DNA of 64,000 bases from Geosiphon pyriformis uo1 (Eukaryota > Fungi > Glomeromycota), in NCBI GenBank assembly GCA_016748015.1, contig JAAOMT010000690.1, forward strand, positions 62,001 to 126,000. The letters are read 5' to 3'. Each line of letters opens with the position of its first letter. The stretch's first letter is position 1. The position numbers and the translations under genes are program-made. This document shows, one piece after another, positions 1-64,000 of this stretch. The notes below the pieces were generated by a model. It had not been told where the DNA came from. It did no database searches and saw nothing but the letters and a program-made list of their open reading frames with translations.

Positions 1-1560
1 AAAGTTATTTATTTATATTTCAATTAATTAAATTTATAATTATTTAAAAAAAAATTGAATTGATTATTATGAAATAAATCTTTATAAAACTTATTTAATT
101 ATTGCAAAAAAGAGTGTAATAAGTTTTTAAAAAAGCAAAACATTCTTACACAATAATAAAATTTTTAAAAAAAAATTACACATTTTAATATAACCAATTT
201 TCATTAATTTGAGTTATTTAATACTTAACTTGATTTTTTTACATTTAAAATATCCACAATTTTAAGTTGAACGGATTAAAAATAAATTACCAATTACTAG
301 GCTTTAATTACAAAAATTAATAGCTATTCATTTCAAAGAAGAATATAGAAATGATTTAAATGATGTAAAAAATGTTTGTAAGCTTTAACATTCTATTTTG
401 ATAAAGTTGGATTGTATGCAAAAAATGTGTAGAAAATTTACGTAGTGGAGCAATTTAGGGTTAGAACTAAGCAATAATGAATAAATAAATTTAAAGATGT
501 ATTTTTTCTTAATGATCATTATGTTCTAAATAGCGTGGGAGGTAGTATGCCCTTATTCAATGAAATAAGAACACCTGATGCGAAAATTTGAATTTATCCA
601 ATAACATAATAAATTACAACAAGCAACAAAAAATTTAAAAATCAACCAATCAATATTCCCAAAGGGATAGCGGCGGGAAAAGAAAATTTTATTTTTCAAA
701 TTAACAAGAAACTTATAATATTAGCCAATTACCGAATTTGCCAACCCATGGTTTTTAAACTGATATTTGTGGCGCTACATAATTTCCTAGAAATGCGCCA
801 CCTCGGAGTAAATTTAAAAAGATGCCCATACATATAAAAAAATCTTTGCTTTTTATTTAACTGTTAACCAGTTTTGCTCGGTGTAGAAACCATAAGCTAC
901 TCTTTTCTAGGACTCTTTCCCTTTCTTCAATTAGAATGACAGGCTACGTTATTGCCGGGAGGCATATTCCAACACAATATGTAGGCTAAATTTTATTTTT
1001 CTTAGTTTTGCAGCGAGTTATAATTTTATTGGGAAATGGGTTTTATTCGTAACCTAAAACAAACTGAAGCTCCGATAGGATAGGAATATCCTCACCCGAT
1101 GACTTTATGCACTTCCCACCTGAACTGTATAGTCAATTCTTTTATTACACCTTTAGCTGACTCTCGCCACTTGGGGTACAATTGGTTTGGGAGTTTACGC
1201 TTTTAGCCGACGCGCAAAAGCCAACGCCCCAGACCCTCTCACCTCTTCACCGCCCATCAACGCCTCCTCGCCTGAGGAGGAAGACTTCATAAAAGAGTTC
1301 ATAAAAAATGCTGAAGCAGAAGACAAAAAAGCAAGCGGACATTAAGGACATAAAAGATATAAAATTCAGGTGATTTAACTATTGAATTTTATCAAAGAAT
1401 TCAAGAAATTTGACCCAATTAATAGATATTTCTTCTCCATCTTTCTTAAATATTAATCAGCCCTGGCTTACTATTCAAATATCACAATATCTGAAATAAT
1501 TTTCTTGCTTTTGGTGAAAAAATTTTAAGCACGATTCAAAGGAATAGAGGAACTTTGAAG

Positions 1561-3183
1561 TTATCCCTTTCCCATACGGTTACCTGAGATATGAAGATAA
1601 TAGCCCAATTTTAATATTATACAAACTTTGAATACTCAAACTTTACTGAGACAGCTTACCCCAACCACGTGGATTTGTATCCTTGAAATCATCTAGCCTA
1701 CGTGCTTTGTACGTTTCTGCATCAATCGCAGCTTCATCGTTGTCATCAACTACTTTGCTTTCAGGCATTTTCCTAAGAAAAAACGTGAATGAAATAAAGT
1801 TTAGATGATTTCCAAAAACGTTAACCAATTTACCACTTACCCCCCTTCTTTTATTATATTGCCCCTTTGCTCTTCTTGCTGGAGATACTCGTCAATTGTC
1901 ATTGTGGGTAAACGCCAACCCGGTCGAAATACTTGTTGCCGTATGGTTTCTCGTTGGTTGGTAATTGTAAACGGTCTCAATGGCTGGATCACAAAAAAAT
2001 TATCCTTCAACTTCACAGAAAAACAATAAAGAAACAAAGAACCGGCTGAATTTACCCGCCCTTTGTTTGATAGAAGAGGTCCACTTGGTTCTATGTAGCT
2101 AGAATCGACCATGGTGCCATCATTCACTTTTTCCAATTTTGCGCGCGTGCCTTCTTGATCACGATGGTTTTTCATTTGTTCCAATAATTCTATTTCTTGC
2201 TGTATAGCAGCGAGTTCTTCGATAGATTTCTGTATAAATAATTCGATGAGCTTGATGATAAGCTTGCGCTTAACTTCATCGTCTTGTTCCCCAAGCGCCA
2301 ATTTTTTTTCTTGTAGCTCCTATAGTAATGATAAATCTCCGAGTATTATTTAATGTGTATATTAAATTGGAAATATTTACATATATATTCCAACTTTAAG
2401 CTCTTTTTCCAGTCCAATTCTCCGTTTAAAGCGGGCAATCTTAGTTTCACGAGTTTTAGCAGCATCCTTCTTAATATAATTGCTTTGATCTTCAAGATAT
2501 TTGAGTTCCTACAAAATATTTGATATTGATATAAACAGGTAAAACTAAGAAATACAAGATTAATTATACAAAAAGAACCTCTTCCCCTAGCATTTCGTAC
2601 ATCTCGAGATTAAGTAAAAACTGTTGATGATGTCGCTGGAAATCAGGTTAATTAGTATTATCACATGATAAAAAAGTGTTTTAAACTAATTGGGCTTCAT
2701 TACCTTTGCTATGTTTAGAACATCAAGTCTTTCCTCACTAATTAGTTTTGTTGTTAAACTACCGAGATATGCTTCCACTAATAAAAATCTATGTTCAACG
2801 ATTTAATTTTTACATATGAAAAAGCGCAATCAATGATCGCAAAACATTTATCGGAGTATGAGATTACTTGCCTGAGATCATTAGTATTTATATCATCCAA
2901 GGTCTCGTTCGTACTAAACAGGCTCAGGTTTTCTACCATATTTCCACAGTGAGAAAAGCATTCTAAAGCTCGGCGAACATCCTCCTATAAAATCAATTAA
3001 ACATAAGAAAATGTAAAAAAATAAATGTCGCCAAATTGAAAATCGAAAAGATAACAAAGCCTCGAATGCAACCTGATATTTAGTATCAGAAGTAGAGAGT
3101 TGAGAATTTTCAAGCTTTTTATACAAGGCCTCACCAGTGGAGAAAAGCTCCCCGAGGGATACCTGGGGTTGGTTTGAGGTCAT
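1561..3183 (-). CDS. TAP42: TAP42/alpha4 (IGBP1) PP2A-family phosphatase regulatory subunit, multi-exon
   Basis: Exons joined by hand give SLFSTNETLDDINTNDLRFLLVEAYLG, RETKIARFK, VFRPGWRLPTMTIDEYL and YKARRLDDFKDTNPRGWGNRMGKG*, all TAP42 hallmarks. ATG at 3183, TAA at 1563-1561. Confidence 0.93.
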
Positions 3184-3417
3184 CACACAAGAGAAAATAT
3201 AGATATTTATGATAATGTCATCTATTACATTAGTCGACTTCTATTATTGACCTCTTATTATAAATAGCATTTTTCTCACGAAGTCCATCTTCACTTGCAT
3301 CAGAGCTTCAATGACGTGTATTAATCAGAATTCAATATCTATTCTACATCATACACAACCCATTTTTTCAAAGGTAATTTGGAGTGCCAAGCGTCCTTCA
3401 CCACCAAAGGTAACAAA

Positions 3418-4959
3418 ATGAAGGTTGTTGTGGTTGGAGGCACAGGATTTATAGGTACCCCAGATATTCCAATGAAAGATATCGTAAAAGAATCATAAGC
3501 CTTTGACACATATAGATTATCTTTGAATCGATTCCCCCAATAAATTTATATTTGAGGTAAATACGTTGCAAAAGCTTTCATACGCGATCCCAACAATTCA
3601 ATACAACTAGTTGCACGTAACCCCAAAATTGATGAACTGAGAAACTTGGGTAATTGTGAAAACACTCTGTGATATCTTTCTTCATGTGAAAACATTTCTC
3701 AAACTCGTCAATCAATCCAAAATGTGATATTTGCAAAGGTGAGCAAATTCTTAAACCGATTAAAAGCGATATCACGTCTCAACCGAATGTGTCAGATGCA
3801 TGTAGAGGTGCAAATATCATCGTGAACCTTGTTGGTATAATGCATGAGAATCCTCCAAAGTACACCTTTGATACAGTTCAGCATCAAGGGGCACGGCATG
3901 TGGCAATTGCTGCAAAGGAGAATAATGCGCAGTTAGTCCATGTGAGCGCCATCGGTGCCAACTCTCAGAGCGGAATACCGTATGCTAAGACCAAAGGTAA
4001 CCCAAGAAAGTGATACATGAAATGAGAATTTTAGCCTAAAATCGTACTTCTTTAGGATTAGGAGAAGCTGCTGTTCGTGAGGTGTGTCCCAACGCAACAA
4101 TCCTACGCCCCAGTCTTGTATTTGGGCCGGAAGATGATTTTTTTAATGTGAGTTATTTATATCAAATTTAAGAAATGTTTCGGCATTAAAATCTAACCAT
4201 ATTATATAAATAGAGATTCGCCAAACTCGCTCGATTCTTGCCATTCATGCCTGTTTTTGGTGGAGGAACCACTAAATTCCAGCCAGTCTATGTTTGGGAT
4301 TTGGCAAGTGCTATATTTAAAGTGAGTACAGATTCGAGATTTCAAGGCAAAATCATTGAGATTGGTGGCCCTATAAGTAAGTTATTAAATGGGGGTATTT
4401 GAGGTTTTTTTGATTTTGCATCAACGCGTTGATATAAAATTTGGATTAGTCTACACATACAGAGAAATCATGCAACTCACTCTTGACCAGGCAGGGATGA
4501 GACGCCTTATTTTGTCTTTACCGTGGGCAGTCGGTTTAATTCAAGGATTCTTCTTGGAAAAATTGCCTCTCAATCTTTTTACCATTACGCGTGACCAGGT
4601 GAACCTTCTTCGAAATGACAACATAGTCGGTCAAGATAAAGGTGCTCTGACTTTGGCTGACTTAGGGATCAAACCCAAACAAGCAGAAAAGGTAGATAAG
4701 GACGCGCATTGAGTTTTCATTCCGTTTTTCTACATTTCAATTAAAACTCTCGTGGCAATATTAGATCCTACATCAATATCTCAGACCCCATGATGTTATA
4801 ACTCCAAATAAAAGGACACATCGCGTTGTTGACCAATCAATAGAAGATGAACTTGCCGAAATTGAAGGTATTCGAAGGCGTTCACCTAAAAAAGCCTTGG
4901 AATTTGAGGCTGAAATGCTGAAGCAACAAAAGGATCATGATGCTAAAGTAAAAAAATGA
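3418..4959 (+). CDS. NDUFA9-family atypical SDR (complex I 39-kDa-subunit-like NAD(P)-binding protein), multi-exon
   Basis: MKVVVVGGTGFIG Rossmann motif, NLVGIMHE, LVHVSAIGA, YAKTK, ILRPSLVFGPEDDFFNRFA, FQPVYV; GT-AG introns; TGA at 4957-4959. Confidence 0.88.
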
Positions 4960-5221
4960 TTTTTATCAGTGTAGACACTATAACTGTAGATTTGTGATTA
5001 ATTCCTTTTCCTATAATCTCCCAGTAATTTAATAAATAATTGGGTTACTTTTTAAGCGTACGAGAAAGATGTCTACGAAAATCACTATTTTTATCGTGGT
5101 TATTAGACCCTGATTAAGTAAGTCTTCAAGAGGCATTACAGGTTCCCAATCATCAAAAACATTTGAGATTTAAATGACTATTTTACAATTCCCAAGTTCT
5201 CGGCTTTGCCTTCTACTTAAT

Positions 5222-5627
5222 TCATTGTGTTTTAACAGCCTTACCCCGGTACATTAACGCACCCCCTACTAAGGCTATCACTGTAGCACCTTGTGCGGCC
5301 ACCCTTAGTCGAAGCATATTCTGAAACATGCGCGAATTCCCACGCTGCATTCCAACTGTCGCGCCTAAGATGGCGAAAGTAGTTAGGAGCATTCCTGTAA
5401 AAGTAAATTATTAGCCCATTAACGAAATAGAGTATTAATTCAATACGAAATAAAATACCGGCAGGAACGAATGGGTTCTCTATACATTTCCTCTTTATCC
5501 TATCCAAGCCAGTTTCATATAGAACATCGTCGTCGTCGTCATCTTCATCAATTATTTCAATACTTTTGGAGGTAGCCTCATTAGGAGTTCCAAGTTGGTG
5601 GTGTTTAAAACTCTCGATGTTTGACAT
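5222..5627 (-). CDS. RCF1: HIG1-domain respiratory supercomplex factor (Rcf1/HIGD2A-like), 2 exons
   Basis: Exon 5627-5459 (RKCIENPFVPA) plus exon 5394-5222 (GMLLTTFAILGATVGMQRGNSRMFQNMLRLRVAAQGATVIALVGG): two TM helices with the Q-x3-R-x-R-x3-Q motif. Confidence 0.85.
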
Positions 5628-5803
5628 CCTTCCTGTGTCCAAGAATAGCTATTTGGCGAACTTAGATAGTTGACAGTCAAAATAAAATGTCCAAGAATTA
5701 TGCGCGTGATCCGTCACGTTATCTCTTGAGTCAAATCAAAAATCTAACAGCTTCTTGAAGAAAGTGAGCAATCTTTCTTTTATAGTACATAATTTTTACT
5801 AGT

Positions 5804-7307
5804 ATGTCTGCCAAGCAGAAAATCTTTGCATTCGGCTATAACGTATTTTACCAAACCGCACCTAATAGCACAGAAATTAATATTATAGAGCCAATTGATA
5901 TCACCGCCTCAACCCAATGTTCTCATATTATTTGGGCTAATTTGAATGTGACCCTTGGCTTGGATGGTATAAACCACTAGATATTGCCGTAATATTTAGT
6001 TTATCGTAACCAATTTTTAAAGGATAATAGCCAATAGGAATATAGTCAAATGGGGATACGATGAATTGACAAATAGGCGAATTGCGCCTACGGTTACCAC
6101 ATTCCCCCAAAATGGTCGAAAATTTTTTGGGGATGAAGATAATATTCGAGGATTTTTAGATAATCAAGGAAAACTATATATAAATGGAAAAATCATGGTT
6201 TTGCCGAATGAATGTGTCGATGTGGCATATCTTTGGACGGGTGATCATGTTGTATGTGTGACTGGTAAGAAGCAAACTTGATAATTGTAAATGACTTTTG
6301 AATCAAATATATATTTTGATCGATTTTGGAATTCAAAGCCGATGGTAAATTATGGCAATGGAATACCCAAGCAAATGCGCTATCACCCCAGGAAATCAAA
6401 CCAATAGATCAAATGGACCATTATTTTAATAAAGTTGCATGTGGCGAGAATCACTTTGTTGCCTTGACTCAAGATGGTGAAGTCTTTACCTGGGGATCAG
6501 GAAGGTGTGTTTGGTATTTTGCTCATTATTCATTATATTTTCAAAATATTTTAATGACTACCCTTAAGGCATGGACAGTTGGGGCATGGCAATTTGAAAT
6601 CTGTGGATAAACCAACAGTAATCGAACTTCTTCAAGGATTAAAGGTAACCGAGATTGCATGTGGAGGATGGCACTCGGCAGTGATCACAGGTAAGGCTTT
6701 TTCCAATTTGCGTATATTGGATACTAATTAAGTGCACCCATCACCTCCAAACAAGATTCCCAAGATCTGTACACATTTGGATGGAACAATATGGGGCGCT
6801 TGGGTATATCAACAACTGAAAACTCTAGAGATGACCGGTTAGTTATTAACCCTGCAGAACCTAACTTAATCGAGTTCAACTCTGATATCGATAATAGCGA
6901 GATCCTTGATTTGAATGTTCTTCGAGTTTCTTGTGGCAGTGCACATACTGCAGTGGTTACAGGTAGCATAAGATTAATTCCAAATGATATAATTTTTATT
7001 GAGATTTTTGTTGATTTGAATTCTTCAACGCTTAAAGATGATTGTTGCCTTAGAGTATGTGGTTGGGGTATGTTTTTTTATTTCTTATATTTCATCACGA
7101 GATTTTTATCATCCTAACGAGTCATTGATGTTGACTTCCCTAGGTAAGTATGGGCAACTAGGTCAAAGAGATCAAAATTTAGAGAATCAAAACCAATTCA
7201 TTCCGGTAAAGCTAGATTCACTTCAGGAATATCGAGTTTTAGATTGCTATTGTGGACGTTGGAACACTTTTGCTCTAGTGGAAGATTTTAGAGCGTTGAA
7301 CCTTTAG
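5804..7307 (+). CDS. RCC1-repeat protein, RCCD1-like, multi-exon
   Basis: RCC1 repeats VACGENHFVALT..GEVFTWGSGRHGQLG, IACGGWHSAVIT..DLYTFGWN, VSCGSAHTAVVT..CGWGKYGQLG and a terminal CGRWNT resembling RCCD1. Confidence 0.85.
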
Positions 7308-8304
7308 TCATCCAATTAAATTAAGCGATCTAATCCAAATTTACTTTTTGAGCCCTTGGTATAAAAATCTCTTGATATTTAAGATTCGAGTGTTGATGGA
7401 ATTGACTTGTGCTAGCAAAATTATAAAAATTTGAATTAATAAATATAATAGACGTGGTTCATGTGCAGTTTTTAAAACCTTTTGAAACTTAGCACAAAGG
7501 CTTTTTTATTATTTAAAAGCTGCTGTTGAATCAAATTTAAAATTTTCATTACCAATTTGTTTTACTATTAGTGAAATTTGTGCCACTGTATTTTCAAAAA
7601 TTTAATTGTTATTTAAGAATATACAATAGAAATATTGTATATTAAAAGTGGTTCACATGCCTTTTATATATAATTAGCATTCAAACCAAATTAACCAATT
7701 ACACAAAACAATAAATCAAAACCAAAACCACCAAGACTTTACAACTTTAAAAAGTATTATGTACATAATGTTTTTTAAATTTTTAAAACTAAATTAGTCT
7801 ATTATATTATTATTAACTTTAACTGCTTTTTTATAATTTTTATTTAGAATATTAAGTTTTTTTATTATATTTAAATTATTGGTTTTAATTATATTTATTG
7901 GTATTAATTAAAATTAAAATTAAAATTTATTATTGATTATTTTTATAATTTTTATTATTAATTAATATATAATGTTATTTTATATTTATTTTTAATGTTT
8001 TAACAAAATATAGCTTAATTATTATCTAATATAACATATTATAAAATATTTTAAATTAAATATAAATTATATAATATATATATATAATTAATTACTTAAG
8101 TTAAATTAAATTAAATTAAATATATTAAAACAAACTTATTTAAAACAGTTATTTTATGTATAATGACAATTTTTTTTTTATGCTTTATGAGTGAAGTTCA
8201 AACATTGCTTAAAACTATACATTAAAGAAATGATCTAAATTAGGTGTGAATCATGCACTTTCTACATATGACCAGTCATTCAGACTGATCAGAACAACAC
8301 TACT

Positions 8305-11300
8305 CAACTATATGAACCAAAACATAATTACTGATACCTGAAAAAAATAAACAAGGCCTATAAAAGCCAAAATAAACACCAAATGCTTCAGCAATACCAA
8401 GCAACCTGACTACACCAGATAACTCTGAAGCCAAACCAGAAACTGAAACAAGAGCTGATCCATCTAGTAGGATTAAGCCATTTTTTTCTATATAGGCATG
8501 ATGTTTAGCACAAATTAATCAGATATTGTCTCTAAAAACAAGACAGAGAAAATGCACAAACTCAACAATCTTCAAACTAGCAATCTTGGAATTGCAAAAA
8601 ACAGAAATGGCCTCATGAAGCCAACCATCAAAAACAAAACCCTTAAAGAGAGTCATGAAGACAGAAACATCAGAAATACTAGATAACAACAGCTACAACA
8701 CACATGATGAAGAATGAAAAAGGCCAGAAAGAGTCTTCTAAGAAACTATAAAGATATTCAATATCTAAAGACAAGTAGAACCATCAATGTTACAAGAGAA
8801 AGCATAATCTGATATTTTTACAACACCATAATACAAACACAACACACTAGAGTAACATTGATTATAAAGTGACTTCTGAACAGCAACAGGCAGCCAATGA
8901 TACAAAGCTTTCATAAAATAAATGTGTACAAAAGCTAAAGACCTGTTAGTAAAACTGGTGGCCATGTGCAAATCAGAATGCCATACTAATAAAAAGCTGA
9001 GCCAATCAATATCAGAATGCAGATTACTATCTAAAAACATAGAACCAAAACCAACTTCCCAATAGATATGACAAATGAAATAAAAAACATTACAAATAAA
9101 GTGTTTAGAGTTGTCAAAAATTATACAATTATCAACTACCAAAAAATGTTTATTTAAATAAGAAGGAAGGTACCAATTAGAGAGAAAAGTGGCATTAGTA
9201 AATGCATCAGCATGCTCATTTTCCAAAACACTGGAGTGGTTTTTTATCTTAAGCCAGAAAACCCTTAAATTATTACTGTGAACAACATTGACAATATGTC
9301 AATGTTCAATCCAATACTAATTGTAAAAGTCTGGAGACATCAAACTTAGTTCTGACTTACAAGTATTTAAAGCAGATTGACTATTTGAAAACAAGTAAAC
9401 AGAGCTAAATGGGGGAACACACTCCAGAGCCAACACAATAGCTTGCAATTCTGCTAAGATAGATAACATCAAATCCAACACATCTACACCTAAACTCAAA
9501 TTAATGTCTTCAAAAAAAACCACAGCACCAGCTTTTATGCCAACTGTGCCCAGATTCTTTAGAAACTTATTCATATATACTAAAAAACTGCCAAAAACAA
9601 TCTGAGAAAGCTGATCACAAATAAAGCCAAAGTTGCAAGACTCAAAAATGCTCAGAGGTCCAATGCCATTTAAAACAGTGGAATATGCAAGAGAAGAAAT
9701 CATGTTATTGAAAAATGCAGTAAAAAGCTTAAACCACTCAGGAGTTGGGCCACAGAAATCTAATCTCTTTCACTGCTTGAAAGTATATCAATCATAAACA
9801 ATACTATGATGATCACAAAGTTGATTTACAAAGACAATATCATATCTTTAGAGAGAAGAAAAATACTTGAAAAATTCTGATTTACCAAAAACAGCAAACA
9901 TGAGCACTCCACCACAAAAACAAAAAAAACTGACAAAAGAGCCACTTAGAGACAAATTACACTTTAAAAAAATATGAACCATATCTGCCAAAAAGTTATT
10001 AGAAGAACTAACTCAAATACGAACAAGAAAATTTAAAGAATAAATAGAACACCAACACAAAACTTACAAGTCATGAGACCTGTGAGTAAACAAACAACCC
10101 AAAATTCCATTAGAATTTACAAAACTAATAAGAGAAGCCACTTTACTCTTAGACTGAATTTGGACAAAAGATTTCAAAGCATAAAACAAAGGGTGATAGA
10201 TCATATTACCAAGAAAATTAATAGAGAGACCCAACTTGGACTTCAAGCCTTTACAAATCAAAGCATCCCACTTGTTACATACACTAATTAGAACAAAACT
10301 AAACTGTATTTTATAGCTAACAATAGGATAAAGAACAGCCAACACCAAATACAAGAACTGCTTATCTAAGACAGTTTTTTTTAGAACTAGATTGACAAAA
10401 AAGTAAATGTTTAAATGTGTTTTAGTTAAGCTAGACTTCAAAAAACCATTTGTTAAAAGAAAGATACTCAAGTATTAATGAAATTTTTTCTTTTTGGTAA
10501 TAGAGATAAGCAATCTACTGATAGACAAAAAAAGTTTATTGATTTTGCAATTAATAGGAATGGTCACTGTTTTGTTGTTATTAATGGAAATATTATTAAT
10601 TCAAAAAAATTCATTAGTAATATTGAGAATATGTTAAGTAGCAGTCTGACTGCTACCAACTCAAATCATATCATCAACAAAGACACCAGTGGCAAAAAAA
10701 AAAGAAACTCCAGTCTAAAACTTGGCATGACCACTTTTGGAAAACTTATTTTGTATCCATACATACACTCTTGTCTTTTGACTTTACACAAAAAGAAATC
10801 ATAAAATATACACTACAAGAGTGGAAAAAAAACTTCTTCTTGGTCTAAACCATTATGAACATGATAACCACTTGTCAAACCAAAATCAGTCATAACTCTG
10901 TTGGTACAACTCCTATAAATATTACCAAAAAATTGAATAAATTTGCTACACATTTTGATTCTAACCAAACTTTTCTTAAGATGTTCCCAGCCAACCAAAT
11001 TATATGCCTTCCATATATCCTGCAAAACCAGCCAGAGCTTCTAATTTTTCTCTAGAGCATTCTTAACTACCAAACCAATTGCAAAAATGGGAGACTGGGT
11101 TGTTGTACTTTTTAAAACCAAAAAATTATTCCCACAAAAAACGTTAAAAGCATTGCAAGCTGATGAAATCTTATTAGAGAGAATCTTAAATAGGATTTTG
11201 TAAGCCATTTTGATCAAAGCAATAGGCCAAGTGTTTGTTAGAACACCTTTCTACTTATATGGTTTGAGAATTATTGAGACCCAAGCTTTTTTCCAAAAAC

Positions 11301-12170
11301 TGGACATCAAAAACATATCCAGAATTGATTTGTCACAATATTTCCAAAGCTTATTTGAGATACCTGAGAGACTAGCAGTCTTACCATTAGACAAATCACA
11401 AATCACACCAAAAAGTTCATCAAACTCAACCAAACACATTACACCAGAAAAAGCTTCATTAAAAACATACTCCAAAGGTTGATATTGACAAGACTATTCA
11501 TCAAGAATATCAGTAACCACATTATGTTTTCTAGTTCAACTCTCCATAATTACATCTACCTTAAATTTAACTGCATCAGGCTCTATAATTAATTTATCAT
11601 TAATAACTAAATGATCCAGCACCATCTTATGGAAAGAATGCTCCAATACACTTCTGATAGTATGATCTTTATTTGTTACAAAGCTTTTTATCTTTTTATC
11701 TATAGTAAACCTGATGTTTGCTTTATTAGCCTTCAGAAATTCAGCAAACTTAAAAGCACAATAAGACTTTCTAACACCATAAAGAACAGAACAAATATGA
11801 TTAAAGCTCGCACCAAAGTCTACAAGATTCTGAATAATCAAAGATTTAATATTATCCAAAGAGCCCTATTGTTTCATAAAGAAGACAAAACTAACAATAC
11901 TTTCCTCATAAAAAGCTCTGACAATTTTTGAAACCAAAAGCTTCAGCTTATGAAATTTTAAAGAATCTTTGGTAAAAACACCATCAAAATCTTTAAACTA
12001 TTTTCTTTTAAAAATTTCACTAACTGAGAGAGTTATTATTTTGCGAATAATATCTCATATTGCATCCAAATTTGAGAATTTCACAGTGGCAGCAAACTTT
12101 ACAGAGAACATTGTAGTATTGGCTGATATGGTTTTTTTAAAACAGTTCTACTTATTCTTATTAGCCATTC
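8305..12170 (-). mobile_element. Decayed non-LTR retrotransposon (LINE) ORF2: RT, RNase H, C-terminal Cys motif
   Basis: Minus-strand fragments QDIWKAYNLVGWEHL and HNGLDQEEVFFPLL (RT), AELQAIVLALEC..YLFSNSQSAL (RNase H), ENEHADAF, CLYYG..SDYAFSC; many stops. Ends approximate. Confidence 0.85.
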
Positions 12171-14783
12171 AAAATTAGCTTTGTGTAAAAGACAGTTTCT
12201 AGATTATTTTCTGTCTCAATTGCCAGTTTTAAATAATTAATTGATAATACAAGTTTTTTTACTAACTTCTTCCAATAAAATATCCAAATTATAAGCTATT
12301 ATTTTTACAAACAAGATAAATAAAAGCATCTTAAAAAAATTTTTAAACATCTAAATATTATAATTTTCTATAGTTTTTGTTATATATACTGAATTTTTTC
12401 TGATTAAAAATAATTATCTAACTGTCAATTAATCTACTTAAGCTAATTTTGCAAATTCTACCATAGTTTTTTGTTATAGTCTAATTAATTATAATTAAAT
12501 TGACACAATTTGACCAAACTTAAATACTGTAATAATAATTATTTTTTTTGATATGTTCATGAGAATTTCTTTGATTAGCACAGTCTAATTTGAACACATT
12601 TTTTGTTTTTTAAGATTATTGATTAATAAAAAAAATTTTCTTATTGCTTAAGATTTTGCTATTGTTGATTTGTCTTTTACAGCCAAGAAATTAATGTTCA
12701 AAGCAAAAAATTTTCTAATAAATACCTCTACTTGGATCTTGGTAATATTTAAGTTAATTTATTTTTTATTCAAAGATACTAAAAGACAAAAAAAAAGCAA
12801 AACTTTATTATTATTTAATATTCCAATAAAAAAACCAATTATTTTACCAATGTTAATTTTTTTGGCTTTAAAAATATTTATGTTTGAGTTAAAGTAATCT
12901 TTATTTTTATTGCCAGTTTTATAACTAGCATTATTATTAGCAAAAAAGACTATTAGCACTTTTTTATTTGTGTTCATTCCATTAAACTGTCTAATTATCT
13001 ATTTAACTCTTCCAAATTTTATGTTTACTTTATTTTTTGAATACTTAATATTATTTAAAAACACTTTTTGTTATTGAATCAAACTTTTATTAACTGAACC
13101 TGATGCCAAAGCTCTTACTGATTTTTTTTTAAACAGAAAAAAAACTTTTTTAAAAAATATTGACTTTTTTAAAAATTTAAAACAAAGAAAAGAAAGAGTT
13201 TCTTTTTTTAAATTAAATTTTTTTTATATTAAGATTTAATAAATATGATCCAATTATTATTTAAAAATTAAAAACAAATTAAGTGTTCTAAAACTAAATG
13301 TGATTTATGCATTTTTTACATATAATTAGTTACTTAAGCCAGTTTAGACTATGCTATATTGATATAATAGAAAAAAACTTATCCAAAACTGATATTTTTT
13401 GAACTATATTAAACAATTTAATACTACAAATAATCAATCCAACCAGTCATTCAATTATTTTTAAGAAATTAGTTTTAATAATATTAGATTTATGCATTCA
13501 AAAAAACATCAAGTTAAAAAATATATTATCATTAATGTTAATTAGTAATTTTGAATTATTAAACATATTAATATTATTTATGCAGTACTTTTTTTTTAAT
13601 AAGACTATCTTTATTCTTAATTTACTAACAACTTTGCTAAAAAGCCCAAATAAATTATAAAATTATTAATTTTAAGACTAAAAACACTGCTTAAAACCAA
13701 ATTATTATTGATAAATTGTTTAAAGCCAATAAACTTAACAATTAATTCAACTAAAATAGAAAGTTTGGTCAAATCAGATTACAAAAAAATCAACTAAAAA
13801 AACATTATAAAATTACCAACAATTACAAAAAAAAGAGCAGAGGTTATTAAAAACAGAAACTTAAGAGAGCTTAAAGAAAAAAAAGCTTTAGTATAAGACT
13901 TAGCATTTATAAAACATGGTATAAACACCTTGGAAATCTTGTAACTTTTGAAAAAGAGATAAAAACATTTTATAGTTTACAGTTAAATGGTTTACTTTTT
14001 AATACTTAAAACAATACTAACAACTAAAAGTTTTTTACCAAATACAATACTTTTTTAGTGTACTAGTTTTGACTACTGCAGTATTTAAATTAATCTAAGA
14101 TCTAAATCTAATTAAAGCAAATTGAAAATAATGACCAAAAATAAAAAAACAAAGAATAAAGCATGTTCAATTACTGTTATCCAAATAAAAAAACCAATTC
14201 AAGTTATAAAAAAACATAATTAAAACATAATAACATAAAATAATACAGGATAATACAAAAAAACATAGAATAATATGTAATAACTTAGATAATACAATAT
14301 AGCATTAAAAAACTAGTTAAACTTAGAATAACTAGTAATAACATAGAAAAACAAAGCAATAACAGAAATAGCAAGCAAAAATTAGTAATAATGAAATGAT
14401 TAAAAACAGTTTTATAGAATTAAGAGAAATGTATAAAAAGAGAATAGTTGTAGAAAATAAAAAAACAGGCAGATAGACAAAAATCAACTTCTTTTTATCT
14501 ATATTTATTACATATTCCTTGTTATATCTTATATTTTTTATTATTAAAATAAAAAAATATTAAAAACTCAAAATTTATGTTTATATAATTTCTGTATTTA
14601 TGTGTTTTAGCTGAATTAATCTTGTTTTTATTTTCATTTCTGGCCAGATGCTTTTAGCATAAAACCACTTCGAATTATTATGACTTGGATTAATTACTCT
14701 TAATTATGATAATTAATAATATTAATTTCTTCTTTTTTATTTTGATTTTTATTTTTTTATTTTTATTTTTTCTTGTAGAGCAG
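12171..14783. mobile_element. Highly degenerate AT-rich transposon relics (family not resolved)
   Basis: CpG-depleted with no credible ORF; patches resemble LINE ORF1 and an LTR remnant (TATA-like gtataaaaag at about 14431). Confidence 0.35.
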
Positions 14784-17700
14784 TGTTACAAATGATTATT
14801 TGGAGTCTCAAATCAAATAACAAATCTGTAACTTGGTGCTTAATATCTTAATAATACTAGTAATACTAGTATATTGGTTGTATCTGAAGGTTTTAGAGTT
14901 GAGTTCTTTGTATAATAGACAGAAATTTAATAACAATGTGGTTGGTAAGTTGTTTTTCCAATTTCTGTTTTCAGTGTAGTGACCAGTTTAATCTGGTAGT
15001 TGTGCTTTTCTGGTAAGCTATCCATTAATATATATATTTTTACTCTTATTTCTGGGTCTTTTACCAGACTATCCGTGACATCAATAATTCAGTGCTTTAA
15101 TCCTCAATCAATTAGTACAACAATAAGATCAAAACAAGAAAAAAAATAAAGAAAATAAGGAAAAAAATAAAGAAATAAATGAAAGCAATTGAAAGTTAGT
15201 ATTCTGTTAATAGCCATAATTAAGAGCTATTGTTCTAGTGTTTTTAAGTATCAATTGCTATCAACATGAAGTGTTAATAATAGAGAGTGAATTGAGATAG
15301 TGAATATTTATTTATTTAATATTCATGAATGGAAAGTTGCTTAAATCAAATCTAAACTGAGAGGTCTCTAACTAAAAGATTTTTTTTTTGTAATTTTAAT
15401 AATTATGATTTGCAAGTCTAATTGATTCTATAAGTCTAATTGATTTCACAAATTAATTGACTCTAAGTTCCATTGACTAATTTTCTAACTTCTGATACTA
15501 CTGCTATATATACATATTTGAGATTTCTCAATTTCTCAATTCTTCATGTTAAGAATCTTGAAATTTCTGGAATTCTGCAATTTTTTTGAGAGAAATTCTG
15601 GAATCCTGCAATTTCTCCTATAAGAATTCTGCAATTCCTGAAATCTTGCAATTCTTCTAAGAAGAATCCTGGAATTCCACATTTATTATGTCTACATATG
15701 ATTGGCTAATTTATATGCTAATATACTTCCTATATTTTATGAGTAACATTATTCCCTCCTTTAATATTGAGCTCCTGTGAAATCTTCTAAATCTCTCTTT
15801 TGTATCAATGTTGTTGCAGTAATTTCTATTGCTATTTGTAAATCTAATTTTATACGTAACTGGGGTTTTTAACTGTAGTGGTCTGTCCAGAATATCCATG
15901 TTCAAATCTTGTATCTGTATTATGTGCATGTTCAGACATAATGCCCTTATTATTATCACTAAATTTAGTTAATTCCTGTTTTATTTTAAGATCTAGAAGT
16001 GTGATATATTGTTTGGTGTTTGAAGTGAAGTTTGAATTGTTGTTGGTGGAGTTTAAATCATCATTGTTATTTAGCAGAGTTTAAATTATTGTTGTCATTA
16101 GCAGAGTTTGAATTGGAATTAAGTTCTGATTCTGATTCTTACTGATTGGCTCATCTTCTTTGGAGTTTGAATATATAATGCGTGGAAGTAGATTGTAACT
16201 TGGAGCCATCAGGTGAGTTTTGATGATTTGTTGATTGATTTTGGTACTGCTGATTCTCAAATTCTTTTTTCTTTTCTAAGTTTTTTTCATATTAACACTT
16301 TCCCAACACTGACTTTTGGTATAGAAAAAGGCAGTCTTCACACAAGTAAGTATGAATCTGGGTAGTTTTTTCTGGAATTCTTCCACTGGGTCTTTAAATA
16401 ATTGGAGTTTTGAATTTCTAGAGGTTTTTAATGAGTTTTATCTGAAATAAGTTTTCTTGTCCAATAGTGGGGTTGGACTTATTGGGTTTCAAATGTTCGG
16501 AGTTTTAACTTTTAACAAGTTTTACTAAAGATAAGTTTTTTTCTATACTAGCGGGGTTAGAATTTATTGGGTTTTGAATGTTCGGGTTTTGAACTATCAA
16601 GTCAAGGTTTTAACAATCAGGTTTTGAATAATCAAAGTTTCAATTTAACGAGTTTTTTAAAAGTAATAGTAAAATAAGAATTTTGTGAATTCTAAGTGAT
16701 TTTCTCTTGTTTTCTCTTGGTCTGCCACTTTTGGATGGTTGTTGGTTGGTGCTGGTTCTCTGTAGGATTATATCTCACAAAGAGCACCAAATATTACAGA
16801 TGATTATTTGGGGTCTTAAATCAAATAACAAATCTGTAACTTGGTACTCAATATTTTGATAATGCTGGTAATACTAGTATGTTGGTTGTATCTGAAGGTT
16901 TTAGAGTTGAGTTCTTTGTATAATAGACAGAGATTTGATGACAATGTAATTGGTAAGTTGTTTTCTCAATTTCTGTTTTTAGCATAGTGGCCAGTTTAAT
17001 CTGGCAGTTGTGTCTTTTTAATAAGCTATCCATTAATATATATATTCTTACCTTTATTTCTGGGTCTTTTACCAGACTATCCGTGATGTCAATAATTCAG
17101 CACTTTAATTCTCAATCAATTAGTACAACAATAAGATCAAAACATGAAAAAAAATAAAGAAAATAAGAAAAAAAATAAAGAAATAAATAAAAGCAATTAC
17201 AAGTTAATATTCTGTCAATAGCCATGATTAAGAGCTATTGTTCCAGTGTTTTTAAGTATCAATTACTATCAACATGAAGTGTTAATAGTAGAAAGTGGAT
17301 TGAGATAGTGAATAATTATTTATTTAATATTTGTGAATAGAAAGTTGCTTAGATCAAATCTAAACTGAGAGATCTTTAACTAAAAGATTTTTTTTTTTTG
17401 TAATTTTAATAATTATAATTTGCAAGTCTAATTGATTCTATAAGTCTAATTGACTCTGTGAATCAATTGACTCTAAGTTCTATTAACTAATTTTCTAACT
17501 TCTAATACTACTATTATATATACATATTTGAGATTCCTCAATTTCTTAATTCTTCATGTCAAGAATCTTGGAATTTTTGGAATTCTGCAATTTTTTTGAG
17601 AGGAATCCTGGAATTCTGGAATCTTGTGATTCTTTTTATGAGAATCCTGCAATTTCTGAAATCCTGGAATTTCACATTTACTATGTCTACCTATGATTGG

Positions 17701-20700
17701 CTAATTTATATGCTAATATACTTCCTATATTTTATAAGTAATATTATTTCCTTCTTTAATATTAAGCTCCTGCAAAATCTTCTAAATCTCTCTTTTGTAT
17801 CAATGTTGTTGTGGTAATTTCTATTGCTATTTGTAAATCTAATTTTATACATGATTGGGGTTTTTAACTGTATTGATCTGTCCAGAATATCTACGTTCAA
17901 ATCTTGTATCTGTATTATATACATATTTAGACATAATGCTCTTATTATTATCACTGAATTTAGTTAATTCCTGTTCTATTATAAGATCTAGAAGTGTAAT
18001 ATATTGTTTGGTGTTTGAAGTGGAGTTTTGAATTGTTGTTAGCAGAGTTTAAATCATCATTGTCATTTAGCAAAGTTTAAATATATAATGCATGGAAGTA
18101 GATTGTAACTTGGAGCTTTCAGGTGAGTTTTGATGATTTGTTGATTGATTTTGGTACTGCTGATTCTCAAATTCTTTTTTCTTTTCTAAGTCTTTTTTGT
18201 ATTAACACTTTTCCAACACTGACTTTTGACATGTAAAAAGACAGTTTTCATACAAATAAGTATGAATCTGGATAGTTTTTTCCGGAATTTTTCCATCAGG
18301 TCTTTAAATAATTGAAGTTTTGAATTTCTAAAGATTTTCAATGGGTTTTATTTGAGGTAAGTTTTTTTGTCCAATAGCAAGATTGAACTTATCAGGTTTT
18401 GAAAGTTCAGAGTTTTAATTTTTAACAAGTTTTACTAAAGATAAGTTTCTTTTTACACTAGTGGGGTTAAAATTTATCAGGTTTTGAATGTTTGGGTTTT
18501 GAACTATCAGGTCAGGGTTTTAACAATCAGGTTTTGAATGATCAGAGTTTTAATTTAACGAGTTTTTTAAAAGTAATAGTAAAATAAGGATTTTGTGAAT
18601 TCTAAGTAATTTTCCCTTGTTTTCTTTTGGTCTGCCACTTTTGGATGGTTGTTGATTGGTGCTGGTTCTCTGTAAGATTATACCTTACAGGGAGCACCAA
18701 ATGTTACAGATGATTATTTGGAGTCTTAAATCAAATAACAAATCCGTAACTTGGTGTTCAATATTTTAATAATGCTGGTAATACTGATATGTTAATTGTA
18801 TCTGAAAGTTTTAGAGTTGAGTTTTTTGTATAATAGACAGAGATTTGATAATGATGTGATTGGTGAGTTGTTTTCCCAATTTCTGTCTTCAGCATAGTGG
18901 CCGGTTTAATCTGGCAGTTGTGCTCTTCTAGTAAGCTATCTGTTAATATATATATTCTTACCCTTATCTCTGGGTTTTTTACCAGGCTATCTGTGATGTC
19001 AATAATTCAGCGCTTTAATCCTCAATTAATTAGTACAACAATAAGATCAAAACAAGAAAAAAAATAAAGAAAATAAGGAAAAAGATAAAGAAATAAATGA
19101 AAGCAATTGCAAGTTAGTATTCTATCAATAGCTATGATCAAGAGCTATTGTTCTAGTATTTTTAAGTATTAATTGCTATCAACATGAAGTGTTGATAATA
19201 GAGAGTGGATTAAAATAGTGAATAATTATTTATTTAATATTCATGAATGGAAAGTTGCTTAGATTAAATCTAAACTGAAAGGTCTTTAACTAAAAGATTT
19301 TTTTTTTTGTAATTTTAATAATTATGATTTGCGAGTCTAATTGATTCTATAAGTTTAATTGACTCTGCAAATCAATTGACTCTGAGTTCTATTGACTAAT
19401 TTTCTAACTTCTGATACTACTGCTATATATACATATTTAAGATTCCTCAATTCCTCAATTTTTCATATTAGAAATCTTGGAATTTCTGGAATTTTGCAAT
19501 TCCTTTGAGAGAAATTCTGGAATTCTGGAATCCTGCAATTCCTCCTATGAAAATTCTGCAATTTCTGGAATTTTGCAATTCCTCTAAAAAAAATCCTGGA
19601 ATTCCACATTTATTATGTCTACATATGATTGGCTAATTTATATGCTAATATACTTTCTATATTTTATGAGTAACATTATTTCCTCCTTTAATATTGAGCT
19701 CTTGTGAAATTTTTTAAATCTCTCTTTTGTATCAATATTGTTGTGGTAATTTCTATTGCTATTTGTAAATCTAATTTTATATGTGATTGGGGTTTTTAAC
19801 TGTAGTGGTCTGTCCAGAATATCCACATTCAAATTTTGCATCTGTATTATGTACATGTTTAAACATAATGTCCTCATTATTATTACTGAATTTGGTTAAT
19901 TTCTGCTCCATTGTAAGATCTAAAAACATAATATATTATTTGGTGTTTGAAGCGGAATTTGAATTGTTGTTGGCAGAGTTTAAATTGTTGTTGTCATTTA
20001 GCAGAGTTTGAATTGTTGTTGTCATTAGTGGAGTTTGAATTGGAATTAAGTTTTGATTCTGATTCTCACTAATTGACTCATCTTCCTTGGAGTTCAAATA
20101 TATAATGTGTGGAAATGTATTGTGACTCAGAACCATCAGGTGAGTTTAGATGATTTGTTGATTGATTTTGGTACTGCTGATTCTCAAATTCTTTTTTCTT
20201 CTCTAAGTCTTTTTTGTATTGATACTTTTCCAATGCTGACTTTTGGCATAAAAAAAGGCAGTCTTTGTGCAAGTAAGTATGAATTTGGATAGTTTTTTCT
20301 GAAATTCTTTCACTGGGTCTTTAAATAATCAGAGTTTTGAATTTCTAGAGGTTTTCAATGGATTTTATCTGAGATAAGTTTTTTTGTCTAATAGCAGAGT
20401 TAGACTTATTAGGTTTCGAATGTTTAGAGTTTTAACTTTTAATGAGTTTTACTGAAGATAAGTTTTTTTCTACACTAGTGGAGTTAGAATTTATTAGGTT
20501 TTAAATGTTTGGGTTTTGAACTATTGGGTCAGGGTTTTAACAATTGGGTTTTGAATAATTTAAGTTTCAATTTAACAAGTTTTTTAAAGATAATGGTAAA
20601 ATAAGGATTTTATAAATCTTAAGTGATTTTCCCTTGTTTTCTTTTGGTCTGCCACTTTTGGATGGTTGTTGATTGGTGCTGGTTCTCTGTAGGATTATAC

Positions 20701-21677
20701 ATCACAGGAAGCACCAAATGTTACAGATAATTATTTGGGGTCTCAAATCATATAACAAATCCATAATTTGGTGCTCAATATCTTAATAATGCTGGTAATA
20801 CTAGTATGTTAGTTGTATCTGAAGGTTTTAGAGTTGAGTTTTTTGTATAATAGACAGAGATTTGATAATAATGTGGTTGGTAAGTTGTTTTCCCAATTTC
20901 TGTTTTCAGCATAGTAACCAGTTTAATCTGGCAGTTATGCCCTTCTGGTAAGCTATCTATTAATATATATATTCTTACTTTTATCTTTGGATCTTTTATC
21001 AGGCTATCCATAACATCAATAATTTAGTGCTTTAATCCTCAATCAATTAGTACAACAATAAGATCAAAACAAAAAAGAATATAAAGAAAATAAGAAAAAA
21101 GATAAAGAAATAAACAAAAGCAATTACAAGTTAGTATTTCATCAATAACCATGATTAAGAGCTATTGTTCTAGTGTTTTTAAATATCAATTGTTATCAAC
21201 ATGAAGTGTTAATAGTGAAAAGTAAATTGAAATAGTGAATAATTATTTATTTAATATTCATAAATAGAAAGTTGCTTAGATTAAATCTAAACTAAGAGGT
21301 CTCTAACTAAAGAATTCTTTTTTTTTTGTAATTTTAATAATTATGATTTGTGAGTCTTATTGATTCTATGAGTCTAATTGACTCTAAGTTCTATTGACTA
21401 ATTTTCTAACTTTTAATATTACTGCTATATATACATATTTGAGATTCCTCAATTCCTTAATTCTTCATGTCAGGAATCCTAGAATTTTTGGAATCCTGCA
21501 ATTTCTTTGAAAGGAATCTTGGAATTCTGGAATCCTGTGATTCCTCCTATGAGAATTCTGCAATTCTTGAAATCCTGCAATTTCTCTAAAAAGAATCCTA
21601 GAATTCTATATTTACTATGTTTACCTATGATTGGTTAATTTATATGTTAATATACTTCCTATATTTTATGAGTAACA
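14784..21677 (-). mobile_element. Tandem array of a non-autonomous LTR retrotransposon (4 LTRs, 3 internal units of about 1 kb), single TSD GCAG
   Basis: LTRs at 14784-15748, 16792-17743, 18702-19675 and 20719-21677 (TGTTAC...GTAACA termini). Minus-strand PBS (consensus TGGTGCTCCCTGTGAGG) next to LTR2-4, PPT (AAAGGAGGGAATAA-like) next to LTR1-3. GCAG at 14780-14783 and 21678-21681. Confidence 0.93.
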
Positions 21678-21689
21678 GCAGCAACAAAA

Positions 21690-23400
21690 AAAATTAATTG
21701 TCTAAAAATAGATTTCATAATAGCCTGGTAAAAAAAAGAAGCTTTTCTTAAGATTAAATATTAACATTATTTTGTTAGCTTACTAAAAAGGTAAAAAGAC
21801 ACTGCTAGACCTTAGTGACTGTGCTTAACTAATTTGAAAAAGATAACTTACCTACACAAAATTGTAACATTGTAAAATCATCTCTCTGTATCTTATAACC
21901 AAAGAACTTTACAGATAAAATTACATTAATTATAAAGAATCTTTAGAGATTGATAATACTAATACACTAAACAAGCCTACCAAAAGAAAACTATTAAAAG
22001 CTTTTTAGAACCCAAATTGTGAGCACTAAACATTACTACTACATACTATCAAGTTTATTCATAACACTACCAACCTAAAAAATTATATTACTAATCTTAA
22101 AAACAATACAGCCAGAAAAAAAATTGACCAACTTGGTTTTAAACTTATTATAAGACAAAATAGTCTTATTTTAATTAATAAAAAAGAAAATTCTAATAAT
22201 GTTATTGCTTATTAACACTAATTAATAATTTAAAACAGACATAATAACATTTAACTTTTTAAAATAAACAACAACATATTGCCAAACACCAATAGATTTC
22301 AGCACAATACAGATAATTTTATTATAAACATTAAGTACTGTCTTAATATCAATAACAAATATACTTAAAAACATATTACACAATATAATAACAGCAAAAA
22401 GAGAACTAAACTCAAAAACCATCAAAAATTTGGCAATTTTAAGAGTGATCAAATTAACAGAACTTGTAAGCTCGACCAAAAATACAGTTTTCAAAGACTT
22501 TTAAAAAACAAACTCTATGCAGAAAAGCTTCACATTGTTTTTTAATACTGATTTAATATTTAAAAAACCATATATAAACTGAAAAACAGTTTTAACATAA
22601 GCCAATTTAATCTTAAAAATAACACTAAACACCAAAGTAAAAGTTACTTATTTAATAAATTTTTAATAACTAAAAATAATTTCTTAAGCATTACTAATAG
22701 CAGTACTAAAAATCAATAGAGAAATTATTCAGTTTCTATTTAATTAATTCAATTTCCAAAAACAGATAATCCAACAAAAACCTGTTGTTTTGCTTTTAAA
22801 ACTAATAATAATCTGCTAAAAAACATTATATTTAACAATATAACCAGTAATTGATCTTGATTTATCTTGGATAATAAACCAAATAATACAACAGAGATTT
22901 TATTTAAGATTTTATTAAAAACTACAAAGAAATTTGGTATAACAATAGCAAAGATGAACAACTATTTCTATTTTTTGAATTTTTGGTTTTTTTAACTATA
23001 TTTTTTGAAAAAATAATATTAGAAGCATTAGATATAAAAACTATAAAAGAAAAAACCAGTTTATTAATTAGTTTGTTATTAAAAACTTTTGTGTTCTTGG
23101 AAAAAATAGAGACAACACTAAAATTAATTTAAGTGTGTTTCTTTAAAAGAACTTTGACTGGTGAAAACCAGCTAAAAATAAGAAAAATACTACAGTAATT
23201 ACCAAAAAAAAAGTACCAGTTGCAGTTTTTTTACTCTTTGTTCTAATTATAATCATAAAATTAAGGAAACAAAAAGTATTTTTTTTTAATCCTAAATTTA
23301 TTATTATTATTATTTAATAAGTAAAATTTAACTGCTATCTAGCATATAAAACCAGACTAAATGGTTCAAACTAAATATGACTTATGTACTTATAACATAT
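21690..23400 (-). mobile_element. Decayed LINE ORF1 remnant
   Basis: Fragment 22222-22494 (DIKTVL..VLKSIGVWQYVVVYFKKL) looks like an eroded RRM-type LINE ORF1; same strand as neighbouring LINE ORF2 pieces. Confidence 0.55.
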
Positions 23401-26219
23401 GGTTAACCACTTAAGCCAGACAAAACAACACTATACACTTATATAAATACTAATATTACTATCTAAACCAGAAAAAAAAGAGCACAGCATATGTTTACCA
23501 AAACTAATAACAAAAGACTTAATAATACCAAGCATATAAACCACTTTATCTGAACAATTTTTTATTAAAACACAAGACAAACCAAAAACCAAATCTTTAT
23601 TATTTATTAAACCAGCTTTTTTAATACTTACTCTATATTTAAATTTCATAATTCATATCTTCAAACAATATTTTTTTACCAAATGTCTTATAAATTCAAT
23701 CACTATTGCAATTATTTTCTTTTTTTTCTCTTTAAAAGTTATAAAAACTTTAATATATCAATTTTTTAACACAAAATTTTTACAAATTATGACATACAAA
23801 TTTATATTCAATAAACACTTAGTAAGAATTCTCAAAACAGCAGAAAAAAAAGCATTAGTGCTAATTAATAAAACCTAAAGATCTAAAAGCTTTACTAATA
23901 TTTTATTACAAATATCAATATCTTTAACATAAATAAAAACATGATCTGGTATTTCAATCTTACTGTAAAGCAAATACAAAACACTAAAATACAATCTGTT
24001 ATATAATTTTTTTCTAATTACTATCAACAGTTATTTATGTATAATTTTTATTAGATAAGTATACAGATTAATTAACTTTTTACTAGTAAATTCAAACAGC
24101 ATGTGCAAATCAGAGTGTTATATCTGTGCAGTAGACATCCAATTTACTTTTTTATTCAAGGCATAAAAAATCATATTACATTTAGAGCCAGCCTTTTAAT
24201 AAGCATAACTAATTAATTTATATATATTACAAATAAAATAACAAATATTGCCAAATACAGCTGTGCTATTAGCCACTATATAGCATTTATTTATTCCAAT
24301 TAGCAACAAAAATAGAGAAAAAGCAGCTGTTTTTGCCAATAAGTCAGTCTTAACATTGCTTGGAATACTCAAATAGTCTTAAACTTTTATTTATTAATTA
24401 AAAAATTCTTATCCTTTATTAAATTACCAATATGTTTTTTTTCTATTCAGCACTAATTGTAAAAGTTTGGTGCAGTAAATTTAGTCTTAGAAAAACAAGC
24501 ATCAATAACAGTCTGGCTATTTAGATACAAAACTACTGTATAAAAAGATAGAACATATTTTAAAAACAAAGCAATAGTCTGTAATTTGGCCATTATAAAA
24601 AACAAAAATCTATAAACTACAATATTAACACTCATATTTATTATTGAAAAATAAGTTATAATCCTACTAGCAATCTTAACAGAATCCATATTTTTTAAAG
24701 ATTTATCTGTATATATTTTAATAGCTTTTAACCAAATATCATGCAAATTTTTACACATCTCTAAAAATTTATCAGATTTCAGAACATTTACACCAAGAAA
24801 ACCATCAGTTTTAGCTAAATTCAACACCAAAAAACCATTATTACACAAAAATTTTGAAGTCAAAATAAACCAATAAGATATAAAACCTCTAGAATCCAAT
24901 TTTTTATATATATAAAAAGACTTTTAATCTATTATATTGTTTTTTTTGTTCAACAGTTTATTACTAAAAGTAATACCAAATTTTTTTAGAAAGCAAATCA
25001 AATTATAGTACAAAAATTTTTCCAAAATGTTTGATATTAAAAACTTTCTAGAATAACAGAATGTATTAAATAAATTGTTTGATAAAAACAGTTTATTAAG
25101 TAAAAAAATTTTTACTATTTTAGCCAAAAAATTGTTTATTAAGTTAACATATAATCTAACAAAAAACTGCAAAAAATCCAAAAGAGTCTATTCCAAAATC
25201 TGCAAGTTCAAAAATCTGTGTTTAAACAAACATCCCAAGATACTTGAGATATTAGAAAAAATGACCACTAATGTTAACTTATTTTTGGTCTAAATCTGCT
25301 TAAAAAGCTTTAAACTATATAAAAAAATAATATAAAGTTTTATTGAAAAAGTTTTTTGGCAAATTGGCTTTGGACTTGAGATTTTTTCTAATTATAGTAT
25401 TTTATTTATGATGTTACAGATGATTATTTGGGATCTCAAATCAAATAACAAATTCATAACTTGGTGCTTAATAGCTGATCTTATGGATAATATTTGAAGG
25501 TGTTAGTAATCTGAAGATTTTGGTGGAGTTTTTTGTATAATAAACAAAGATTTAATAGTTGTTTCAATTGTCTTTCAGAATCACAATTCCATCAATTTTT
25601 TTCTTAGCATAGTGGCCAGCAATCTTCTGGTAAGCTATCCTTAATTACAAGTGTCTACTTTTATTCCTGGATCTTTTACTAATGCTATATTCTGATGTCA
25701 GTACTCCATGCATTAATTTTTTTAATCAATTAGTAAATTAACAATAAACAAAAAGAATAAAAAAAGAATAAAAAAAATAAAAAAAATATTGAAAAGAGAA
25801 ATAAAGAGAGAAGCCAAGACAAAAAAATTTAATATTTCATTAATAACCATGATCAAGAGCTATTATTCCAGTGTGATTAAGTATCAGATATTATCAACAT
25901 AAAGTGTTAATAGTGGGAAGAGTAATTTAAATGGTAAATAATTATTTTATTAATATTGATAATTCTAATAAAGCTGTTTTAACCAGAAAATTTTGGTATT
26001 AATTCTCTTTTTTTTGCTTCTAATACTCTTGCTATACAGTAAACTCTCTTTATAATCACACCTTTTGGTCAGCACATTTGTGGTGACTATAAAGAGATAG
26101 GACTATAAAAAATGATTAATATTTTATAACATGATCTATATATCATATGTATAATATAATAACCAATTATATATATTTTATTTAAAAAAGCTATCTATTT
26201 GCAACTGATTTTTTTCTTC

Positions 26220-27737
26220 TTAAACTTTGAAAACAGTATTATGAATTAATGTTCTCAAAGTTTTAAAAAAGTCTGAATCAACTTTTTTATTATACTGCTC
26301 TTTACAATAACACAATGTATCTTCAAGTGCAGTTTTATCTTGATATATAGATAGCAAAGGCAAAAATTTATTTTTATCTTCACTTTTTAAATCTTCATTT
26401 GCATTAGAATTTCCACTATACTTGTTGTTAATAAAATCTACAATTTTATTCTCTGAAACATAAGTAAATAATGATTTAAACTTGTTAATATTAATGAAAT
26501 CTATTGCCAATAGTTTGTCAATATCAACATATTCAATAAGAATTTGTACTTTTTGTAGAAGTTTTTGTTCAATATCTAATGGATGGGCTGGCATTTGACT
26601 ATTATTCAGAATTTTCATATGATGGCAACAGTTTTGGATTGTAGTTGTTGTTATTATTGACCACGCATTAATTAGAAAGTCAACTGCATTCTTTAATATT
26701 ACTGTTGATATTGAAATTTTGCCATTATACTGATTAATAAAATAGAAAAGAAACAACTTTCAGTATTGTATCTTAAAGGATACAATAATTCCTACATTTA
26801 ATGATTGCAAATGTGATGTTGTATTGGATGGTAAGTATCTAATCATAATATTAAATAATACAGAAAGTTCTCTACTATGAGAACTAGTATTATTAAGCAA
26901 TAGCAAAATCTTTTTTTTCTTGCAATGCATTTCTTCATTTAATAAATTAAGCCATTCACTAAAAATATCGGTTTGCATCTATGCTTTTGTATTATAACAA
27001 TAAGTGATTAGAAGTGCATTCATATTAATATTGTGAAAACATTGTGGCTTTGCAGCTTTGCTAATAATTAAAGGCTGCAACTTGATGCTACCTATTGCAT
27101 TATAAGCAAAAAGTATGGTAATTCAATTTTTATTACACTTGATGCCAGAGGTAGATCTTGTTGTCAAAGTTGCATTTGGTGGCATTCTAAAAAATAATGC
27201 TGTCTTATTGGTATTGTAAACATTATTTAGATCATATTTGCTAATAATCTCATGCAGTTTCTCTTGTTCTTCTGGTAAAATTTCCAAGGAGGCATTGTTT
27301 GCTTTGCCATGCATCTTAATGTGGTGCAAATTATGACATTTTTTGAACTTTTCTAACCAACCATCTGATGCTTTAAAGTTATTTTCTTTTGGAAACTTTT
27401 TAGCAAACTTGAAGGCTTTTATTTGTAAAAATTTTCCAGTAAGAATGCAGTTGGTAGCTAGTGCTCCAAGCATCCATTCTCCCAGTGCATTATTTATCTT
27501 TGGAAACATCTTTTTCTTGTCCTTTATTAATTGACTAAAGTTGTCAGATACATTTTTTTCAATCCATCAATCTGATTTTGCAAGTATCTTTGTTATAATG
27601 GAGCAGTCAACTTTTAGATTAAATATTTCAATAAGTCTATTTGCTGAATAGTCAGGATGCTCTAGTTTGTACTGGCAGAGAGCCTTTTTAGTCTCCAAAG
27701 AGATTGCTGCTTGCTTTTGGTTTGTGTTTTTTGGCAT
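26220..27737 (-). pseudogene. pogo/Tigger (CENP-B-like) DDE transposase pseudogene
   Basis: HTH region from ATG 27737 (MPKNTNQK...), FKASDGWLEKFKK, eroded catalytic motifs NTNKT (NxDET), LNNTSSH (LDNxxxH), LQSLNVGII (LQPLDxGII). Confidence 0.9.
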
Positions 27738-28252
27738 GTTAATAAGAACACACTTTTTATTGTATTTTGCTTTTATAATGCATTGATGTATCTGTTATGT
27801 CTCAAACATCATTTTGCCTTATATCTAATTGGACATGTAAGGTATTTCATATTATATAAGGTGCCTCAGATTATAAAAAGTGGCCAAATTATAAAAATAA
27901 AAATTTTAATCCAACTATAGAATTCTAAGTGCAAATGACAGATTCTTGGTAAAAAAAACCTAATTTCAATAATGTATCTGCAATATTTTTTGCCTTTTAT
28001 CTCCAATTGATAATCAATAATAAAGGCTGTTAATTTGATCCCCTATATAGTTGCATAATTACATAGAAGATAGCATAATGTCATGTTGTCAAGCCCTCTA
28101 AACACAGCAATGTCTATATTAATTAGAATATCAATATAAAATACTTTATACAATGTCAGGGATATTGGAGTGAAAGTCAACTGCAGTTTTTTAAAAAATG
28201 TCCTGATTATCATAAGTCGTAAGATTTGATATGTAATATATATAGACATGCA

Positions 28253-29046
28253 ATGGCTTCCAAATTAATGTGGCCACATGTTGTTTTTAAAAAAAATTCA
28301 TCTGTTGAAGGTTACTTAGAATGGGCCCAAAATAAAACAGATCTTATATTCAAGTTAAAGTATAAACAAGTCTTTTTTTATTTACAAGCAATTATTAACT
28401 TTACACTGAAGTTTGTTTCAATAGGTCTTCATTAAGACTTGTGGCTAGACAAATGTTTGCACTAATTTGGTCTGCTCAGTGCCATCCTATTTACCAATTA
28501 ATTAAAATTGCTGATGAAGAACAATGGCTACGATTGAAGCCTGAAGTTTGCAAGCTGATTCAAGAAAAAATTGTAATTTTTCAATCTAAACTTTTAAATC
28601 AACATCAAAGCCATGATGCAATACTTGAAAAAATTAACAAAACACTCAAATTGTTGATTTCTTTTACACTTTCACAATGGCAATGAGAAATTGCAGCATA
28701 TAACTGTATCAAATTTGAGAGATTACATACTAATCTCTTTAATGTCATCAAATATTCTAAAAGTAAAATATACAGGTCTTGTATACGTCCTAGCTTTATT
28801 GCTGAATCAAATTGATTTTGAGTTCAGATAAAAAAAACACAGTTTGTAAATCCAAATGTCTTTAATCGTGTTTTTCATGATATTGGCCATGAATGAATAT
28901 TAAGCAAAAAAATGAAAAAATTTAGTAAAATTGCATGGATGAAAAGAATAGACTTTCTTAAAACAAGACAAATTAAAAAAACATTGTTAGGTACTTGGAA
29001 ACCAATTCCAGTAACAAGTGAAGAAGCAAATCATCAAAAAATGTAA
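28253..29046 (+). pseudogene. Cargo gene of unknown function inside the pogo element (about 240 aa, one probable intron 28360-28423)
   Basis: MASKLMWPHVVF... continues in one frame to ...TWKPIPVTSEEANHQKM*. The only interruptions are four TGA codons, compatible with CGA>TGA. Confidence 0.55.
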
Positions 29047-29329
29047 ATCTGTTAATAAAATCACAACTATTATCTATTATTAACTCTCTAATACCTCTTT
29101 TAAGTAATCATGTTTTCAAAACTTATCAAGTTAATCATGTGACAGCCTAATAAATATCCTTCAAGAAGTTAGAAATATATTGTATTGTGTACAGTTTTGT
29201 TTATATTGGATTAGGTGTATTACTATTTATAATTAGCATTTTTAAAACATAATATGTTGAATCTAGGTCTGAATCTCCATTTTGTATAATTATGTTTGGA
29301 TTATAAAAAACATTTAACACGGATTTATT

Positions 29330-30087
29330 TGTCCCAAAAAAGTTGATTTTTAATATATCTTTAAAACTATCAGTCAAATTTTTGCTTGCTAATACTAAAT
29401 ATTGGTTAAATGATGAATATGATTGCTAGTATAGAGCCATTTTTTAATTGTGGATGCCAAAGTTGATGTGAAAATGTATTTATTGGGTATATATTGGAAT
29501 TTTTATGCTCTAAGTTTTATTACTAGTTACATTTCTCTTTCTAAGGAAAGATAAATTCGAACTTTGTTCCCAGTTGATTTGCTCAAGCAATGTCCTATTA
29601 ACAAACTTGTTCCTGGAGGATCCCATTGGGCCATTATTCTTGCTTATAGGTCTGTTAATTCCTTCTTTTAATATGGAGAAAAAGTAATCTTGTTAGCCAA
29701 AGTTTGATCCAGAGTAACTTTATTGATATCCGTAGTAACAGTCTCCAAAGCACTACTAGTCTCTGAAGCATCACTTGTCTCCAAAGCACTAAGAGCAGCA
29801 GTACTGTATTATATGTCAACTATTATTAAAATTCTTATAATACCTGTAAACAACAAGCCAGATATAATAGTTTCATCATTGTTTTCTGATGGTGGTAGTG
29901 GCTTATAAAAAAGAAGAGTAATTAAATATTGTAATATTTCAGAAATTTTGTTTAGTGTTTTAAAATTGTTTTTAGAAACTTTTCTAATTTTTTTACTATC
30001 ATAAAAAGAATGATTTCCATTGACAAATTGGGAAATCTTCTTAACTATACATGTTCGATTAAATATGAGATAACATCTGATGTTCAT
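29330..30087 (-). pseudogene. Possible second decayed cargo gene in the pogo element
   Basis: A GT..AG intron-like segment (about 29805-29843) is followed by one frame TAALSALETSDASET...WPNGILQEQVC...LWHPQLKNGSILAIIFII, broken by stops explicable as C>T. Confidence 0.35.
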
Positions 30088-32889
30088 ATCTAATATTATA
30101 TAATTATAGTGTAACTATAGAGAGTGGAAATTACTTATATTCTGCTATTATATTTGTGGGAATAGGAACTATAAGGAGATATATATAGTAAAAGTGACTA
30201 TAAGGAGATAATATTATATATAAATGGTTTTTGGTTTTTAAAAAAATGTAATTATAAGAAGATAGTAACTATAACCAGAAAGACTATAGAGAGAGTTCAC
30301 TGTATATACATAATTTGGGTTTTACAAGATCACTCACATTCCTGAGCAATATGCTATAATTTTTCAAGCAATGTTCACATTGCTGAACAATATGCTTATA
30401 TGTTAGCTACTATTCTTCTATTGGTCTATTTGTTTTTTCTACTATTTTTTTGTATGCTTTTTCTATGAGTAACAATAATAAACACTTAATAAGATAAAAA
30501 TAAATTGTGACTAATAACTAACTATAGATTACAGAACTGTTAATACTAAATAAGAGAACTGTTTATTTGTAATTGCTTTTTTCAGTACTATATTAGTAAA
30601 AAATTGAACATTAAAATAAGTTTAAACCATATTGGACTTAAACAAATCTTTAGTTTACAGAAAAATTTCTAAATATCTATGTGGTACATTACTTTTAACA
30701 ATTAAAATAGGCAAATTACTGATTCTTAAAATAGCATTTTTAACTTTGTAATTGATGAAAATAACCACTGTTTTATTATTGTTAATTGAAATATTATTGA
30801 TTAAAAAAATTTCACTGGTAATATTTAAAATATACTGTGTGGCTGCTTAACTATTTTCAATTCAGATAATATTATCAACAAAAACATCTGTTGTTAAGAA
30901 AGAAATTTTTTTTTACTGGTTTTTATTCTGTCTGTTTTAGTCACAAATCTGGTATTAATTTAATATTTACATAAATGTTAATGTCTTTTCACTTTACATA
31001 AAAGAAAATCATAAAAAATTCTTTAAAAAAAGAAAAAAACATCTTACTTTAATTCAACTCATTATGCACCTAATAACCATTTATAAGACCAAAATCCGTT
31101 ATTACTTTATTTATTCTATCTTTATAAATACTGTCAAAAAAACCAATAAATTTTTTACATATCTTAATATACTGTAAACTAGTCTTCAAATGGAGTCAAT
31201 CAACAGAGTCATATATTTTATATATGTTTTACAAAACTAACCAAATCTCATAATTCTTTTTTAGAACATTTTTAATTACTAAGCCAACAGCAAAAATAGG
31301 AGATTGTGTCAATATATTTTTTAAAACAAAAAAATTATTTCCATAAAAAACACCAAATTTACTACAAGTATATAAGATTCAATCTGAAAAAATTTTGAAC
31401 AAAAGTTTTTTTGTTGTTTTAATAAAAATTATAGACCAAGTATTTGTAAAAATTTTATCTCATTTATAAAATTTTGGTATTATTGAAATTCATGTTTTTC
31501 TTTATAAAGTAAAAATTACACCTAAAATTAAACATGAATTTAATAAAACCAGAAGCCCACCTAAAATATTTTTATTATAGTGTTTCCAAAATTCATTTAA
31601 AATATTACTTAACTTAACAGCCTTTTTATCTGCCAAATTTTTGATCACTTGGACTAATTTTTTATTATTAATAACATTTATAATACTTAAAAAAGCATTA
31701 TTATTTACATAATTCAAAGAAGCATACTAATTAATCCAGAGCCCAAACAATAACTCAAGTATTATTCTCTTTTTAGTCCAGCCTTTTATAATCATATTAA
31801 TCTTAAATTTAATTTTATAAAGTTTTAATATTAAATTATTAGCCACTACTAAATGATTTAACATAATCTTGCAAAATAATTTCTTCAAAATATTCTTAAT
31901 TATTTAGTCTTTATTTAAACAAAAACTTTCTATTCTTTTTTTAATTGTATTCTTGATAGCAGCTGCTTTAGCAATTTTAGATTCATATAACTTAAACTTA
32001 TGTTAACTTTTTCTGATTTTTGACAAATAGTTAAAAATATTGAAAGGTTTAACACTATTCCGAATTATAACTTTTATTTCAAAAGCCTTATTATTATTGA
32101 TAACCAACCAAACATAAAACAGAAAGTCGATTTTAATCATATTATCTATTTTTAAAGTCTTAATTACTTTGGTAACTAATAATTCTAGTTTAAAGAATTT
32201 TAAAGAGAACTTGTTTTTTAAACAGTTAAACTTGTTATATTAATGTTTAGAAAACACTATATTAACTGCTTTTATTAACATACTTTTCAGCATCTTCTAT
32301 ATTACATCTAAATTATCTATTTTTTTTGCATTTCTGAACTTATTTATTATTAATGAAAACTTCATAAAGAAAATCTTTTTAAAACATGTTTATTTAGTAC
32401 TATTTGTATTTTTATCTTAAACTTTTAGCAATTTTTATTAGTTTGTTTACACATACTATTCAATTAAACATTTAAAAAGCTGCTCAAACCAATTAAAACT
32501 AAAACCACTTTGTGATTAGTATTGAAAAAATTAGATACTGGGTTAATTCTATGACCAATAACTACAAATAACAAATTTTTACTCATAAAAATATAATCTA
32601 TGACCTTTTTAACACTTTTCAAGTTACTCTAAGTAGAAATTTTAACTAATAAATACTTATTAAATAAATTTACCAAACCTAAATTCAAACAAAACTTGAA
32701 ACTTGAAACTTGTATTCTTTTTAGACTTATTTTTATTGAAATTTCTTCTAAGACCACAAAAATGCTGAAATTTACTGCCTTAACAATAAAAAAATTAACT
32801 TTAAAAGCCTAATCAAATTTAGTTTTAACAAAAGTGTCAGCATATAAACTTAAAACTATAATTGAGAGTTTGTTTTTAAAAAATAGAAA

Positions 32890-34817
32890 AATAGAAATCA
32901 TAATAAGTAAAAAAATAGCCAATAAGAAATTAACATAATAAAAAAAATTTCAGAATTTTTCTTAAGAAATTTCAAAAAATTTCTTATAATGAAAAAAATA
33001 TATATATAGCAGTAGTATTAAAAACAAGAAAAATAGTTAATAAAATTCAGACAAGTTCTAATTAATAAGTAAAAAAATTATATATTACTTAAAAGACCAA
33101 AAAAATCCAGAAGTTATTATCAAAAATTTTTACAATAAGCTACTACAATACATTAGTCTTTTACAAAATCATAGTTTTGTTCCAATAATTACAAAAATCA
33201 ATTGCAAAATTGAAAATTACACTAAACAAAAATTTCTCATTACTTTTACTAACAAAAAAAAAGAAAAGTTACAAACTTTAGTAAAAATCTTAATGAAAAT
33301 ACAACTGTTTACTTGGAAGAAACCAAGAATTATTTTACTCATTAATCCATTATATCATTACATATTTAGAAACATCATTCAAATAACATTAACATTTATG
33401 TTCATAATATTATTCATAAAAAATACAAAGAAAAAAAGCTAAAAAAACAGATAGGAAAATAGATCAATAAAAGAATAGTACTTAATATGTAAGCACAATA
33501 TCAGAAAACTATAACACATTGTTAATAAATTAGGACATATTGTTCAGCAATGTAAGCAATATCAGTAAATTAGGGCACACTTTTTAGCAATGTGAGCAAT
33601 GTTAGTAAATTAGAACATATTGCTTAAGAAAATATAAAATCTTATAGAACAAGAAATATGTATATATAATAAGAATGTTAGAAGCAGAAAAAACAGAATC
33701 TATCTCAGAATTTAGTTTAGAATTAATTAATTATCCAATATTTTTCCTTTTAAAAAGTAGTTTCTACAACTTAAGGCAGAATTCAATTACATATTAATAA
33801 AATATCTATTATTACTTGAATTCATATTATTATTATTAAATAAAGAATATTAATCATCTTTATTTTATCAACACTCTATGTTAATAGAATCTAATACTTG
33901 ATTACATTAGAACAATAGCTCTTAATTACGGCTATTAATGAATACTAATTTCTTTTATTTTTTTATTTCTTTGTTTTATTTTTTTGCTGTTTACTAAATT
34001 AATTCAAGGATTAATATATAGAGTTATTAATGTTAAAAAAAACTGGTAAAAAATCCAGAAATAAGAGTAGAAATTCGAAATTTGAGGATAACTTACCAAG
34101 AAGAACTAACTATCAAGCTGAGAAAAAAATTCATAAAATACATTTTTAAGAGAATACTGAAATAGCAATTGAATCTCTGTTTATTATATAAAAGACTTAA
34201 TCCAAAATCTTCAGATCACAAAATTTTTTAGATATTACCAATATTACTAAGCTATTAAGCACCAAGTTATGGATTTGTTATTTGTACTAATATTCCAAAT
34301 AATTATTTATAATAATAAAAACACTATTAGCACAAGTACTATTTTAAAATAAACAAAAAAAAACCAAATTATTAAGAACTTATGGTAATTATTTTAAAGA
34401 ATTTAAATTACAACCAACAATGCCATCAGAATTTTTACTTTAACCTAATTTCAAATTCATCAGTAATTGAGTAGATACTAAATTGAAAAAAAAGTAGTAA
34501 TTAAAAAAATAATAATTAAAATCTAATTTCAAATACCTCTAAAATCAAATTCCAATTGTTTAAACTTAGCAAAACCTAAACAATTCGAATTTTACCTTTA
34601 TTATTCAACAAAATCTACTTTTAATTATTTAGATTAATCTATTATTAGTTATATTAATAGCTACTTTACTATAATAACACTAACAATAACTGCTATTAGT
34701 ATTAATGGTCTATGTATCAATTGTAAAACTAAAAAAATTCACCAGTAAAAAAAACAATATCTAAGCATAACTAAATGATGTGGCAAAAGTTATTACAGTT
34801 AATAAATAGAATAATAC
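32890..34817 (+). mobile_element. Old Gypsy relic D (partial LTR plus gag), host of the solo LTR 33408-34314 and of element A
   Basis: CCAAT/TATATATAGCAG LTR remnant at 32915-33020. 34370-34440 and 34710-34817 match element A gag at 36260-36330 and 36716-36826. Confidence 0.7.
33408..34314 (+). mobile_element. Solo LTR, TSD ATAA
   Basis: Eroded termini TATTAT...ATAATA; ATAA at 33404-33407 and 34315-34318; same internal CATATTGTTCAGCAATG repeats as the 25412-30474 LTR. Confidence 0.75.
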
Positions 34818-35679
34818 TGTTATTCATAGAAATATAGAAAATATATTAGCATAATTATTAGCCAATCAGAAGTAGACATAGTAAATGTGGAATTCCAGGA
34901 TTCCTCCCAGGAATTGCAGGATTCCAGGAATTACAGGATTCTCACACAAAGAATTGCAGGATTCCAGAATTCCAGAATTCCTCTTAAAAAAATTGCAGAA
35001 TTCCAAGAATTTTAGGATTCCTGTCATAAAGAATCAAGGAATTAAAGAATCTCAATTATGTATATATAGCAGTAGAATTAGAAGCTGAAAAGACAGACCT
35101 TTCAGTTTTAGATTTGATCTAAGAAACCTTTTAGTTCCCAATCATTAAATAAATAATTATTTCATATCTCAATCCACTCTCCACTATCAACACTTCATGT
35201 TGATAGCAATTGATACTTAAAAACACTAGAACAATAGCTCTTAATTATGGCTATTAATAGAATACTAACTTGCAATTGCATCTTGGCCAAAATTCTATTT
35301 TCTCTTTATTTTTCTTTTATTTTCTTTTCTAGTTTTTTTTGATTTTACTGTTGTGCACTAATTGATTGAATAAAGCGTTAGATTACTGATGTCAAGAATT
35401 ACCTAGTAAAAAACCCCTGCGAAAGGGTAGAATATATACAGTAGATATGGAATACTTACCAGAAGATTGCTGGCCACTAAGCTGAGAAAAGAATTGACAG
35501 ACTTGTGAGTCTAAGAAGCTATGGATAAAACAACTATTGAATCTCTGTCCATTATACAAAGGACTCTAACAAAACCTTCAGATACAAAACCTTCAGATTA
35601 TCAACAACGTGAAATAGTCTTGAGCACTAAGTTACGGATCTATTATTTAATCTGAAACCCCAAATATTCAACTGTAATA
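34818..35679 (+). repeat. Element A 5' LTR
   Basis: Direct repeat of 63175-64000; CCAAT box, roughly 9-bp GGAATTCCA-like repeats, TATATATAG at about 35061. Confidence 0.95.
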
Positions 35680-35742
35680 TTTGGTGCTTCTTGTGAGGTA
35701 TAATCCTACAGAGAACCAGCACCAACAAAACACCATCCAAAA

Positions 35743-38338
35743 GTGGCAGAATCAGAAAATATCATTTAGAATTTGCAAAATTCTTATTTTAACACTATTG
35801 TCAATACTTGGAATTAAATCACAATCATATATCCACCGAATCAGCCTTCAATTTCTACGTCAACAAAAAGATTTCCTCTTTGTTAGGAACACCAGTAAAT
35901 ACTGAATCAACAAGAAAAACTTTCTATAGAAAATTAATTCAAAACACCAACCTATCAACAAACCATAATTTCACATCTATCATCACTGAGATCAACAAAG
36001 AAATTGAACATCACACCCAACAAAGATACCCAATTACATATGCTAGTAAAAGCAAAAGAAAACTACAAATACCAGCAGTAACACCCAGAAAGATACAACC
36101 ACCTACTTGAAAGAAGAACAAAGTTGAATCTCCAAGTAACCCATCCTACTACTATACACCCAAAAACACCATCAACATATCATCAATAGACACACCCCCA
36201 TCAACTGCGACATCAGCATTTGGACAATTCCCATTCCAAAGTAGACAAAAAAAAATGGAATTATTAGAACCATATGGCGAATACTTTAAGGGATTTAATT
36301 CATGATCACCAACCCCATCAGGACTTCAATCACCACCACCTCCACCAGATTTTGGAATTTCTGATCCATAAAAAGTAACAGAATCAGAAAAAGAGGAAGA
36401 AAAATCAGAGGATCAAGAATTCACTTATCAACACCCGATTACTGAAAACCTGGAAGTTGAAACCTCAAATCTTCAAGCTCAGCAAAATTTAAATCTAAAA
36501 AATTTGGAAATTGAAACTTCGAATCATCAAAAACAGAACAATCCAAACTCCGAATTAATTAATCAGCACAACTTACCTCCGGTAATCGTCATCGATCAAC
36601 TGCCGATTAATCCAATAGCCAAGCCCATCTAGCAGCCATTTCAACTACCACCCCAACAACCAGTACAACAACAACCACTTCAACAACCACCATAACAACC
36701 CAACTTAGATCCAATGGCATACACACCAATTGCAAAACTTAACAACTTTACCGGCAAAGAGGACAATGTGCAAGTATGGCTGAATAACATAGAGAAAGCC
36801 ATTACTGCAAACAGATAAAATAACGCCTAAGCACTTCAAGCCATTCCATACTTTCTAAGGGACACCACAGATGCATGGTATCAAAGTCTAGCTGTCAAAC
36901 CCCAAACTTTCAATGACTTCAAGACAAAATTCTTAAGATATTTCAGCAACAATAATAGCATCAACAAGTTAGCCAACTTCTTTACCACCATTAAACAAGG
37001 AGATACTAAAGCAGTCACCACTTACTTGGAACACTTTTATAGAAACCTGTGTCAGATCCAAGCAATTCAAGCTGACTATTTTACAGCACCACAAATTTTG
37101 AACCAATTTATTAGGGGTTTGTGCAATAACCTCCTCCAGCGAGTATGCCCAATGCATCTAGTTGACCTTTCTACTGCAGTTACACATGCCAGAGATTTTG
37201 AAGCAGCTGAGTTAGAAGCCAATCATGCCCAAGCAGTAAACCTAGTAATGAATAGATCATCTAAATTGGATTCCAAATTGAAACAATTCAGTGAGTCAAT
37301 TAATCGGAAACTAGAGGAATACTTAACTGACAATCGCACCATATATCAATCATCACAACGACGCAATAATTCAGGAAACATGAATCATTTCCAAAATCAG
37401 TCACATCCATTATCATCAGCAGCACCTAGTCAGTCGTGGCAGCCAGAAATGTGTGTCTACCACAACTGTGGTAAACAAGACCATATTTGAGTTAATTGTC
37501 ATACTTATAGCAACTAACAATCGAAAAATCAATACAGAAACTCTGATCACCAGTTCCAAACTCTGAATCATTATCCAAATCAAGATCAAGCCCCATATCA
37601 AAATACTTACTTGCCAATGATGCAGCAACCAGTCTATCAACTACCAGTATATCAACCTCCAGTTTATTAACTACAGCCACTGGCAATTTATCAACAGCAG
37701 CCTCCAGTAATTTATCAGCCGCAGTCCCAAATAATTTATTAGTCTCAACTATCAATCCAAACCCCACTTCAAAACTCAGTTATGATAACATCAGGAAACC
37801 CGAGACTTAGAATTGCTCAAAATTGGAGATTAGTGATGGTTGTTCATCAACTGATCTCCAGCTCTTCTTACCAAAGCTTAGGATCCTATTCTCGGAATTC
37901 AGGTACAGATGCCACCCAAAACCTGAATTTCCAAAACTATTTAAGTCTCCTGGTTACTCCAGAAAATACCACACCCAACAACCAAGAACTTAAACAAACA
38001 CCTATCAGCAACATTCCACCTGCCATGATAATAAAAGATGAATCTCTGGATGCCATTTTTTCATTCAAACTCAAAAAACCATCAACCATGCTATTATTCA
38101 ATAGAGCTGCATTGGAAGAAAAGCCAATTACCACTATGTACACTAATGTGAAAATTGATGGCCATCCTATCAAACTAATTCTTAACAGTGGTTCAGCAGG
38201 CAGCATCATTATATGACAATTTATGGATCAATTAGGTCACCGAGTTGATCAAGCTGCCAGTGCCAGAATTATCACAGCTGATGGAGTGACCAAGACTCTA
38301 ATCGGCGAAATTGATGACTTACCAATCGAAATTAACAG
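35743..38338 (+). pseudogene. Element A gag and protease N-part
   Basis: AIPYFLRDTTDAWYQSL, QILNQFIRGL, eroded zinc knuckle at about 37451-37499, LILNSGSAGSII (eroded DSG). Confidence 0.9.
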
Positions 38339-39617
38339 TGTTACCAGACGAAATTAGAGATATTATTTAACATGAAATTATCTTTATAATTCCTATCATT
38401 AATTAGCATATATTATTATTTCAAATTATCACTTATTATATTAGCAAAATATCCGAAATTATCATTTAATTAATAAACCAATTTATACATAACACAGATG
38501 TAACCTAATTGTGATGATCAATCATGCAATACCCTGAAATATGTAACATTCAAAAGTTTGCCAAAATTTGTAGAAATTCACTGAAATAATTGATAGTTCA
38601 CCGAAATATCTAATAGTTTGCAGAAATAACTTGTAGTTTACTGAAATGTATCTTTAGTTCAGCAAAATTGTAGAAAAGAGCAAAGTTCAAGTTCATAGAA
38701 TAGTATTATGACAAGTTGTATAAAAGAAGAGCTTTTCTCTTTGAGAAAATGTATTTTACTTTAGATTTAACAATTAGAATCATCCTTTATACACAAAAAC
38801 GAAATAAATATCAAATAATTTGAAAAATCAAATCCTTAATTATTCCTCTTTTTGAAATTAACCAATTCCTACTAAACAGTTTTGAAATTGATTAGCTACC
38901 AATTTCAATAAACCATTAGTAACTCCAGGCCTGGATAGAAAACGTTTCTCTTGACAGAATTCTATTTCTTTTATTTTTTTATTATAATCATTAGGGTAGC
39001 CTACAGACAAGATTCCTGTAGAAGAGTTAACTTTTACAGCAAAGTAACTACACATTTTTAGTGAGCTTCTAGACAAGCAATTCCTGAAAAAGAGTTGATG
39101 TTTACTATAACATAACTACACAAAGCAACTGGCATGGAATTGGTCATTCCACTTATAAGCCCAGCAGTTTAAATTATAGGAAATAATTTGAAGATAAATT
39201 CAGTTACTGGAGGTTCAACCACATTCAGACAACATGAATTCACAACAAATAGGCATCAACAACATTAAAGAAAAGAGACCAAAAACCTCTGGTAATATTT
39301 GGTGCTCTCCCATGGAAATAACACAGCAACAACAAATTCAAAGTGGCGACCACACCAGACACAACAACTCTAGAATATTACCAGTCAATTTACACCCACT
39401 GCAAGCAAAGATTCAACATTCCAGACGAAATTGAAGTTGTCAAGAAATCAGTATACCAATACATTGAAAACCACATCAACAATTATCTTTTTGGAAACTA
39501 CAACATTTCAGAAGTTAGAAACAATCTCTACAATAATTTAGTGCACTATTCACAATTGAGAACAGAAGACCTGAACAGTGAAACACTTGCTACCTACTTC
39601 CAAGAACTTAATTTTAA

Positions 39618-39637
39618 NNNNNNNNNNNNNNNNNNNN
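39618..39637. other. Assembly gap (20 N); others at 51559-51578, 55979-55998 and 58919-58938
   Basis: Runs of N seen directly. Confidence 1.
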
Positions 39638-39681
39638 TTGGTGCTCTCCCATGGAAATAACACAGCAACAACAAATTCAAA

Positions 39682-42600
39682 GTGGCGACCACACCAGACA
39701 CAACAACTCTAGAATATTACCAGTCAATTTACACCCACTGCAAGCAAAGATTCAACATTCCAGACGAAATTGAAGTTGTCAAGAAATCAGTATACCAATA
39801 CATTGAAAACCACATCAACAATTATCTTTTTGGAAACTACAACATTTCAGAAGTTAGAAACAATCTCTACAATAATTTAGTGCACTATTCACAATTGAGA
39901 ACAGAAGACCTGAACAGTGAAACACTTGCTACCTACTTCCAAGAACTTAATTTTAACATTATTGAATATTGTGAAGAAAAATACTCAGTTCAGTCTAAAT
40001 ACTCTTTTAACTTTGAATCAGAGACAGAAACAAGCAACAAAGACAAACAAAAATTGAAGCAATACTCAAAAACCACTCCAAATACTCCAATACTACCAAA
40101 AACAACTGCCAAACACTTACAAACATCTGAACAAGGAACCAGTTCAAAACTCCTACTTACTATCACACCTTTTCCAGCTTCACTTGCACAAGCACAAACT
40201 TCTAATTCACCTTTAAATCAATTTTCAAGACTAGAAGATTATACATCACCCAGAAGTCTCACCAAACAACAAAAAACCCTTCAGACTAGTACCAATCTTC
40301 TTGACTATTTAGCAGAAAACCCAAGCGAACACTCTGAAATATTAGCCAACAAAGAAAACGTTTCTGAATCCATTAAAGAAGAAGTAGAATCCGAAGAAGA
40401 AAGTGAATTAACAGATAACAAGAAAAAAAAATGAAATGACAGCTTATATTGCAAAAATTCTTGAATTTAATGAAGAAGATACTGAGACCAGTCCCCAAGA
40501 ATGGCTTGACCAAGTTACTAAAACTGGAGATGCAAATAGATAGAATGCTGCCAAAATGTTAAGAACAATTCCCTACTTTCTCAAAGGAACAGCAAGAGAA
40601 TGGTTTGAAAACTTGGCTGCTCTATTCAATGATTGGAATGCTTTCAAAGCAGCCTTCCTTGAACAGTTTACCAACAATAATACCTTTATCACCCTTCGAA
40701 ATCAGTTTTGCAATATCAAACAAGAATCCTCCAAATCTGTTATGACTTATCTTGGAAAGTTTAACAAACTTCTCAAAAGGATTTGTCAACTCGAAACCAA
40801 TGATTATTACTCAAACGCTCAAATCTTGGATCAATTTATTGCTGGTCTAAAGGATAAACTGATTAAAAAAGTTCACTTACATGCCCTGGAAGATTTAAAC
40901 TCTGCCATACAGCATGCAAAAAGATATGAAATGGCCATAGAAGAGGCCAATCACACAAAACTTGTAAATTTGGCAATTGGAAAAACCAGCTCAGCAGCTG
41001 AGGAGAAAATTGACCAACTTACAAAAAAGGTTGAAAACTATTTCACCAACCAACAACAACAGCAATCCCAAAGATATCAACCACCCCAAAAATGAAATCA
41101 AAATAACTTTGCACCACTTTCTAATAACCAGCCTCAGAATTGCCATTACTGTGAAATCTTTGGCCACTGAAAAAGAGATAGCAGAAAGCTACAATGAAAC
41201 CAACAAAATAGGAGTAATCCACGTTACCCTCCACTACAGCAATCTTATTATCAATCACTACCACCAGCTTACTATCCATCAAGACTCCAACACCAAAATA
41301 ACTATTATCAGCCTGCCCCACAGCCAATCCAACAGCAATACCAACAACCACTCACACAACATTATCAAGTACCTGCTTGAAGATTGATTACACAAAATCA
41401 ATTCACACCACAAAACCGATACCAAGTAAACAACAATAGAATCAGTTCAAATAACTAATTAGTTCCCCAAAATTTAGCTTAGCCAAGACCCACCTATTAT
41501 CATACTCAACCTAGCTATCTTACAATATCTGAAGAACAGGATTTTTATCATACTGCACTCTCAGAAAGTAGAGCCACAGCATGACAACAAAACTCTTCCT
41601 ATACTCCTACCACAATCCCACCAGCCAGAATTGCTGAAAACGCCAATCTTTCAGATATATTCCCTTTTGAGTTTGAAGCAAATAAGTCACTATTCCTGCT
41701 TAGCAATGCAGCTGTCAATGAACAAAAAACAATCACTGCTATGTACACCAAAGCAGAAGTCAAAGAAAAGGCAATTCGCTTGATCCTAAACAGTAGATCT
41801 ACTGGAAGCATCATCACCTACCAGTTGATGCAACAGTTAAAAAGAAATGTCAACTGACCAGCTCAGACAGTAATCATTACTGCTGATGGCATAAAAAAGA
41901 CTTCAGTAGGAGAAATTAATAATTTTCCATTCACTCTTGTTAGAATCACTATTCCAGTTAAAGTTCTTGTAATGGACGCTCCTCAGTATCAAGCTTTTGT
42001 CAGAAATGACTGGCTTCAAAAAGCCAATGTGAAATTAGACTGGAAAACCCAAGAACTACAAATCTCTTACCAAGAACAATATGTCCGAGTATCTGCCACT
42101 TGTGGTACATTCAACAAACACTCTGAAAAAGCCCTGGCTTTTGAATTTGAACCAAAGGAAGAAAAACCAATAATCGAAACATTCATGGCTCTTGGATCAA
42201 CATCCAATTGGGCTGAGGAAACTGAACAAGAACATTTTACTCCACACTCTGAACCTAAAACTCCTGGATAGAATATCCCTTACTCAAAACCTAAACCAAG
42301 GAAATGACACTCCTATATTCCTCTTAAATGTAAGGACTGCCACAAGAAACTATCATCAATAGGAGCTTGTATTTCACCTGAGGAAGAATATGAGAGTTAT
42401 ACCTGCTACTACTGCAAGGCCTGCCATCAAGAACAATGGGGCCACTTGATCAAAAGAAGCAGAAAATAGAATAGAACACCCTGTTTTACTTGTAGAAAGC
42501 AGCTTTTCGATGAATGTGACTAGATTGATGTCACATTTAGAGGAGGAGTCTGTGATCAAACTTGCCAATATGCTCTTTCTATTGCAGAAAAGGTAAAACA

Positions 42601-45323
42601 TGGAACACTTTTCAATGCTGCATACAATAGTGTCCTCAACAAACTCCATTATTACTCCTATAACACCGAAATGATCTATGAACTTGCCATGGTTTTAATT
42701 AACAGAGGAACCAAAGAAAATGTCCTTCAAATAAAAGAAGCTGAATATATCAAATATACCTTGAAATTAGCTGGATTCGATTATGAAGATGAAGTAGAAG
42801 TATACCATCAAATCACAAGTCACACCTACCTAACCAAAGAAGCTCAAGCTCAACGGCTAGAGCAAATGAACATTAAATTATGTGAGGAATGCATAATGTC
42901 TTGTGATGAACAATGGTGTCCTAAATACTATGCCTTTAGCATTCCATTACCCAGTGAAAGTAACGAATATGAAATCAAATTTGGTGAACCTAAAGCAATA
43001 GAAGAAATTGAAATGACACCCATCTATCTTATTGAAAGTTAGCCTGCTTTACAGCTCAAATACTTCAACAACAATGAACAAGGAATAAAGCCTGAAAAAG
43101 CACATGAAATTGATGCTAAATACGATCTACAATATCCAGGAAAAGACACTTTGGTTCTTCAACCAAATTCCCTTACCAAGATCAATCTTAAAATTGCTCT
43201 CGAAATCCCACCAGGAGCAATGGTCCAAATTGCTTTATGATCATCATTGGCAAGCAAAGAAATTAATGTTAAAGAAGGAATTATAAATGCTGGATATACA
43301 GGAGACATTACAATCATGTTACAAAATGAAACCAATAAACTTTTTCAGATTGAACATGCTGAAAAAATTGCTCAAGCTATTTATTTACTGTTAATCAACA
43401 TTTCAGATTTACAATTAGTCAATCAAAGAGAACAATTGGGAAAAAGTAAAAGAAGAACCAATGGTTTTGGTTCAACTGGACAATTCACAGTTCCAGTAAA
43501 CATAGCTCTTAATGAACAAAATGAATCTTACCAGATTCTATGACTTTCACAACCAATTACTATTTCACCCTTTAGGGAACATCCAGAAATCTACACCTGC
43601 CCAAAGCCAACAACCACACAACAAATTTTTGAATCCAACAAACAAGTCTGCTTGGAACATAATATTTTGATCCCAAACATTTATATTCCAGAAGGAACAA
43701 AGAAAGTCTGAGTTACTTTTTACAATCTCAACAATTATCTCATAGTTTTATTAAATAACTTAGAAATTGGAGTTATTCACAGTAACATCTTTCAACAAAA
43801 ACTACCCCAAACAGTTCTCAATTTTTCAGAAATCATTGGACATTTACTACCAAAAATCAACCCAAACCCTAGCTCTGAAAACTACCATGTTGTCATGGAA
43901 AAATTATCTCGAATTAACATGGAACAACTTGAACCACAACAACAGAACCAGCTCAAAGAGCTAATTGCAGAATTTGCTAATATTTTTGCCAAAAACAACA
44001 ATGACTTAGGAAGAACCAATTTGGTTCAACACCAAATCTATACAGGAGATGCCAAACCAAGAAGACAACAAGCCTACTGAGTTGCTCTAGAAAGCCACCA
44101 ATTTATCAGAAAAGAAGTACAACAAATGCTTAACAATGGGCTTATTCAACCATCAATGAGTCCATGGGCTTTACCTGTGATCTTAGTTAAAAAAAAAAAT
44201 GGAAAGATACAATTTTGTGTTAATTATTGACAACTTAACAGTATTATCATTGGAGATGCCTACCCTTTTCTCCGAATTGATGACATGTTGGATGCCCTTG
44301 GAAAGTCCAAATACTTTTTGACATTAGATTTAGAGAGCAAATACTGGCAAGTTGCCATGGATCCCAAAGATCACCCCAAAACAGCATTTACCACTCAAAG
44401 AAGGAAATTATGAGTTTAATGTAATGCCTTTCGGATTATGCAATGCACCAGCAACATTCCAAAGACTTATGGATGTTGTTTACAAAGACCTCCTTTGGAA
44501 ATCAGTAGTTGTCTATCTCGATGATACTGATGTTTATTCACCATCTTTTGAATTACACTTAATACATCTGTGAGAAGTTTTTCAATGATTACAGAAAGCA
44601 GAACTGAAACTGAACATCAAAAAATGCTACTTCGGAAAAACAAGTTTGGCTTTTCTTGGCCACATTGTGAGCAAAGATGGAATTAAACCAGACCCCAGAA
44701 AAATCAGCACTGTCAAGAACTTCAAGACTCTATAAAATATCACAGAATTGAAAGGATTTATTGGATTAGCTTCCTATTACTGAAAATTTATCAAAGGATT
44801 CTCAGAAATTGCAAAACCCTTCAACCAGCTCACTACTAAAAACGTCAAATACAAATGGATGGAAAAACACCAAAAAGCTTTTGAAATTTTCAAGGAAAAG
44901 CTGACAACAGCTCCAATTCTCACCTACTCAGACTTCAGTAACTGATTTCGACTAGCTACAGACGCTTCTTGCACTGCCTTTGGTGCCATCTTATCACAAT
45001 TAGATGACAACAGAAATGAGTGAGTAATTGCTTATGCTAGCAGAACATTAAAACCAGCTGAGAAAAACTACTCTGCCACAGAACTAGAAACAGCAGCTGT
45101 AATTTGGGCCTTACACTACTTCAATCTTTATCTCAAGCCTAAAGAATTCAACATTATTATTGATAATATTGGACTCAAATGGCTTCAAAACAAAAACACT
45201 CAGCTGAATGCCAAACAAACCCAATGAACAGGATTTTTAGCCAACTACCAATACATTATACATCACAAACCAAGAAAACTCCACACCAATGTTGATTGTC
45301 TCTCAAGAATAAGGCAAGATTAG
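39682..45323 (+). pseudogene. Element B Gag-PR-Cys-rich-dUTPase-RT-RNase H
   Basis: TIPYFLKGTAREWF, protease LILNSRSTGSII, dUTPase GIINAGYTG/IAQ/GFGSTG, RT MPFGLCNAPATFQ and YLDD, RNase H LATDAS, ending NVDCLSRIRQD*. Confidence 0.92.
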
Positions 45324-45373
45324 AACACAAAATCAACACCCATTTGAATTAGCAGTAACAAAAACAACAAACA

Positions 45374-46759
45374 ATGAACCCTGAAAACTACAAAAATCTC
45401 AAACAATATTTGGAGACATTAATAATTCCAACAGATTGGTCTTTAGATGAAAAACACCAATTACAACAAAAAGCCAAACAATATTTTCTATACAACAACA
45501 CCATTTATTATTGAAACTTCAGAAACCCAGACAAATCACTCAGATTAATACAGGAAAATGAGAAGAAAACTATCTTATACAACATGCACTCAGACCCTTT
45601 ATCAGCACATTTAGGAAAAAATAGCACCACCCAAAAAACATTAGAACACTACTTTTGGCCCCAAATGAGAAAAGACATTCATGAATACATTAAAACTTGT
45701 GATATTTGTCAAAGAAGAGAAGGAACTCGCCCTATAGAACCTTTAAATCCAATCAAAGTTGGACAACCTTTTGACCGAGTTGGTATCAATTTAGTCAGAC
45801 CACTACTTATTACAAACCAAGGAAACCATTATATCGCAGTAGCTATAGATTATCTCACCAAATAGCCTGAAGCCAGAGCCATTCAACGAGCAGATGCAAA
45901 ATCAGTAGCAAACTTTATTTACAAAGACATTATTTGTAGACACAGATGTCCAATCAAACTTTTATCTGATCAAGAAACACATTTTGTGAACAATCTAATT
46001 CAAGAAATCTGTGAACAATTCAATGTTAAAAGACTATTATCTTCATCCTACCATCCACAAACAAATGGACTTGTAGAATGTTTCAACAGAACATTGTGTA
46101 AATCTTTAGCCAAAGTCTTAACAAATTTTGAGCAGGAATAGGATATCTTTATTCCATCAGTGTTACTAGCATATAAAACACTAAAACAAGATACTACAAA
46201 ACACACACCATTTGATTTAATCTATGGAAGGACAGCAACATTACCAATTAGTTTCACAGTGAAAACATACCCAGTACAGTCAATTAATGAAGACAACTTT
46301 CAGGAAACACTGCAATAAAGAGTCTACACTCTGCTTAGCACATTGGAAAGAAAATGACAAATAGCAGCAACTCACATTGAACACTCCCAAGCTCAACAAA
46401 AAGAATGGCATGACAACAAATTGCCACCAGTCACCAATAAATTTAAAATTGGAAACAAAGTTCTCTTACACAGAACTAAAGCCAAAAAACAATGGAGTGG
46501 AAAATTTGAAAATAAATGGGATGGACTATTCTTTATTCATGAAATTCTAGGCAATGAATTATACAAGTTAAGACTTGATAACAAAATCCTAGCAAAAGTT
46601 ACACATGGAGATTGTTTAAAACACTATAATTCTAGAAACAATCCTGAACCATTAATTCCACAAATTGGTACACATTCCCCTTTAATCAATCCCAAAGATA
46701 TTTCCCGAAATTTAGAACCAATAGTTGTCATTGAACAACCTCCCAACTTGAACACTTAA
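45374..46759 (+). pseudogene. Element B integrase (separate ORF)
   Basis: MNPENYK..., HHCC (HSDPLSAH...CDIC), INLVRPL, SDQETHF, YHPQTNGLVE, KWDGLF GPY/F-like tail; no chromodomain seen. Confidence 0.9.
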
Positions 46760-46921
46760 TTTAAATTTATTATTATAGTTATCTCCTTAATTTAGAAACA
46801 ATCTCACAAAAACAAAACAAAAATAACATAAAAACCCATACACCAAAAATAATTTTCCTTTATTTTCAAATCTCTTATAATAATTATTTCTTAAAACATT
46901 CAACAATTATCCCAAAAACTA

Positions 46922-47599
46922 ATGTTAGCTTTAAAAACAATACCCGAATTATCCATTACTGTTACTGGAAACCACATTAATTATACCCAAACAGAAGTAG
47001 TTACAAATTTAGCCCCAAATGCACAAAAATATCACCCATATAAGAAGAATACAAGAAGTTATTTTGGAATTTACCTGCCAGAACTTTTAAAGCTTGCTTT
47101 AAAAAAAAACTTAATGCTCACTTCTATTAGTATTCTACCAAATGCTACTATTCAACAAAAACTTCAACTGTGTCTTAATGAAGAAAACTATGACTATACT
47201 CCAATATATAAATATTTCTATATTGGAAAAACACTTCATGAACAAAAACAGAAGCTTACAGCAGCAAACCTCACAAAAGAAGCTATTTGGAAACAACTCC
47301 ACAATGAATTCAAGACAACAGCTGGACCTACAAACAGTCATTATAAACTAAGAGCTGCTCTTAGACTTTATGACCTATTCTACACTTGTGAAAATGTCCT
47401 ACAAAACCCAATTTTACAGCCTTTGAATATTCAATACATTGGAAAGCTCACAGAACTGAAATTTCAACAATTTTCAGACCAAATTTCTTCAATAATTTTG
47501 GATTATTATCTGGAAATTACAGACAGTACTTTGACTTCAATGGAGCTCAGTCTTGAGGAGGAGGTTATGTTACCAGACGAAATTAGAGATATTATTTAA
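46922..47599 (+). CDS. Element B ORF3, unknown function (225 aa open frame, no evident TM segment)
   Basis: Open ATG ORF between integrase and PPT; homologous to the corresponding regions of A and C. Confidence 0.7.
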   Translation: MLALKTIPELSITVTGNHINYTQTEVVTNLAPNAQKYHPYKKNTRSYFGIYLPELLKLALKKNLMLTSISILPNATIQQKLQLCLNEENYDYTPIYKYFYIGKTLHEQKQKLTAANLTKEAIWKQLHNEFKTTAGPTNSHYKLRAALRLYDLFYTCENVLQNPILQPLNIQYIGKLTELKFQQFSDQISSIILDYYLEITDSTLTSMELSLEEEVMLPDEIRDII

Positions 47600-48555
47600 C
47601 ATGAAATTATTTTTATAATTCTTATCATTAATTAACATATATTATCATTTCAAATTATTACTTATTACATTAGCAAAATGTCCGAAATTATCATTTAATT
47701 AATAAACTAATTTATACATAACACAGATGTAACCTAATTGTGATGATCAATCATGCAATACCCCGAAATATGTAACATTCAAAAGTTTGCCAAAATTTGT
47801 AGAAATTCGCCGAAATAATTGATAGTTTACCAAAATATTTAATAGTTTGCAAAAATAACTTGTAGTTTACCAAAATGTATCTTTAGTTCAGCAAAATTGT
47901 AGAAAAGAGCAAAGTTCAAGTTCATAGAATAGTGTTACAACAAGTTGTATAAAAAAAGAGCTTTTCTCTTCGAGAAAATGTATTTTACTTCAGATTTAAC
48001 AATTAGAATCATCTTTTACACACAAAAACGAAATAAATATCAAATAATTTGAAAAATCAAATCCTTAATTATTCCTTTTTTTGAAATTAACCAATTCCTA
48101 CTAAACAGTTTTGAAATTGATTAGCTACCAATTTCAATAAACTGTTAGTGACTCCAGGCCTGGATAGAAAACGTTTCTCTTGACAGAATTCTATTTCTTT
48201 TACATTTCTTTTATTTTCTTTCTTTTATTTTTTTATTATAATCATTAGGGTAGCCTACAGACGAGATTCCTGTAGAAGAGTTGACTTTCACAGCAAAATA
48301 ACTACACATTTTTAGTGAGCTTCTAGACAAGCAATTCCTGAAAAAAAGTTGACATTTATTACAATGTAACTACACAAAGCAACTGGCATGGAATTGGCCA
48401 TTCCACTTATAAGCCCAGCAGTTCAAATTATAGAAAATAATTTAAAGATAAATTCAGTTACTGGAGGTTTAACCACATCCAGACAATGTAAATTCACAAC
48501 AAATAGGCATCAACAACATTAAAAAAAAGAGACCAAAAACTTCCGGTAACAACAG

Positions 48556-51242
48556 CATCATAGTACCAATTAAAGTACTCATCATAGAAGCCACCCAATA
48601 CCAAGCTCTAGTTGGTAATGACTGGCTGTCCAAAACAAATGTCACTTTAGACTGAAACACACAAGAGCTTTAACTCAGCCAGAATGGGCAACACATGTGA
48701 GTACCAGCAACATGTGGCCACTTCAAGGCTACCAACACCATGGCACCACTAATCAATTTTGAGGAAAAGAAACCAAAACCTACCTGAGAAGCCTACCAAG
48801 TGTCATGGACTGATGAAGAGCACAACAAACTGCCGCCAATACTCTCTTGGAATGACAATGACAATGGAAAAAAAAACAAAAGGAAGAACTTACCTGGGAA
48901 ACCAATGACTTGACATGGACCAACAATAATGAGAGCAAACTGACTTCAAGCTGAGAATGGGAAGAAAACAAAGAAGATAAAGCGAAAGGAAAAGAAAGAA
49001 AAAAAGGGACCACCCAAATCACCACCACTTATAATACCTACACTATACCACAACAATCTACCTATCATCAATCTAGGCTGGTATGCATCAATTGTGACAA
49101 GAAACTGTCATCAATGGGTGCATGCTGTGGTAACGATGAGGAATACTACACTGCAACAAAGTTTTACTGTCATCCATGTGTACTCGAACACTTTGGATGA
49201 CCAAAGAGGCAGGAAAAATAGGATAACCAACCTTGTCTCACTTGTGGGGAGATCCTGCTAGATGAAGAGATATGAAACAACATCCCAGGACGTAGAGGAA
49301 TATATGACAAATCATGCCAATATATGATTCTGATAAGCAACTGGGTAAAGAAAGAAACCCCAATAGAAGCAGCCTGGAGAAGAGCCATGCAGTGACTGGA
49401 CAGTTGTCCACATGATAATGATGAAATCTGGAGAATGGCAATCACCAAAATAGAAGGAGTGACACCTGAAGAGATCAGAAAGATCAAGAACAATCTCTTA
49501 GAACCCATAGAACTTGACTGGGACCCAAAACCAGTCATAAATCTTCTAGATCCAAAGCAGTTCCACGAACATTACCAGGAATTGGCACCTACTCAAGAAG
49601 AACAAGAGCAATGCTTAGAAGAAATAAACACTTGACTATGTGACCACTGTTTGATTCCATGTGACTTCCAATATTGTAATAAGTGTGACCTCATTTACAA
49701 TTCACCACCACGCATGATCTACACAATCCCCGAGGAAGAGAAACCAATTAACAGCTGCACATCGGAATCAGAATTAGTTTACAATTCCAATTCAAACTCT
49801 GACAACAATGATGATGAAGACACTGGTTCCAGCTCCACGCAATGTGGCAATGAAAATATCAATAATTCAAACTCTGATTCTAACTACGAACAATACATTG
49901 CCCTACCAGATCTCTCCAAAAAACAGGAATTGGAATGGTACAGTGACAATGGCAAAGACATTATACCAGAACGCACGCATAATACCAATACAGAGTTTAA
50001 TCTGAGATATCCTAGAAAAGATGTTATAAAATTGGAACCACATTTACACATCTGCATAGATCTGAAAATAGCATTAGAAATTCCAGCAACAACAATAGTT
50101 CAATTAGCATCTAGGAGTAGTTTAGCAAAAAGAGGAATAAACATCAGAAGAGGAATAATTGACACAGAATACATAGAAAATATCATTGCCATGCTACAAA
50201 ATAACTAAGAAAATGCATATATTATAGAGCCAAACAAAAAGATAGCACAGGCAATATTTCTGCCTCTGGTTAAAATAGCTCAATTAGTATCAGTGGGAAA
50301 CAGGGAAGAGTTAAGAATAACAGCAAGAGAGATACAGAGATTTGGGTCAATGAGTAGAATGGATGTACCAGTTAATATGGCAGAAGAAGAAATTGTTGGC
50401 CAAGGAGAAATTATCTCAACTGGTCAAGCTATTTTTATTCTACCATATAGCCAGTACATGCTAGCAATAGAAAGGAAGAAAAAGGAGCAAGAACAGATTT
50501 TTGAAGCTGAAGCAAACCTTTGTGAATCAGGAGAGATTGGACTGATCAATCTCCACATACCAGCCAAAAGCTATAGCCACATAAAAATTTCGATCTACAA
50601 CAACACTGGCAAAGTCATCAACATACCAAAAGGAACTACTATTGGATATTTAACCACAGAAATAGAAGACCAACCACCAAACCCCATTTCAGACTTTCCA
50701 CAACTTTGTGGATATGTCAACATTACATCACAAACAATTTATGGACGAGACAAATGTTATTTGCTCTAACCAAAACAATTAGAACAAATAAACATGGGAA
50801 ACTTAGATCCACTTCAACATATGCAGCTCAAGATGTTGCTCAACAATTTCAATAATATCTTTGCCAGCAAAAACAAGTTTGGCCAAACTAACATCATCCA
50901 GCATCAGATCAAGACTGGAGATACAATGCCCATTAAACAAAGAGCATACAGAGTGCCACCAGCCAGCCATGAGATCATTCATCAAGAAATAAACCAAATG
51001 CTTGATAACGGATTAATTCAGCCATCAATGAGCCCATGGTCATCACCAGTAGTACTTGTCCATAAGAAGAATAGAAAAATCTGATTTTGTGTAGACTACA
51101 GAAAACTTAATAGTGTAACACGTGGAGACAGCTATCTAACTCCATAGATACAAGAACTATTCAATGCTTTTGGTGGGAACAAATGGTTCTCAACATTAGA
51201 CTTGGACAGTGGTTACTGGCAAGTAGCCATGAATTCAGCTGA
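48556..51242 (+). pseudogene. Element A pol middle: protease C-part, Cys-rich domain, dUTPase, RT N-part
   Basis: YQALVGNDWL; CINC..C..CHPC..CLTC..CQY; FNLRYP, LASRSSLA, GIIDTEY, IAQAIF; PIKQRAYRVP, SPWSSPVVLV, TLDLDSGYWQV. Confidence 0.92.
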
Positions 51243-52086
51243 TGTTACAGTTTAAGAATTTAGCAAAAAGAATCATAAAAATAATACAAACTATTCAATC
51301 ATAATATAGCACAGTAATAATCTTAGAAAGGTAATGATTAACATAGTAGCAAACACCATCTTGCGATAGTGGCAAGCACCAGTTCACAATAGCAGCCAAC
51401 ACCAACTGGTGATAGCAGCAAACACCAGGTTGAAATATCAAAAAGAAAGTATTTTCTCGTAGAACTACAAACATGTATATATACAGTAGTTTTAATATTG
51501 GGAAATAATCAATCAAGTAATAAAAATCATAACTTATCAAGCAACAGATCCAATTTTANNNNNNNNNNNNNNNNNNNNATTTGTATTATTTATTGAATGA
51601 AACTATCATTCATCAACTGAATCCCTTGGAAGAATAATCCTTGATCAAGATTATTCACATTGTTACTAATTGATAAAAGCTTTATTGTAAGAATTAGAAA
51701 AGCGCTAAAGACCATTAACATTCTGTGTTTCTAGATTAGAGAAACACATCAGGCAATTGCAAGGATAGTCTCAGAGAAGACCCCAGACAGTGGATAGATT
51801 TCAGTTCAGCCTCTGAGAAGAAGTACATAAACACACACAACAATCAAGAATTAAAGAATAACTTACATTGCAACAGTAAAAAGAAAGCTTTCAGTGTAAC
51901 AGTGACATTATCACACAAATAGAATTGAGGAACTCACGAAAGACTGATTGCAATTAAAGCGGGATATCAGCAATTAAATATAACAAGAAAACCATCCCAT
52001 AACATTTGGTGAACTCTATGAAGAAAGAAAATCAAAAAGGAAATAATAATTAGCAATAATTTATTGCTAAAAAGGAAAAGACAAAA

Positions 52087-55000
52087 GTGGCGACAAAAAC
52101 CCCTAATCTTACTGTTCTTGAATTCTGCCATGCTATTTACACACAAAATCAAAGTGATCTTGGATTACCAGAAGGGTGTTGTCCAGCAGAATCTGCCCTC
52201 ACTTATTATATCAATGCCAGAATAAATTATCATATAGGAAAGGAAGAAGAACCACACGATGCAAAACTTGGATTGTATAGAGAATTATCACAATACACTA
52301 CAAAAGAAGTAGCAGTAATAGCCGCAATTATTGTCAAAATCCATCAAAAAATTGAGCAATACGCCAACGAAAATTTTCCAATATCCACAGGAAACACTAG
52401 GGAATGCATCAACAAAACCAAAGAAAATTTAGAAACTAATCAGGAAAGTAACCAGCAAAAACTAGGAACACCAGCTCAAATGCCAAAGAAAACTGTCACT
52501 CAATCAATAAAGAAACAGCGTATTTATTCACCAGAAGATAAATCATACCATTTTTCACCAGAAAATAAGATACAAATTCCATTAGGAGCTGCATCATCAT
52601 CAACATCAACTCCACAAATGCCAAAAACTCCTAGTTATATTGATAAAATTAAACAACGTAACTGGAAAGACATACTAATTACAGGAGGATATTTATCACT
52701 ATTCCAAAATCCTCTTTTTCAGCCAAAATTTAGAACGGGGTTTGAAAACCGTGAAGAGGAGTTTGAATCGGAATCCGAAAAAGAGACCAGCGAAAAAACA
52801 ATCACAAGACCAGTCACTGGAACAAGCAGCCAGTCCAGAAACCAAGAAACTCATGATCAAGAGGAAGAACCGGATATAAGGGAAGCCACCTTTAGGAATG
52901 CTCAAGGAAATATCATCCCACCTCCTCTTAGACCAATAAACCCACCAGCAGAAAACGGCAATGAAATGACCACACTATACATTGCAAGACTAACAGATTT
53001 CTCAGGAGAGGAAGAAGAAACGGACGTGCATACATGGCTCAGAGAAGCACAAAAAGCCATCCAGACAAATAACTGGAACAACCAAAGAGCAATTCAAACA
53101 TTATCTTTCTTCCTAAAAGGCACAGCCAACTTGTGGTATCAAAGCCTAGAAACAAAACCCACGAGCTTCGCCGAATTTAAAAATGCACTTCTGGAGTATT
53201 TTAGCGACCCAAACACCATAATCCAACTACAGAACAAATTCAATACTATCAAGCAAAATACCAGTGAAACTGTCACTCAATACCTTGCTCGATTCAATCA
53301 AATTCGCCGTCAGATTGAAGCGATTAAACAAGGATACTACACTGATTCTCAGGTTTTAAATCAGTTTATTAGAGGATTAAAAAGCAGCATTTTAGGAAGA
53401 GTACACCCTGCCCACTCTAATTTCTTACCAGAAGCTGTTACGCTCGCCAGAGCCCTTGAATCAGCTGAGAAAGAAGCTAACCATAGTTAAATGGTTAACA
53501 TAGTAATGGAGGAAAATAAGACAGAAACATTAGAGAAAAAAGTAATGTGATTAAGGGAGGAACTCTCTAAGAAAATAGAAAGTTACCTCATCCCGAATCC
53601 GAGAAAAAATACATACCAACCACCCCAAAGATGCAGCCAGGAAGTCAACGACAGTTGAAATAATCACTTGTCGCGCCAGGAATTCAGAACAGAAACACGC
53701 GTCTGTCATTTTTGCAAACATGTAGAACATTTGATTAGTTAATGTTAAATGCGAATGATGCAGAAAGCATGCGAAAATAATTACTACGCGCCACCCCAAA
53801 TGCCCAGAAACCAGTACATGCCAATACCACGCCAATATCCCACCACATATCAAAATCAAGGAGCTTACCAGCAACAGCCCATGATAGCCAACCCGAATTG
53901 GCATCCCGAGGCCTAAAATCAGCCCATGTGGAACCAGAACGCGTTGGTCCAGAGAAATCCAAACTGCGCCAGAACCAATCAGCAAACCAATCTAAACTAC
54001 CAAAATTATCAACAAACTTACCTTAATATACCAGAAAACCTGATCATTAGAAACAATGACGGTAGAAACATAAACAGAACCAAGAATTCTTCCAAATTGA
54101 GCCAGACAATACCACCAACAGTTGCCACCGAAGATAGCAGCCTTGCAGCTATTTTTCCTTTTGAATTAGAGGAAAACAAGGCTATGTTCAGTGGAGCAGC
54201 ATTGGACGAAAAACGCCCAATCACTGCTATGTATATGGAAGCCACTGTAAACAATACCCCAATCAAACTTATCTTAGACAGTGGATCCGCTGGAAGCATC
54301 GTAACACTTCAACTAGTAAACCAACTGGGTTTCAAAGTTGATCATGTCGCGACATCCCAAATCATAACAGCCGATGGAAGTACAAAGCTGCCTTATGGCA
54401 AAATCGACTCATTCCCTTTTGAAATTAACGGCATAGTAATATTTACAAAAGTATTAGTAATAGACACTACACAATATCAAGTGTTAGTAGGGAATGACTG
54501 GTTAACAAAAGCCAACGCCACCCTAGACTGGACCACCCAAGAGCTTCTGATCAATTATAATGGCCACCAGGCCAAAATTCCAGCCACCTGTGGCCACTTC
54601 CAAAAACCCAGCGCCAACTAAAGACCTACCTTCGAATTTGAGGAAAATCCAGCACTACCAGCCATCGAAACCTATCAGCTCTCTTGGACTGATGACCAAA
54701 GAACAAAACTACCAGCCGTACCAATGTGGACCAGCGAAGAAAGATCCGAATGGAACCAGGTAAGTTCACGAAGAAACCACCAGCGATGCAGACCAAAGCT
54801 AGAATGTTCGGTTTGTAAGAAAAAACTCTCGTCTATGACTGCATGCAGCGCACCAGACGAAGACCCAAGAAACCCCACCCACTACTATTGTAACTGTTGT
54901 AACAAAAAAAAATATGGTTACCCAGAAAGACATGGAAAATGGGACGAGGAACCGTGCTTCGCTTGTGGAGAACCATTACCAAGAGGGTGCAACTGGAACA

Positions 55001-57517
55001 ACTTACCAGGCAGAGGAGGAACGTGTGATGCAACTTGCCAATACACGATCCTCATCTGTGACTGGATAAGAGGAGGAATGCCATTTGAAGCAGCATTCAA
55101 CAGAGCGTTAAAAAGACTACAGCACTACCCACACGACGAGGACAAGTTGTACAACACCACACAAGCCAAAGTAAGAGGAGGAACTACTGAAGAAATACGA
55201 CATTGGAAAGAGTCAGCTGAAGTAGCCGACAAAGTTGCCAGCTACAACATGTTCGACCCAGTGGATGAATTCCAGGACTACTACCAACAACTATGCCCCA
55301 CTCGACAAGAGCAAGAACAATACCTCACCCAAATCAACACTTACCTCTGTGAAAACTGTCTCATCCCGTGCCAAAATTAGTGCTGTGAAGAGTGTCAAGA
55401 CAAAAGGGACTTAGAAAGAAAAATGGAAATTGAGAATCAGCAGTCTCAAAATCAATCAATAAATCAACAAAACTCACCTGACAGTCCCAAGTCAGAAAAA
55501 TTTGTAGCCTATACTGACCTAGAACAGGTGACTGACATCCAATACTTCGACAACAGGCACTTAGGAATAATACTCGAAAGAGCCCATTCAACCAACGCCA
55601 GATTCGATCTACGTTATCCGGAAGACCAATCCACAACGTTACCACCCAGGAGCATCACCAAAATCGACCTAAAAATAGCGGTTGAAATTCCGCCAGGAAT
55701 AATGGTTCAAATGGCATCATGATCAAGCCTTGTGAAAAAAGGAATAAGCATTTAAGGAGAAGTAATTAACTCTGGATACACTGGAAATTTGATGGTTTTG
55801 CTACAGAACAATTCAGAAAAGTCTTATACCATTGAATCTAAGAAAAAGATTGCACAAGCAATTTTCCTATCATTGGTAAAAATTGGGAAATTCGTGCCAG
55901 TGGAAAATCATGAGGAATTGTCACAAACAATGAGAAGAACTTTTGGTTTCAGATCGACAGGAAAAGAAATTGAAGCGANNNNNNNNNNNNNNNNNNNNAA
56001 CACCACAAGAAATTCTAAATTTCCCAGAAATTGCCCTCTACTGTGAACTCACTTCAATAAATTGGCAACAACCGGTAGAATGCTATCAATTTACACCAGA
56101 AGAATTGGCCAAATTAAACATTGGAACAATGGATCCTGACCAACAGTGACAATTAAAAGCATTAATTTTAAAATACTCTGATATATTTTCAAGAAATGGC
56201 GAATTTGGAAGAACCAACTTGGTTCAACACCAAATCCCCACTGGAGATGCCAGACCTGAAAAACAACGCGCTTACTGTGTCCCATCAATGGAGCATAATT
56301 TTATCAGAGAAGAAGTCCAAAGCATGTTGGAAAAAGAAATAATACAACCATCAATAAGCCCATGGTCCTCACCAGTTGTTTTAGTAAGGAAAAAGAACGG
56401 AAAAATTAGATTTTGTGTCGACTATTACAAACTAAACAGTAAAACAACCAAAGACTCATACCCAATACCATTAATTAACGAAATCTTCAACGTTTTTAGA
56501 GGAGCAAAATGGTTTTCTACACTGGACTTGACCAGTGGGTACTGGCAAGTGGAAATGGACCCAAAAGACAGGCATAAAACAGCATTCACAACACAAAATG
56601 GCAATTATGAGTTCAATGTAATGCCATTTGGATTAACAAATGCTCCTGCGACATTCCAAATACTAATGGACGTAATTTACTCCGGAATCCTGTGGCAATC
56701 CATTGTTGTCTACTTGGATGATACAAATGTTTTCTCGTCAAAATTCACGGATCATCTCCAACATTTACAACAAGTTTTTGAGAGATTGAGACACACTGGA
56801 CTTAAACTAAATCTAAAAAAATGTTTCTTTGAGAAAAATGAGCTAGCATTTTTAGGACATGTAGTTGGAAAAGATGGAATAAAACCAGATCCATCAAAAA
56901 TAGACAAAGTGAAAAATTTTCCAGTATCTTGAAACATTTCAGAAGTTAGAAGCTTTTTAGGACTTGCATCTTACTACTGCCACTTTGTAGAAAACTTTTC
57001 AAACATCGCCAAACCCCTTAATTACCTACTATCTAAAAATGTGAAGTTTGAATGGACTGAAGCACAACAAAAAGCTTTTGAGTACCTTAGACAAAAGCTC
57101 ATTGAATCACCAATAATGATCTATCCGAATTTCAACAAGAAATTCATTTTGGCCACAGATGCCTCTGGAACTGGACTTGGAGCCATTCTGTCACAAAAAG
57201 ATGATAATGGAAGAGAACATGTAATCGCTTATGCCAGCAGAAATCTCAGTATGGTAGAACAAAACTACGCAGCACATGAACTTGAATGCTTAGCAGTAGT
57301 CTAGAATTGTGTTCACTTTGACACATATTTACGGTACCAACCCTTTGAGATTACAACAGATCATAGAGGTCTGGTCTGGTTAAATAACAAGAAAGCACTA
57401 AAAGAAAAATATGCCAGATGGTCACAAATGTTAGCACCATATGATTATATTATCAAATACAAAGAAGGTACCAAAAATGCTAATGCCGACTGTTTGTCAA
57501 GAATGAGACACACATAA
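52087..57517 (+). pseudogene. Element C Gag-PR-Cys-rich-dUTPase-RT-RNase H
   Basis: ORF pieces starting 52087, 53926, 54724, 55423 and 55789 share one frame; LILDSGSAGS, dUTPase motifs, YLDD, LATDAS, ending ADCLSRMRHT*. Confidence 0.93.
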
Positions 57518-57546
57518 AAATCACCAACCCACCCACCACAACAACA

Positions 57547-58918
57547 ATAAACAACCACCTTTACAAAAACCTCAGCCAATACTTGGAAACACTACAAATA
57601 GACAAAGAAATGCCAGTAAAAGAGCTAATTAAGCTCCAAAAATTAGCAAAACACTATTTCATCCAAAATCACATACTTTATTACCGGAATCGACAAAATT
57701 CAGATAATCCATTAAGAGTTATAACCACGAATGAAAAAGAAACTATCTTATTTAATATGCACTCAGATATTCATTCAGGCCACTTTGGAAAAACAGCAAC
57801 CATCCAATGTGCAACTAGCCGTTACTATTGGCCAAAAATGAGTTTAGACATAATCCAATACATAAGAAATTATGACCTATGCCAATGAAAAAGAGGAGCA
57901 AAAACAATGGAATTATTAAGACCAATAAAAGTTGGACAGCCATTTGACAGAATCAGAATTGATTTAGTTGGACCCTTACCAATAACAACAAGAAACAACC
58001 ATTATATTGCAGTAGCCATGGACCATCTCACCAAATAGCCAGAAGTTAGAGCTATTAAAACAGCTGATGCTATTTCCGTAGCTTAATTCGTACATGAAAA
58101 CTTAATTTGCTGACATGGATGTCCACAAGAATTGCTATCAGATCAAGGCACACACTTCGTAAACAGCACCTTAAAAAAACTTAGCCAAAAATTTGGAACC
58201 AAGCGACCACTGTCATCACTATACCACCCTCAAACAAATAGATTAGTTGAAAGATTTAATCACACATTATGCAAATCACTGGTGAAAATTAGTAACGAAC
58301 ATGAAAAAGAATGGGATTTGTTCATACCAGCAGTACTACTAGCATATAGAACAGTAAAACAAGATACTACACAATTCACACTGTTTGAACTAGTTTATGG
58401 AAGAAAAGCCACATTACCCGTTGAACTTACTATCCCAACTTATCCAAGTGACACTATCACGGAAGCAATATTCCAGGAAACACTACTTAGAAGAACATAC
58501 GAATTAATGGGAACTTTAGAAAACAAAAGAAGAAAAGCAGCACAAAATATTGAACAATCACAAGAACAACAAAAAGTGAGACATGATAACCAGTTACCAG
58601 ATAATATAATTAGCTACAAAATTGGAGATAAAGTATTGTTGCATCGTACAAAAATGGAAAAACAGTGGAGTGGAAAATTTGATCACAAGTGGGATGGACT
58701 ATTTTATATTCACGAAATACTTGGAAATGGAGCATACAAGCTAAGACTAGATGATAAAATATTAAGAAAAGCAGCACATGGTAACCGGCTGAAATTCTAT
58801 TACAGTAAACCAGTAATAACAACAAAAACACCCAGAATTGGAACACAATTACCTTTAATTCTACCAGAACAAATTCCACGAGATTTAGAACCAATAGTTT
58901 TAATTGAACATTATTCGA
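57547..58918 (+). pseudogene. Element C integrase (separate ORF; presumed start ATG eroded to ATA)
   Basis: (M)NNHLYKNLSQYLETL, HSDIHSGH, IDLVGPL, SDQGTHF, YHPQTNRLVERFN, KWDGLF. Confidence 0.88.
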
Positions 58919-58938
58919 NNNNNNNNNNNNNNNNNNNN

Positions 58939-59200
58939 ACTATTAGAACCTTTCATTGGAAAAACCAACACTACATTCCATTCAAAAACAGTTTACAGAA
59001 TTTTCAAAGCATTTGAAAACTGTCACAAATTATTGTTGGACCCAACCATGAACATAATAACAACCAACAGTATTGGACGACTTACCAACTTGTAATTTCA
59101 AGAATTACAACAACAAATTAATAACACAGTATTGAACCATTATAGTAACTTAGAATTTAATGAAGAAATTAACTTTGATTTCGATGGAGCTCAATCTTGA
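58939..59200 (+). pseudogene. Element C ORF3, C-terminal part (5' part lost in N gap)
   Basis: FIGKTN..VYRIFKAF..IGRLTNL*FQELQQQI...FDFDGAQS*, alignable with ORF3 of A and B. Confidence 0.65.
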
Positions 59201-60084
59201 AAGGAGGGGATAATGTTACGGTTTAAGAATTTAGCAAAAAGAATCATAAAAATAATACAAACTATTCAATCATAATATAGCACAGTAATAATCTTAGAAA
59301 GGTAATGATTAACATAGTAGCAAACACCATCTTGTGATAGTGACAAGCACCAGTTCACAATAGCAGCCAACACCAACTGGTGATAGCAGCAAACACCAGG
59401 TTGAAATATCAAAAAGAAAGTATTTTCTTGTAGAACTACAAACATGTATATATACAGTAGTTTTAATATTGGGAAATAATCAATCAAGTAATAAAAATCA
59501 TAACTTATCAAGCAACAGATCCAATTTTATCCAACAAACTCCACTTTAAATCATACTTTCAAATTAAATATCTTAAGAAACCTTTAAAAATCAAAAAGAA
59601 ATGAAAAAAAATATTTAAAACGGAACTATCACAATCCAAAGTATTAAGAAACTTACTTGTATTATTTATTGAATGAAACTATCATTCATCAACTGAATCC
59701 CTTGGAAGAATAATCCTTGATCAAGATTATTCACATTGTTACTAATTAATAAAAGCTTTATTGTAAGAATTAGAAAAGCGCTAAAGACTATTAACATTCT
59801 GTGTTTCTAGATTAGAGAAACACATCAGGCAATTGCAAGGATAGCCTCAGAGAAGACTCCAGACAGTGGGTAGATTTCAGTTCAGCCTCTGAGAAGGAGT
59901 ACATAAACACACACAACAATCAAGAATTAAAGAATAACTTACATCACAACAGTAAAAAGAAAGCCTTCAGTGTAACAGTGACATTATCACACAAATAGAA
60001 TTGAAGAACTCACAAAAGACTGATTGCAATTAAAGCAGGATATCAGCAATTAAATATAACAAGAAAACCATCTTGTAACACCGA

Positions 60085-61030
60085 CAAAGAGAAGACGGCA
60101 TTTACTACTAAAGAAGGGAATTTTGAATTTGAAGTAATATCATTTGGCTTAACCAATGCTTCAGCCACTTTCCAACAGTTAATGGAAATTGTTTATATGG
60201 GCTTATTGTGAAAATCAGTAGTTGTATATTTGGACGACACCAACATATTCTCAAAAACATTTAATAATCATTTTCATCATCTTCAACAAGTGTTCGAAAG
60301 ATTAAGAAGAGCAGAACTAAAGTTAAATGCAACAAAGTGTTTCTTCGGCAAGACAGAACTAAAATTTTTGGGACACATAGTCAGCAAAGATGACATTAAA
60401 ATAGATCCAGAGAAAATAGAGATAGTAAAGAACTTTCTAATGTTGACTAATATAACAGAACTGAAATCATTTTTGGGATTCACCAGCTACTATTGACGTT
60501 TTATCAAGAACTTTTCCAAAATAGTGCAGCCACTCAACCAACTGCAAACCAAGAACACAAAATATGAATGGACAGAAAGTCAACAAGAAGCTTTTGATAT
60601 TCTGAAAAGAAAGCTCATCCAAGCTCTAGTACTGATCTATTCAGATCACAGCAAACCATTCATCATCACCACCAATACATCCAGCCAAGCATTAAGAGCA
60701 GTACTATCTCAAAAAAAACCAGACAGTAGAGAACATCTAGTAGCATATGTCAGCTGAAGTCTAACACTAGCTGAAAAGAACTATGGAACACCAGAACAAG
60801 AACACTTAGCAATCTACTGGGCAGTCATGAAATGGAATGAATACTTGAGCCAAAAGTTTGATATATACACAGATCATAAAGAATTAACATTACTTCACAA
60901 GCAAAAATGTGATGATGGCCGCCAATCCAGATAGAAAATGGCACTTTCACAATATACTTATACTATACACTATAAGAAAGGAAAAGACAACGGAAATGCC
61001 GATGGTTTGTTGTAAATAAGACAAATCTAA
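60085..61030 (+). pseudogene. Element A RT C-part and RNase H
   Basis: KEKTAF, FGLTNA, YLDD, KFLGHIV, YTDH, NADGL(SR)IRQI*. Confidence 0.92.
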
Positions 61031-61094
61031 AAACATTTTCAAACCCAAAAATATAATAAAACCAGAACAATACCAACAAAAATACAACAAAAAA

Positions 61095-62471
61095 ATGAAC
61101 ATACAAAAATATCAACAAATTCAACATTATATAACCACTCAACAGTTCAAGGAGAATTTATCTCAAACAGAACAAAAAAGTATCAAACAACAATCAAAAT
61201 ATTTTATCATGCACCAAAATATACTTTATCAGAAAAATAGAAGGGATCCAGATCAACCAACCAGAGTAATTACAGAGCCAAAAAAAGAGACAATATTATT
61301 CAACATGCATTCAAATCCAACAGCAGGACATTTTCACAAAGAAGCAACCATGGAAAGAACCAAAAAGAGATGCTATTGGCCATCAATGTATTCAGACATC
61401 ATTCAATATGTTCAAAATTGTGATATTTGTCAGCAAAGAGGAGGAACAAGACCCAGTGAACTATTAAAACCAATCAAAGTAAGACAACCATTCGACTGTA
61501 TTGAAATTGATTTAGTCGGACCATTAACAATCACCAGCAGAGAAAACAGATACATAGCAGTAGCTATGAACTATCTCACTAAATGGCCAGAGGCGAAAGC
61601 AATTCAAAGAGCAGATGCAGAATTTGTTGCCAAATTTGTTCACTAGGATTTGATTTGTCAACATGGATGTTTAAAAGAATTATTATCAGACCAAAGAACT
61701 TATTTTGTGAACAGAACATTAACAGAATTGAGCCAAAGATTCGGAATTAAGAGACCATTATTATTGCCATACCATCCACAAACCAATGGATTAATTGAAA
61801 GATTCAACAGAACATTGTGTGAAGCAATAGCTAAGCTCAGCCAAAAAAACCAGGACAATTGGGATTTGTTCATACCATCAGTACTATTTGCTTATCAAAC
61901 AATGAAACAAGATACTACACAAGCAACACCATTTGAATTAGTGTATGGGAGGACAGCAATATTACCAGTAGAGAAAGAAATTAATACATATCTAGTTGAA
62001 CCAATAACAGAAGAGAATTTTCAAGAAATATTGCTGAGAAGAACATATGATCTAATGAAAACATTGGAAAACAAATGAAAAAAAGCAGCTGATAATATTA
62101 AAAAGTCACAAAAAAAACAGAAAGAAAGACACAATAGTCAACTACTCAACAGACCAGTTGAATTCAAGATTAGAGACAAAGTACTCTTACATCATACCAA
62201 AACGGAAAAACAATGGAGTGGAAAATTTGACCCCAAATAGGATAGACCATTTCACATAAAAGAAATTCTAAAAAATGAAGCTTACAAATTAAGACTGGAT
62301 AACAAAATTTTAACCAAAGCAGCACATAGAGATTGACTAAAACCATATTACAACACTATACCACTCTCCACCAGTAATATTCCACAATTAAGAGTACAGA
62401 GAATACTAGTCCAACCAGATGAGATTCCACGAGATCTGGAACCAATCATTATTATTGACAACAACATGTGA
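61095..62471 (+). pseudogene. Element A integrase (separate ORF)
   Basis: MNIQKY..., HSNPTAGH...CDIC, IDLVGPL, SDQRTYF, YHPQTNGLIERFN, PRDLEPII. Confidence 0.92.
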
Positions 62472-62501
62472 AATTGATTCATTAAAAGAAAATATAAAGA
62501 C

Positions 62502-63155
62502 ATGGTAGACGTGACAGAAAATATCAGAAAAATGGAAATTACAGACAACATCCACTCACTAGCTCAACAACTTTTTCAATTGATCCAACACCAAGAAATG
62601 GAGATTACAATCAATCAATAAACCATTCGATATCAAGATACTAGAAAGATATTGTAAAACAGAAAACAGAAGAAACCAGAAAATACCATCAACAAAATCA
62701 TTATAAAAGTAAAATTGGCAATAAAAGAATTAACAAAAGAGTCAATATACCAAGAGTTGATGAAAGAAACTTGGAATTGGTGGATACAACAATTTCCAAG
62801 AAACTATTGTTATTTTTACTTGAGACAACATGTAAATATTCAGAATTTATACATGAATAAAACAAAGCAGTTATTTGACACAACAATACTACAACAATTA
62901 AAACATTTTGTGGGAAAAAACAACTTATCTACATAAGCTCAAGCTATATACAGAATACACACAGCATTTCAGAATCGACCAGAAATCTTATTCAACAAAG
63001 CAATAGATATGATTACCAGTAATTAATTGGGAAAGATCACCAATGCTCAATTTGAAAAGTTACAAACTCAAATAACACAAATAATTCTCGAAAACAAAAT
63101 CCAAGAAATACTTCAAGAGGGGGAATTAAAAGAGTTGGATTTTGATGGAGTTTAA
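62502..63155 (+). pseudogene. Element A ORF3
   Basis: One frame MVDVTEN...YFYL...AIYRIHTAF...LGKITNAQFEKLQTQI...LDFDG, interrupted only by TAA codons. Confidence 0.68.
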
Positions 63156-63174
63156 TATTAAAAGGAGAGAATAA

Positions 63175-64000
63175 TATTACTCATAGAAATATAGGAAATA
63201 TATTAGCATAATTATTAGCCAATCAGAAGTAGATGTAGTAAATGTGGAATTCCAGAATTCCTTCCAGAAATTGCAGGATTCCAGGAATTACAGGATTCTT
63301 ACACAAGGAATTGCAGGATTCCAGAATTCCAGGATTTCTCTTAAAGAAATTGCAGAATTTCAAAAATTCCAGGATTCCTGTCATAAAGAATCAAGGAATT
63401 GAGGAATCTCAATTATGTATATATAGCAGTAGAGTTAGAAGCTGAAAAGACAGACCTTTCAGTTTTAGATTTGATCTAAGAAACCTTTCAGTTCCCAATC
63501 ATTAAATAAATAATTATTTCATATCTCAATTTACTCTCTACTATCAACTCTTTATGTTGATAGTAATTGATACTTAACTATACTGGAACAATAGCTCTTG
63601 ATCATGGCTATTGACGGGATACTAATTTGCAATTGCATCTTGGCCAAAATTCTATTTTCTTTTTATTTTTCTTTTATTTTCTTTTCTAGTTTTTTTTGAT
63701 TTTACTCTTGTGCACTAATTGATTGAATAAAGCGCTAGATTACTGACATTAAGGATTGCCTGGTAAAAGACCCCTGCAAGAGAGTAGAACACATACAGTA
63801 GATATGGAATACTTACCAGAGAATTGCCGGCCACCAAGCCGAAAAAAGAATTGACAGACTTGTAAGTCTGGAAAGCTACAGATAAAACAACTATTAAATC
63901 TCTGTTCATTATACAAAAGACTCCAACAAAACCTTCAGATACAAAACCTTCAGATCATCAACAATGTGAAATAGTCTTGAGCACCAAGTTACAGATCTAT
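63175..64000 (+). repeat. Element A 3' LTR (truncated by window end)
   Basis: Follows PPT AAAAGGAGAGAA; direct repeat of 34818 onward. Confidence 0.95.

Follow-up and report, generated by a model that had tools for sequence, protein, structure and literature searches.

The window analysed here, a 64,000-nucleotide stretch of Geosiphon pyriformis DNA, contains dead copies (A, B and C, all on the + strand) of three families of a Ty3/Gypsy group that is split at the RNase H–integrase boundary. A frame running from Gag to RNase H (RH) is followed by a separate integrase gene and by a third reading frame, ORF3, and we are virtually certain that this layout is real. As a rule, the integrase of retroviruses and LTR elements is produced and packaged at the end of the Gag-Pol polyprotein, which explains how much of it is made, when, and how it gets into the particle. 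The group described here is widespread, departs from this rule and shows another solution to all three.

Three nested families and their coding layout

Element A starts at 34818 and runs past 64000, its 3' end lying outside the window, and both B (38339-48551, in A's protease) and C (51243-60080, in A's reverse transcriptase, RT) were inserted in it. The 4-bp target duplications noticed earlier were confirmed for these two insertions, whose ends fall inside the window (ACAG at 38335-38338 and 48552-48555 for B; CTGA at 51239-51242 and CCGA at 60081-60084 for C). The LTR pairs are 91.2% identical in A (34818-35679 and 63175-64000, the latter cut at the window end), 94.5% in B (38339-39297 and 47568-48551) and 96.5-98.7% in C (51243-52004, containing a gap, and 59214-60080), which matches the sequence of insertions required by the nest; transitions make up 141 of the 145 differences between the pairs. 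Primer-binding sites (PBS) were located at 35682-35698 in A (TGGTGC..., from sequence, 2 nt past the LTR), at 39640-39656 in B and at 52007-52023 in C (TGGTGA..., whose own ATG opens merely an 11-codon uORF), and polypurine tracts (PPT) at 63162-63174, 47553-47567 and 59200-59213, respectively. Direct LTRs with TG..CA-type ends, PBS, PPT and target duplications are thus present, as in the Ty3/Gypsy superfamily. The window contains four 20-N gaps, and the assembly duplicates 39638-39956 at 39299-39617, a stretch that carries a second copy of B's PBS at 39300.

The divergence of the three families is well founded, as their LTRs have no mutual blastn match at E 1e-3, their PBSs are unlike each other and their Gag-RH proteins are 40-47% identical. 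The termini TGTTAC..GTAACA proposed for all of them hold as a family pattern but not in the actual copies, where 5 of the 11 visible LTR ends differ (TGTTAT/TATTAC, GTAATA, ATAACA); TGTNR ends are a Gypsy-wide trait (PMC2836005).

Pfam searches of the X-read frames recovered Gag, protease, dUTPase, RT, RH and integrase (H2C2 and rve) in the protease-RT-RH-integrase order of the Ty3/Gypsy superfamily, with Gypsy-type Gag, RT/RH and integrase (HHCC, DDE, GPY/F) families (PF03732, PF19259, PF17917, PF17921, PF00665, PF24626); the protease was matched in A and C, and that of B is alignable though below threshold. In B, the Gag-RH frame extends from a candidate GTG to a TAG (39682-45323), with two decay frameshifts near 40430 and 44400, the capsid Met at 40436, the Cys-rich domain at ~42314-42930 and the dUTPase at 43091-43480. 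The corresponding frame of C (52087-57517, candidate GTG to TAA) is uninterrupted from 52087 to a gap at 55979-55998, which upholds the single long frame, and comprises the capsid Met (52966), protease (54238-54507), Cys-rich domain (~54796-55395) and dUTPase (55570-55962). A is broken by its guests into gag with the first protease part (35743-38338; PF03732, PF13975; capsid Met 36714), a middle part (48556-51242) holding the remaining protease, the Cys-rich domain (~49078-49690), the dUTPase (49963-50316) and the RT start, and the remaining RT with RH (60081-61030, TAA at 61028-61030). The two additional domains between protease and RT were consequently located in all three elements.

The GTG start of gag proposed by the sequence-only reading is plausible, having passed two tests, and stays a candidate. 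It lies in frame, with the frame closed upstream, across copies; in A it falls in AAAGTGGC, where the array copies have it in frame and this copy has a 10-nt deletion immediately past it. A related gene model, P0357, holds the N-terminal part and the capsid in one frame. Neither an AUG-started gag nor a continuous RT-RH-integrase frame was found, and the claim of a distinct lineage is borne out.

The stop right after RH is the only one common to A, B and C in 1,819 aligned codon columns; stops shared by two elements occur in 8 of these columns, mostly as Trp/Arg decay. Beyond it come spacers of 29-64 nt, AUG-free and unfolded by prediction: 61031-61094 in A (64 nt, 1 G), 45324-45373 in B (50 nt, 3 G) and 57518-57546 in C (29 nt, no G). 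The integrase gene, which occupies another frame than RH in all three elements (Pfam), spans 61095-62471 in A (458 codons), 45374-46759 in B (HHCC, DDE and a GPY/F-type region; PF17921, PF00665) and 57547-58918 in C. Its separate initiation holds for A and B, which start with ATG, but C reads ATA at the conserved Met place. The integrase profile has Ty3 Gag-Pol as its best solved relative (PDB, E 7e-48), and the canonical Ty3/Gypsy layout, with integrase as the C-terminal part of the Pol frame, was not found. No Chromo domain appeared among the Pfam matches of the complete integrase frames of A and B, which end ~45 codons past the GPY/F-SH3 region.

ORF3 is conserved, being homologous among A (62532-63161, ~209 codons, decayed), B (46880-47599, start approximate), C (3' part at 58939-59200, the ORF3 start and integrase end falling in a gap) and the relative L002. 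A structure model is all-helical, and the highest 19-residue hydropathy reaches 0.5-1.3 in 17 of 17 ORF3s of 130-230 aa; this lack of a hydrophobic segment, and thus of an errantivirus-like signal or transmembrane part, agrees with the earlier non-Env assignment. ORF3 is accordingly modelled as a conserved soluble helical protein, and would act as an accessory factor. It ends at the PPT, as had been claimed, in A and C (where the stop abuts it), but in B and L002 the open frame crosses the PPT and continues 32 nt into the 3' LTR.

The split layout among relatives

A protein search restricted to 251-802 aa returned 1,028 integrase matches; among the 120 listed, all are 359-453 aa long and 102 start with MD, ME or MN at one aligned place. 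The metagenome loci carrying both RH and integrase (n=39) comprise 24 split loci with an ATG, 8 fused, 3 decayed and 4 of another order. In 20 of the 24 split loci the integrase ATG stands at the exact conserved place, the frame relations 0/1/2 number 8/6/10 and spacers range from -8 to +827 nt, while all 8 fused loci are distant (<=38% identity to A's integrase). Similarly, integrase is present in 4 of 52 long RT-RH relatives with at least 52% identity, and 38 of them end within 25 aa past RH. Rhizophagus irregularis, a model mycorrhizal fungus, has intact-looking stand-alone integrases of this group (GET66802.1, GET57239.1, GBC53574.1, GET60683.1), so that the question can be tested with existing RNA data. 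The group would also account for the numerous "DDE integrase" gene models that stand alone in these genomes and might be mistaken for DNA transposons or for broken copies.

The split group is likely monophyletic, with support that differs from tree to tree (98 in FastTree, 61/22 in IQ-TREE); the fused L044 was placed inside it in an unfinished tree search, and L064 lies outside the 85-supported group of the integrase tree. The nearest neighbours in that tree are fused LTR-element integrases (L044, L053 and L071; support 99), which carry the same Tyr-rich motif behind a short RH linker, and of which L053 and L071 are presumably Athila/Tat-like. A Gmr1-like order, with integrase upstream of RT, was not seen in A, B or C, and the loci that have it (L057, L059, L066) branch apart. 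The trees include plant and animal Gypsy proteins, their outgroups being loosely named matches rather than GyDB/REXdb/Repbase references (Ylt1, SN_1006, Tat, Cer1, DGLT-A). The split layout was not found described in the literature searched, Repbase and GyDB lying outside that search.

Other breaks persist in these relatives: in L017, gag and pol differ in frame and a slippery site, TTTAAAA, is present, and an in-frame TGA-CTA separates protease from RT in L004, L028 and L038. The regulatory break had been thought to have moved to the RH/integrase boundary; because split relatives keep these other breaks, the one at RH/integrase is an addition, shared within the group. The single Gag-RH frame, the GTG, the Cys domain and the dUTPase are subclade traits. 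The dUTPase is patchy in the split group (five proteins, plus locus L064), and the Cys-rich domain looks Geosiphon-centred.

How integrase may be expressed

Our main reading, to which we give a probability of roughly 0.4, is termination-reinitiation. Ribosomes would translate Gag-protease-(Cys domain-dUTPase)-RT-RH from one frame, in the window subclade from a weak GUG in strong context, finish at the stop and restart at the next AUG to produce integrase and the ORF3 protein, both encoded by separate genes with their own start codons. The split would have arisen once, by fission at the linker normally cut by the protease. Low-efficiency restart over a short, AUG-free, unfolded spacer would yield little integrase, as needed, and the enzyme, not brought in by Gag-Pol, may be packaged by binding Gag, RT or RNA. 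Stop/start overlaps of -1, -4, -4 and -8 on four separate branches and spacers of at most 110 nt in 18 of 24 split relatives argue for restart. ATG triplets number 0.81 per 100 nt over the last 60 nt ahead of the start, compared with 2.0-2.8 further upstream, and among 38 starts, 25 have A at position -3 and 34 have G at +4.

Against restart, 6 of the 24 spacers exceed 150 nt, and those of L004, L012, L028 and L016 hold 7, 18, 12 and two ATGs, which plain post-termination scanning cannot cross. Eukaryotic ribosomes restart poorly once they have translated a very long frame, unless a helper element assists; the last 100 nt upstream of the stop contain no TURBS-type UGGGA motif in 17 junctions, and the end of RH shows no excess synonymous conservation. 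The window junctions lack overlaps, and a sister subclade with a structured element before the AUG points to another route.

Somewhat less probably, integrase and ORF3 would be translated normally from subgenomic mRNAs, which an internal promoter near the RH end could produce, or splicing from the 5' leader, the way env mRNAs and the pol of foamy viruses arise. Such an mRNA would be just as compatible with an AUG-poor, unfolded leader, and the ATG depletion, confined to ~60-120 nt upstream of the start, matches a short 5' leader in extent. Neither the frame nor the length of the spacer would be constrained, and the long, many-ATG spacers of L004 and L028, as well as the 316-nt AT-rich spacer with ATGs ahead of ORF3 in L002, suit a promoter. 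However, a branch point with acceptor before the ATG is not enriched (5/17 versus 18/51 in the background), C's spacer lacks any AG, no conserved nucleotide motif occurs at the RH end, and the repeated exact overlaps are left unexplained. The earlier statement that downstream cistrons must be expressed non-canonically was too strong, since subgenomic mRNA with ordinary scanning is compatible with the layout.

Internal ribosome entry, on an A/C-rich unfolded spacer in the window subclade and on a small structured RNA in the sister subclade, seems unlikely. This RNA hairpin lies 3-4 nt 5' of the integrase AUG at 15 loci, always in that place, and its model has no match above 18 bits elsewhere in 361 kb, while scoring 46 bits on the held-out L054. 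Both sides change in 7 of 13 pairs, which 0 of 500 shuffles reach, although the loci are related and the test therefore overstates. It is characteristic of one integrase subclade (support 98), being present in 15 of its 16 metagenome members, and two R. irregularis families belong there as well; the 15 loci have no Rfam match at E up to 1. This apparently new short element may drive translation, but could equally be a protein-binding, processing or packaging signal; it was not found in the window (best 10 bits, E 1.4), and the folds predicted from single sequences do not outperform those of shuffles (z -0.6 to +0.2).

Concerning the origin of the stand-alone integrase, it is improbable that a captured transposase of the Ginger1 type has taken the place of the original enzyme. 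Ginger1 transposases share a ~400-aa YPYY-HHCC-DDE-GPY/F unit, TGTNR ends and 4-bp duplications (PMC2836005), and split-group integrases are 400-450 aa and begin at a similar Tyr-rich motif, but their nearest neighbours are the fused LTR-element integrases, in a tree without Ginger1 sequences. That the split is decay, or that programmed frameshift or readthrough yields a normal RT-RH-integrase fusion, is hardly credible: frameshifts and stops abound in the window copies, with 68 stops across the Gag-RH frames of A, B and C, but in intact relatives the same stop recurs, all three frame relations occur, in-frame stops stand just 5' of the integrase ATG and spacers reach hundreds of nt. Three frames and spacers of variable length are compatible with neither frameshift nor readthrough.

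Comparison with known systems

In errantiviruses and foamy viruses, expression of a downstream gene, or of pol, is uncoupled from Gag. Foamy Pol enters the particle without being fused to Gag, yet there the whole of Pol is separated, not integrase alone, and errantiviruses bear an Env, unlike the ORF3 of A, B and C. Among RNA viruses of fungi and animals, stop-restart occurs at the victorivirus AUGA, the hypovirus UAAUG and the calicivirus TURBS; overlaps like the first two are found in 4 of the 24 relatives.

Canonical Ty3/Gypsy (Metaviridae) elements such as Ty3, and the fungal chromovirus and Ylt1 clades, share LTRs, PBS, PPT, target duplication and the protease-RT-RH-integrase order with our elements; integrase there forms the end of Pol, within one or two ORFs (PMC2864245, PMC3248453), whereas in A, B and C it starts independently and ORF3 comes after it. 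A dUTPase in such elements is already known: the available part of PMC2864245 places one in Pol of PosPlaTy3-5, Tuber Tmt1 and a Phanerochaete Gypsy element, between protease and RT in PosPlaTy3-5 as here, and mentions no separate integrase or Cys-rich insert in them. A Tyr-rich ~40-aa motif precedes the HHCC finger in Athila/Tat, Cer1, Rhizopus Gypsy-1-I_RO and DGLT-A, whose YPYY-bearing integrases are treated as Pol parts (PMC2836005), unlike those of the split group; the latter have a conserved Tyr-rich N-terminal stretch, a candidate counterpart of this motif.

Ginger1 and GIN1/GIN2 have a stand-alone Gypsy-type integrase with its own start, TGTNR ends and 4-bp duplications, but Ginger1 has inverted repeats, CCGG targets, OTU/Ulp1 tails and no Gag or RT (PMC2836005), whereas the split elements have LTRs, RT and the targets ACAG, CYGA and CTGC. 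Direct LTRs and RT rule out A, B and C as Ginger1 elements. The split group offers a natural step for understanding the relation between Gypsy and the integrase genes of Ginger1/GIN. A broader picture, which we find rather unlikely as a whole, would be an old undescribed fungal LTR clade with a tricistronic RNA, all-translational tricks and free integrase and ORF3, standing between Gypsy and Ginger1/GIN. The tricks meant are the GUG start, integrase restart or internal entry, and UGA-CUA readthrough in another branch. One branch would use the new small structured RNA for integrase, ORF3 would be a new fold aiding packaging, and the clade would be a living intermediate, the source of the stand-alone integrases of Ginger1/GIN.

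A shared layout in three nested elements

Three Ty3/Gypsy LTR elements are nested on the plus strand across window positions 34818-64000, with A (34818 to beyond 64000) as the host element, B (38339-48551) inserted in its protease gene between ACAG duplications, and C (51243-60080) inserted in its RT gene with the duplications CTGA and CCGA. Identity between the LTRs increases in the order A (91.2%), B (94.5%) and C (96.5-98.7%), the LTR differences comprise 141 transitions versus 4 transversions, and all three are dead copies. Their families are abundant, with 80,625 contigs of run X1 matching 39638-51558 with mostly transition differences. No RNA dataset was listed for the stretch of B, a result without bearing on expression. 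The genes beside the nest (TAP42-like, RCC1 repeat) are eukaryotic, and no tRNA gene for primer assignment was found within the 64-kb window. In the part of PMC11952901 consulted, LTR sequence makes up 41.2% of the Geosiphon pyriformis genome and element structure is not described.

A Pfam scan of reading frames with stops written as X recovered the order Gag, protease, dUTPase, RT and RNase H in A, B and C, followed by an integrase in another frame than RNase H. When the three were aligned from the capsid Met to the RNase H end, stops fell in a single element at 49 columns, in two elements at 8 columns and in all three at only one column, the last, directly after the RNase H end motif. The unbroken relative P0337, whose dUTPase motifs are intact, runs from the Gag end through protease, the Cys domain and dUTPase to RT in an open frame of 1,064 aa, so the single frame is real. 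The sequence-only reading, which had proposed one long Gag-to-RNase H frame, a stop directly after it and a separate integrase, is thus borne out on these points. The spacers between RNase H and integrase (A 64 nt, B 50 nt, C 29 nt) contain no ATG and 1, 3 and 0 G, respectively, and RNA folding prediction returned no fold for them. The integrase starts with ATG in A and B and with ATA in C, in agreement with G-to-A decay.

A conserved split between RNase H and integrase

Searching with the A integrase (size range 251-802 aa) returned 1,028 related proteins, of which the best 120 were all 359-453 aa long, 102 of them with an MD, ME or MN start at the aligned position, as chosen by the gene callers. 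The split was settled at the DNA level. Among 80 metagenome loci fetched, 39 held both RNase H and integrase: 24 were split with an ATG (including the near-copies L012/L013, L021/L048 and L024/L037), 8 were fused, 3 decayed and 4 in another order. The split junctions comprised four overlaps (-1, -4, -4 and -8 nt) and spacers of 24-39 nt (n=5), 62-110 nt (n=9) and more than 150 nt (n=6), with the three frame relations represented 8/6/10 times. On the RT-RNase H side, 73 long proteins with one full match were retained among the 120 listed, and an integrase was present in 4/52 at identities of at least 52% and in 11/21 below 52%. Among the named members are integrases of R. irregularis and a Pol from R. 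clarus that stops at RNase H.

In trees built without named reference clades, A, B, C and locus L002 formed a firm group (RT tree 100/93; integrase tree 100). FastTree united 77 rows without integrase (support 98) and left three such rows outside, P0222 and the likely truncated proteins P0234 and P0198, the latter two amid fused elements. In IQ-TREE (58 rows) a branch with support of only 61/22 separated the split rows from the others, a quick tree placed the plant outgroup inside the split rows, and an incomplete tree search put the fused L044 inside the split group. Of the 31 split rows in the integrase tree, 30 grouped at 85, with fused LTR integrases as nearest neighbours (99). The split likely arose once, by fission.

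The split elements are a real and well conserved Ty3/Gypsy variant. It is apparently undescribed: in open-licence PMC and bioRxiv texts, no Gypsy group whose integrase has an ORF of its own was found described, though such elements could be listed in Repbase, GyDB, REXdb, subscription journals or the supplementary family table of PMC2864245.

Some split relatives carry an extension of 200-580 aa between RNase H and the stop (L013:3496-4441, L016:2419-3274, L028:4950-6705; P0160, P0171, P0216, P0220). One integrase of this fungal group (P0298, PYY19639.1) appears among the annotations of a metagenome bin assigned to Acidobacteria, probably as contamination. Downstream of a distant fused element, L073:9155-10069 holds a putative deoxynucleoside kinase-like ORF.

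Integrase expression and other translational breaks

Ribosomes could terminate after the Gag-RNase H frame and restart at the integrase AUG, a scenario that fits the stop/start overlaps, the strong context of the start codon and the spacers that are short and free of AUG, and whose low integrase output would suit a single Gag-RNase H frame; however, the long ATG-rich spacers do not fit it, and a search for a helper motif found none. Translation from a subgenomic RNA would accommodate these long spacers, although searches turned up neither an acceptor nor a promoter signal. Different branches may use different routes. Frameshifting or readthrough into the integrase is incompatible with the three frames and variable spacers.

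In a sister subclade including two R. irregularis families, a conserved, covarying RNA hairpin of ~40 nt precedes the integrase AUG by 3-4 nt, or by more in four loci (L013:4464-4500; also L007, L008, L010, L012, L014, L016, L018, L019, L023, L029, L032, L042, L047 and L054). Two-sided changes affect 7 of its 13 predicted pairs, a level reached by 0/500 shuffles and 0/6 slid controls. The model R1, built from 12 loci, recovered these, the near-copy L012 and two new loci (L054, L008), each at the integrase start, and elsewhere a single weak match (L074, 18 bits). R1 found nothing in the 64-kb window, Rfam gave no match, and the motif pattern had 0 matches in viral contigs.

Other breaks occur among the relatives. 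In L017, which also has a split integrase, gag and pol occupy different, overlapping frames, and TTTAAAA followed by a possible stem (L017:2898-2960) is a candidate -1 frameshift site. An in-frame TGA-CTA, a readthrough context, separates protease from RT in split relatives of two branches (L004:870-875, L038:1585-1590, L028:3358-3363), as candidate stop-codon readthrough in an unusual place. One subclade has a Gag domain in 0/23 proteins, which short contigs may partly explain. The RNase H/integrase break is thus added to older breaks, rather than being a regulatory break moved there, as had been proposed from sequence alone.

Candidate gag start, additional domains and ORF3

At the candidate GTG start of gag, AAAGTGGC is present in A, B and C, 41-79 nt past the primer site, with a shared LE(F/Y) motif 8-11 codons later. 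The GTG is in frame in three other A-family copies of the window, where a TAA lies 13 codons ahead of it and no ATG intervenes. In 208 C-family contigs of run X1, which drop rare variants, neither the upstream in-frame TAG and TAA nor the GTG itself was listed as variant at a 12% share, and an AUG start upstream of the GTG in C is rejected on account of these stops. Gene models covering the site have Val in five of six cases, and GUG is listed among the more efficient near-cognate starts (PMC5666671). We consider gag initiation at GUG fairly probable. An alternative start is the conserved Met at the capsid start, and many relatives have predicted Met starts. The GTG may instead be a splice acceptor yielding an AUG, but a pyrimidine tract is absent; the sixth gene model (P0391) has Met there, against Val in the other five. 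An apparent scarcity of ATGs between the GTG and the capsid Met was rejected as evidence for leaky scanning, since synonymous-codon resampling gave 10 observed versus 10.4 expected.

The dUTPase between protease and RT matches an arrangement already known in fungal Gypsy elements (PMC2864245). The Cys-rich insert (~200 aa) has 12 Cys, each kept in 76-96% of aligned homologues, and we infer that it binds zinc. It had 431 matches among 1.84 billion representatives, no Pfam family and no match within the 80 loci; Geosiphon pyriformis accounted for 9 of 10 homologues checked among 150 listed, and the domain looks lineage-restricted. Its predicted model (pLDDT 55) was too poor for structure search.

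ORF3 homologues lie downstream of the integrase in A, B, C and 14 loci, of which 13 are in alignment A2 and one, L064, is weakly linked, at gaps of -38 to +316 nt, and are absent despite sufficient downstream DNA from several split loci (L009, L015, L018, L025, L034, L038). With 130-230 aa and no hydrophobic segment, ORF3 is not an Env, as first read, and we infer a soluble accessory role. It matched no Pfam family; its first ESM Atlas match was an unnamed Mucoromycota cluster (0.94, low recognition). The model of its 147-aa relative P0241 is predicted all-helical (pLDDT 90); a Foldseek search of PDB and BFVD had no match at E 0.001, and the best Z of a wide structure search was 5.5, results that neither identify ORF3 nor establish a new fold. 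Right before the PPT, a GGAGCT-containing stretch (window 47536-47553, 59183-59200, 63144-63161; L002:3090-3118) is conserved as DNA although the ORF3 frame across it varies, suggesting a cis signal.

Elsewhere in the window, a minus-strand tandem array (14784-21677), bounded as one unit by CTGC duplications, is made up of four LTRs of the A type and three internal pieces of 1 kb holding PBS, GTG gag start, dUTPase remnant and PPT; it is a non-autonomous derivative of the A family. Older A-type LTR fragments lie at 25411-25960 (minus strand) and 33827-34314 (plus strand), and host-like exons (TAP42-like, 3-beta-HSD-like, RCC1 repeat) with a Tc5/pogo DNA-binding domain remnant at 1837-7117 and 27123-27566.
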